A stretch of DNA of 64,000 nucleotides from Saccostrea cucullata (lineage: Eukaryota): positions 186,001-250,000 of the forward strand of contig NW_026931523.1 in assembly GCF_032062105.1 (NCBI RefSeq), written 5' to 3'. The notes beneath the pieces were generated by a model. The model made no database searches. It had not been told where the DNA came from and worked only from the letters and a program-made list of their open reading frames with translations. Below, piece after piece: positions 1-64,000 of this stretch (positions within the stretch are counted from its first letter, which is position 1; every line of letters starts with the position of its first letter). A program made the translations under genes and the position numbers.

Positions 1-76
1 TGGTCTCAGAATTCAACGGTGAAAAATGACCCCCGGGTCAATATTCAACCCGGGTCAAAATTCAACGTTACACCGG
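1..76. repeat. Probable terminus of a non-autonomous DNA element with short internal repeats
   Basis: Repeated units (ATTCAAC, CCCGGGTCAA) end in GTTACACCGG; the element is cut by the window edge, so the other terminus is not visible. Confidence 0.4.
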
Positions 77-339
77 CGGTGGATCTGTCTTTGTATTGTA
101 GCAACAATTAGGTAATGGTATTTTAGAAAGGTACGTACACACAAAAGATACGGTGTTAAAAACTGCTTATAATGTAAAAGACCGCCTTGATCATAACATC
201 ATTTATTTTCAATTACATAAAAAATATTTAAACACACTAACAAGCTTTACATTTTATTTCACTTTTTACTGCATACTGCTGAAGATAAAATTTGCTTGCT
301 TATCTGAACGCGGTAAGCTTTTTACGTCAAATCCTATTG

Positions 340-430
340 TGACGTCAGCAAACCCGCGATCTACCTTAATCGCCTTTTACGACAAGCAAGGGGGTACTGA
401 AGACCTATTCCAACCTGGATCCCCACGGGG
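340..430 (-). repeat. 5' head of a mollusc interspersed repeat (SINE-like, GTCGTAAxAGGCGAxTAA motif)
   Basis: Minus strand reads CCCCGTGGGGATCCAGGTTGGAATAGGTCTTCAGTACCCCCCTTGCTTGTCGTAAAAGGCGATTAA, a GC-rich motif I recognise as a common mollusc repeat. Family assignment is from memory only. Confidence 0.5.
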
Positions 431-1479
431 CTTAAAGATATGTGATGAAAGATATGTGAGCTAGTGTTGTAGCTTATACATGTAAAACACACTTATATTT
501 ATGAACCACTGATTCTAATAGACTTTATCACTGCGCTTTAACCAATATGTTGTTCACTGTTATTTCAATATTGAGGTAAAAAGTACAATTAAGATACTGG
601 TGGAATCAATCAGCATACAGTATAAAATATTTTGTAGCAACCGCTTCCACATCTACTCTTAATATATCGTGTAAGTTCAAAAAAAAAAAGTGAGAATCTT
701 ATATGTCCATTTGGTTGTTTTCTCTTCCATAGTACACATGGTATAGTTGTTCCATTGTTTGTGAAAAGGTTGATATGAAACTTGTTTAACACACCTAAGC
801 CTGCCAGAAAAGACCAAAAAGGTTTTTAAAAGATTTTTTTTAACATCAATTGAAAAAAAAAGAATTCTGCAGTCAATAGGACCTAAGTTATTAAAGGTAA
901 AAAAATAATAATAAACTTGCATGCGATATGTATTTTCATATGACGTTTTATTTCCCGGAATGCCCTACCTAGGCTACCGTCATTGTCACAAATCAGGACC
1001 AAAATGTACGATCCCCTCCCATTCTGACCACGGGTAGGAGATAGCTATAAGGAGATCCCAAATCGTGGCTTGAGACGATGGGCTACCTTGAATTATGAAT
1101 TAGGTCATTAGGGCATGCATGTTCCAGTTAAGACAAGCAGTTCTGCTTGGCTAAGACAGTGCAAGTAAAAATAAAATATTTTGATGCAATCATGCACACA
1201 ATTTAGAAAGCTAAACTTTCAAAGATGTAAAGTATTTCTTTTTACCACAGTTACATTGACTGACCAACACACATTTTTTCAAAAGGATCTTTGCAGCTTT
1301 ATTATACTTGATACAGCTTTTTCAAAAAAGCCACTACCAGTCTACTACCAGTCTACCAATGACAAGCAGTGTTTGCCTGCTGCTAAGATAACACCTCAAC
1401 ATTTTCATGCTATCATATAAAGTAAAAAAAAACCATAGAGTTTTCTCCCTTTATTTACAGCACAGAGTACACAAGCCAT

Positions 1480-7606
<6,127 letters not shown>

Positions 7607-7745
7607 TTTCGACAATTTAAAAAGGAAGTACTGGAAACGCATGCGCTGAAGTTTCTAATCTCCTAAACGCTTTATAATAAGGTGAATTTGGTTCTTCTTG
7701 GCAAACGTCAGGTCAACGTAGAATTTAAAGTGAAAGTAAGAGGTG
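7607..7745. promoter_or_regulatory. Bidirectional promoter RPL36A/ACAT2 with a 5'TOP/TCT-type start
   Basis: Start codons at 7606 (-) and 7746 (+). Minus-strand pyrimidine tract CTTCCTTTTT at 7619-7628 (TOP-like); NRF1-like CGCATGCG at 7638-7645; ACGTCA and AGGTCA half-sites near 7705-7715. Confidence 0.8.
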
Positions 7746-14202
<6,457 letters not shown>

Positions 14203-14894
14203 TCTAAAACAAAGAACATTTGTTATACCTATAAGCTGTATGTCAAACATACATGTATCATGCATATCAAATAGTCCTGTATGTTGTTAATATGTTTTGT
14301 CGTGATAGTTTATCAGTATTAGAGAATTTTATGTCTGTTTACTTAGTTCATCCTTTTTGTACACATTCCTTGATCTTAATTTTGTGTGAGACATAAAACT
14401 TTTACCAGGTTCCCTGAGTCACTCAGGTGACCCATTGCTATCCATTTTCATCAGTGAACATGTGATGTGCACTCTGAGTGGTTCATAAACTCTTTGATAT
14501 TTACAATGTACTTATTCACAATTTATAATGTAATACAAAAATACATGCAATGTCACATTAAAAACATTCATCAAATGGTAAAACTCTCATCAAATAGGTT
14601 CAAGATTTAGACATAGCTGGGGTTTAGTTCATCATATAAAGGCTTATTAATTTGACTCTTGATAAATATTTTATTTAAAATTATCTACACAGTGATAAGT
14701 GTTTCTGACTTTTATATATGATTTTCAAATAAATAAACTGTGTGGTACATTCCTGGTAATTTCCTGTCAAACTGTTGATAAAACCCAATTGACAATAAAC
14801 AAAAGCAATATTTTTACTTCAGAACTTTTTTTTTATTTCTGCCTGGAAACAAAAATTCTGCTGAAGGTCCATAGCTTGCTTTTCTTTCAGTTAG

Positions 14895-15595
14895 TTAATG
14901 TATTTTCCACCCCGAGAAGGAGGAGTATGTACCTAAAGCATAAAAACTTGAAACGCCAGATGTTACCCAGACCTGGTTGTTCTTGTTTAGCCATATTGTA
15001 ATGGTAGAACCACACTGCTGATAGGTTCTCTGGCAGTGAGTTTGATGATAGATTGATCCATCTTTCATCAGTCTTGAGTTCCCATTATAACTGCTATGAA
15101 CAGAAATACTCCAAGAGAAGACATACAAGCCAGCAGATGGGGCCGTAAAACGATAGTTACTGGTGCTGAAAGCGTTCCCATGGTTGATTTTGACTGTATT
15201 AAACCGAATCACAGCTCCAGAGCTGGAAGATTGGGAACTGGATGGCACTGCAGTGAATGCTATGTCATTTCTGTGTGAACCTGTTTTAAATGGATCAAGA
15301 TTATATAATATCTTCCACTACTGGTTACAAAATATGTTTTAAATTCCATTTTAAATTTCGATATTTTGGCATTTTAAGAAAAATATATACAAGTATAATA
15401 ATTAAATTAATTAAACACAGAGAGGAACATGTGTTTACATTTACCTATATCACCCACTTTTGAGGCTAAATCAAGACCATGTTGAAGAGTTTCTGCTTGT
15501 TTCATTAGATTTGCAAGCAAACTTTTTCCGGCAACCATGCTGCTTATTGAGCATAGTGTCAGGAAAAAGGATAGCATCTTAAAATCTTGCTTCAT
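14895..15595 (-). CDS. Secreted globular-head C1q-domain protein (C1qDC-1), ~178 aa
   Basis: Coding exons 15445-15595 (signal peptide plus short helix) and 14895-15280, joined by a phase-1 GT-AG intron. gC1q motifs IAFTA, IRFNTVKINHGNAF, FTAPSAGLYVFSW, QVWV, YSSFSGW. Likely 5'UTR exon with donor at 15826 and minus-strand TATAAA near 15884-15889. Confidence 0.92.
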
Positions 15596-16470
15596 TTTAC
15601 ACCCTGCAACCAACAAATAATATTAATAAAAGTCTACCTAAATCTTAACATTTCTATGATCATTAAAATCATTTCTTTGAAAAGATGACATATTCCATTT
15701 TTTATTAATTTACTTGCGTGAAAACTGAAATTGAATTTTCATTGATCTAAAAATTAAAATAATTGTTTTTGTAACCAATTTTAAACTTTACAAAATGTTC
15801 AAAAACCAACTTGAAAAGAAACATACCCCACTGAATTAAAATGTTTCCCTCTCCTGTGGCCAAGAAATGTATTTTTGAAATCATTTATATATATTTTGTT
15901 ATAATTGTCTGCAAATACTGCAGTTACTGAAGTGCTTGCGTAACTAATGTAGAAATGCACTACAAGACATCTGCTGCTTATGCTAAGAGGTTTTGAATTG
16001 TTTCGAGGAACACCATATAATGTCCAAACGTCATCAGTTTATACTTTCCCATACCAAATACATAAAAATAAAATAGCTTAGTATTGGTGGGTAGTTTACC
16101 TATAAATTGTGCATGAAACATCTTGTATTCCTCCTTTAGCTGCAGTGCTTGATTTATGCTCTCTCAAAGTACTGCTCAATTGTTAAAAATTTTATCGAAT
16201 GAAATATTTTGTTATATATATAGTCTCTTAATACCTATTTTTTGCGTTTGTTAAGCCTTCCAAGGTCTTTTAATTATTTGGTATGTATTTTTACAATCAA
16301 ATGTGAATTTGATATTTACATGTAATTTAATTTTATGTAGTTTTTTTTTTCGATACATGAAGGCAAACTAAATTTTATCGCAATTATCATATGCCACAAA
16401 TAGCAGCATATTGAAAATTAATCAATTTGCAATTTCCAGTTTAGGAATCAAATCAAGGACATTAGCTAAA

Positions 16471-18140
16471 ATGAGGTACGTTTTCCTGTTTTTATGGATC
16501 TGCATTTTGGTCTTTGCCAAAAAGGCGGAAGGGAGAAGTTTGATGGCCCACTTAATGCGACAAGCCGGGAATTTGAAACATGGTTTAGACCTTGCGGCGA
16601 GAGTTGGCGATATCGGTACTTTGGTGTCGTTTATCAATTTTAATTGTATTAACGATTTAAAAACAGGCAAATGTTGTGTTTTGTACATAAATGCTTCTTC
16701 CGCTAGAGAATGTTTCCCATGCACTCTTCTCATCAATTAAAATGTATGTGTCAATCAAATAAACACTAACTTTCTACCACTTAATGAAACTTTAGACCAC
16801 AGCTCAGTTAAGAAAGATCTGAAAAGAAATGTTTATTTAGTTTTAAAAGAACGAAGCCATTCATTAAATAAAAATTGTAGCGGCAACTTAGTTAATCTAA
16901 AATACATGTACCCGAATACAAAGAAAACGTCTAAATTGTTTAAGGAATTGCTGTCTTGTTTGTATAGTATGTCAGGGCATCAACAATAGTGGGAAACATG
17001 GGATAATTTGCATAACGGGCGAAGCCCGTTATGCATAAATTATCTCATGTTTCCCACTATTGTTGATGTCCCTGGCATACTATACTAACTAGACAGTGAT
17101 TCTTTATATTTCCTTTTTATTGTGAAATAAAATTGTAGATTTAAACTTTAAAAATGTAGACATAGATTTAAATAACACAAGGACTCCCATGCCAATTTCA
17201 ATAGTCCTCGCCCACTGACATCAAACACAAAGGCAGCTGCAAGAGATTTATTTTTATATACTCGCCTATAAGTCGGTCCGCCTATAAGTCGGTTGTGTTA
17301 AATAAGCTAAAATATCAGAGGGACTGACCTCATATAATGCCATTTATTTTATAGCTCGCCTATAAGTCGGACATAAAGTTTTGGACAGGAGATAAACTCC
17401 CAAAAATCCGACTTATAGGCGAGGATATACGGTACATGCACATTTGGCCTCCTTAGCGTCAGACACAGAGACAGATGCGCACGAGATTTGCATGCATATT
17501 AGGCCTACTTAGCTCCTGACTTATCGACCTTCCTAATTTACATTCCGGTAGAATTATCAAGAAATCAACCCCAATAACTTTCAAAGAGTTATCACTGAGA
17601 AAAAAAATAGAAATGGAAATATATTTAGAATACAATTCTAAATATTATATTGTATTTAGAATACAATTCCTCCCCCAGTGTGATATTATATGTACATTGA
17701 TCAAACTGTATATTAATTCAATTTCTTTCCATATGATGTCTTTAAGTTCGCACAAAAATGATGTTGCATTCACTGCAGTCACTTCGAGTGCTACAAACTA
17801 CGGAAGTGGACGTACCATAGCTTTCAACAGAATGCTTTTAAACCATGGAAACGCTTATAGTACCAGTAACTATCGTTTCACAGCACCCTCAGAGGGTTTG
17901 TACGTATTTTCCTGGTCACTTGCCCTTTTAAAGGGAAGCAGCTATAATGGCAACGTAAACTTGATAAGAAATGGAAGTGTTTACCACAGTACCACTTGTT
18001 CAAGTACATACCAGCAATGTGGGAGTACCGTTACCATGTGGCTGGGAAAAAACAACCAGGTCTGGATCCAGACAAGAAACAGCAACGTGTACGTCTACGG
18101 TACCTACTCCTCTTTTTCTGGTTGGAAAACCCACTGGTGA
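16471..18140 (+). CDS. Secreted globular-head C1q-domain protein (C1qDC-2), paralog of C1qDC-1; last-exon acceptor appears mutated (possible null allele or pseudogene)
   Basis: Exon 16471-16615 encodes MRYVFLFLWICILVFAKKAEGRSLMAHLMRQAGNLKHGLDLAARVGDI. The gC1q exon starts at the homologous position 17746 (GT TCG CAC AAA) and runs to 18140, but is preceded by AA rather than AG. Confidence 0.85.
16941..17106. mobile_element. Near-perfect palindromic (hairpin) element, TA-bounded
   Basis: ~80-bp arms (GTATAGTATGTCAGGGCATCAACAATAGTGGGAAACATG... / ...CATGTTTCCCACTATTGTTGATGTCCCTGGCATACTATAC) surround a GCGAAGC loop at 17019-17025. Confidence 0.8.
17257..17432. mobile_element. Tc1/mariner-superfamily (Tc2/pogo-like) MITE
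   Basis: Internal repeats CGCCTATAAGTCGG; inverted right end CCGACTTATAGGCGAGGATATACGG followed by TA; the left terminus lacks the outer CCG. Confidence 0.7.
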
Positions 18141-18812
18141 AATGTAATACCAAACAGAATGAATACAATAAAATCATTCATGAGTTTCGTTTTTGTTTTA
18201 ATATGTTTAATTCTAAAAATCAGTGACGGAAATTATTGTACTGTTAAATTAGTTTGCACTGATACATTAGTTTTTCAATGTAACACTACAATTCCTTGAA
18301 ACATATTATAATAATGATATACTTTTAATAATGTAACATTAGATAAATGTATAATTTTAAATTTACTAGCACATAGTAAATACATTGTAGTAATTCGGTA
18401 TTTGAGAATTTGTCAGTTGCAATCTATACCGTTTTAATCAATAAGCTAAACATGACTATTCTTTTTTTCTTCCAACTAACCAATGGATCTATCTTTATTG
18501 AACATGTAGGATTCTCTCTAATAAATAAGAGACTTGCTTATCTTAATAGCTTTATGTATTTTCCAATTCAGCTTTGTCTTCCTTGTCTTAAGTGTTATAA
18601 CGAAACGCTTAAAAACATTTCTTTCCAAGTGATACTTTGTATCTGTTAATCAACAATATATAAAAAAAACTGTAAAAGATCTCACTTTATACCTCAATTA
18701 TTTTTGGAGCTATAGTAAAAATAATTTTTTGGACATCTTGACCTTTGGCAAAACCTCAACAACAAAACCTTACGATATCCTTTTTCCATAACATGACAAT
18801 GATTACATGTAT

Positions 18813-18925
18813 ACGGAGGGTGGGACAGGTTAACAGAGTGTGCGAACTCCTCAATGGCACCCGACCCCAGCTCTTATGTTTAGTAGAGGTCAATGTTTGC
18901 TCTGCTCCTGATTTGTATTGTTTCA
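18813..18925 (+). mobile_element. Decayed 3' tail of a Penelope-like retroelement
   Basis: ACTCCTCAATGGCACCCGACCCCAGCTCT...GAGGTCAATGTTTGCTCTGCTCCTGATTTGTATTG resembles the reverse complement of 27300-27400. Confidence 0.55.
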
Positions 18926-19109
18926 GTAGATTTTTGGTAACTCTTCGTTTTCTCCAAACATGCGTTTCATTTTAAAAAAGTTGCAAAGTGCAGTCGGTAT
19001 GTAAACTCATGTGGACATGTTTTTTTTCTTTCTGTACATACCCGTGTACTCAAGCAAGGTACACTACCCGAGTTAAACATAGCTATTCATGAACATTGCA
19101 ATTCTTCAG

Positions 19110-19600
19110 ATCATATTTTAAAGAAAAATGCTCCCTTTATTTCTGTTTAAAATGTTCGTCCATTTGGGCAATTCCACTCATTTGTTGGCCATTATTTGAA
19201 TCTATTTGAACCTACAATGTACACTTGCTGAGGATGCTAATCAGTTCTTAAAATATGACAAATCATGGATTTGCTGTTCTTGAAAAGAAGATTTTCTCTG
19301 TAACCTATATCCCTAAGAACAGCGTCGATGTCCCAGTTTTAACCCATCCCTGTGGAAAGAGGTCATGATTTCAACAATCTTGATTTTACACTAGCAAAGG
19401 ATCATTTGATTTTTACTATGTATAATTAATTAAGCATGGCTTAAAATTACTTTTCCTGAAAACATTTTAAAAAGAAAATGTTCCTGAAGTAAAAAATTCC
19501 TATGTAAAACTTTGATAGCTCTATCAGTTGGGGTCATGATTTGATCAATTTGAATCTACATTACATGAGGACGCTTTCATGTACACGCACATACAAGATA
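19110..19600. repeat. Degenerate oyster-type satellite or Helentron-associated tandem monomers
   Basis: Recurring GGTCATGATTT...AATTTGAATCTACA...GAGGA(T/C)GCT units, with about 2-3 degenerate copies at roughly 170-190-bp spacing. Family recognised from memory. Confidence 0.55.
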
Positions 19601-19727
19601 CTGCCTTCTTATTTAAAAAAAACACATAAGCCACTGTCAGATTTCAATACTAGTAATCATGGTCATATTGAATAGTTGAAATATTTGTGTCTCATATTCC
19701 TCCCCTGCATTTGATATAATTGACTTT

Positions 19728-21274
19728 CTATGAATTAACATATCCAGATTCTCTGCCTTCAGGACTACGTCTCTTATCATTGAAATCTTCAATACTAGTA
19801 TTTTCGTTTTTGTTTATATATCCCGATTCGTCATCATCCACAATCTTCACATAAATGTGTTTCGGGGAATGTTCTGGAGCCAAGTCGGTGCCATCTTCTG
19901 GAACCTCCATGTTTGATTGTGGAATCGTTTCCTGTATCATTTCTATGGATTCATCAAAATCTTCGTTATCTGTGATCATGTTCTCGCTCACAGGATCATT
20001 TCGTGTTTCAAATTCCTCGTACGAAGTACCACCATCGAACACTGGAGACAAATATGTCGGATCTGATTTTAATCGTCCTCTTTGCTCCTGATTTAGCATT
20101 AAATCTTGTTCTCCAAGTTCAAAATTTAGAGTCTTATACTGAACAAACTGGTCAATTATATTGCTTTCGAGACCATTTCTGATGTCTGCTCTTTTAGTAC
20201 ACTTTTGATACACATATGTGACGACGCATAATCCAAAAAATAAGACAAACAGTCCAATTAAAATGATCCCAATGTAAACGACAAGCTCAGTATTTACTGA
20301 AAAATTGTCTGGATTGTAAGTGGAAGACGTAATGGTTACGCTCGGTTCAGTAGTCGTTGAACGACCCTCTGTAATATTTTTAATAATCCATGCTTTTGAA
20401 CTCGTGTCCCATCCGTCTGATGAAGGGATTGCTTCTGCATAATATAATTTGAAAGATACAGTAAATAAATTTACTATAAATATTTCACTAAATATTCCTT
20501 AAATGAATTTCTAGATTGCAAACTTCTCCAACCCTACCTAAACAGATTAGAAGTTACACAATTTGACAAATCAATGCATGTCTTATATTAGTTTGTTTTT
20601 AAACTGTGTAAAACATGAATAGTAATAAGTATTATAACTGATGCTTAATGGTTTAAATTTTAGTTATGAATCAGTTCAGTATAACTTAAATGAATATGTA
20701 CACTTGTAACTTGACCATCTTATTTTCAATGACATTTTTAGATAAAATTATGTACTAAGAATTGTACTTACTTGTGGATGCAATGCATCCATAACCATGA
20801 TGGCAAAGATGTTCTTCACAATTGCAGTCTTTTTGGCAATCCTTTCCATAGCTCGGATAAGCACATATTGTAGAGCAATTAAATCCTAGATATCCTATCG
20901 GGCAAGCTGAAAGTAGAGATTGTACATGCATGATACATTGTATATCATAGTCATAATTTGAGTTATATAACTGAAAAATTGAAAATAACTCATACAAAAA
21001 CTGAAAAATTTAAGTGTTTAGAAATTCAAAAATAAGGTTCACCTTCGCAAACCTTTGTAATTGTATTCCTCCAAAATCCTGCACAGCAAACAGGACCATG
21101 TACCCTTTGAAAACAATTAGAACATTAACTTCTCAAAAATTAAGAAAAATAAAATAAAAATTGCATGAAGATTTGACGAAAAATATACCCTCGACATAAT
21201 TGTCCATTAACAAATTCGATGTGAGACAAGCTGATCACAATGACAGAAATATAAATCATCATTTCATCAGTCAT
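19728..21274 (-). CDS. Single-pass receptor E1: signal peptide, mini-EMI-like and EGF-like (MEGF10/SREC-type) ectodomain, TM, tyrosine-motif tail; ~329 aa
   Basis: Exons (minus) 21189-21274, 21043-21104, 20772-20906, 19728-20434; GT-AG, phases 2/1/1. Ectodomain QLCRGVHGPVCCAGFW..CEACPIGYLGFNCSTICAYPSYGKDCQKDCNCEEHLCHHGYGC; TM LVVYIGIILIGLFVLFFGLCVVTYVY; tail VQYKTL, DPTYLSPV, HIYVKI, SGYIN, SGYVN. Confidence 0.88.
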
Positions 21275-22218
21275 TTTTAAAATTATCCATTTTGAATGAG
21301 GAAGTTATGTTCGATAGATCTGCCTTATCTCCTATTTATTTAATTCTTCCTTTTCATCTAAACTATTACAATTAATACACTGAATGCGTAGTGCTCATTT
21401 CAATTTATAATTTTTTACACAGTTGAAATGAAATACATGTATGCTATCCTTTTTCAAATGTTATGAGGTTAATATTAAAGGAAGTATGGCTTCAACGGAA
21501 ATATTTACCATGGTAGTAATTAAAAAATAGGAAAACATAATTATGAAAAATTAAAATATACCAAGGTATATTTCTTTTTTTTTTTTGAATTAAAGTTATA
21601 AGAACAAAGAAGGACTGATTAGAAAATTCTATGCATTTTATTTCTATGGAAGGCTTATTATATATTTATTGACTTTCTACATTTAGCCTTTATCTTAACA
21701 TCTAAAACTGTAAACAGGGGAAATATTCAATAAATCTATTTACATGTATTATCTTTTTATTATTTCAATATCCGAAATAAATAATATTTTCTCATAGATG
21801 TATTCATTATTTTCCGTCGAAAAAAAGTTACTGTGAAAACAAATTAACCATCTAAACATCTATTGTTATTTGCAAGTGGGAATAGGTGATATTGAAATTT
21901 TTAAAGAGTGGGAATAGGTAGAAGACACCGGGAAATTACATTATTTTCATTCGATGTAATGTAAAAATATATTTTTGGTATTAATATTTTGAGAGAAGTT
22001 AATTGTTGCAGCTCATAAAATTGGAAATTTTATTGTATTTATGCAAATGTATCATTTTTTATATAAATGACAATTTTAATAAAAACAAAATTTACTATCA
22101 CCCGACGTTCTTCTACGCATTCTTGAGATGTTCTAACAAAAATTTGCTCTCGGTTGATTAAAAAAAATTCGATTTCACGTTACGTACACGTGTAAGTTGT
22201 GGATGTGATATCGGCATT

Positions 22219-22325
22219 GATTGATTGATTGTTTGACGTCCCAGTCGAGAATTTTTCACTCATGGAGATGCCACCAATTGCCAGTGGAGAGCTGCAACAT
22301 CATAAGCTATGCTCGGCACTCGGGG
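22219..22325 (-). mobile_element. tRNA-derived SINE, 3' fragment
   Basis: GATTGATTGATTG tail followed by ACGTCCCAGTCGAGAATTTTTCACTCATGGAGA; homologous to the SINE at 45918-46218. Confidence 0.7.
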
Positions 22326-22627
22326 AGCTCCTCTCAAAATGACAATTGTTATTATATTCCAAATATAATTTGGCAGATTTGTACATTTCAGTTTCAACGA
22401 AATCACGATGAACAGTCTTTTAAATATTTTTTCGTCTCATCTGATATAATTTGAGATTACATTGTACGCTGATTACAATTATCCTAAATACTTCCAAAAT
22501 TCAAAAACTGATTTTAAAATAATTCTTTTTTTCAGAATTGTCACTCATATGCAAACCTCACCACTTATATTTTACATAGTCATTATAACATACACTCTTT
22601 TAAAGTCGGCGTCTACACAGATTTATT

Positions 22628-22937
22628 CCATGTTTACCCCTTTATCCCGTGGGTATGACCCAATGGATAAATTTTTCATATCCCACACTTAAGTGCAGTT
22701 ATGACGTCATAATGGTTTTTGCGTTAGCGTGATGAAGTAAAATAAAGTGGAGTACTATATAAAACACTGTATAACATGTGAAGCATTAAACATGGGATAA
22801 AAAGAATCTCCCGTGATTTGTAGTTGGATATGATTTTTATACAACTCGTGTGTTTTTATCCCCTCGCCAAGATTCAGGGATAAAAATCACACAACTCGTT
22901 GGATAAATATCATATCCAACTACAAATCACGGGAGAT
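22628..22937. mobile_element. Hairpin-rich non-autonomous element between E1 and R1
   Basis: Perfect arm ATCTCCCGTGATTTGTAGTTGGATATGAT (from 22806) pairs with ATCATATCCAACTACAAATCACGGGAGAT (to 22937); CCATGTTTA/TAAACATGG are inverted upstream; palindrome TTATGACGTCATAA at 22699-22712. Confidence 0.65.
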
Positions 22938-23372
22938 CCTATATATATCTCGTATCTGGGTATTTTTAAATTGATTGTACTTTCCAGTTCACGAAGACGG
23001 GTTAATTAACAGAAAGCAGGTCAGGTGTTATTTTTTTCTTATCTCAATCTAATTCAGAAAACAACTTTATAAAAATATATTTAAATAAATATTTTTACAA
23101 AATGGCCTCTTGTTATTTTCAGAGTTTATAATATGTTTTTTTATCTATCTATCGAAGGTCTTTGCGTCTGCGCAATGAAGGTACCTGAAATGTCCTCTGC
23201 CAGGTAAATGGTAGGTAAAGTTTCAATAACATGTTATTTCTAGAGACACTTAAGAGGGCTTTTCACGAAGATTGCGTTTATATAAATCAACATAGGCAAT
23301 TTGAGAAAACTACATGCTTCAAGCAGAAATTGTGAAATATTTCTTGGTATATTCTGATAATAAATTAAAATT

Positions 23373-23386
23373 TCTACTTTCGTTTT
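23373..23386. promoter_or_regulatory. Conserved IRF-element-like 14-mer upstream of R1
   Basis: TCTACTTTCGTTTT (reverse complement AAAACGAAAGTAGA), identical upstream of R2 and R3. Confidence 0.6.
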
Positions 23387-24165
23387 AGAAATCGCAAAAG
23401 AAATGTTTTACATACATACTATATTTTATACACTGTTTATCAAAAAAAAAAAAAAAATCATTGGAAGTTCAGTCAGCGAAACGCAATATTCATCAGTGAT
23501 ATACAGATTTATTATACAACCAATAGAATAAATAATTTACAACCTTGTATTTTATAATTCTAAAATTAATCATACCTAGAAAAGTTTAATCTCTAAAACT
23601 AATGTCAGGGGTCTATGTAGAATATGATCTTCAAAAATAAGAAAAAATACCTTTATTATTAATATAAATATATTACTCAAATGTAATCATAAACTGTAAA
23701 TAGAATAACATGAGTACTTGGGTACCATTTGATTGACAAACAATATAAATTCATATACATTAATTTGAAATGACCCTCTTATTGTTTCACTTATTGCATA
23801 TATATAACGATTAAACCACTCCAGACCTATAACCCAAAACAATAAAACAATATTGTATCATTGGGCCACACTAGTACTATATGAAGATGCAAATTAAGAT
23901 TACAGCATAAGAAATTTTCAACAGAAAGACAAGATATAAACAAGAAATTTACTGAATTAAATTCATTTATTTTTTTTTTATTTCAGTTATATATTGAGTA
24001 CGTTATGGTTAGATGTTAAAATTATTTCTTTTATTTCACAAACAAATATATTTAAAGGCTCTTTTGAGATTTTAATTTGTCGATTTTTTCATTATGGATC
24101 ACCGGTTTTAAACTCATTGAGCCTTATTAAATTTCTTACAAAGCAGCATAAAAAGTGAAAACACC

Positions 24166-27100
24166 ATGCAACACAAAATATGGTTTTCTGCCGTCATCCT
24201 GCTCCTTTATGTGAAGGTATTTTGTATATATGTTTTTGAGATTTGTTTTAAATTTGGGACAATAAATTTTTACCTTGAAGAATCAGACATTTTTATGTTT
24301 TTATTTTGAGAGCTATAACTTATCTGTTATTGTTATATTTCTTTTTAGAATGGTTTTTTCCTTGATGATAGACATTGTTTCAAGTCTTTAGAGACTATGC
24401 AGATAGTCGAAAGCTGTCCTCGTGACAAAAACGAAATGGAAGAAGCTGCCAAAGAAAAAAACTGTTCACATCATGCAAAGAACCAAAGTTGTACTGTTCC
24501 AGAAAATTTCAAATATCATTGCGTTATTAATGTTTTCAGGAATCAGTCTATCGAAGTTTGCGCCCCAGAGAGAAAAATTAATGGTAAAAAATGTTGCAAG
24601 CTCATCTATAATAAATTAAAATGTATGAAATACAGCCCCGCACACTTTTTATAATAATTGACACAAATCAACGTCACATTGGATCTTTTTTTTTTTTTTT
24701 TTTTTTTACAATAAAACTGAACATTATTGAGCTTAAGAATGAGACATTACTCAGTAATGTAATTAATATATGTTTGGAAAGGTACATATTTTTGAATTTT
24801 ATTATCTTAAAGTTTCAATGTTGATGTTTAAAAGGGTGCTTTATTAATTAATGCTATGCTGTTATATCTGTATAATTCTACCCTAGGTATTTACAAATAT
24901 TAATAATTATAATCATTTGTACTATTAATTGCAATTTTCAAACTGAATTCTTGTATTTTGCTATGTACTTTGCAGATTTTTCATACTCCTCATGGTATTG
25001 TCGAATTGTAGCTCCAAAATTGACAATGCTGCATAAAATAATAGGATAAAAAAATACTGTTTATCATTTACAGTCTGAAAAGTCTGGGTCGTATCTCACA
25101 TAATGCGAGATTCAGAAAGTAGACCTGTACAAAAATGCCAGCTTTTTAACATGGAAAGCAGTCGAAAAGATGAGAAATGCTGTTATCATCTTGTGCATTA
25201 GTGTCATATTAATGTACAAAACACACAGAATTTACTTGATATATTTTAAAAAGAACGGGTACAAAGTCGGCTGCATTTGATAAGAAACCATAAAAACATT
25301 AGGGAACAGCTGTCATAATCTATCAGCCAAGAGTATATCAAAACCCTACCAATCATAATGTGTGAATTATGCTTTAAAGCAGTGAAATAAACTTGAGATT
25401 AAGTTAGAAATCATTTTAAAAATATATTTTTTCCCACGTAACATAATTTCGCATAATTAAAATTTAATATGACCATGTGAGTTTAAAAATTGCACGGAGC
25501 TGTATTATGATTCAAGATGTACATTTTGCGATATTCAAATATTAACTCATGTTAATTGGAACAGAATACAGTTTATTTTAACCACTTTGACAATTGTATC
25601 ATAAATGCATTTTTGTAATATTCCGTGTTTATTTTGATGTTTTATGTGGTTTTTAGGCTTTTGTGTAGAATTCAACCTCGAAGGTGCAAGAATACAAGAT
25701 CAATACCTCTCTGACTGTACAGTTTTAGACCCGCCTTGTCCAAAAAGATACAGTTCAACTGATGCTTATTTATGTAAGAACATGCCATACATACATCTGT
25801 ATATATTATTTATATGAACTTGTGAGATATGATAAAATTACGGAGAATAAGAGTACAATCTCAAGTACTATACACATTGAAGTGCATTTTAGTTTACATT
25901 TTAATGAAGATTGCATGATATCGAAACACCCTTGCTAGGAAATCCTTTTTACACTTTCAGAACATCATATATTTGTTGCTATTCACAAACAGTATATAAA
26001 GAATATTACTCCACGGTACAATTACAAGTACATTTTAAAATATTGTGACTTATGGTAAGCTTTAAAAGGAATAATACATACTAACAGGAATCATTATTTC
26101 TATTCACATTCTCTAGATCAGGCGTGTTATAAACACTCCTCGGTCTCGGCAAACACGACTACTGACGAAATTTTCTCTGCCGGGAGCAAAACTACATCGC
26201 CTAGTAATTTGTTGCCGGAAAGTGAAACTGACAATAAAACTAAGTGAGTTCTTATTTGAATGAATGTAACATGTACAATGATTAAAACAACTAAACGCTA
26301 ACATAAATATGAATTGTTTTTCTCATTATTTAACAGGGCATTGTGGATATCTTTCACAGTTTTTGGAATTATTGTACTGGTTGCCATTCCTTTACTTCTA
26401 ATCTGTCGATGGAGTAAATATTACATATCTTTCTTGGTCAATTAATAATGTTATAAGTCTATCAAGAAATATCTCAATTTCAGTTTTAACAACTCCTAAT
26501 GCATTGCGTAACAATAAAAATGATTTCAAGATATTTCATTTGTTCAAAGAATACACTATCATGATTACAAACATATCACTTTGATGTAAATAGGAAGAAG
26601 GAAAAATCGAAAAAAACGAAGAGCAGGTACTGGAAGTGAAACCGACGCAACTAATGGAAAAACAAAATCTGAAATAGGTAAATATCTTTGGTTTGTATAT
26701 ATGCAGATTCTACTTTTAATGGTTATTTCCATAAAATTCAATGTAGAATTTCATTGTGAACAAAGCTCTGAAGTATGAAAATTAAACATAAAATGTGTTT
26801 TATCTTTAAAACTGAACAAAAAGGAAATGTTAAGAATTGAATGATTAGCTGTTTATAGATTTAAATGAGATATCAAAAGTGTTTTAAATGATGTATTTCT
26901 ATTTATTTTGTAGAGGAAATGAAGCCCTTAGTTATGCATGATTTAGAGGGCAAGTATTTCCATAATGTGTTAAATCAAATATGTTTTATCTTTAACCCAT
27001 GTTTCTCATACATATTTATTTTTCATGTAAAAATATTTCACACTAATTAAGTTTACTATATAAATATTTATATTTCCAGACAAAATGACGAGACGACAAA

Positions 27101-30100
27101 TAAAAATGGGAACAACAACAGATAGATATAGTAAGAATTTCATTGAACAAAATATTTTTTTTTTCAGAATGTGTTTAATGTTAAATGTTTAATTTGAAAT
27201 AGAGAATGAAAAATACATTTCATAAGATTTTGGAAAAACTTTTTGTAAAAGAATTATATGGAGATCTCGAACAGTATTCAATATCAAAGTTCATAAAACA
27301 ATACAAAATAGGAGCAAAGCAAAAACGGACCTCCGAAACAGCGGTGGGATCAGGTGCCATAGAGGAGTGAGCATCCCCTGCTGACCAGTCACACCCGCCG
27401 TGTGCCCCTTGTCATGATCGGGAAATAACGGAAAATATGTCGTCAATTCAATGTATAACTAATAATATGTATGAAAAACACCAGTCAGCATTTGACTTAA
27501 TCATAAATTGTATTGTCTGACAAGGTCATTGTATCGACCATAGAATTTACGAAATGATAACTTTAAACGAGACTGCTGATATTCTTGTTTCATCAACTTG
27601 CTTGTCAATGTCAATAATTTACCTCGTTTTAGAAACTGTTCATACGTAGAGCATGCTCTTGCGTATCGAATCAATTGAGATAAATACACACCGTTTGCAG
27701 GTGATGAAGGTACTAGTATATGGCTGCATAAGTAAGGGAAGTTGACGATAGAAAATTTAAAGTCACCATGTTTATCATATAGCTTGGATGTCAGATTACA
27801 ATTAACGTCTATTCAAAGTAAAATATCCAAGTATGAAACAGATTTGTCAGATTCTGTAGTATCTTTTATCTCAAACTCTCCAGGATATATCGTATCGATG
27901 AAGTAATGGAAATTATCTTTATTGCCAATACGTCGTCGAAGGCCACAACAAAAGTTTTCTTATTTTCACGCAAACGATTGTGCAAAAAGTCTGCTTCATA
28001 TGAATACAAAAATAGGTCTGCTAATAATGGAGCGCAGTTGGCACCTTTGGGAATTCCAATAGATTGTTAGAAGACCTGGTCTCCAAAAACCACATAGATA
28101 TTGTCAATCAGAAACTAATGCATTTCTTTGATGTTAACTTCAGAATACTTGTGTGTGCAATCAGAGTATATTTCCTTGCTGTGTGACATTGTACTAACAA
28201 ACTACAAATTTTACTATTTTAGCATTTACAGCGCAAAAGTCAAAGGAAGAGTTAGCAGAAGAAAACATAGGTAAGTTTAAAAAAATTGAAGTCATCTGAG
28301 GTATTGCCTTAAGTGGGTCTTCTGATTAAAAAAAGTTTCCCACATATGTCCTGTCTGTCGTGTGCTGTCAATGAACTTTTCCAGATCTACAACTTTATCT
28401 CTAAAACAACTGGATCTTATCAACTAAATTCAATATTGTTTACATGAAAAGCCTTGATCTTTTTCAAGGTGAGATTATTAAGAATTATTTCAAATTCCAT
28501 GACATCTTCTTATCTTATTCTATTGGGCCTGTGAAAATGAAACTTATCTAAAAGCTTCATCACATAGAATAATTTTCAAATGTCTTCATATCATGCCTCT
28601 TTGGCTTGGATGATCCCATGAAGGCAATCAAAGTTTAACATAGGAATTTAGTGTAAAAATCATATTAAAAGAATCAATGCTTTCATATTTACATAGACTA
28701 TCCTAAGAAAGCTAGGTTATAATTAGATACAGTGTACTGGTTTTAATCATGATCTCCGGGAATTATAGTATGGACTAGAACGGGTGATTAAAGTTATTCA
28801 TAGTAGCATAAAGAAAATTTCTTTACAAAACTTACTATCAGGAAAATAAAATCCATAACCAGTCGTATAAAGGCGCATCATCGGGGAGAGGATATTCTAA
28901 TTTGTTGAAATCCTGACTCCCGGGGTAAGTGGGGCCTCATTAGAAGATCACAAGTATACGTCACCCATGTTAAATTGCATCAATAATAAGAGATGGTGAG
29001 TCAATTCTTTCATGGCGTGTGATTTTCAATCCCAAGGGGAGACTGATTCTTCAAATAAGATCCTTTAACTGAGGTCCCTTAAAAGCTTGGCGCAGTAGGT
29101 GCTGGCATGATCTTTTACTGCTCAATTGACTCGAGTGCCGAGTATAGGACAAAATTTACAATCTTCCACCCGCAAGTGGTAGGGTTTCCATTTGAATATT
29201 CTAGACAGGAACCTTACACGTCAAACAAAGTATAAATATTTTAAAATGGTTTTGGAATTTTGGAAGTATTTAGGATAATAATAATCAGCTTAATCTCAAA
29301 TTATTTCAGATGAGACGAAAAAATATTTGAAAAGCTACAAGACTTTTAATCGCTACTTTGTTGAAACTGAAATGTACAAATCTGCCAAATCATGTTTGGA
29401 AAAAAATAACATTGTTGTTATGATTGGAGCTTCGGGTTGTGGGAAAACTAATGCTGCAATTCACATGCTATTCGAAGCGGAAAAGGAAAACTGGGTTTTA
29501 CGAAAATTTGGATCATGGGAAGAATTTACTCTTTTAGATGCAAATCAAAAGACTGTCGTCTTTATCGATAATGTATTTTATGGAACTGATAACTACGATT
29601 TAGAAAATTGGTGGAAGGAGTTGGATGAAATATATGGAAACTATCTAAAGCAAGGAACACAGAATTCACATGAAGAGTCTATGGTTAAGTTGCGTCTCAT
29701 TATTACTGCTCGAGAAAATGTTATTGAAAATGCATGTCAGTTTATGAAAAGGATAACGCCCGTATTTAATGATACTTATCGGGAATACGCAAATAAATAT
29801 CCTTTAACCGACGAAGAAAAAAATGAAATCTTTCATAAACAAATTGAATTTGCAGAGAAAGTAAAACATATTTGTTCACCACCAGGTGATTGTCATGGCT
29901 TCAGAACAAGTATATTTAAAGCTGAGGGTCCAATTGGTTTTCCCCTTTGTGCCCATTTATACGCATGCAAAGAGGAATACAGAAGGCGTGGTGCTAACTT
30001 TTTTTCTCATCCAATCGAATTTCTCAAAATTCAAATAGAAGATGAAGTCCGTAACGACCAAACCTCTAAAACCAAAACCCTCTTTTTTGTCCTTTTTCTT

Positions 30101-31651
30101 TATGAATGGCATTTAAAAACACATGATCCACATGCAAAGCTCAATCCAGAAAGCGAAGTTGCATGCAGGCAATTTTTGAATGCAATATCACCCGATCTTA
30201 TGGACAATTTTAGCCCTTTAGATTTCAAGGAGTTAAAAAAGTTTGCACGTCACTTGTCTGGTTCATTTTTTATTGAAGTCGAAGGAGGAGGGTTTAAATT
30301 CGTTCATGACAGTGTATATGAGGCAGTGGGGACATACTTTTGCGAGCGTTATTTTGACAAAGTCATTCCCTTCTTTCCATTTGATGTGATTCAAGCTCAG
30401 GAATACACTTCTCTGAGAAAGGACCAAATATCAAAACTTGTCCTGAGATTTTTATATGAAGCGTTTAATCAAAGATTTTCAAAAGTTTTTGGATTTAACG
30501 TTTTTAGATTGAAAACTTTTTCGGATTGTTTTTGTGATGAACTAGAGAAAAAAGGAGACAAAGACATTGAAAGTTTTTTTTCTCTACAAAATGTCGGCTC
30601 TAACGTTAAACTACCCGTTTTGTTTTGGGCTAGTCTTAACAAGCATCATTATTTAGTAGATAAAATGTTTGGCATCCTCAGCAAACATAACATCAATACT
30701 GACTATCAATTTTATCTTTCATTGTATGGTGAATGCTGTTCAAGAAGTGAGCATATAGTGACAAGACTAAATGGAATGCTTTTCAATAATATGGAAGAAA
30801 TAAAGAAACGCGTTCTTGATTTTAAAGACGAAGAAAAGAACACAGTTCTACATCTTCTAATAATGTCAGAGAGATCCGACAGCACTGTAGCAGAAGCAGT
30901 GGAGAAATTGATTAGAGACAAAGCAAATATTAATGCACGCAACAATTTAAATATGTCACCATTAATGGTTGCTGTCCAGCAAAAAGCAGAAAGATCAGCA
31001 GTAATAAAAAGGCTAGTTGAAAGCAAAGCAGAAGTGAAATATAAGGATAGAAATGGAGCTACTGTTTTTCATCATTGCATGAATTCAGAAAATAATGATG
31101 AAATATGTGCCAAGAATTTAAAGCTTCTCTTAGGTGGAACCAAAAGTAAAAGGTTATTAAATAGTGACGACAACGATGGAGAATCGGTTTTAAACGTTGC
31201 TGCAAAACAAAACAAATATAGTAGGTTATTATGCATTTTAACTATTCTTGAATGTGAGGATGTCAATGCCTCTACATTAAATTTAGATGGATGCTCTCCA
31301 GTTTACAATGCTGTGAAGTACTTGAAGGCAAAATCTCTATTTAGTGAATTGGAATGTTGTGCAAGATTGATTATTTTCATTTTGTACGGAGTGAATCCGG
31401 ACAAAGTAGCAGACGATAAAACAAGTGCCAAACAAATTTGTTGTGCTGAATATAAACATGCCTTAAAAATTTTAAACAACCATGATGCAGAAGCTATGGA
31501 AAAAGAACTTACAAAATTAATTGCACTCGTTCAAGAAACAGTAGAAACGAAGGCAAATATAGAACTCCCAGATTGTTCTTCAAAATTGCCAGAAAGTATA
31601 AAATTGCTCATACGACAAGGAGTTCACTACTTGGCATCCGCTGAACTATAG
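24166..31651 (+). CDS. Receptor R1: type-I membrane protein with Cys-rich ectodomain and cytoplasmic STAND (nSTAND3-like) NTPase plus ankyrin repeats; ~1055 aa
   Basis: Exons 24166-24216, 24349-24583, 25657-25773, 26117-26243, 26337-26413 (TM ALWISFTVFGIIVLVAIPLLLIC), 26594-26677 (RRRKNRKKRR), 26914-26949 (GC donor), 27080-27130, 28223-28270, 29310-31651 give one continuous frame. Walker A GASGCGKT, Walker B VVFIDN, sensor LIITAR, GxP GFPL, MHD-like FVHD; ankyrin-like TVLHLL, SPLMVA, TVFHHC, SVLNVA, SPVYNA. Confidence 0.85.
27290..28170 (-). mobile_element. Penelope-like reverse transcriptase fragment (frameshifted), antisense in an R1 intron
   Basis: Minus-strand remnants GIPKGANCAPLLADLFLYSYEADF and YLSQLIRYARACSTYEQFLKRG...RLKLSFRKFYGRY, followed by the typical 3' tail. 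Confidence 0.85.
28320..28960. repeat. Degenerate satellite or Helentron-like repeat
   Basis: Recurring AATCATGATCCCCGGGG-type and GGGCC...TCAAAGTTTAACATAG-type units of the kind common in oyster repeats. Confidence 0.45.
28990..29230 (+). mobile_element. Decayed SINE
   Basis: ACTGAGGTCCC...TACTGCTCAATTGAC..GAGTGCCGAGTATAGG...AATTTACA core with a CAAACAAA tail; same family as 45918-46218. Confidence 0.55.
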
Positions 31652-32373
31652 TTCTCTTGCAGAAGTTAGTGATCTTCCATTCTATTTTTAGCATAATATT
31701 TGCAGAGGACATATCAGCGATTTTTGTGTTTATCGGCGAGTACTTCACAGAATATTTGGGTTTATATTACTTAAGGTAATTTGTAAACGAATTGGTTATT
31801 GGAGGCTTTGAAGAAAATTTTTAGACACAATTTGTATTTAAAAGTATTATTATGCATGTTAATGTTATGGATGTGTGCTACTTTAATGATAAAGAAATTA
31901 AAGAAATATTTTCAACGAAGGAGGTAGATATTTGTTTGCAATTATCTTTTTATAAAATAAGAATCAGTGAACTTAATAAAAACTAAACTTTATGACTTTG
32001 ACTTTTGTATCAACTTTTTGCATACTTTTGGAATAATCAGATATATAACTTTGATGGAAATATTATGCAAGCAAACGGGTCAGTTGAATGCATTTTAAGT
32101 GTTGAGATTAACAAAATATCCTTACAAATCTGAATAACTTGGTAAGCAAATATGTCATCAGAAGTTATTGGGGAAAAACACACCTTCAAGATTATTTATT
32201 TTATTTTGTTTAAATGTATTTGGCAAATTATATAAAGGGGAGATGGTGTCTCTATTATTCTATGCCTATAATACCTGAGCTTTTTAATTGGCCCTTTAGC
32301 ATTTTGATTTATTTACGTGACTGTACTCACTATGACCACTATGATATGCATCATTTTCCCAGAGTTTTAGTAA

Positions 32374-32762
32374 TATATAAATGTAAAACTGCCATAATTT
32401 ACTAAGGCTGTCTCAGAAAAACTTTAGTTATTAGAATATCTGGGATCAATTGTTTATAGCATAACCTGGCTATTTTATGTTGATATTGTGGGTCTTACAC
32501 GCTTAAAACATTTCTATATCCTCAAGCAATCAAATAATTTACCAGTAGCCGTCCAATACACTATAACCACTATATAAATGTAAAAATGCCCGAATTTACA
32601 ATATGTACTAAGGCTGTCTCAGAAAAACCTTAGTTATTAGAATATCTGGGATCAATTGTTTATCGCATAACCTGACTATTTTATGTTGATATTGTGGTTC
32701 TAACACACTTAGAATATTTCTATATCCTCATGCAATTAAAAATTACTAGTAGCCGTCCAATA
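32374..32762. repeat. Tandem duplication of a ~195-bp unit
   Basis: TATATAAATGTAAAA...CTAAGGCTGTCTCAGAAAAAC...TAGTTATTAGAATATCTGGGATCAATTGTTTAT...AGTAGCCGTCCAATA at ~32374 and ~32571. Confidence 0.9.
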
Positions 32763-34339
32763 ATAACTAATACCAGTTCAAAAATATATTAACAGACGAC
32801 AGTGATAACAAAATCGGAAAGTTTTTTTTTTAAAAATAAGGATTTATGTCATGGATATATGCCGAATACTGTTCTATTTGTAACCTTATCGGACAGTTTG
32901 AGGCCTGTTAGGTAAATTTGATAAATTTTCATATTGAGTAGTACATGTACATGATATATATCTTATATAAAACATTGCCAAAACTTACCTGGAGGAGTTC
33001 AATGATCACAAATTTGGAGTTTAGGCATCCATTGTTTTGAAATCGTGTAATAAGTAGATAAAAGAAATGAGACAGTAAAAACAGTGAGGGAATTTCATTT
33101 CATTTGAGTTTCATTTAATATTCATTCAATGGCAGTCGTTTAGCCAAGCAGAACAGAGGTCCGGTGGTGAAGGATTTAAAAAAAAAATTGAATCAATTTT
33201 TTTTTATTTATTATGTGCCTAAATTGACATTGATACGGGCATAATTTTTGGTGAAATTTTTATCATCACCATGGAAAGTAAAAATGCGAATTTTATCCCG
33301 AGGTTTTAGTTTATATAATGGAAATTCTCAGTTTTTAAAGTGCGGCCATCAGGGAGCAAACCTTTGAAAATTAGGAGATTTGCAGATTCTTTCTTAGAAA
33401 TAGATTAAATTTTGCTTATATAAAGTGTATATTCAGAAACACTTTAAAAAATTCGAAAGTCTTAATTTTAAGGAAAGTTCAAACTCGATTTTTTTTTTCA
33501 AAGATTTGTTATTTTGAAGCAACTTGCGTTTGTTTTCCCTGATTTTTTCCTAATAATTCTTTTGGTTTTTGGACATACACATGTATTTATCCTTTATTTT
33601 ACTCTTCTTTTTGTTTTTCAAATACCGTCCGATTTTGTTATGATTGCCGTCCGGTAATATAATATCGAACTGGTGATTATTACTATCGGACGGCTACAGG
33701 TAATTTTTTAGACTGCAAGAACATAGGCATAATGTCACAGCAATGTTTTAAATATCTAAACACAGAACACAGGCTAGAAAAACAAGCTTAGGGAAAACAA
33801 ACGCAAGAAAATTCACATGTTATAGAATAGTAAATTTGTGAAGAAGAAAACTGTGTTTGAACATGAAAATTCTATACAGTCATGTATCAATCGCTTAACA
33901 CATGTTTCATATAAAATAGTTTAGTTTCCTTTTACGTATAATTGAGACATGAAACGTAGCCCTAACTATGTATTCCAACAGGGAAAGAAGAGTTGGAATA
34001 TGCTTTACAAAGATCAAAATCCTTGAATTGTTGCCGGGGGTGTATCAAACTTTCATATTCCATAGAAACCTATATAGTCGTAATAATATTGAAAGACTCG
34101 AACTTACTGAAACGAATGGTTGCAATCAGTTATTATAATTTATCAAAAAAATTATAAATTATTAACAACACAAGCCTACCCTGAGAAAATAGTGGTTAGA
34201 GGGGGGGGGGGGGATAATTTCTTGGTGCCTCCTAATACTTTTATTCATTTTTCAATTTGAATCTAATAACTTATGAATAAAATTTCCTTTATTGATACAA
34301 AAAGCCCATATAATAACTTATTGTCACAAAATATTATTA

Positions 34340-35375
34340 TTATGGTATGACCACAACATTACCAGTAGAAGAGTTTTCATCACTAGAAGGCAATGATTCG
34401 TCACTACATTTACTGTGGATTACCTCTAGATAAACGCTCGCTTTCTGCAATGACGATTGGTTTGATTCAGAGCTATCAAATGGTGGAAGACTACAAATTG
34501 GATCGAGATAGACGGGATCTGATGTATTTTCACTGGAATCATTTATCATAATTTTCTTATTTTCCAGTCCTTTGTACCTGTCAACAGCAGTTAATTCGGC
34601 TGTGCCGTATCTATTGCTAGTAGCTCTTTTTCGAAAACATTGTTTATAAAGATAAGTAGCGACAAAAACACCAAACAGCGTCACAAAAACGCCAACTAGG
34701 ATAAAAATTCCGTACAAAATAAAGTCCGCTTTCGTCTCATGCTGTTTTATTGTACTTATCATCTTGGTTGTTTGAAATGCAAGTTCTTCGGTACTCAAAG
34801 TGTTTTCAGATACAGCTGATGTTCCAAAATACCTGGTAGCTAAAAAAAAGATGAGTGAAAAATATAATTTTATATGTATGTTAGTATCCTGTATAATTTC
34901 AAAAAAATGTGTCTCTTTACTTCTCTGTTGAAGACATCCTAGTACAAAATCGCAAAGATTTTCTCTACATTTGCACCCGCCTTGACAATCTTCTCCAAAG
35001 CTAGGATATTTGCACCTTTCTGAGCAGTTTATATTATGGTAACCAACAGGACACTCTAAATTTAAAGCAAGAAATTTCTTTCTCTAAGGTTAAAAAAAAA
35101 CAAGAAAAACACCGAGGCATTATTCCAATTAATATTGATAAAAAGACCTACTCTCACACATTGCATTTTCTTTGCTCCAAAAGTATCCTGCGTAGCAAAG
35201 AGATATCTGACGACTAAAAAATGTAAAACGTAACATGAAAAATTACCTGAATATGCAAAAATGGAAATGAATTTCAGAGAATGCAAAAAATGAGATAACT
35301 GTTTTACCTGTCATTGGTGGAAAGAACAAATTTGCACACAATAAAAGAAAACGTAATTAGATTATATTTTGTCAT
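34340..35375 (-). CDS. Single-pass receptor E2 (paralog of E1); ~254 aa
   Basis: Exons (minus) 35308-35375, 35152-35213, 34921-35055, 34340-34839; internal exon sizes (62, 135 nt) and phases are identical to E1. CPVGYHNINCSERCKYPSFGEDCQGGCKCRENLCDFVLGC; TM FILYGIFILVGVFVTLFGVFVATYLY; tail DRYKGL, DPVYLDPI, SVYLEV. Confidence 0.88.
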
Positions 35376-36419
35376 TGTTAATATGCCTATACGATGAAAA
35401 TAGAAATATATCCAGAATCATTAAAATGTAAATAATTATGAAAAAATTATTCAATGTTTCCGCATGCATAGTTTAAAAGGTTACATGAAATGCGATCTAT
35501 TTGATTTCAGGAAATACATGTATGTTGGTACACAAATAAGGAAATAAGATTTTTAAAAATATCGAGAATTTCTAAATTATATTGATATTTTAATGACATT
35601 ACAAATTGCCCATATTACATAATTTTCGCAGTTGTTTGATAGAAATCGCATCGGAAAAAAATCGCTTTATGTTATTTAGTACTCCAAATATTAGAAATCT
35701 AAATACATAATGATGGAACAATATTTTGATACATTTGAGAACATTGTTGAAAAGTATTGCGAATTATTAAAAACAAATGAGTAAAATTTTGGTTTCTGTA
35801 TGCATGTGTTCCATTTCTTTGAAAAGCAAATTGGATATTTAGCATCCAATCGTGCTCCCGACCTCTTCATCAGCGATATCAAAACGGACGCTGCGATAAT
35901 TTTATTTTATTTTTTTTCTTTAAAATTCAAAACGAAAATTGCCAATCTATTTAAATCTTTTTCAGGTATTTGTTTCTGTGAATTTTTATAACTATATGAT
36001 GTCTGTAAGAGTAACTAAAAAGAAGAGTCCGTGTAATTTTTGAACGGCCTCCGTACACTTGTATTTTCTTCAGTCTGCAATTGTATCGTCTTTCGTTATT
36101 GCCATGCAAAGGCTGACTACATGTTTCTTCATGTTTTGTTTTAACAGGGAACTATTAATATGTCAATTCACTTGTATACTTAATTATACATTACATTTTG
36201 AAATAATGTTATCGTCATTTAATGTCTCTGAAGACTTCATTACTCTTTCTATAAGCGATGAAGTAGTCTTTGGTGCACTGTTAACGGGAGAGAGGGGGGG
36301 GGTAATTTTTCGGATATATAAATAATATAGAAAAATTTAAAACAACTACAATGTATACGTATGCTTGTGCTGTGCCTCTGCAATAAAAACACATTTGATT
36401 ACTTTTTTTGTTCGTCAGG

Positions 36420-36547
36420 GAATTTTTGGTGGTTGATAGTAACCTCAACTGAAAATGTTTGCACCTCACTTCCTACGGAGCCTGCACCAGTATATGGTAA
36501 CGTCACTACACGAGAAGGAGGGACGTAAAAACAACATACAATCAATC
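36420..36547 (+). mobile_element. SINE 3' fragment
   Basis: GGTAACGTCACTACACGAG...GGGACGTAAAAACAACATACAATCAATC tail. Confidence 0.55.
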
Positions 36548-37204
36548 TTATGAATGTATTTAGTCGTATTTTTGACCTACGTACATACATTCGCGTATCA
36601 CCTTCTTGCGACTTGTTGACTTTTAATGTCGTTTTTGCGACGTATTTGTCGTTTGTAAGACTTATGATCTTATCAATCCGACTATTGCAACTAATAATGT
36701 CATACGTACGACAAAGTATCTTATTTTTGCGACATTCTATCATTTTAATTTAGTTTGAATCAATATTTGGTATGTACAAATTATTGTATGTTGTATGTAC
36801 GGGTGTGATATAATTATTATTTCATAAGTACGACATAATGATCTTGAACAAACGACTTGATATCTTGATATCACCTGAACGTATATTGACACTGGAGAAT
36901 CTATATTTAAATATCTCAAGCATTCCTCTTACAGGACTTTGATCAAGTTAAGGTAACCGAATCGTTAAGGTGGGTTGAAACGATATATATATGTATGTAC
37001 TAAAGTGCGCTCTATCGGATGTGTGCTAACAAATATTAAGTAAGTATATCTGATTGAGACATTTATAATTTGTACATCTTGTAATAAAACAAGATTTTCT
37101 CAAATCACAAAACTAGAAGGAATACCTGTTATATTTTAAAAGTAATAATCACTTGCAAAGAAAAGGGAAAAGACATAAAAGTTAGAATATTACAGAATAG
37201 AAAA

Positions 37205-37218
37205 TCTACTTTCGTTTT
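37205..37218. promoter_or_regulatory. Conserved IRF-element-like 14-mer upstream of R2
   Basis: TCTACTTTCGTTTT, about 800 bp before the R2 ATG. Confidence 0.6.
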
Positions 37219-38015
37219 AAATTTCACCTTGAAAAGGCATATAAAATATGTTTAATGTTCCTTATTTCTCCTGCCAGACAACTGAGCTTGATTTTTTTGG
37301 TTAAGTAGGCAAAAACAAACAAAATTATTGAAGTTAAAAAATGTCATTTATTGAAGTAAATGACGTAAAAGTAGTAAAACATACTTACAATACAAGAAAG
37401 GGGGTCAGGAAAGGGGATTTAAATATAAAATATTACATATCTTTATCACAATATTGTACAAACTGACCCCAAGCACTTAAAATATGTTTACTAATTTAGA
37501 AGACATTTCATAGGACATATCCTATTTTGACTGCGGATTATATGGACATCGTAACCTCTTGAATTTAAAACCTACTTTAATATATTTTACATGCTTTGAG
37601 TTTTCAGGTTGTAGGAATCTTATTAGGGTTATGTATATAAAAGTTAGCCTATCCATACGTGTACGGATAATACTAGACCGAGAGAAACATTTACTTCTGT
37701 ATTGAAGACCTAGATGTTCTCATGATCTTTGAACATCTGCCCCTGTTTTGTAGTGCATTGGTCACTTCTTACAATTCCTTGTCATGAACGTATCAAATCG
37801 AATGATCACAAGCCATGTAATTCTGAAAAATATATGTTTCCTATAGCTATTGTAAAAAGTAAAGTAAAAACACATCTGTATCGGATTGTACACAAATACG
37901 CATATATATAACTTTGAGTTCTGTATTGTTACCGCTCTTATTTGACAGAAATTTAAAAAGGCGGAAAAATGTCCATTTCCTTAAATATGCCATGCTTCAG
38001 GATTCTTTGCAAAAG

Positions 38016-41000
38016 ATGCAGATTGTAAGAAATATAAACACTTTTCTACTTTTGTCCATCAGTTTACACGTGAGTATATATCATTTTCTGGCATTCTTAA
38101 TTCAAGTATGGCTTTAAAGAACATTGAATTAAAATGATTTTTTAAATCATTTTTTTCAAATTAAAGAAGTATTCTGTACAGCATTAAAGAGTTGAGGGGA
38201 AAAAAAGAAAATGATTTTCAACTTAAAAAAGTATGAGGTGCCGTTTTCGTATTTGTTATCATTAATAATTTTAACTATTCGAATATTCAAATAGATAATA
38301 TCCTCTGTTCTAAATTGGATAAGTGATATCGCTTATTTGAATATGTGATAGCAACCTATATGCGTTTCCATAAATGCCAATATATATGAATTTAAATATC
38401 TATATTGGATTCCGAAACTTCATAAAAACTCTTTTAAATAAATATACATAACGGGTTCCAGTGCAAAGCCCATTTCTTTACTCCCCATTAAGATATTAAC
38501 AAATTGAAGGAGAAACTTCAGGCGTGCTGTGTAAGAAATGGTGTAAATCAAATGTGGATACTAAAAAATCTCAAGGAATTTTCGGAAAATTCGAAATCAC
38601 AAAATTTTCGATATGTTTTTCTGTGGAGTCGATATATTATTAGATTGACTGAACGAAAGGGATACACTCTTTATCTTATGCTTAGTGAGTTTAACAGGAA
38701 AAGCATTTGAAAATAATAAAAGCAAAATTGTAATTTTTATAAAGATATCATATTATAGAATTTTTGGATTTTTTCCTCAACCCAGTGACTTCACAATATG
38801 ATAATTGATTTTTTTATAATAAAGAATATATATTAAATAGAATGTTTTGTGCGTTGATCGATCATGTCAGTGGTCAAAGAGAACAATCGAAGATGTTACC
38901 AAATGCCCATTAACTGTTGAAGAAGTGGAAAAAGCCGCAAATATAAAAAATTGTAAAGCCTTGGCTCAAAAGCAGAACTGCACCGATCCTTCAAATTTCA
39001 AATATCATTGTGTGATAAATGAAGAAGAAGACTCACTGGTAGAGGTCTGTGCTCCAGCATACTACATTCATGGTGAGTAAAACATTATGTATAATTTAAC
39101 ATAATACACATGTAAATAAGGTGGACTAAAAATAATTTTGATAATTTTCACAAAAAGCAATCATAATCTAATACCATTTACTAATTTACAGGTTTTTGCA
39201 CAGAATTTAATGTGAAAGGTCTACTGATACAACCGCATTTCAGCATAAAATGCAACAATATTACACCATGCTCAGAACGTTATTTATCAACATTAGCATA
39301 TCAGTGTGAGTAAACAACAATTAAAACCATACATTTTTCAGAGTGGTTAATTAGTGAAAAAACACAAAGTTACTCATCAATAAAAAAAAGTGATACAACG
39401 TCAAGAAACCATTGTTTTTATTTTCTCCTCCGGGAAACCATAATACATGTATATATGTATATTTATGATATACAGATAATGTTATCTATGTTGAACAGAA
39501 TAGGTAACACTTTGTACATACACGATGCAATCATTTTTTTGCGTACTTAAATTAAGTGGCACTGTGCACTGCCTTACGTACGTCTCCATATCAAGCAGAT
39601 ATTTGAGTTTTGGTGCTAGCAAACATGACCAGTTTAATATACCCATAAATGATTATCAGTTGAAATTCACAAAATTTACAAACTGCCAACAAATGCAGTT
39701 CTGAAATTATGTTTATATGTAGTATAAATTTATGATCATATAGGTCACAGTACCTTAATTTTAAATTGTATTTCTACTACATCACATCACAATTCTTTTT
39801 TTTCAATTTCAAGAAACTGACAAATGAAAGTTATGCTCAAGAAGTAAAAAGACTGATTAAAGAAGCCAAGGTTTGATTTATAATGAGTGATAATATAATT
39901 ATTTATTTTATTTACATAATGAAGTTCCAAAGTGTTATGATGTGGTAAAGAAGCGTACTTTTTCCCCCCTGATTAATGAGACAACGACCATTTCATTTGA
40001 TTCATCTGACAGTGCAAAAGGGGACGGTGTCATTAAATGGCAAGTTTATGTTACCACACTTTAAGTTACAATTTATTTACACAATCTGTGCTTTGCAGAT
40101 ATAAAAAATAAACTTACTGTGTATGTTTGCAATATGCATGTGACATAACAAATTATACGATAACATATATAAGAACACACGCCATTGATATTTATCTTTC
40201 CCTACTTCACCTGACTGTGATGTTGTTAATGTGATATGTAGATTATCAAATTAGGCTTTCATGATTTAAAAAAAAAACAAAATGAGACAAAGATTTACCA
40301 AATAATCATGCATGTGCAAAATTGTTTCCTTCGGTTGATTTTTGTCTTTCAAACCAAACATGTAAAATCAATTTATACAAAGGTATTGAAAAAAATATCA
40401 TTCTCCTTCTTATTTTATCAATTTGATGTCATTTTATTTTTTCGACATGTTTTAGTACGTTTGATTATATGTCATCAATCATATCATGATATATCTAAAG
40501 AATCTGGGGGGATAAGTGAGTCAAATGCCCACAAGGATTTTGTCGCTCTGTAGGCATTTCGGAAATTTCATAGTTGTACGATTTACCTAAACATTTAAAC
40601 TTTGTACATCACTGTCCAAATGACAATATCTATATGTTAACAGTATTTTTAACGTGATGCTTTTCATATTGCGTGTTAATTTTTCTATCAAATGATTATG
40701 TCTTCAGGGTTTGGGAGATGGTACGCTTTACTTTTCCTTTTAACTGTTTTTGAATACAGAACAGTCATATCGCGCTGGCTACCCATGATTGAATTTGTTT
40801 ACATTTTAATCGTGTAATGCAGTCTTGAACTAAATGCATTTATGCCTCCTCCTTCCCTACCTACAAAATCAAAATTAGACAAACTCACAGGTATGTTGAA
40901 AAAAGTTTATTGATCAAAATATAATAAAATTTTTGATCAAATAAAATCATAAACTTGTACAAACTTTTTTTAAAAAAATAATTCCAGTATAACAAAATGG

Positions 41001-44000
41001 ATTTCAAAATGTTGATATATAAATTACAGTTTCCTTAAACAAAAATGGATTAAACATTATAAAATTGTTAATTCAGTTCCATTGTATCAAAATGGATGCT
41101 ACAATGTAAATTTGCAAATGAAGTTACAGTATCGCAAAGGATGGATTTGTCAATGCAAAGGAACATCAGTAATCCGCAAACATATCACATATAAAATCAA
41201 AAGAGTAGAATAATACAAAAATTACAAGAAACTAAATATCTGCTTGATATCCACAAAAATGCATAACATAATGAATATCTATAAAGCATGTATCAAAAAG
41301 TATCAGATAAGTGTATTTACACAAAAATCGACTAGTGGCAACAGGTTAAAATGTTATTTCACATGTAGATTGAAAACATGTTTATTATAGGTAAAACATT
41401 AATTGACCGTAAATAAATTCTTCATCTTATTTATTCATTTTGTTTTTTGTAAAAAAAAAATGTTTATCTAATTTTAACCTGAACTTAAAAAAATCGTAAT
41501 TCGAACACTCGCGACAGGTAACTGGTTGCTTCAACTCCGCCGCTATGACTACTGAGCCACGAAGTCGCACAGACATTTCCCTTTAAATAGCAAACAGTTC
41601 TATATATAGCAAACGCACAACTGGACTTAGAGTTTTTGAGAATATGTTGCGAAATTTAAGTAGGTAAACTAACTTTTTTATATAAAGTGGGTCTTCGTAC
41701 CATTTTTTTTTAAATGTTGAGAGATACATTCTTCCATACCCTTTGAATATTTGTTTACAAAAAAATGGTACGAAGACCCACTCCATATAAAAAACACAGT
41801 TTTAACATTCAATGTCTATCATTTTTACGGTTACTAAGTGTATAACTACTTTAACGGGTTAATTACAATCAATTTGTAAGTAATTTGATTCAAGTTTAAC
41901 CTTTACTGTATGCATACGGTTATAAATTACTCCCAAATTTAACAAAAAGAGGAATTTGCAAGATTTTATTTAATCGATATTTTACTTGCCCTTGCGTAGG
42001 CATATGACTCGCCTAATCCACCCAGATTCTTTATTCTAAATTCAAAGACGACTTGATAAGCAGCCTTCATTTAAGAGAGTGAATATATATATAAATGCCA
42101 TGCATGTGATATCATAGAAAGCTTTATTAATAGGTGGGTATTGCGCAGACTGTGTATTATACATGTACATTGTATATGGGGAAAGTATTTTGAGAAGCAC
42201 ACTACGTTTTCTTGTTCTCTGTAAGATTAGTAATTTCCTCTCTTCCCTTGAATCAATTTGTTTTCATTATTCCTAATTTGAGCTCTTCTTCAACTTTTCT
42301 TTAGGTACATATATTTCCTGATAGTCTTTGTAATCACAGCATGTTTTGTTTTTGTACCTGTCTTTGTTGTGTGCATGTGCGGATACCGCAGGAAGCAAGG
42401 TAATTTATTGCAAAGAATCCACTCGATGTATTTCATTTTAAAATCTTAAAAATGGAATTAAATGGATGTTTTTTTTAAATCAAATTAGGCTGGATGAAAA
42501 TTGCATGAATTATATGAGTTTATAAATATGAAGTTGAAGCATATGTATGTGTTTGTGAATCTGCGAATGCTTAAGCGGACTTAATTATAGAGAGTGAAAA
42601 AATTATACTTTGAAAAATACCTCTTCATTCTTGTGAAGATGTTATGACATCAAGCCGTTGAAAATTTGTTATTTTATTTCAGTTTCATTTAAGATAACAC
42701 TTTTTTTTACAGAACAACAACGAAATGACTTAAATGAAGAAGGTATTATGTAATTTATATATACCTGCAATAAATTATCAATCCTCAATGAGTCAAGTTT
42801 GTTTGATTTCTGGTTTTACTTGTAGTGTGTCACATAATACATGTATGAAGAAAAGAATTCTAAGTTGTGAAAAGTACAAAATTTTACTTTTTAGGTGTGG
42901 TATCCCAAGAATTGCTCCGAAAAGAGGCTAAGAAGGGTATGTTTATATTTTATTCATGCAATGATGTGAATTGTAAAGTAACAGTAGGAAATATACAAAG
43001 ATTTCAAGTTGTCCATGGTCGTGAATAACAATTCGTACTCAGAAGCATTTGTCAATATTCCAAGAGTGAAGTATGTATACAAATCATTTTCTGAATATTA
43101 AAACATACCGGTATATCATAAGATCAAAGATCTATCAAATAAAACAAACTTGAGTAAACGTATACTAGTTACAGGATGAGTTTACAGGAATGCAAGGTGG
43201 ATTGTAGTCATTTACAAATCGCAACCATGAATACATATAATTAAAATGAAATTAAACTTCCCATTAAGGGAAATAAAATTTCAAATTTATTTTTCTTGAT
43301 TACAGTGTAATTTTTTAAACGCGAAAGGTGATTAGTCTTTGAAGAAACTAATTTGTACCCCTCGGAACAATGAAACAGATCGCGTGTGCAGTTTAAAAAC
43401 AATTATTTGTAAATCAACATTTATAGTATTAAGATATTTTTTAAAAGTTCAGATATTTTTTTTATATATATAACTCGTAAATATTTTACTTACGGAAAAG
43501 AAAAGTTCATCTGTCCAAGTACTTTGATTATGTTTATAAGAAACAACGAATAATGTAAAACGATCTGATCTGTAATTATGCCTATAAAATTCATTATCTT
43601 AAAGTGAATTCTTCTATCAATATTTTTTGCAAATCTTGTCTTTAAGTTTTAACTTTATTCATAGTTGAAAATGATTTGTGACAGTTGAGTTTATTTATTA
43701 TAGGCCGCAGCAGCGGCCGATCTATTTGTGGTTGTGTTAGAAAGTGCACATGGGGAATTGAGAAGATATTTTTTATTAGTTCAGTAGAATAAGTCTTTTA
43801 TGATAACAAGTAAAAACGTAGTATTAATTGCCGATATTATATTTCAAGTTCATTATCATTTCTCATCAGATAATTGATAATTTATAGTTATATAAAAATA
43901 GTTTACAATATTTATACTCCCCGGCCTGGGTGTGTGTAAGATATGAAAGGAAATCGTCATGATTTTCCGGATTATAATGACGTGGTATAGAATGGTGCAT

Positions 44001-47000
44001 TAAAATTAAAAAAAAATTAACTTGCGAAAATTGTTTTGAATATGCTCTTCAGCTTCAAATGATAAAAAGATATATTTCTACATTTTGCTTTGCGGCTTGC
44101 AGCATAGCCAACTCTGCAGAAACCATGAGCATTATCACGTGGCCAAGATTCAGGGTATCAGCTGCACATGGTTCATCTTGAGAGGCCTATATATCTTCAT
44201 TTTGATGACATTAAAATATTATCATTCAGCAATGATTATTTTTTGTTTGTTTGGGTTTTTTTTTTACATCAATGGATCTATTTTTTAGCAAATTCGGTAT
44301 TTAAAATGTCCATTTATTGAATTCCTAAAAATTATTTACTTTGCTTTGAAGAATGAATAACAATGAATCAACTACATGTATTTCACCTTTAAATATCTTG
44401 ACGTGCTTTCCTTGCATGGGCCCTTTAAAACTGAAACGATCGATATTTAATTACTAAATTTTGTTTGCGGCCAAGTTGATGCTTTGCATCAATTACTTGT
44501 GTATAAATTGTTAATGATACACCACTGTCAGACATATTTACGATAAAATTTAGTTTAGAAGTAGGCTGTCACCAGTTTCACATTTTACACGTTTACCAGA
44601 ATAACAACATGAAGAGTAATTGCGATGAGAAGTGAATATAGGCAAACACCTAAGTGTTCACTTCTTGAAAGACGATACGCGGATGATCTACTTCTTTGGA
44701 AATACTTCGAGGGAAAATTGATCATCTGCATGAATCTAAACACTTTATATTGTTGATTTTCTGACATTAAAAAGATGATTTTGTGATACTGAAAAATCCA
44801 ATTGAATTTCCTTTATCAAAAAATGATTTTTTAAGTTTAAAATTCGAAGTCTTCGTATAAAAAGAATCCCGTTTATTATTTTTTGATGTCAGAAAAAAAG
44901 ATTTGTTAGATGTAAGAAAATTTTTTTGATATCATATTAGAGCAAGGAGTCTTTTTGTGAACACAGTGCTTACATTACCTCTGGGATTCTAGTGGATTCG
45001 GTAAAGCTAAATAAATTATTTTAATAAGCACTTTTTCTTTATTTATTATCGATTCTACTGGTTACTACTTTCATTGCTTGAAATAATAATAATTTTATAA
45101 ATATTTTGTGATCTTTCTTTAAATTTCTTTAGAAATAACTGACATTTCTTCCACTCTCTATATGTTAATATTCAAAACTTTATATCTGTTATCTTTATAT
45201 CAATAACAAACTTAGTTGTACTGTTCTTTTATTAATAATTTTTTTTTACAGAAAGACGATCTGAGTCCAAAATGGAAAGCGATAGTAAGCATTTCTTTGT
45301 TTCTTATGTTTCGTATGAATTCACCGTTGGTGAATGTAAAATATTTGGAGTTGATGTAATTGTTTTATTTACATGTTTCGTTTATAATAATAGACGATTT
45401 CTCGTTTAAATGAAATATTGATGTTCGTAAATTTACTTTTAATTTGTTGTATTCATTTTTGAATGATATCTTTAAACCTTAGAAAGAAACACATAACTCT
45501 TAAACAACCCCTCTTTTCCCGCCATTCAATCGCAGTGTGTTAGCCCCCCTTGTTCAACAATAGCAGCTCGATTTTTACGAAGCATTAGGTTTATCAGGCT
45601 CTTGATCTGAGCATAAAGAATCTTCTTATCAATTTTTAATTATCTGTTTTTCAAATACTGAAGTAGATTTTTTCTAACCTGGCCCAGTGTAGTAAATATT
45701 GAACGTCTGGTATTAAAACTGCCATTCATGGTTTTGAAATTCATGAGCATATTAAGTTGCTTTGTAGTGCATATTTGCAAAACATAATATGCAACTCTCC
45801 TTTACTTTAAGCTTTGAGAATTTAAAGCAAGAGCCAAAAATCAGAGCTTTCAGTAATTTTAAGGAAATACTGGCATCATATCGGGAAAAGAATTTTTTCG
45901 GAACAACATTACATTAATTGATTAATTGTATATTGATTAACGTCCAATTCGAGAAGTTTTCACACATATCAAGAAGTCTTCGTATACCGGTGAAGGGATT
46001 CACATTAAGATCTATACTCGGCAATCAGGGCCATTCAGCAGTTACGGTTCTTACGCTTTAAAGGTCATATCCTAAAACCTGTCACTTCTAATGCTGAGCG
46101 CTCGGTGAAGGAACAGTCATCAGCTATGTTTACGTTTTAGGTTTGACGCGGTGCTGCGATCGAGAATCGAACCCGGCCTCTTGATCAAGATGTGAACGCT
46201 CTGCCACTAGGCTACGGTTGAATATCAATGCAATATTATACATTTATTAACTGAGTTCAAGGGCAACATGCGTTTTGTCGGATCCAAGAACCAAACTGTT
46301 TGCCTGAGGCCGTTCGGCCGAAGGCAGACAGTTTGGTTGGAGGGTCGACAAAACGCATTTTGCTCGAGGGCAAGTCAATATATGTTTTGAAATACCTTTC
46401 ATTTTTTGTTGTTGTTGACACTCGTACATGTATTTTGTACTGTCATCGTAATGTAACCTTAGGTCCGTCACTTTCGAACATCAACGAATGAAACTGAGAT
46501 TAAGCTCCGCCAATTCTGTGAAATGACGGGTCCAACATCTCTTCGAGGGGTCCAACATCTCACCCAGCCGTTTAACATCGATTTTTTAAGACCGCTCAGC
46601 AAAACATTAGAAATATTAGACTTTTTTCCGCATCGATTTGTGTAGGAACAACATTTTAAAGGTTTAACAATATACATTTATTGAGTTCGAGGGCAACATG
46701 CGTTTTGTGGCGCCCAAGACAAAACAGTTCGGTTTAAGGGTCGACAAAACGCATTTTGCACGGGAACTTAGTCAATACACTTAATGTTTTGTGATATCTT
46801 TCATTTAATTTATTTTTCAAAATGTATTTTTTACTGTCTTCAGTGATGTATCATCAGGCCTGTCACTTTTGATCACCAACGAATGAAAATGAGATAAATC
46901 TCCACCCATTCTATGACTAAGAGGTCCAACATCTCACTCAGCAGTCAAAATCGATTTTTTTATGCTCGTTTAGCAAAACATTAGAAATGTTAGAATTTTT

Positions 47001-50000
47001 TCGAATAGATTTGTTTAGGAACAAATTTTTTAAGGCATTACAGCTACAAACCCTTGAAAACCTGTGTTATTTCAAATGTTTTTATCGAACATGCAATTTG
47101 GGATTTTTGTTAAGAGGCCTCAAAATCAATTTTGTTACTGAAGTGGAAATCATTCAATCTTTAAATTACTGATTCGGCCAAATTAAGGATGACCTTATTT
47201 TATAACCTTTATGCATGTATAATTTTCCCCTTGAAATAAGGATGTTGTGTTTCGTTTATGTTTCGGTCTATATATCATTTGCCTTTCATGTTACAGGTAT
47301 CTCAAGAGAATCGATAACAGATGAACTAGTAGGTAAGTTTACAATAATTTGAAGTTAAAAGTGCGTAATGTTTATGACAAAATATCGTTCTTTCCTCTAT
47401 AAAAGGGGAATTTTACCCATTTCGAACGTAATTTTTGATACTTTTTTTAAAAAAAAATGATATTGGATTTATCTCCAAATAATACCTGTCTATCTTTCAT
47501 CATTTAATTTATACACAATCAAATTTGAAGTAGAAATAAGTTTGGTAAAAAAGAAAAAGACAGAAAATAAACAAAGAACATATATGAAAATTTAAAATGA
47601 ATCTAATGTCTCACATTTTGGTATTCTTTCAATAGTTGTTGCTCCCGGCAGACTGTTGATAGACATGTATCACGAATCAGGTAAAAAATAACCATCTTTA
47701 ATTTTTTCAAATGTTAAGGTCCTATAGTTTTGAGTAAAATGAGAACTGTTATTGCAATAGTTAGTGAATAAACCATGATAATATGATATAAATAGTTCAT
47801 TTTGAAAAGAGGAGGCATGAAAATAGTTAAGTTCAATTTCTTACGAAGGAATAGGTGTATTTTAAAACCTCTGTACTTCTGCCTTTTAAACTCAACCTGG
47901 GTATGTTAGGGCTTCACTTGGATATCTGCAAAACATGTTATCAACTGAACTTAGTCATTTAGATGGTATTTTAAGCGAAGTATTTTATACAGGAGTGATA
48001 TCCCTTCACGAATGCAAAAGGAACATATAAAATTATAAAATATAAGTATGATTAAAATCAGATATACAGATTTATTATGAAATAGTTTTCCTATGATGAT
48101 GACAGGCTACGTTTTAAAATTTTACCCAGTATTTCCTCCACCGATTTAAACAAGAAAGATTCAAAAGTTCAGGATATTATGTATATTAGTTCTCATGCTC
48201 CGACAATATAGAAAGATTGTATTATATAGAATATGAAAAATGCTGGAAGAATATTATGACTAGTATGGCTTGATAAAAAATATTCCATCACCTAGGTACA
48301 ACATAAAACACTTTTTGATAGCTTTCAGTGGGCTCCAGGTTATTATTTCTGTGACCGGAGAGTATGATTCTAGCAACATTTTTCATGTTGTACGTAATTA
48401 TTTTATAAACAGAAATGAATATTTCCCGGGGTTTGCTAGACCTTTAACTTATCATGAAGGCATATTTTTCTATTTACAGACGTCACACAATGATATTCTT
48501 GTTCGATGCTCGTTTTTCCTCAGACTTATTAACGTGTGCATTGATAAAAATATTTCATGCTTTAACCATAGCTTAATTTCCCAATTAATCAATGCTGAAA
48601 CCTTGCCGAATAATGATCTGGGTTCTGCCATTACATACCTGCGTTTAACCTCAACTTCATTTATAAAGAAGTTTGCTCAAATTTGAAATAATTATTGTTT
48701 TTAACCACCAGGTATGTGATTTTGAAAGTGCAGGATCTTTTACGAACGAATACAAGCATCCTTTTATTGAATATGTGGTTCAGCACATCATCTTACTTAT
48801 CCATTATGAACAAGAATGCTTTTTCAATTGAAATGTTTAAATTACGTTTTATTTAAATAAACATTTTGTGTCATGTAGTTTAAATTTTAAGTTCAAATTT
48901 TGCTTTACTAGAGGAAGAAAGAGAACAGTATGCAGTGGAAAATGAAGGTTTGTAAAAATTATAATGAATAAATTTTAAATAATAATTTTTCAGTAAAAGA
49001 AAGCTATAAAGGAACACTAGATAGGTCCTAAAATATTGGATAAAAAGTAAAACAAACTCTTCCACTGATTTCGGTCTTAAATGTACATGTATGATATATA
49101 AATGAACTGTTAAAAGCATTTCCATGTTACAGAGAATATATAAGGAAATATTTCTTATATTTTTTTCTCTTTTTTAAGATCACACCAAGTCCTATCTCAA
49201 TGCTTTTCAACATTTTGAAAAATATTTCGTGAAAACAAAGGTATTTACAGTCTGTAAAAATAAGTTACAAACAGAAGGCGTTGCTGTTTTAGTTGGTCCG
49301 CCGGGTTACGGAAAAACTAACATTGGTATAGGCATCATGAAAGATGATGTTTACAAAGATTGGAAAAAGCGAAAAATAAAGTCTTGGGCAGAATTTAGAT
49401 TTATAAATTCAGAAGAGAATTCTCTCATTTATATTGATAATATATTTGACGGGTTCATGTATCATCATGAATTGGAAAAATGGTGGAATATATTAAATAA
49501 AACCTTCTATGATAATATTTCACATAATCCGAATGATGAGCAAGATGAAAGTGAATTTTTTGCAAATAAAGGAGGAAAGATTCATCTTTTTATAACCGCC
49601 AAAGAGAGTGTATTAACAAAAGCACGTGAGTACAACAAGATCAAGAGAACCCCAGTATTTAAAAGAAACTGTATTATAAATGTTACAGATTATGGCTTCA
49701 CAGCTACAGAAAAAGACGAAATCTTAGATAAACAATTTGAATTTGCAGAGAAAATATTGGATATTCCAAGGCCGTTGGTAGATCAAGAGTTTAGAAATAA
49801 AATGAAGGAATTAGTTGGTCCTATCGGCTTTCCACTTTGCGCTCATCTTTATGCGTGTGAAAAGGATCATAGAAATACTGGCATTGACTTCTTTCTTTTC
49901 CCGATCAATTATCTTCGGAAACAAATAAAATATGAAATTGAAGGTGATCAAACTCATGGCGTGAAAACGTTACTCTTATTGCTATTCTTAAGTGAATGTT

Positions 50001-51355
50001 TGTCTCTCTCAAATATATGTGTCGAAAAACTTAACATTAGTGATTCTGACAAATGCAAACGGTTTCTTGAGAAGAATTTTTCGGAGGAGATGCTTGAAAG
50101 CTTTGAATCTTTAAACTTTGAGGATTTAGCTACTGTTGCGAATAAATTAACAGTAACTTTAATTGGTAGTGAAACAGAGTGCATGTATCAATTAAAGCAC
50201 CAAATTATTTTTGATGCAGTCGGTTTTTATTTTTGCACCGAATGTTTCAATGTTGCAATAAAATACTTTCCAATAGGTGCTTTTCAAAAGCATGAATATA
50301 TAAATCCTTCAGAAGAATTTTGTGACATTTTTTCTTCTCGAATCATTGATGAAGTGCATAGTGGGAATGTTTCTGAAGCCCTCTCTTGTGTTGCACTCAA
50401 ACAATACCATTTTGCACAACGCGTTTGTGATATTTTAAAATCAAAAAATGATGTGGAATCGTTTCTTCTTGAGACGGATTCAGTTACGGTCTATCCTCTT
50501 CCATCTGTATTTTGGATCAGCAAATACGAGCATATTATTTTATCGAAGTTGCTTTATGAATTGGTTCAAGAAAAGGGTCTTCTAGTTGACCACACTTTTT
50601 ATCTAGCTCGCTTTGGTGACTGTTGTGCAAATGACGAAAATTTTCTTAGAAATACGGCAAAAACTGTATTCAATTCGACGACAGAGATTATGAATTGTGT
50701 CTTTCAGTACAAGAATCACAAAGGAATGACAGTGTTGCACATTGTCCTTACATCCGAAAGACCTGATTATGATGCATATTTGATAATTAAAAAGTTACTG
50801 GAGGACTGCAAGTCCAAAACGTTGTGTGATTCAGACAAACAATGTGCCGTTTACTTTGCTGCAAATGAAGTACGATACAGTAGAATTTTATGTATTTTGG
50901 CATTGTTTGATAGCAAAATAGATATTAAAAAATCTTTCCCAAATGACACATCTCCAATTCATATAGTTTTGAAACTAATGAATGATAATTCTCATAAAAG
51001 TGTTCCTTTTCAACTAGAAATGCTGATCCGTGTTTGTATTTTCATAATATATGGAGTGGATTCGAAAATGAAGAAATCAAATGATCGTCGGTCAGTAAAA
51101 GATATGTGCAAAAATACAAATTGCAAATATATAAAAGAATTGTTATGCTCAAACATTTCAAAAAGTCAAAAGAGAATGTCAGAGCTTATTCAAACATTGT
51201 TGAGAGAACTTCCTGTCAAGGACCGAAACGAGAAAGTGCTTGAGGAACATGTACTTAAATCTGAGGGGCGATTGGATAAATCGCTAAGAAATGCAATTTC
51301 TTTGGCTGTACAGCAACTAGCCGGATATATACATCTGTCGGAAAATGAACGTTGA
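38016..51355 (+). CDS. Receptor R2: paralog of R1 (Cys-rich ectodomain, TM, STAND NTPase, ankyrin repeats); ~1002 aa
   Basis: Exons 38016-38069, 38841-39072, 39192-39305, 39925-40039 (GC donor), 42305-42399 (TM YIYFLIVFVITACFVFVPVFVVCMC), 42713-42742, 42895-42936, 45252-45284, 47297-47332, 47636-47680, 48912-48947, 49179-51355 give one continuous frame. Walker A GPPGYGKT, Walker B LIYIDN, LFITAK, GPIGFPLCAHLYAC (shared with R1). The micro-exon set is less certain than the rest. Confidence 0.8.
38445..38610 (+). mobile_element. Penelope-like retroelement fragment
   Basis: Remnant KEKLQ...RNGVNQMWILKNLKEFSENSKSQNF, typical of the region N-terminal to the RT of the family seen at 27290-28170. 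Confidence 0.65.
41496..41561 (-). mobile_element. tRNA-derived SINE head (decayed)
   Basis: Minus strand CGTGGCTCAGTAGT (A box)...GTGTTCGAATT (B box); no full cloverleaf. Confidence 0.45.
41674..41794. repeat. Short inverted-repeat (MITE-like) element
   Basis: TTTTTTATATAAAGTGGGTCTTCGTACCATTTTTT ... AAAAAATGGTACGAAGACCCACTCCATATAAAAAA. Confidence 0.8.
45918..46218 (-). mobile_element. Near full-length tRNA-derived SINE
   Basis: Minus strand starts ACCGTAGCCTAGTGGCAGAGCG (A box) ... GGGTTCGATTC (B box), then a conserved body and a CAAT-type tail. Confidence 0.8.
46240..47040. mobile_element. Tandem pair of a hairpin-headed non-autonomous element
   Basis: Copy 1 (~46240-46670) has the hairpin GGGCAACATGCGTTTTGTCG..AAACTGTTTGCC..GGCAGACAGTTT..CGACAAAACGCATTTTGCTC; copy 2 (~46672-47040) has the hairpin tip deleted. 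Confidence 0.75.
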
Positions 51356-54300
51356 ATACTGTGTTAAGAAACGAAAAGTGTTAAACATTTTCAGTAAACC
51401 CTATGTTTTATTAAATTTTTCCTACCCCTAAAATAGTTAATCTTTACCATATTAACATCATTCTGTATTATTTTCAAAGTATCTTATTGTATATTAAATA
51501 TTTACATTTAAATGCATTTATATGACGGTTACCAAATTGCTTAAATAAAAAGCATGACAAATGATAGTATATGATTGTTTGAAAATGTTTATGGAGCACA
51601 TCATACATATAGATGTATATGTACATCTACAAGTAATTACAGTCCTTTGATCGAATAAATTTTCAATATCTCTGCAAAGAACGGTAATTTGTATTTTTTA
51701 TTCCAGGTGTAAGTGCGTCATTTTACCTTTGTTAACCTCATCTATTATTTTAAACACATGATATGCAATCCTAAATAAAACTTTTGATTTACACTGTATA
51801 CCAATATTTGTATTTTTTATAATATACATGTATTTATCTATTATATTGTTTTTTTAATAAAACATATTTACATTAATTAAAAGTGTCAAATAAAAGGAAA
51901 GTCACAAGCCAATATCTGAAATGAAATCTAAATAAATGTAAAATTTATGAAATGCTTAAGAAAACTGCTTTAGACTTTATTTTAGATGTATTTATTTGTT
52001 GTTAGATTGTATGCATTTCTGTACCGGATCTTCATTCATTAGATCTATTGGCAAGTTAATTTAGCATTTTACGATATATAATCCTACTTTGTTTTCTTTT
52101 AAAGCGCTAAGCACGCATGCGCAATTAGGCGCTAAGCGCGCATGCGCAAGCGCTTTATAGGGTGTCTTCAGTTTCCATTATGATTTTCACGATCTTTTTA
52201 TCAACGCCCTCTACCGACCGCATTTATCAGGGCTGCATTCAATACCATTTTTGCTAGTAAACGTAAGCGTAGTTTAATATATTGCTATATACCCAGTTGT
52301 TTTGAAAAGACAGCTCGTCTACCGGTCAGATGTTAAAATAAATTCTATTTTAAATCATTTCATTAATAACTAATATATGGATAAAAGCATGCAAAAATTG
52401 AATGTTTGAGATTTTACGATTAGATAAAGAACATTCCTTCAGTTAGTTTACTGGTATATACAGAATGTCGCGTGATGCAAAGTGTCATCCAAGTAGGTTT
52501 GCAGGATTTCAAATTTAGCATAACTATTTATAATGTTTATTCTTTACGTGGCTGCTATTCTTGTTCAAATTTCGTATCTGTACTTAATATTTATCTAAAA
52601 CTAAGATCCTGAACGCGCCCTCTATAAATACTGATATAATTATGTAAACAAATGGGTTCTATAATGCTTTTGCAAGGGCTACTATTGTTGACCTAAATTA
52701 TCTCCGTGTTGTAATATGGTTCTTTTTAAAGGTGATTATATATATATTTTTAAATAATGTATATTATGTTCCCAAAATGACGCACTTTATTACGCGGAGT
52801 GATACATTTTTAAGCGTTTAGACAGCCTACAAAATACAGCGCCACTTAGGAAGTTATATAACTGTACCAGGGACCTATGTCCCTGACTGTACTAATCGTC
52901 TAAAAATATACAACAGTTACTGGAAATCCCCCACTCTCTGTTGGCTACTATAGTGAAGGAGTTATCATAATAGGTGTTAATTAGTACAGTTGATATTTAT
53001 AATTTAATTTTCGTATGTTCGGAAATCCTGCGTTAGTGGATAAGTGCCGTTCTTATCTCTGAACAATATGTATAATATGGTGCGTATTAATAAGTATAGG
53101 CAAACACTATAATATTTCACAAATCTTATTTCTGCAGTGGTAATTCGAAAAAGTAAATGACCATACATTTTTATAATATATATTGATACAAGTACCGAAA
53201 AAAGATTTATGCGTACGTGTATTTTAAAGTCTCATTAAGATTTCATGATTATTAAAAAATCAAATTGGAATTAAATCTTTTAGAAGTATAATCCCATAAA
53301 AAATTATTTAATTACGTTCTATATGTAGTTTGTATCTACATTTTGAAGTTTCATTACATAATTTTTCACGCCCTCTTCTGCATAAGCCTTTATTTGAAAC
53401 AATGTAAATACAAACAGGGAATTTTATTATCACACTTGCATTTCGCAGGGGGCTATAATGATTTTACAACATCAAATTATCCTTTAGTAGCACAAACTTG
53501 ATTAACGCATTTATATATAGAGTCTACATTTGTTTTGTAGGTTTTTATTTTTAGCAAAATAATTTGATGCAAAAAAATCCTTTTTACTGAACGCTTGGGT
53601 GTTGGGCGTTTTAATGTGGTATTTTTTTCTAAATAGAAGAGTATTTGATTTAACATTTTTATTAAATAAAAATATTGACTAATCGGCTTTAAAAATGTCG
53701 GTAAAAATAAATTATAATTCATGTGTATGAGAGTCAGAGATGAAGGATCAAAGGTACTTCTGGACAGGACTCCCCCTTTTATATTGTACACATGATGAAT
53801 AAGGGTAATAAATATAATTTGTGAAAATGTCCAACAAGCCCTGGGGTTGAGTATTGAGGGGTGGGGATCCTGTCCACAAGTACTTGTGTGAAGGATAATA
53901 CATGTAATGGTTTTTCATCGAAATGACAAAGAGACAAATGTAATATCTTTAAACCCATCGATATATACATTGGCAAAGTAATCTGAAAAATGTAGTAAAG
54001 TCTTCGGGGATTTTTGTAACATGATGATATCAACATGCTGCACGAGGTTGGATTGGTATCACAATAAATGTAAAATATGAAAAAAAATTGTCATCATGTT
54101 ATTGAAGTGTAGCATATTCAAAACAAAATTTAAAAGTTCAATTTTTATTCATTATTTATATACCCAGAAACGTGTAATGATTGTTTGTATATATTACAAG
54201 CTCCTAAGCTTGGAATTTTCATTTTGTAAAACCTTATTTATATAAATTATAGCTTTATAAATATTTATGAAGAGGAGAAAAATTTTAAAATATACTAAAA

Positions 54301-55822
54301 ACCGTTCAAACAAAATATTATGCCATATTTTAAAAATCGTTAATTCATAATCCTAATATATTTAATTATTAAAGATGGAACAAATGAAAAATAATACTTC
54401 ATTTCTCCCTGTACAGTTTCAAACACAACCGCCAATAGATCGATCGCCCCTGAGGCCGATAATAACAAATAAAGATGACGACAGCCATTTTTGAATTTTA
54501 GTACGAATAATATTCTTCATATTCTTGAAAGTAGAATGATTTGTTGTTCAAAATTTCATTAGAAGGGTTTGTGTTCTCCTTTTTACATTCCAGAGAAAGA
54601 TATCAGGAACTTTTTTTTGTATTCCAAATTTGTCGAAAAACAATAAAAGAAAACTAATGCAGAGCTTATTATCTGAAATTAGGTAAGTCAGAAGAAAAAA
54701 AAATCGGATTGTAATATTGATATTAATTGAATTTTATCGCAGAAATCTGGATCCACAATGCAACATAGGCAATCTTGTTCTTCGAAGACGGGTAACAGTG
54801 TTACTGTCATATGGTGCGACAAACAAAGAAGGGTTAAAAATGTAATATCACTTACTTAAATAAGATTGCACAGAGATAGTAAATAAGATTCTCTTTGTTA
54901 ATTTTTTTTTCATTTTTTAAGACTTTGTTATAGTAACACAACTTCCATTTGATGTAATTTAACGTAACAGTCAAGGCGATCAAGAGGCGGGTTTAGTTGA
55001 ACCATGCTTAGCGCTTCCCAGTACTGTCCGTACTTTGATTTAGATTTCAATTTACTAAGTATTATTTTACGCAGCCAGTATTTGTACCAACATAACTGGG
55101 AATCAAAGATCCTTGCACATTACAGTCAACCAAATATTTTTCGCGTTTTTAGTTCATCTAGTCATATCGTCTATGATCAGTAGAAGTCTACTTGTACATT
55201 GAAGGTTCCTGGTAAGTTATAGATACAATATTATAAGGCATATATACATAGTAAAACGTATGAAAGCATATTTGAAAATGTCAAAGAAATTTTGCACCAA
55301 CAATATTACTCTAGGCCAAACGTTTCTCTTAAAAAAGATTGGGGGTTGAGGGTGGTAACAAAGTGTAATATTAGCTTTAGAAAAATGTACCAAGCCAGGT
55401 GAATTTTAAGTGGAAGATCAAAATGACCAAAAAATAGCAATATCACACAGGCTGATTTTTACCATTTAGCTTTTCCTAATAAAATTCATCAGGCTTGGTA
55501 TATTTTTCTTAAGTTTATATTACACTTTTTGCACCATGTTAACTTATTCTGAAATTTGTTTTCACCTGTAAACCTTTGCTAAATGTGAATTGTCTATATT
55601 TGTTTTTTCATTGAATATTATTACTTAATATTTTTCAAGTCTTTTTCATATTCCAGTTCTTAGGAGAAAAATTTTAAGAGCAATCCATATTTCTAAATAT
55701 GTGACATGATATTAAATCTTTTTCAAAGAAAAAAAAATGCTTGTTTCATCTGTCCTTAATATTTATGAATGTCGTTTGGTCACCTGGCGCATGCAGAAAG
55801 CAAGTTACCTTACATAATTTCA

Positions 55823-56274
55823 CAGGCGCGGATCCAGAAATTTTTCAAAGGGGGGGGGTTGAAGTTATTTTCAAAAGGGGGGGGGTTGAAGGCAAAAACA
55901 GTTAAAACGTACGTTGTACACATACACGTAGTTTAATAACTCAATAGAATTTCGATACAGGGTAGAGTATGGTTATTGAAAGTGGGAAGTTGATCAATTT
56001 GGGAAAAACTACTTGTATACATTACCAGAAAGTTTTTGAAAAAAGAAGGAAAATAAGTCTCCTACTCTGAAAATCCTATTTTGTAAAGGGGTGGGGTTTT
56101 ATTTTGTTTCTACAACCGAATTTCTTTATATATTACAACATTAGCCTTTCACCTTACATTTTGTACAGTAAAACACAACCAAAAAATTGGAACTTTCTTA
56201 TTACTCTTTCTTTTTTGCAAATCCAAAGGGGGGTTGCAACCCCCGTAACCCCCCCCCCTCTGGATCCGCCACTG
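55823..56274. mobile_element. MITE with CAG..CTG termini and 5-bp TSD (hAT5-like)
   Basis: CAGGCGCGGATCCAGA ... TCTGGATCCGCCACTG, flanked by TTTCA at 55818-55822 and 56275-56279. Confidence 0.75.
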
Positions 56275-56844
56275 TTTCATGTTATTAAAACATCACTTTA
56301 CAAGGATTTGATCTATCATAAGAAAATTTACTGTAAATTATAAATACATAAAATAAACATTTAAAATCAGTGTAAATAAATTATTTTATATATGGTAAAT
56401 AAGTAAGGCTAGACATATTTTTTAAAAGCTTAGTAGCTCAAAATAAAACCTTTTTAAAAAAAAAATGGAGAAATGTACTCGTGTTAGTCTTATAAGTATG
56501 TTTTCCACATTTGCTTGTTTGTTCTGGGTCATGGTTTAACAGTAGCCCTCAACAGTATATAGATATAACCATGATTTGCCTTTTTACTAAATAAATAAAT
56601 TTCTTTTTCAACATTTGACAAGCCGTCACAATGTGCAACTCTTGACGTGAAAATGTGCAGAAAATGACGTCGAAGTGGCGGTACAGAGACATAATATTTC
56701 GTACACATCTTTGCAGATATATGCTTTTCAGATTCTATGAAAGTTGTAACTCAAGTCTAAACCAATCAGGGAGCTTGTAATAAATGATAAAAATAATATT
56801 TAGATTATTTCTTCATGTACATACTTCTCAGACTTTCATAAAAT

Positions 56845-57050
56845 GGACATTTTAATATGAAAGGCAATTCGTCTTCAATATCATTAGAAGAGCAAAGTGT
56901 TTAAATTCTTTGGTATCAGATCTATTAGTATTATTATATCTACCAGTTTTATTTTCTAATCGGTGGTTTGATAATCTAATCTTTGTGAGCATTCTCTTAT
57001 ATTTAGCATCAATACGTTTTGTTAAATATGTTTGTAATACAATGTACATA
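56845..57050 (-). mobile_element. Non-LTR retrotransposon C-terminal remnant (RTE-X/CR1-like)
   Basis: YLTKRIDAKYKRMLTKIRLSNHRLENKTGRY followed, out of frame, by IEDEL; this is a typical LINE ORF2 C-terminus. Confidence 0.7.
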
Positions 57051-57125
57051 TACTGGTAGAATTGTTCTTCTTCAGAAAATGTTAAAAATAAAAAAAAATG
57101 TCTATAGATATATCAACCATCCTTT

Positions 57126-57216
57126 GATCAATTAGTTTATATGTACAATTATGAACAATGTAAGAGTCCCATAAATAGCAAAAACCCAGTAACATTGTAC
57201 ATATAAACTAATTGAT
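57126..57216. repeat. Short inverted repeat
   Basis: ATCAATTAGTTTATATGTACAAT ... ATTGTACATATAAACTAATTGAT. Confidence 0.75.
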
Positions 57217-59653
57217 TGAATCATTCAGATATATAATGTAAACAAAGTATCTTCTAACCTTCTAATGTAGATATAACAGGTCTACAAACAAACAAAGAGA
57301 TGCAGATCAGCATCAACATCTTTCCCTGCAAGGGGGAAAAGCGAATAAATAGATGCCTATGGAAAAATATTGATGTACTAGGCTAAATTAAATTTATTGG
57401 AGCTACATGTAAAAGGAAATGCGATAAAAGCATTCCTAATTTACATGTTTTGGTATTGTTGACACTACAGGAAATGATAGTAAATAAACATTTCAAGAGC
57501 ATATTTTAATTCTTGAAGTACCTGTTACATGTACATGTATAAATGAGGTATAACATCACAGATTAGTACAGATTGCACATGTACAAGGCTTAAAAGCTTG
57601 TGAAGAGCCAGTTTATATGTATGAACGTGTAAATTCATTGACTAGAGGCTTGGTGTGGAGTTGGAGTCAAATATTGGAGTCGAGAGTTCTTAGAATATTT
57701 TCAAGTTATGAAAGAAATATGCATTTTCAAGAAAATAAATCAAAAATATAAAAGTTTTATGTACTTGTTGGCTGTTCTGTATCTTATAACTAAATAGATT
57801 GCTAAATTATATTATATGACCTTCTCTAAGAGACAATGTTTTTTAACAGGGTTTTCATTATCTATTATGGAACTGACAATTTATTCAATGTAAAAAAGAA
57901 TGCTACCAAATAAATTAACACTTTGCTTTTACTTGAAGTGTATTACGGCCCATATATAATTTTGTTATTTTTTAGGGCGAGGGAGTGATAGCTTGTTAGT
58001 ATGGCAGTCATTGTGTTTCTTTTAATGCAATGACATAAAGAAGTACATGTAAGTGGTACTTCAACTACACCATACTATATACCAATAAAATGTGGTATGT
58101 GTGTGCAACTTATTTAAATCTTATATATATATATATATTAAATTTTACATGGTACAATGTAGGATATGAATATGTGAATAATATATATTTTATAAATGGC
58201 CATGATCTATGAACCTCAAATCCTTTTATAGAATTGTCAATACAAAAAAAAATCTAGGACTCCAAACTCCAATTCAGTCCCCAGTGCATTCGTTTGCTAT
58301 TTATTTGTTTGATACGAAATTAAAGTGTCAACACCTCTTAGTAGGTTTGTCCATCTGTTTGGGGTTGGAGTGTAGGATCATATCACCTAGTATAGTTATG
58401 CTCTAGAGTAGTGGCATAAAATGTCTTGGCGACATCAATTCTGTTTCATGTTTCATTTTTAACACCTCCTTAAGTTTTAAGCTTAAGAGTGACATTTTCA
58501 GATCGTTAAAAAAATAGTTCTTTATTTAACTTTCTGTACTGATAGTATAGACGTTTTTTCATTTGTTTTATTCATTTATTCTCCCAAAAATTATATGAGT
58601 GGTAGAGGAGGTACATATATACCCATTTACAATAACTATGGTAGAACAGAAACTACAGGAGGACAGACAGCATAAAAATGTGGCGATAAATATACACAAT
58701 TTTCTTCCGAATGCAAAATCAGTATTTGTATTCAAATTATAGTACACCCTTTCATTTCATTCAAAATTAATCTATCTATCCACCTCTATCCACCTCTATA
58801 TCCACCAGTCCCTGTGGTTACGGCAAAGCGTGAAAATAAGGTGTTAGAAATGCAAAGAATTAACTAATAGCAATATAAAATGAAAGTTGTTTAAATCTGT
58901 TAAATTTTGTTTCAAATGAAAGGGTCAATGCATGATGATTCAATCAGAAAAGGAATAAAATTGAAGAAAAAAGACAAAATACATGGAAACATTTAAAATG
59001 TTATTAAAGAGGCATTGTTTCAGAGACTCACATGAAATCCTTTTGTAAAATAACTGAGTTGGTGAACAAATTGAGCTATTCAAGTGTAGATCAGATCATA
59101 ATATGCTGAAATATCTTTCGAATTAAGTGTTCGTACAAATATTTTGATGACCATTCAGCTGTTTTAAATCATTTAAATTAGTCCTCAAACTTCTTATCAC
59201 CCCATGACTTTTATATGTAGGATTATTTAATGATCAAGGTATTTACCCCCCCCCCCTCCAAAAAAAGTGAACTCCAAATAGTTTGAAAAATCAGACCTGA
59301 TTCACTCCCAAGAGATACATTGCAGTAGTGATGGGAACTTTCTTGCATCTAATAGATTTCTTCTTTCAGCAACAATTACGTCATTTAGAGCATAATTTTT
59401 TACGTAGGTGAATTTTAGAAGTTTATTTTTCTTTTGTAATTGATTATCTATTTGCTGCATAAACTTAATTTCATGACAATAAATCTTGAAGTTGTGAATT
59501 TTAATCAAATATGATGGCGCATGATATTGGTTAAAAAAACCAATAAAATATATTTAATCAAAATGAATGCCTGTTTTCTGAAACACCCTGTATACCTGGC
59601 AGGTCGTTAAAATAAACAGCATATCTTTTGTGTTCACCCTATATTCACTTAAA

Positions 59654-61156
59654 CGGAAGCCCAATAGTGCAAACGAAATTATTAAATAAAAAACGAAATT
59701 AATATAAAAATGCAAACGAAATTATTCAATAAAGAAAAACAAAATTAAGACATGAATGCAAACGGAATTATTAAATAAACAAAAACGAAAATGATATATA
59801 AAGAAAATAAAATTAATAAAAGTATAGAAAAACTAAAACTAAGATACGGAATTTATAGATGTGCACAGGAAGGGTCTGAACCCCTAAATCGTATGTGCAC
59901 CGCGTATGATAGATTTTGTTTCGACAATAAACAAGCGAGAGGTTTGCCTTTACATTCACCCTTTCCTATATCGAAAACATATCCATTACAGAAAATGGAT
60001 TGGGAGAATTTAACCTTTGATATCTAATTGCAATTATTTAAGAAAATATGAACGTTAAGATTCCGTCGTTTACAACTCGTATTGTTGAATTTTTAACATT
60101 CAGGAAATTCCCTTATCCATTATTCAACTATCGCACAATACATTCAGTTGAAAATGCTGTAAAATAATTCGTTATCGATCGGACGTGGGTTTGTTTGACA
60201 TTATAAAAAATGTTTAAAGAAAACATTTGCAAAAAGTAAAACAAGTCAAAGTGGTTACAAGAAGTAGATTTTAATGATTGCTTACTATATAAAAAATAAA
60301 GCATATCACCTTCAGTTGATTCTTTTGTCTTATCAACGCATAATTAGAGGTGATGTACTGGCTACTAGTACTTGTTCTCACATATTATAAATGTCCAACT
60401 CTCAATCTGTACTATTTATAAGTCAGTGGTATTATATTATATAGTTCTTGTTCTCATATATTTTAAATGACAAACTCTCAATTTTGTATTTATAAGTCGG
60501 TGATATTTGTGAAATAATGCACACTCTTGTGAACAACAAATTCCACAAAGTAATCAAATCATTATTCTTTTTCAGTTTCAAAAATTTAAGATTTATTGGT
60601 ACACAGATCGGACGCTAGTTTAAGTTCGTGGAGATACGCAAGGTCTTGACCTTTCAGCGATTCAAGCGCTGTTTTGAATTGGATGTCATTAATTTTAATC
60701 AAGCAGAAACGCCACCCTCATGATCCTCTGTGCATAATGCCACACATCAACAAATTATGTATACCGTTAAACAATCATCGACATTTACTTCAAACATTAG
60801 ATTGAAGTATTTGTTTCAGTTGATATTTTCTCTTTCTCCCTCACTCTCCTTTTTGTTTAATAATTTCGTTTTTCTTTTTTTTAATAATTTTGTTTTTCTA
60901 TATTCAATAATTTCGTTCTTTTTATTTCGGTTTTCTTTATTTAATAATTTCTTTTGGCTTTATATATTAATTTCGTATTTCTTTATTTAATAATTTCGTT
61001 TGGCTTTATAATCAATTTCATTTTTCTTTATTTAATAATTTCGCTTGCATTCATTTCTTAATTTTGTTTTTCTTTATTATTGAATAATTTCGTTTGCATT
61101 TATATATTAATTTCGTTTTTCTTTATATATTTTTGGTTTGCACTATTGGGCTTCCG
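59654..61156. mobile_element. Foldback-type non-autonomous DNA transposon with repeat-rich TIRs
   Basis: CGGAAGCCCAATAGTGCAAA ... TTTGCACTATTGGGCTTCCG termini; subterminal AAACGAAATTATTAAATAAA-type arrays are mirrored at both ends; right flank TA, left flank AA. Confidence 0.85.
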
Positions 61157-61358
61157 TACACTTACGTGATCTTTAAAATGTAAACTACCTGCCTACGCAT
61201 TCTTATGCTTAATGGAGGACTCGTATGGTTTGCATTATTCATTATTTATTAATATATAATCAATAAGACATTTTTTTAGCGAGATAAGATTTTTAAAAGA
61301 TGATTCTTGGATTTGCTGGTCATTGATTTAAATGAAGGTGTATTTACAAAAAAGTTTA

Positions 61359-61373
61359 TCTACTTTCGTTTTC
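61359..61373. promoter_or_regulatory. Conserved IRF-element-like motif upstream of R3
   Basis: TCTACTTTCGTTTTC (reverse complement GAAAACGAAAGTAGA). Confidence 0.6.
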
Positions 61374-61599
61374 GTCTGACATTGAATCATATTTAAGCCA
61401 TAAAACGTCAATCAAAAAAGAAATCTTTAAATTAATTGATATTTTAAAATAAAGAAGGACCCATATCCATATCCTGGAAATTGACATTCATGACATTGAT
61501 GATATATTTGTGAAAATATCAGCAGTTTGTGAAATCACTCCTCAAAATATGATCTTGGGTCTGTGTCAACTGTAATTTAAGAAGAAGAACGAATATAAA

Positions 61600-62100
61600 T
61601 CAATGTTGACTTTTCCATTTGAACGAAACAAGAAGGGTGGTTTGAGCACTGGGAATATGGTAATTTGATAAAAACAACGTATGGCATCTTATATTATAAA
61701 GAGGGTCGAAGTTTCTCAATTGCAGGTCAAACTCCAAGGTCAAAATCAAAAGGTCAAAATTATTGGTATTGACACTAGGACACAAATATAATAAGCTATA
61801 TATAGTGATAATAACTGCTCAAAAGTTATAGCCAAGGTTAAAGTTATTTTAATGTGATAAAACTCTAAGGTCAAGGTCAAAAATAATTTATACCCCATTG
61901 AATTTTTTTTACATGGAATACACAGGTAAAATATAATGACCCTAGCAAAACTTTTCAAAAGTTATCAATGGCCAAAGTTGAAGTTTGGAAATTTGTTGTA
62001 AAACGTAATAGTGGAACAAACTGGTACCTTAAGAAAACATGATGTAAAATGAAATCCATAGCCCCATCCACTCAAAAGTTTTGGACAAGGTTTAAGTTTC
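61600..62100. repeat. Degenerate bivalve tandem repeat (CAAGGTCAA / CAAAAGTTAT units)
   Basis: Recurring AAGGTCAA..., TCAAAAGTTAT..GCCAAGGTT units at roughly 130-140-bp spacing. Confidence 0.55.
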
Positions 62101-62588
62101 ATTACAATTGTAAAAAATTGTTACATTATTATGCATACGCAATGTTCCTCCTAGGCCCTTGATTTCACCTCTGGGATTATCGGAGTTTGTTTATTATGCC
62201 CAGTTTATAAATATGCATAGTTTGTAATTTTTGAGATACAACACTGTAGTACACATAGATCATTGTGATTATCTTTATATTTGAAAATTAACTGTAATTT
62301 CAATTTAGCCATTTTATTTGTGGATGTTTTTAGGGATTGAAGGGGCTCACGTAGGGTATTCAATGTTCACCTGAAATATATCTTTTTTCATGAGTAACTG
62401 GAATAAAGTAAGAAATATAAATTCAAATCGGAATTGAAATAAGAATAAAAAATCTTTGAAAATATGCATGAAACTCAAATAACTAACAAAATAGCAGTAG
62501 AATTTAATTATTGTCATTGTGATGGTGTTAATGGTTTTTAGTGTATTCATTTTTGTATTCTTTCTAGCTTAGACAATCTACACTGAAA

Positions 62589-63575
62589 ATGGAGCGAAAA
62601 GCATTGAAGTCCATTTCACTTTTTATTGTTTTTAATATACTTCCTGTAAGTATTTGTTTTACTTAACATAAAGTAATATTTCAATACCAAATCTTTCCAA
62701 AAATCAAAAGAGAGATAAATATTCTTTAAAATAACATTTCCCTATAAATAAATTCAAATTGCTTTTTAAATTCATATTTTACATTTTTACTATGTTTTTA
62801 CAACAAGATTACATATTAACAAAATTTTAAAAACAAAAATTATTGACCACAGACAATTAATGTTACTTTTGGATCCTAGCTAGTGAGATATGTCTTTCAA
62901 AATACTGATGGATAACAAGCTTACCGCATTATGGTTAGGAATACACAAAATTAATGTATTTTATTTTTATTTTTTTTTTAAGATTTGCATACAATAATTG
63001 CTAGAAAAATTTGCAAATTTCCCAAGAAAGCGTTACATTTCATTACATTTTCAAAATTGAATTTTGAAATTTTCCTAAATCTCTTTTGAAAAAATTGAAA
63101 TGTATGTTATACTTTCAAATGCAACATTTCTTTACAGCATGCTATCATATGTGATCGCTACTGCGAATGGTCCAAGAAATCAATGACGATAGCAAACAGT
63201 TGCCCAACAAATAAGGCCGACTTCCAAACAGCATCAAAAACTAAAAACTGCGAGTCAATGGCCGAAAAACAAAACTGCACGGAAAAATCTAAATTCAAAT
63301 ATCACTGCCTCATAAATGAATTAGAGGAAGTGATGGTGGAAGTATGCGCTCCTGAATTTTATATCCAAGGTATACACAATTACATTTACGATGTATTGAT
63401 TGTTAAAACAATAATTTTTTTTTCATTTACACTAAAGTAATTATTTTTTCAATATAAGGATACTGTACAGAATATAATATAAATGGTGCCAGAATCCAAG
63501 ATCATCTTTATTTGAGAAATGGAAGTATAGCAGTTCCCTTCACGAGTCGCTATATATCAACTGATGCTTATAAAT
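62589..63575 (+). CDS. Receptor R3, 5' part (signal peptide and Cys-rich ectodomain); continues beyond the window
   Basis: Exons 62589-62645 (MERKALKSISLFIVFNILP), 63138-63369 and 63459-63575, with the same phases as R1/R2; FKYHCLIN..EVCAP..GYCTEYN..IQDH..YISTDAY. Confidence 0.85.
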
Positions 63576-64000
63576 GTAAGGCAGACCGACCACTCAGTCA
63601 CTAATCTTCTGATATTAAAAAGTTACTCTTCTCAAATAGATTTGAAAAAAATTAAAGAGATAAAAATTATTAGATGCTGTATGCATAAGGTAAAACGGAT
63701 AAATGTAAGTTTATTAGTATTGCTAAAAATCACAATTATATAAAGCATTTCTTGCTAAATTGTGATCTAATTATATCAAGGATACATTTTCAAACAAGAA
63801 ATTCATTCATTACAGCACAGCCATGCATGCAGTCATAGCAATGTTATGATAACATTATCATATTGGTTAAAAAAATCCTTAAATACTTATTTTGATGAGA
63901 CTTCCAGTGACCACTAGGTCAGGTTGTATTTTTTTTGTTAAGCAACATGTCTCATACTACAAAATAATCAGAGTATCATCGTGTTATAGTCAAAGCTGCT

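What the first reader, a model, noticed from the sequence alone, without database searches (positions are those of the whole stretch)
19728..51355. Repeated head-to-head two-gene cassette: EMI/EGF tyrosine-motif receptor paired with a TM-STAND receptor
Seen in sequence: E1(-)/R1(+) have ATGs 2.9 kb apart (21274/24166) and E2(-)/R2(+) 2.6 kb apart (35375/38016). Both genes stayed intact in both copies, keeping the phases of the homologous exons despite strong protein divergence. Established: divergently transcribed paired immune genes that work as one unit are known for plant NLRs (RRS1/RPS4, RGA4/RGA5, Pik-1/Pik-2), and split receptor/adaptor designs are known in vertebrates. Inference: the R proteins lack a signalling effector, while the E proteins have tiny ectodomains but tyrosine-motif tails. 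The pair may be one co-regulated complex in which E is the signalling or inhibitory subunit, or R guards E. I know of no description of this pairing.
Basis: partly seen in the sequence, partly recalled or inferred. Interest (0 to 1): 0.85.

Follow-up and report, generated by a model that had tools for sequence, protein, structure and literature searches.

The report
Oyster head-to-head receptor and co-receptor pairs
Oysters repeatedly keep two unrelated membrane-protein genes back to back, one with a tyrosine signalling tail and one with an uncharacterised outer domain (here ending in an NLR-like ATPase), which resembles the paired receptor genes of tunicates and may be an undescribed two-chain immune receptor, although no interaction has been shown.

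Summary
In this Saccostrea cucullata window, E1/R1 and E2/R2 are intact head-to-head pairs under purifying selection. The layout recurs in S. echinata (both pairs), Magallana angulata (one pair) and about 20 other places in this genome. In a motif-based sample, 8 E genes lay upstream of an R ectodomain on the opposite strand and none on the same strand. E and R distances correlate (Mantel r about 0.8). The reading needs three changes. (1) Pairing follows the R ectodomain, not the STAND: at least ten paired R-type genes have no R-type STAND downstream, which weakens the 'STAND needs E' and guard ideas. (2) Pairing is not obligatory: most E and R-ectodomain genes are unpaired, one intact STAND receptor has no E, and partnerless R3 is frameshifted. 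(3) The parts have precedents: oyster TM-nSTAND3-ankyrin receptors (Kaur 2021) and head-to-head FF/FcoR pairs in Botryllus (PNAS 2025). E carries MEGF10-type EGF but no full EMI domain. Best reading (0.45): E is the tyrosine-signalling co-receptor of a two-chain receptor. Co-expression and binding are untested. This scan reported the same cassette earlier on another contig (s1-697781).

The parts
19728..21274 (-). E1: signal peptide, MEGF10/Draper-type EGF module (12 Cys), S/T stalk, one TM, tail with VxYxxL, YxxP, YEEF, YxxI and two YxN motifs. Exons 21274-21189, 21104-21043, 20906-20772, 20434-19728
21275..24165 (.). E1-R1 divergent intergenic region, 2.9 kb; patches 68-91% identical to S. 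echinata, no homology to the spacers of other pairs
   Evidence: places 23064-23099 left out
24166..31651 (+). R1: signal peptide, Cys-rich mollusc-specific ectodomain, stalk, TM, micro-exon linker, nSTAND3, ankyrin repeats. Exons 24166-24216, 24349-24583, 25657-25773, 26117-26243, 26337-26413, 26594-26677, 26914-26949 (GC donor), 27080-27130, 28223-28270, 29310-31651
34340..35375 (-). E2, same four-exon plan, shorter tail (YxxL, YxxP, SxYxxV). Exons 35375-35308, 35213-35152, 35055-34921, 34839-34340
35376..38015 (.). E2-R2 divergent intergenic region, 2.6 kb, partly conserved in S. echinata
38016..51355 (+). R2, same plan as R1. Exons 38016-38069, 38841-39072, 39192-39305, 39925-40039 (GC donor), 42305-42399, 42713-42742, 42895-42936, 45252-45284, 47297-47332, 47636-47680, 48912-48947, 49179-51355
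62589..63575 (+). R3, first three exons of a third receptor gene; no E exon between R2 and R3; its STAND exon lies beyond the window and switches frame

Best explanation
E and R are cognate chains of a two-chain cell-surface receptor, encoded as a divergent pair and duplicated as a unit. R supplies a mollusc-specific Cys-rich ectodomain (inferred ligand or partner binding). E, a cut-down Draper/MEGF10-like protein, supplies a tyrosine tail that after Src-family phosphorylation would recruit SH2 proteins (ITIM-like VxYxxL, Grb2-type YxN; inferred from known consensus motifs). The pairing belongs to the E + R-ectodomain unit; the nSTAND3-ankyrin switch is an add-on carried by about 14 R loci. 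Shown: gene anatomy, conserved linkage and orientation, covarying distances, purifying selection. Inferred: co-expression, physical contact, immune role.
For: Divergent pairs in three species of two genera. Motif-based sample on contigs C1-C5215: 8 loci with E upstream on the opposite strand within 20 kb against about 0.23 expected from genome-wide density, and 0 upstream on the same strand (tallies by hand). Protein-hit lists: 18 divergent, 5 convergent, 6 same-strand within 15 kb. Mantel r 0.80-0.84, p 0.017 to 0.0002. The E transmembrane helix is the most constrained part of E exon 4, dN/dS 0.04-0.12 against 0.7-0.9 for the stalk. Tyrosine motifs align across paired E proteins at only 21-45% identity. 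Partnerless R3 is frameshifted. Same logic as Botryllus FF/FcoR (PMC12582321).
Against: No interaction or co-expression data. Only about 8 of 46 R-ectodomain motif genes and about 10 of 100 E motif exons in the sample are paired; an intact STAND receptor on C1617 has no divergent E within 79 kb. Spacers range from 0.7 to 14 kb or more and share no sequence. No charged residues in either TM. Covarying distances are expected from block duplication alone.
Confidence: 0.45

Rival explanations
1. Hitchhiking: an E gene once landed upstream of an R gene inside mixed immune clusters, and tandem or segmental duplication copied the block. The genes work independently.
For: Both families are very large (586 E motif exons, about 280 R motif exons) and mostly unpaired. 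C13660 and C22917 carry the two pair types in the same order, as a larger block duplication would give. Three of the eight sampled pairs form one recent clade.
Against: Orientation is kept across 21-45% E identity and two genera while spacers turn over completely; both partners stay under purifying selection.
Confidence: 0.27
2. Co-regulation without a complex: the pair shares upstream control elements so both genes are switched on in the same cells, but the proteins act separately in one pathway.
For: Divergent layout; 672 bp between annotated genes in M. angulata; conserved spacer patches between Saccostrea orthologues.
Against: Most spacers are 2-14 kb with no shared sequence between pairs; it does not explain the strongly constrained E transmembrane helix.
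Confidence: 0.2
3. Guard model: the intracellular STAND-ankyrin part of R monitors the tyrosine tail of E and fires when a pathogen alters it.
For: Walker A and B are intact in R1 and R2, sensor and GxP motifs in R1; ankyrins sit where NLR sensor repeats sit; 7 of 9 testable STAND-type R genes have a divergent E.
Against: At least ten paired R-ectodomain genes have no R-type STAND downstream (against 18, 19, 33, 37, 64, 72); no effector domain in R1/R2.
Confidence: 0.08

Closest known systems
Botryllus schlosseri fester family / fester co-receptor (FF/FcoR) pairs (PMC12582321)
   Same: Two unrelated type I membrane families encoded head-to-head; the co-receptor carries ITIM and other tyrosine motifs; birth and death as pairs; extra unpaired co-receptor clusters.
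   Different: FF and FcoR are Ig-superfamily proteins with shown co-expression and an allorecognition role. The oyster chains use a MEGF10-type EGF module and a Cys-rich domain with no PDB match, and some end in a STAND ATPase.
Crassostrea receptor-like TRADD-N proteins (Kaur et al. 2021, PMC8195603)
   Same: Signal/TM + Cys-rich region + TM + variable intracellular module, including nSTAND3 + ankyrin (LOC111106874) and AIG GTPase. nSTAND3 was defined from these proteins.
   Different: They carry DED and TRADD-N after the TM; R1 and R2 have only a 110-130 aa micro-exon linker. The passages read do not mention a partner gene. Homology of the Cys-rich region was not testable.
Plant head-to-head NLR pairs (RRS1/RPS4, RGA4/RGA5, Pik-1/Pik-2)
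   Same: Divergent two-gene unit with a STAND ATPase member.
   Different: There both partners are cytosolic NB-ARC NLRs; here both are membrane proteins, only one may carry a STAND, and pairing does not depend on it.
Draper / CED-1 / MEGF10 / SR-F receptors
   Same: E ectodomain is a MEGF10/PEAR1-type EGF module; tyrosine-motif tail.
   Different: Only about one and a half EGF units, no full EMI domain, DPxY rather than NPxY.
Sea cucumber membrane NACHT receptors AjNLRC4 and AjNLR-new (PMC13133943)
   Same: TM-anchored STAND-class receptor in an invertebrate.
   Different: NACHT with Ig domain, not nSTAND3-ankyrin; no gene pairing seen in the passages read.

Membership tests
nSTAND3 STAND NTPase | Pfam PF20720 above the gathering cut-off | tested here: met
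   64.9 and 49.6 bits against 27.2
nSTAND3 STAND NTPase | Intact Walker A, Walker B, sensor and GxP motifs | tested here: met
   All four in R1, Walker A and B in R2; the R2 GxP motif is visible in the ORF
Kaur 2021 TRADD-N receptor family | DED plus NCOA6 TRADD-N after the TM | tested here: not met
   No such Pfam hit in the last exons; the TM-to-STAND linker is too short for both domains
Kaur 2021 TRADD-N receptor family | Same Cys-rich ectodomain | not testable with these tools
   The supplement part read lists architectures only
FF/FcoR-type paired receptors | Head-to-head pairs duplicated as units | tested here: met
FF/FcoR-type paired receptors | Ig-superfamily ectodomains | tested here: not met
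   E is EGF-like; R fold has no PDB match, best Z 2.5
FF/FcoR-type paired receptors | Co-expression of cognate genes | not testable with these tools
Plant-type NLR pair | Both partners are NB-ARC-LRR proteins | tested here: not met
   E has no NTPase; R has nSTAND3 and ankyrins
Draper/MEGF10 family | MEGF10/PEAR1-type EGF repeats | tested here: inconclusive
   No Pfam hit; Atlas features 0.91 and TM 0.57-0.61 to Draper, MEGF10, SR-F; weak Tie2 EGF match
Draper/MEGF10 family | Complete N-terminal EMI domain and NPxY motif | tested here: not met
   Only a 20-aa exon with CCxGF precedes the EGF exon; tail has DPxY

The most novel reading that the evidence does not exclude
Oysters have a modular two-chain receptor system: a constant-type tyrosine co-receptor (E) paired with a receptor chain whose ectodomain has an undescribed fold and whose inner part is swappable (nSTAND3-ankyrin, AIG GTPase, ankyrins or a short tail), used for self/non-self or pathogen sensing and convergent with tunicate FF/FcoR.
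Probability: 0.25. Interest if true: 0.85.

Novelty: new variant of a known kind. Interest (0 to 1): 0.62.

Why it matters
Oyster genomes hold hundreds of uncharacterised small receptors with no known ligand or pathway. If the pairs are functional, genome position names the partner of each orphan receptor and makes cognate-versus-crossed tests possible. It would add a third independent case of head-to-head receptor pairs (after plant NLRs and tunicate FF/FcoR), and link tyrosine signalling to a membrane-anchored STAND switch in a farmed animal with serious disease losses. The R ectodomain is also a large family (1262 representatives) without a solved fold.

Tried and rejected
Spliced models were searched exon by exon by reference; the joined search was left out (joins were used only in local scripts for frame checks and a tree of separately aligned exons). 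Shared promoter sequence between pairs: none beyond repeats. Fold of the R ectodomain: no match in PDB by Foldseek or VIA, no Pfam family. EMI label rejected as a full domain. DAP12-like charge pairing rejected: no charged TM residues. Diversifying selection on ectodomains not seen between one pair of orthologues. Four blind look-ups for further genomes gave no usable locus. Paper searches found no description of this pairing; the library lacks most subscription papers.

Full report
Source and observation. The window is contig C13660:186001-250000 of a 1.17 Gb assembly; its R1 last exon is identical to an NCBI Saccostrea cucullata protein. Gene models built from coordinates confirm four intact genes: E1 (minus, 329 aa), R1 (plus, 1055 aa), E2 (minus, 254 aa) and R2 (plus, 1002 aa), with matching intron phases within each family and one TM helix before the cytoplasmic part. 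NCBI splits R1 into two models in S. echinata, probably at a GC donor. That donor, the GC donor of R2 and the micro-exons tested are conserved in S. echinata while introns diverge. Full-length signal-ectodomain-TM-nSTAND3-ankyrin proteins of 1017-1111 aa exist among assembled contigs and Crassostrea RefSeq models. RNA runs hold the R1 STAND exon or a close relative.

Anatomy of R. The last exon encodes nSTAND3 above the Pfam cut-off, with ankyrin hits in R1 and intact Walker motifs. Exons 2-4 encode a Cys-rich ectodomain of about 125 aa. It folds confidently (pLDDT 84), has no Pfam or PDB match, and its Atlas neighbours with TM above 0.5 are all mollusc-dominated eukaryote clusters. A profile finds 1262 representatives at 50% clustering. 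Among the best 149, most have a TM and a short tail; some end in nSTAND3, ankyrins or an AIG1 GTPase. About 14 R-type STAND loci are recovered by three different queries in this genome, against about 280 ectodomain motif exons.

Anatomy of E. The ectodomain is about one and a half MEGF10/Draper-type EGF units, not a full EMI domain. Across nine paired E proteins (non-orthologous identity 21-45%), a membrane-proximal YxxL and a distal YxE/K-I/V motif align in all, and a YxxP motif and a conserved TM align in seven. By known consensus, VxYxxL is ITIM-like and YxN is a Grb2 site; this is inference. The E family is large: 586 motif exons, many in E-only arrays.

Is the pairing more than one duplication? 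Yes. Four other STAND-type R genes fetched from this genome (C22917 twice, C2478 twice) each have a divergent E whose EGF exon lies 4-11 kb upstream of the ectodomain exon. S. echinata keeps E1-R1-E2-R2 in the same order. In Magallana angulata an E gene lies 672 bp upstream of an R gene on the opposite strand. For a test that does not depend on my queries, I compared degenerate-motif lists over contigs C1-C5215 (100 E exons, about 46 R exons). The nearest E within 20 kb was divergent at 8 loci, convergent at 1 and same-strand downstream at 1; about 0.23 divergent cases are expected from genome-wide density. The fairer comparison uses the upstream side only, because the R gene body occupies the other: 8 opposite against 0 same strand (p 0.004 by hand; 0.016 if the three related C1223/C2478 pairs count once). 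Protein-hit lists give 18 divergent, 5 convergent and 6 same-strand neighbours within 15 kb (hand tally, biased towards relatives of the queries). E and R-ectodomain distances correlate (Mantel r 0.84 for nine pairs, 0.80 with orthologues and one recent duplicate removed, p 0.017), although the deeper branches of the two trees are not resolved identically. Both partners are under purifying selection against S. echinata, dN/dS 0.08-0.47 per exon, with the E transmembrane segment at 0.04-0.12.

What changes the reading. First, the pairing follows the ectodomain. Divergent pairs on C12556, C11317 (two), C23404 (two), C610, C15062, C8113, C3030, C3302, C4905 and the third pair on C22917 have no R-type STAND hit downstream (against 18, 19, 33, 37, 64, 72, 73). 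For at least ten of these the contig has room for it. These lists are lower bounds, and another intracellular domain may be present. Second, pairing is not obligatory. About a fifth of R motif genes and a tenth of E exons in the sample are paired. Of nine testable STAND-type R genes seven are paired (the C1223 assignment is uncertain, its STAND lies 50 kb on); C1617 is intact and unpaired, and R3 in this window has no E and a frame switch in its STAND exon, which may be decay or an assembly error. Third, spacers vary from 0.7 to 14 kb or more and share only repeats, so a single compact bidirectional promoter is not the rule.

Mechanism. The most likely reading is a two-chain receptor in which R binds and E signals through tyrosines, with the STAND-ankyrin module an optional switch on one R clade (0.45). 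Hitchhiking in duplicated blocks (0.27), co-regulation without contact (0.20) and guarding (0.08) remain. Nothing here shows expression in the same cell, contact or an immune role.

Comparison with known systems. nSTAND3 was defined from Crassostrea receptor-like proteins with a Cys-rich ectodomain, TM, DED, TRADD-N and variable C-termini including nSTAND3-ankyrin (PMC8195603). R1 and R2 look like shorter relatives without DED/TRADD-N; shared ectodomain ancestry is untested. Head-to-head receptor/co-receptor pairs with tyrosine motifs, duplicated as units and accompanied by unpaired co-receptors, are established in Botryllus (PMC12582321). The oyster pair is laid out like that system but is not a member, since neither chain is Ig-like. 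I found no paper on this pairing.

Limits. Spliced models were searched exon by exon and the joined search was left out.

Verdict: real and conserved linkage, a new variant of a known kind, function unproven. Interest 0.62.

Noticed in passing
window 62589-63575 (+) and L002 6292-8416: Third receptor gene R3 has no E partner and its STAND exon switches reading frame (decay or assembly indel).
   Followed up: partly
window 22326-22524 (-): Inverted partial copy (81%) of the intron end and first codons of the R1 STAND exon (29234-29431) inside the E1-R1 spacer.
   Followed up: no
window 14895-15597 (-) and 16470-18140 (+): Two C1q-domain genes, also head to head.
   Followed up: no
window about 14030-14203 (+): Last exon of a thiolase-like gene, judged by eye from its C-terminal motifs.
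   Followed up: no
window 26949 and 40039: GC-AG introns in both R genes, conserved in S. echinata; the R1 one probably makes NCBI split the gene into two models.
   Followed up: yes
P0298, P0305 (R ectodomain relatives): The same ectodomain is joined to an AIG1 GTPase or to ankyrins alone, so the inner module is exchangeable.
   Followed up: partly
L022 1895-2393 (-) and 24407-27912 (-), M. angulata: Two further E-type genes flank the pair and are not in the called-gene list.
   Followed up: no
G000 C9995, C11876, C19364, C9872: E and R-ectodomain exons 3-8 kb apart in convergent orientation; possibly a second arrangement.
   Followed up: no
G000 C1223:53592 and C5717:178478: Related nSTAND3 exons with open frames of about 1650 aa, much longer than R1/R2.
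   Followed up: no

What the first reader, a model, noticed from the sequence alone, without database searches (positions are those of the whole stretch)
23373..61373. Identical IRF-element-like 14-mer upstream of all three STAND receptors
Seen in sequence: TCTACTTTCGTTTT occurs at 23373-23386, 37205-37218 and 61359-61372, in the same orientation, 780, 798 and 1217 bp before the R1, R2 and R3 ATGs. The R3 excess roughly matches the repeat at 61600-62100, and by eye the flanks are not alignable. Established: the reverse complement AAAACGAAAGT contains the AANNGAAA core bound by IRF factors, and oysters have IRFs and an interferon-like antiviral response. Inference: the cassette is IRF-inducible and possibly antiviral. 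In pairs 1 and 2 the site lies between the divergent genes and could drive both.
Basis: partly seen in the sequence, partly recalled or inferred. Interest (0 to 1): 0.7.

Follow-up and report, generated by a model that had tools for sequence, protein, structure and literature searches.

The report
Oyster IRF-type element shared with transposons
The 14-base word is kept unchanged near the start of three otherwise unalignable oyster receptor genes and occurs about 30 times more often than chance across the genome, mostly inside unrelated mobile elements; it is likely a binding site for an interferon-regulatory-type transcription factor, but nothing here shows that the receptors respond to virus.

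Summary
Observation confirmed: TCTACTTTCGTTTT is at 23373, 37205 and 61359, same strand, with unalignable flanks. It is not cassette-specific. The genome holds 1705 exact copies against 55 of the reversed word, and 27 of the first 30 lie in repeat families (a PIF-type MITE, hAT-type elements, others). The three window copies are in no repeat I could recognise, and 80 sampled contexts fall into 37 unrelated groups, so the word recurs independently. It behaves like an IRF element: the spacer prefers purine-N (90 of 100 hits), its 11-base core equals that of a published IRF1/2-bound site, and the genome has three IRF genes. An RNA contig places site 1 inside R1's 5'-UTR intron, not in intergenic DNA; R2's site is at the same spacing from a donor-like word. 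R3 has no divergent partner. The exact word is absent upstream of 20 of 20 other family members. Non-repeat copies sit 5' of genes (12 of 12 vs 4 of 10), but immune-gene enrichment was not shown (8 of 36 vs 5 of 36). Verdict: a likely conserved IRF-type cis-element of a known kind; antiviral induction and bidirectional action untested.

The parts
23373..23386 (+). 14-mer copy 1, in the 5'-UTR intron of R1, 162 nt after the donor GT at 23211
37205..37218 (+). 14-mer copy 2, 165 nt after a GTAAGT donor-like word at 37040; inferred same intronic position in R2
   Evidence: no RNA laid here
61359..61372 (+). 14-mer copy 3; reads GAAAACGAAAGT on the minus strand, the full 12-base site listed for the EBV Qp promoter
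23187..23210 (+). Non-coding 5' exon of R1 (5' end is a contig end, not a mapped start)
   Evidence: one RNA-library contig, run X2, GT..AG joint skipping 933 nt
24166..31651 (+). R1: predicted ten-exon CDS of about 1056 aa, signal peptide, Cys-rich ectodomain, one TM helix, nSTAND3 and ankyrin repeats
   Evidence: joint 24216-24349 seen in RNA; 13 of 13 homologues of 1000 aa or more carry the same ectodomain
38016..51355 (+). R2: paralogue; signal exon from 38016, ectodomain exon at 38841, nSTAND3 exon 49178-51355
62589..64000 (+). R3: signal exon from 62589, ectodomain exon 63141-63371; continues beyond the window
19728..21290 (-). E1: divergent EGF-like single-pass membrane gene; start codon placed by eye, about 2.1 kb from copy 1
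34340..35314 (-). E2: divergent EGF-like single-pass membrane gene; start codon placed by eye, about 1.9 kb from copy 2
61600..62100 (.). Dispersed repeat between copy 3 and the R3 ATG; accounts for most of the extra spacing

Best explanation
The 14-mer is a conserved cis-regulatory word that likely binds an IRF-family transcription factor from the first, non-coding intron of these receptor genes. Shown: it is the only sequence the three 5' regions share, it lies 162 nt into the 5'-UTR intron of R1, and the same word recurs in dozens of unrelated contexts genome-wide, including several unrelated DNA-transposon families and the 5' ends of TRIM-NHL, Mab-21, HEPN-DZIP3, MACPF and also non-immune genes. 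Inferred: the ancestral receptor of this tandem array had the site, duplication copied it, and selection kept it while the flanks drifted; an IRF1/2-like protein would read the two AAAA/GAAA half-sites and raise or hold transcription of R1-R3 in haemocytes, either constitutively or after immune signalling. Whether the input is virus is open.
For: 1705 exact copies vs 55 for the reversed word; one-mismatch shell only 4223 vs 2359, so the word is a sharp peak. 80 distinct contexts form 37 unrelated flank groups. With the spacer free, 4711 vs 975; of the first 100 hits 90 have a purine first (GT 40, AC 18, AT 10, GG 7, GA 6, AA 4, GC 3, AG 2; counted by eye), the spacers of vertebrate IRF sites (recalled; examples). 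GAAAACGAAAGT is tabulated as the EBV Qp site bound by IRF1, 2, 5, 7 (PMC3219715, passages) and as the mouse Oas3 ISRE (PMC2175519, passage). Three IRF genes in the genome; one aligns to IRF-1/IRF-2 at E 2.7e-16 with the recognition-helix stretch nearly identical. CgIRF1 is reported to bind ISRE (PMC13524488, passages). The next paralogue on the contig carries the G-spacer variant 52 nt after a strong donor, another paralogue a one-mismatch variant 55 nt after a donor. Among 36 hand-picked non-repeat sites, 12 had a host-gene Pfam hit and all 12 lay 5' of it, vs 4 of 10 among 36 control sites (Fisher p about 0.003 by hand). Broad core in 2.5 kb upstream: 5 of 15 IFI44-like, 5 of 20 other receptors, 1 of 20 Ras genes.
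Against: No binding or induction data. Immune-type genes near non-repeat sites 8 of 36 vs 5 of 36 in controls, p 0.54. No strict core within 2.5 kb of 3 IRF genes or viperin; the one IRF-locus site at -4625 lies in a hAT-like copy. HEPN-DZIP3 genes picked without the motif: strict core upstream in 2 of 30, those two probably alleles. Exact word in 0 of 20 other receptor promoters over 6 kb. One copy sits 7 nt before the ATG of a WDR91-like housekeeping gene. The word is longer (TCT flank) and more strand-biased (10 of 12 on the sense strand) than vertebrate IRF sites as I recall them. Spacer counts include repeat copies and CpG decay, so they are not independent.
Confidence: 0.55

Rival explanations
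1. The word binds a non-IRF factor (Blimp-1/PRDM1-like zinc finger, which reads a similar word as recalled, or an unknown mollusc factor) and acts as a strand-oriented, promoter-proximal element without immune specificity; transposons carry it because it helps them get transcribed.
For: Sense-strand bias (10 of 12 host genes; all window copies); sites at WDR91-like, F-box, BTB and transporter genes; no immune enrichment; presence in unrelated transposons.
Against: Strict core in 0 of 20 Ras-family 5' regions and at none of the other genes in the window, so it is not a general promoter word; spacer tolerance and exact match to a bound IRF site.
Confidence: 0.25
2. One reading: a cassette-specific, virus-inducible switch that drives both the receptor and the divergent EGF gene.
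For: Copies 1 and 2 lie between the two ATGs of divergent pairs; poly(I:C)/OsHV-1 induces IRFs, IFI44, TRIM and cGAS families in Pacific oyster (PMC7064767, passages).
Against: Site 1 is inside R1's own intron and about 2 kb from the E1 ATG; R3 keeps the word without any partner; word is genome-wide, not cassette-specific; no induction data.
Confidence: 0.12
3. The window copies are non-functional relics: remnants of old transposon insertions or of the tandem duplication, kept by chance.
For: Most genomic copies are in repeats (27 of the first 30); the genes are paralogues, so copies are not independent origins.
Against: Flanks are unalignable to each other and to every held repeat family while 14 of 14 bases, including a CpG, are identical in three copies; variants at the fourth paralogue change only the spacer.
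Confidence: 0.08

Closest known systems
IRF-E / ISRE, e.g. EBV Qp site GAAAACGAAAGT (IRF1, 2, 5, 7) and the intronic MHV68 M2 ISRE bound by IRF2 (PMC3219715, passages seen)
   Same: 11-base core identical in all three copies, 12 of 12 in copy 3; purine-N spacer tolerance; intronic position has a precedent
   Different: Copies 1 and 2 have T instead of the first G; three extra fixed flank bases; apparent strand bias; binding by an oyster IRF to this word not shown
Transposon-dispersed interferon-responsive sites such as MER41 in mammals (recalled, no call)
   Same: Mobile elements carry and spread an IRF/STAT-type word
   Different: Here short non-autonomous DNA transposons of at least two superfamilies carry the same exact word; no evidence yet of co-option, and the window copies are not in recognisable elements
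Crassostrea receptor-like expansion: cysteine-rich ectodomain + TM + DED + TRADD-N + variable effector incl. STAND, ankyrin, HEPN (PMC8195603, passages seen)
   Same: Bivalve-expanded single-pass proteins with Cys-rich ectodomain and cytoplasmic STAND/ankyrin; at least 150 ectodomain matches in this genome
   Different: R1 has only about 75 residues between TM and nSTAND3, too short for DED plus TRADD-N; identity of the two ectodomains was not tested; regulation of these genes is not discussed in the passages seen

Membership tests
IRF-binding element (IRF-E/ISRE) | AANNGAAA core, two half-sites with a 2-base spacer | tested here: met
   Minus strand reads AAAACGAAAGT in all three copies; full GAAANNGAAA only in copy 3
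IRF-binding element (IRF-E/ISRE) | Spacer variable, half-sites fixed | tested here: met
   4711 vs 975 with free spacer; 90 of first 100 purine-first; repeat copies not removed
IRF-binding element (IRF-E/ISRE) | Cognate IRF protein with conserved recognition helix in the organism | tested here: met
   Three IRF loci; one checked against IRF-1/2 structures
IRF-binding element (IRF-E/ISRE) | Located near transcription starts or in first introns | tested here: met
   R1 intron 1, 186 nt after the 5'-most RNA base seen (one contig); 12 of 12 vs 4 of 10 on the 5' side of host genes
IRF-binding element (IRF-E/ISRE) | Enriched at interferon-stimulated-type genes | tested here: inconclusive
   Broad core 5 of 15 IFI44-like vs 1 of 20 Ras; strict core 0 of 4 IRF/viperin; immune neighbours 8 of 36 vs 5 of 36
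IRF-binding element (IRF-E/ISRE) | Bound by IRF and needed for induction | not testable with these tools
   Needs EMSA/CUT&Tag, reporter and challenge RNA-seq
Bidirectional promoter element | Lies between two divergent starts less than about 1 kb apart and drives both | tested here: not met
   Site 1 is within the R1 transcript's intron; E-gene starts unmapped; an enhancer-like effect on E genes is not excluded
Part of an abundant repeat | Flanks homologous to a repeat family | tested here: not met
   Met for 27 of the first 30 genomic copies, not for the three window copies against 322 held loci

The most novel reading that the evidence does not exclude
This word is the dominant high-affinity IRF site of oysters, and several unrelated DNA-transposon families (PIF-type MITE, hAT-type elements and others) have independently picked it up, so they are switched on by, and keep seeding, an IRF regulon that controls the rapidly expanding receptor and effector families (STAND receptors, TRIM-NHL, cGLR, HEPN). 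That would be an invertebrate counterpart of transposon rewiring of the interferon network, readable from sequence alone.
Probability: 0.2. Interest if true: 0.72.

Novelty: new member of a known kind. Interest (0 to 1): 0.42.

Why it matters
Oyster IRFs have been tested mainly on vertebrate ISRE reporters in the passages read; I found no paper giving a native genome-wide oyster IRF motif (searches; listings only for most hits, subscription papers and supplements not covered). A sharp native word gives a ready probe and a candidate target list, and ties an uncharacterised receptor-STAND family to a testable regulatory input. Its repeated presence in unrelated transposons is the more surprising part.

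Tried and rejected
Family-wide signature: exact word in 0 of 20 upstream 6-kb regions; 1 of 8 further 1.5-kb regions had the 12-base core. IRF autoregulation: the site upstream of one IRF gene is in a hAT-like copy, dropped as evidence. Splice-acceptor or branch-point role: only a minority of contexts end in AG and site 1 is mid-intron. General link to splice donors: donor-like word within 200 nt upstream in 10 of 28 sites vs 9 of 40 controls, weak. CpG-island context: none seen. Conservation inside repeat families could not be judged, as nearly all members were found through the word itself. One-mismatch search listed only exact hits, so per-position tolerance was not obtained. GPCR controls and 20 more receptor promoters could not be fetched; the Ras control is 2.5 kb per gene only. 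Atlas look-up of the ectodomain gave nothing. Of 40 fetched candidate sites, 4 proved to be members of the large repeat families and were dropped before the Pfam count; 36 of 40 control sites were scanned. Test ORFs were picked by hand from the top 7, control ORFs by script.

Full report
Observation. The ATG distances 780, 798 and 1217 check out on the sequence. BLAST of the 5' regions finds nothing shared but the word and adjacent A/T bases. The stretch 61600-62100 is a dispersed repeat. Three copies in 64 kb is unlikely even at the genome-wide rate (p 1.3e-4), although the genes are paralogues and so share one origin.

The genes. R1 can be read as a ten-exon frame of about 1056 aa with signal peptide, Cys-rich ectodomain, one TM helix, nSTAND3 and ankyrins. 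All 13 homologues of 1000 aa or more among 120 listed carry the same ectodomain, so the architecture is real; the database's own model of this locus is a shorter 811-aa piece. Named homologues are oyster proteins. The ectodomain has at least 150 matches in the genome. Two EGF-like genes run divergently from R1 and R2; there is none beside R3. R3's STAND exon and a fourth paralogue lie beyond the window.

Position. One RNA-library contig (run X2) splices 23187-23210 to 24144, so copy 1 lies 162 nt into an intron of the R1 5' UTR. A second contig (X1) began 20 nt before that acceptor, and two raw-read runs gave no reads, so this rests on one contig. Copy 2 is 165 nt after GTAAGT; the fourth paralogue has the G-spacer variant 52 nt after a strong donor and a paralogue on another contig a one-mismatch variant 55 nt after one. 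The element is therefore best described as first-intron, promoter-proximal, not as the centre of a bidirectional promoter.

Genome-wide. There are 1705 exact copies against 55 of the reversed word; at one mismatch the excess falls to 4223 vs 2359. Of the first 30 copies, 27 belong to repeat families: a 445-bp element with 36-bp inverted ends and TWA-type flanks (PIF/Harbinger-like by recalled criteria, 10 of 30), an 890-bp element with 8-bp target duplications (hAT-like, 5 of 30), a relative with the same ends, and four others. These families do not align with each other around the word. A sub-pattern that avoids the largest families still gave 322 vs 23. Over everything held, 80 distinct contexts form 37 unrelated groups, 23 of them single, including the three window copies. 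One young repeat cannot explain this; the word recurs.

Is it IRF-like? With the spacer freed the count is 4711 vs 975, and 90 of the first 100 hits have a purine first, led by GT, AC, AT, GG (counted by eye; repeat copies and CpG decay included). GAAAACGAAAGT is listed as the EBV Qp site bound by IRF1, 2, 5 and 7, and the same paper shows an intronic ISRE bound by IRF2 (PMC3219715, passages); it is also the mouse Oas3 ISRE (PMC2175519, one passage). The genome has three IRF genes, one with a recognition-helix stretch nearly identical to IRF-1/2. Pacific-oyster IRF1 is reported to bind ISRE (PMC13524488 and PMC5869526, passages). IRF motifs were found among motifs enriched at poly(I:C)-induced Nematostella genes (PMC8476169, passages; its supplement was not read).

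Is it immune or antiviral? Among 36 non-repeat sites, Pfam found host genes at 12: TRIM-NHL (2), Mab-21 (2), HEPN-DZIP3 (3), MACPF, WDR91-like, BACK/PHR, F-box and an SNF transporter. The word was 5' of the hit in all 12 and on the sense strand in 10. In 36 control sites 10 had host genes and the site was 5' in 4. So position is supported, but immune identity is not: 8 of 36 vs 5 of 36, p 0.54, because these families are large everywhere. From the gene side, the broad core was within 2.5 kb upstream in 5 of 15 IFI44-like genes, 5 of 20 other receptors, 1 of 20 Ras genes and 1 of 4 IRF/viperin loci; random DNA has 5.2 per 100 kb. HEPN genes chosen without the motif showed little. This is suggestive and small. 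IFI44, TRIM and cGAS families are induced by poly(I:C) and OsHV-1 in Pacific oyster (PMC7064767, passages), but nothing here shows it for R1-R3.

Family scope. The exact word is absent from 20 of 20 other receptor 5' regions of 6 kb; four carry the strict core with other spacers within 2.5 kb, all on the sense strand. It marks this tandem array, not the family.

Mechanism and verdict. Most likely an IRF1/2-type protein binds this word in the first intron and sets receptor transcription (0.55); shown are conservation, position, enrichment and consensus match, inferred are binding and effect. A non-IRF, strand-oriented element is the main rival (0.25). The element is a new instance of a known kind. 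The unexpected part is that unrelated DNA transposons carry the identical word; if they are IRF-driven or seed IRF sites, interest would be about 0.7, at odds of about 0.2. Overall interest 0.42.

Noticed in passing
L001-L030, L081-L110 (e.g. L025:1372-1818, L027:1064-1946, L007:313-1985): At least seven unrelated repeat families, several with inverted ends and target duplications, carry the identical 14-mer internally; a diverged hAT-like copy (L193) has the G-spacer variant.
   Followed up: partly
L195, 160-2800 nt upstream of the IRF domain exon (C12779): Several TTC-N3/N4-GAA palindromes (STAT-type sites as recalled) precede one IRF gene, as in vertebrate IRF1 promoters; some lie in a local repeat.
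   Followed up: no
window 59660-59820 and 60850-61150: Foldback pair built from a 23-bp A/T-rich tandem unit, ending about 210 nt before copy 3, where R1 and R2 have a divergent gene.
   Followed up: no
window 22347-22518 and 29239-29411: An inverted copy (85-95% complementary) of the acceptor and first codons of R1's STAND exon sits upstream of R1.
   Followed up: no
L150:2000-7065: Divergent pair of long, nearly intron-free ORFs (WDR91-like and an acidic protein) with the exact word 7 nt before the WDR91-like ATG.
   Followed up: partly
contig C13660 about 272.5 kb (L066, L285): Fourth paralogue with ectodomain exon but no STAND exon found in the scanned 250-430 kb; a third EGF-like gene lies at 293-302 kb.
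   Followed up: partly
window 14895-18140: Two C1q-domain genes arranged as an inverted pair.
   Followed up: no
L091/L092/L096: The word terminates an array of 125-bp tandem repeats; in C1053 two such arrays face each other.
   Followed up: no

Follow-up and report, generated by a model that had tools for sequence, protein, structure and literature searches.

Oyster genes that join a cysteine-rich ectodomain and a predicted transmembrane helix to an nSTAND3-ankyrin module without an adaptor domain

Two genes in the window (the whole analysed stretch of 64,000 nt of Saccostrea cucullata DNA) almost certainly encode an ectodomain, one transmembrane (TM) segment and an nSTAND3-ankyrin module in one protein. 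What is new here is the stripped-down form, one without TRADD-N and usually encoded head-to-head with a small EGF-type gene. Gene A (24166-31651) has 10 exons with all phases consistent; it is stop-free inside and gives a product of 1055 aa, in which a signal peptide, a 10-Cys ectodomain, a stalk, one TM helix, a charged linker, the nSTAND3 NTPase and ankyrins follow each other. Its parts are as follows.

24166..24216, + strand: exon 1, start codon and signal-peptide-like segment (conserved in S. echinata; RNA depth in one study)
24349..24583, + strand: exon 2, ectodomain Cys 1-6 (exon model, RNA)
25657..25773, + strand: exon 3, ectodomain Cys 7-9 (exon model, RNA)
26117..26243, + strand: exon 4, Cys 10, then the Ser/Thr-rich stalk (exon model, RNA)
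26337..26413, + strand: exon 5, transmembrane helix (hydropathy 2.85; splicing seen in RNA)
26594..28270, + strand: span of the four linker micro-exons, all phase 1 (RNA joints)
26594-26677, + strand: linker micro-exon with basic patch (RNA joints)
26914-26949, + strand: linker micro-exon with GC donor (RNA joints; GC donor conserved in S. echinata)
27080-27130 and 28223-28270, + strand: the other linker micro-exons (RNA joints)
29310..31651, + strand: last exon, nSTAND3 NBD, helical domain, winged helix, helical region, ankyrin repeats and C-terminal helices

The sequence-only reading had proposed that the NTPase-ankyrin ORF of gene A, seemingly free-standing, is spliced in frame to the ectodomain and TM exons; assembled RNA contigs (not long reads) from two studies bear this out. 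A 977-nt contig from the first study spans 25657-29746, with exons 3-9 making up exactly 540 nt before the NTPase exon; a contig from the second study has identical junctions from exon 2 onward. The acceptor of the last linker exon was placed by RNA at 28223, not at the adjacent 28232, and the joint 28270 to 29310 was deduced from RNA contig positions, not from a displayed joint. The family is conserved and expressed in oysters, gene A at a very low level in the RNA runs examined; in two raw-read runs its exon coverage was nearly nil, with zero junction reads.

Could the fusion be an artefact, with a separate ectodomain-TM gene next to a soluble NTPase-ankyrin gene? RefSeq draws gene A this way: it splits the gene at the GC-AG intron 26950-27079 and leaves an NTPase-only model of 811 aa, just as the S. 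echinata orthologue is shown as a pair of models of 229 and 812 aa; also, many database homologues are about 780 aa long. However, the split coincides with a conserved intron that is spliced out in the RNA contigs of both studies, the S. echinata orthologue is open through all 10 exons, and the annotation gives full-length models for gene B and for homologues in C. virginica and O. edulis. We have rejected the two-gene reading of gene A; in general, an artefact of this kind is highly improbable. Short soluble isoforms may exist alongside the full-length receptor.

For gene B (37992-51355; 12 exons, 1010 aa) the model is identical to RefSeq LOC134232814, and in this model the long ORF, too, is joined to a signal peptide, ectodomain and TM. 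The third copy, expected to begin at 62589, is present as well (gene C): signal and ectodomain exons were found, with Cys 8 and 9 missing; the TM exon is just outside the window, and the NTPase exon, also past the window end, is broken by a frameshift.

37992..38069, + strand: gene B, signal-peptide exon (alternative ATG at 38016)
38841-39072, 39192-39305 and 39925-40039 (GC donor), + strand: gene B, ectodomain and stalk exons (exon model)
42305..42399, + strand: gene B, transmembrane exon (hydropathy 3.06; RefSeq model)
42713..48947, + strand: gene B, linker of six micro-exons, phase 1, 30-45 nt each
49179..51355, + strand: gene B, last exon, nSTAND3 module and degenerate ankyrin region
62589..63575, + strand: gene C (signal exon 62589-62645; ectodomain exons 63138-63369 and 63459-63575)

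The same combination recurs in the family. Twelve homologues reach 1000 aa or more, and every one of them has ectodomain and TM; some homologue ORFs are complete on single transcript-sized contigs. Of the 20 closest NTPase paralogues, 13 are preceded on the same strand, at a distance of no more than 55 kb, by an ectodomain exon. Similarity searches were run with individual exons and with full-length database proteins, and the joined translations served for frame checks, alignments and trees.

Hydropathy and the positive-inside rule predict that genes A and B encode type-I membrane proteins, in agreement with the sequence-only reading: a signal-like segment, one TM and a basic cytosolic side. 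In each gene a single strong hydrophobic segment follows the stalk (19-residue Kyte-Doolittle values 2.85 in A and 3.06 in B), and a K/R patch comes after it; 19 homologues carry 2-7 K/R after the TM. Ten cysteines stand at invariant positions in gene A; gene B has the same 10 plus one. The disulfide-rich ectodomain, stalk, TM and basic patch described earlier are present in both.

The suggested nSTAND3 assignment was confirmed: Pfam nSTAND3 (PF20720) scored 64.9 bits in gene A and 49.6 in gene B against a curated cut-off of 27.2, and the C. virginica homologues XP_022295718, XP_022293622, XP_022294135 and XP_022294450 are rows of the published nSTAND3 alignment. Among the motifs listed earlier, GxxGxGKT, hhhhDN, ITAR/K (IITAR in A, ITAK in B) and GFPL are found in both genes; xHD is present in A (VHD) but absent from B (KHQ). 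GxxGxGK and the Walker B Asp are invariant in 58 sequences, and Walker A, sensor-1 and GxP are strictly conserved. In 164 of 165 matches Walker B reads DN, with Asn instead of the second acid, which suggests a binding switch with slow hydrolysis; in the bacterial nSTAND3 protein Avs5, Walker B has a single acid and supports binding, not hydrolysis (bioRxiv 10.1101/2025.07.08.663546).

In the AlphaFold model of the gene A cytosolic part (pLDDT 87), NBD, helical domain, winged helix and repeats are intact. Residues 1-363 gave MalT (PDB 8bob) as the best solved-structure match in a wide structure search (Z 14.2, rmsd 4.1, 287 aligned); this alignment over NBD-HD-WHD, together with the motifs, places the NTPase in the STAND class, as had been supposed. 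MalT itself, at 8% identity, is a soluble bacterial transcription activator with a TPR-like sensor and HTH output. The ankyrin fold reached Z up to 18.9; Foldseek and a standard structure search with the whole cytosolic model returned ankyrin proteins only, MalT surfacing only in the wide search. Ankyrins of gene A scored 42.6 bits with Ank_2, while those of gene B are below the Pfam threshold, degenerate yet alignable to A; ankyrin dN/dS between two Saccostrea species is 0.15 and 0.33. The genome holds at least 94 nSTAND3-like matches, and PADLOC gave a weak PDC-S73 match only. NACHT, NB-ARC and LRR had no match in genes A or B at E 0.1. The label ‘NLR-like’ therefore stands for the STAND switch and fails for NACHT/NB-ARC and LRR; judged by domain content, the predicted proteins are NLR-like without being NLRs in the strict sense.

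The claim that no death-fold effector is present also holds. Gene A has about 60 low-complexity residues between the TM and the pre-NBD helix, the linker is short and variable, and the parts scanned had no Pfam match; a TIR, CC or enzymatic effector is likewise lacking there. A death fold hidden in the linker was considered and rejected, since the linker leaves no space for one. Across the 19 full-length homologues measured, the linker was always too short for a DED or alpha-rich region plus TRADD-N.

The ectodomain is the best-conserved region (mean identity 50% versus 18% for the linker), with dN/dS of 0.19 and 0.27 between two Saccostrea species; many of its surface residues are invariant too. 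No diversifying selection on ectodomain or ankyrins was seen between the two species, so pathogen sensing is without direct support. Pfam assigned the ectodomain to no family, Foldseek found nothing at E 0.001, the best VIA-align structure match had Z 2.0 among 48,161 chains, and matches in the Atlas were unnamed molluscan clusters or nSTAND3 proteins only. Absent Pfam and PDB matches do not prove a new fold; the ectodomain appears to be an oyster-specific outer domain. S. cucullata has at least 150 genomic copies of it. Ectodomain plus TM with short tails accounts for 75 of the best 150 matches; other tails are AIG1 GTPase, HSP70-like (by eye) and nSTAND3-ANK. The ectodomain tree and the NTPase tree disagree, suggesting swapping of modules. 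In three oyster genera the family has expanded while staying under purifying selection.

Each of genes A and B has a divergently transcribed neighbor.

19728..21262, - strand: small EGF-like/stalk/TM/Tyr-motif-tail gene (MEGF10/SREC-like, about 325 aa; in-frame 4-exon model), head-to-head with gene A
34340..35375, - strand: second small EGF-like/TM gene, head-to-head with gene B (exon limits approximate)

The first has an S. echinata orthologue in the same position, and the arrangement at gene B is repeated in O. edulis and S. echinata; in total, 8 of the 10 loci that could be tested have a head-to-head EGF/TM partner, as do these two other oyster species. Duplication of a single block may have passed the pairing on. 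Contigs that hold both EGF and ectodomain genes are common in any case. Plants have head-to-head sensor/helper NLR pairs (RRS1/RPS4, RGA4/RGA5), likewise a divergent, conserved gene pair beside a STAND gene. This is an analogy only: the plant partner is a STAND protein, whereas the oyster partner is a small EGF-type membrane protein whose functional link is putative.

The implied novelty of the receptor type was overstated. Kaur et al. 2021 (PMC8195603) listed oyster proteins with TM, cysteine-rich region, TM, TRADD-N, nSTAND3 and ankyrin, and named nSTAND3 after such bivalve proteins; membrane NLRs have been reported as well (PMC5094078). Given that listing and the homologues in the nSTAND3 alignment, we regard genes A and B as a variant within this receptor type, not a separate category. 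Both they and the Crassostrea NCOA6-clade TRADD-N receptors occur in oysters and combine a Cys-rich ectodomain and TM with cytosolic nSTAND3 and ankyrins, and both come with similar alternative tails (AIG GTPase, HSP70). In contrast, TM and NTPase of genes A and B are connected by just a linker of about 60-180 aa, with neither DED nor alpha-rich region nor TRADD-N; the proteins are about 1000 aa long with Walker B DN, and the Kaur receptors are 2660 aa with Walker B DD. The sole PF13820 (TRADD-N) match in the genome sits on another contig, and the Kaur LOC ids are absent among the named ectodomain matches, compared by id, not by sequence. Avs5 (Sir2-nSTAND3-TPR) shares with genes A and B the nSTAND3 class and the single-acid Walker B, but it is soluble with an enzymatic N-terminal effector, where A and B have a TM helix and ectodomain. 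Among animals, the anthozoan TM-containing NLRs (PMC5094078) are likewise STAND receptors with a predicted membrane anchor, formed by TM segments at the N-terminus. They have a NACHT-LRR composition and a cluster of 3-5 TM helices, unlike the nSTAND3-ankyrin proteins with signal peptide, folded ectodomain and one TM described here. No description of a direct ectodomain-TM-nSTAND3 fusion without adaptor was found in the literature searched, the coverage of which was incomplete.

We tentatively favor outside-in signaling by clustering, with output supplied in trans (probability roughly 0.45). The ectodomain would receive the input: a multivalent ligand or partner, once bound, would cluster the receptors, and clustering would favor ATP-bound STAND oligomers. 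As there is no fused effector, the output would have to come in trans, recruited through the oligomer or ankyrin surface or, alternatively, supplied by the Tyr-motif tail of the head-to-head EGF-type receptor. A constant outer module with an exchanged inner module resembles receptor families; this modular use of the ectodomain leans toward outside-in over inside-out signaling. Family context would point to a role in immunity or cell recognition. STAND proteins that have been characterized sense through their C-terminal repeats and deliver the output from the N-terminal slot, an order that argues for the opposite direction; furthermore, a floppy linker offers no obvious way to relieve repeat-mediated autoinhibition. 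External triggering was proposed for the related TRADD-N receptors by Kaur et al. 2021 (PMC8195603).

One could also imagine the reverse direction: ankyrins would sense a cytosolic cue, and the STAND oligomer would cluster TM and ectodomain into a surface danger or eat-me signal, read, e.g., by the EGF-type (CED-1/MEGF10-like) receptor encoded head-to-head. Such inside-out display keeps the canonical effector-NTPase-sensor order with all its domains intact; the conserved ectodomain suits a host partner, and the EGF/TM pairing fits as well. However, most ectodomain proteins have no STAND module, and thus the ectodomain works without such clustering; conserved ankyrins, degenerate in gene B, likewise tell against it; the pairing could come from block duplication or from the general co-occurrence of the two gene types. 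We consider this direction unlikely, although the strongest of the competitors. One step further, and rather doubtful, is a two-gene trans-membrane STAND system, where a cytosolic or extracellular cue would cluster the ectodomains, which would have a new fold, and the EGF-type protein would bind them, acting as effector via its tyrosine motifs.

It is less probable still that ectodomain and TM only anchor a STAND-ankyrin sensor to a membrane, that of the cell or the phagosome, from where it would signal by co-oligomerizing with effector-bearing STAND or TRADD-N/death-domain proteins, as a sensor NLR does with its helper. The absence of a fused effector, the existence of related receptors in oysters that carry DED, TRADD-N or Death domains, the abundance of nSTAND3-like matches and ectodomains that appear exchangeable among NTPase clades would all fit; yet a plain anchor has no need of 10 invariant cysteines and many invariant surface residues, and no helper protein was identified. 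Receptors that have lost the adaptor and death domains of their relatives, and the second Walker B acid, might also act as decoys or brakes that compete for ligand, or for places in the oligomer, with TRADD-N/death-domain receptors and damp their signaling. The strict conservation of Walker A, sensor-1 and GxP and the expansion under purifying selection make this quite improbable.

STAND/NLR proteins are regarded as cytosolic sensors with an N-terminal effector. Computational work of 2021 had already anticipated the concept of a membrane-spanning form, so the surprise is limited; still, a folded ectodomain in the effector slot provides a minimal test of whether a STAND switch is driven from outside or signals outward. 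Annotation splits some family members at GC-AG introns, thereby hiding them. The two-gene system, if true, would be an animal STAND switch signaling across the membrane without a death fold, and farmed oysters may have a major surface-recognition repertoire in the unnamed ectodomain family.

When gene models were built up again from the sequence, the claim of the sequence-only reading that NTPase ORFs are joined in frame to ectodomain and TM exons was borne out for genes A and B: the gene A model is stop-free, with exons of consistent phase, and gene B is identical to RefSeq LOC134232814. The NTPase ORF of gene A (29327-31651) has a 100% match to a Saccostrea cucullata RefSeq protein. The third copy, placed by the same reading at 62589, exists as gene C; its NTPase exon, ∼14 kb beyond its TM exon, is broken by a frameshift, either genuine or introduced in assembly. 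The features of the window are as follows:

12500-14203 (+), 3′ exons of a thiolase (acetyl-CoA acetyltransferase-like) gene, recognized by eye from C-terminal motifs
14895-15600 (-), C1q-domain gene (Pfam C1q)
16471-18140 (+), related C1q-domain gene (Pfam C1q), 69% DNA identity to the former
19728-21262 (-), EGF gene, head-to-head with gene A
22326-22524 (-), degenerate inverted fragment between EGF gene and gene A, 81% identical over 207 nt to the intron end and start of the gene A NTPase exon
24166-31651 (+), gene A, 10 exons, 1055 aa
26950, GC-AG intron of gene A, conserved in S. echinata
27234-28165, high-copy repeat in the intron preceding the last linker exon of gene A
34340-35375 (-), EGF gene, head-to-head with gene B
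37992-51355 (+), gene B, 12 exons, 1010 aa
40040, GC-AG intron of gene B, conserved in S. echinata
59653-61157, element of ∼1.5 kb with 190-nt inverted ends (85% identical), built of A/T-rich 23-bp units in tandem; resembles a non-autonomous transposon
62589 (+), start of gene C, TM exon just outside the window
63459-63575, part of gene C where ectodomain Cys 8 and Cys 9 are both absent

The joint loss of Cys 8 and Cys 9 suggests that they may form one disulfide.

RNA reads and contigs were aligned over 24050-30000, which takes in gene A from its start into the NTPase exon. Six of its GT-AG or GC-AG joints were found in both X1 and X2, contig sets from two studies (short-read assemblies of depth ∼6, not long reads). 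In record 2 of X1, exon 3 occupies positions 1-117, exon 4 118-244, and the NTPase exon starts at 541; the seven exons upstream of the latter sum to 540 nt, an exact fit. Two raw-read runs gave almost no coverage of exons in this region; the repeat at 27234-28165 had very high depth, coming from other copies, and a similar element sits elsewhere in the S. echinata gene A locus.

RefSeq presents gene A as an NTPase-only protein of 811 aa and its S. echinata orthologue as two genes (229 and 812 aa) 106 nt apart. Since the split falls at a GC donor kept in both Saccostrea species and spliced in RNA, and the S. echinata orthologue reads open through all ten exons, it is most likely an annotation artefact. 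The same splicing speaks against gene A being an ectodomain-TM gene followed by a separate NTPase gene. Read-through of the intron at 26950 would yield a short ectodomain-TM form.

Both NTPases, A and B, score above the Pfam cut-off for nSTAND3, so that this family holds as the best fit. An AlphaFold model of the cytosolic part of gene A (pLDDT 87) aligns over residues 1-363 with MalT, a soluble bacterial STAND protein (Z 14.2, rmsd 4.1, 287 aligned), the remainder aligning with ankyrin proteins. Neither NTPase matched NACHT or NB-ARC in Pfam, so that of the label ‘NLR-like’ the likeness stands, but the genes are nSTAND3 members outside the strict NLR definition. Walker A, sensor-1 and GxP are all retained; of 165 matches, 164 have hhhhDN as Walker B. 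The bacterial nSTAND3 protein Avs5 likewise has a single-acid Walker B, used more for binding ATP than for hydrolysing it (bioRxiv 10.1101/2025.07.08.663546); by analogy, the oyster NTPases might be slow switches. The TM-to-Walker A linker is charged, weakly conserved and 61-180 aa long with the pre-NBD helix counted in, and therefore leaves no room for a death fold, in agreement with the earlier claim that such an effector is absent.

The fusion is not peculiar to this window. The first search gave 12 homologues of ≥1000 aa, every one with the ectodomain and TM helix and none with another N-terminus; public runs contain contigs of 3-4.5 kb that each hold a full-length ORF, and RefSeq has full-length models for Crassostrea virginica, Ostrea edulis and S. 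echinata. Among the 20 closest NTPase paralogues in the S. cucullata genome, 13 have a same-strand ectodomain exon ≤55 kb upstream, with ∼2% per locus expected by chance (719 candidate sites scattered evenly over 1.17 Gb), a comparison weakened by tandem clustering. Other ectodomain-nSTAND3 loci lie on contigs C22917, C2478, C1223, C17084, C9469, C1617, C8529 and C5275 of this genome (G000).

The ectodomain (∼120 aa, 10 invariant Cys) has a confidently predicted fold (pLDDT 84) and no match in Pfam or PDB; its look-alikes in Atlas are molluscan without exception. There are at least 150 copies in the S. cucullata genome and 1238 representative clusters in a large library. A TM is present in 106 of the top 150 ectodomain proteins; the tails of these 106 are shorter than 120 aa in 75, nSTAND3/ankyrin in 6, AIG1 GTPase in 1 and, judged by eye, HSP70-like in 3. 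Proteins P0150, P0156, P0164 and P0166 share the ectodomain, TM and a cytosolic domain of ∼150 aa, which had no Pfam match in the three scanned and could be divergent TRADD-N-like or new. The ectodomain and NTPase trees conflict, which suggests swapping between the two; P0313 (one contig, possibly chimeric), P0140 and P0326 have a B-type NTPase with the other group's ectodomain. Comparison of the two Saccostrea species shows purifying selection on the ectodomain (dN/dS 0.19, 0.27) and likewise on the ankyrins (0.15, 0.33), with drift in stalk and linker.

Judged from sequence, these proteins have receptor topology, an intact STAND core, a flexible linker and no fused effector; with such a linker, a signal would cross only by clustering, whichever its direction. 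We tentatively favour outside-in signalling (probability ∼0.45) because, in a large family whose tails can be exchanged, the ectodomain-TM unit stays constant. Inside-out display would preserve the usual STAND polarity and be compatible with a conserved host partner; we consider it less likely. A tethered sensor dependent on a helper seems more doubtful still, and a decoy very improbable.

The EGF gene, a neighbour absent from the sequence-only reading, is small; its product is EGF-like, with a single TM and tyrosine motifs in its tail. Such a gene stands head-to-head at 8 of 10 testable S. cucullata receptor loci, being absent at gene C and within 10 kb on C1617. The same pairing was seen at the S. 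echinata orthologues of A and B and at both O. edulis loci examined; a third S. echinata receptor locus had no EGF gene within 10 kb. EGF copies share only ∼30-50% identity, which makes the pairing an old one. A shared promoter, a functional partnership or simply inheritance of a single duplicated block may lie behind it; the paired loci do not count as independent, and on many contigs EGF genes co-occur with ectodomain genes in other orientations too. On C22917 the pairs form a tandem array.

A design of this kind was described from C. virginica by Kaur et al. 2021 (PMC8195603): an extracellular Cys-rich domain is followed by TM, DED/TRADD-N and a tail that varies, STAND NTPases and ankyrins being among the tails; their supplement lists a form ending in nSTAND3+Ankyrin, and nSTAND3 was defined by these bivalve proteins. 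Among the rows of their nSTAND3 alignment are the homologues that genes A and B have in C. virginica, of whose architecture we found no description. TM, nSTAND3 and ankyrins are common to both designs, behind Cys-rich regions that may or may not be homologous; the Kaur proteins, however, carry DED/TRADD-N after the TM, whereas the linker of genes A and B has no death fold. Anthozoans are reported to have NACHT-LRR proteins with multiple TM (PMC5094078), unlike genes A and B with nSTAND3 and no NACHT match. Since these forms have already been reported, genes A and B represent a known design in a variant that is real and apparently has not been described before.
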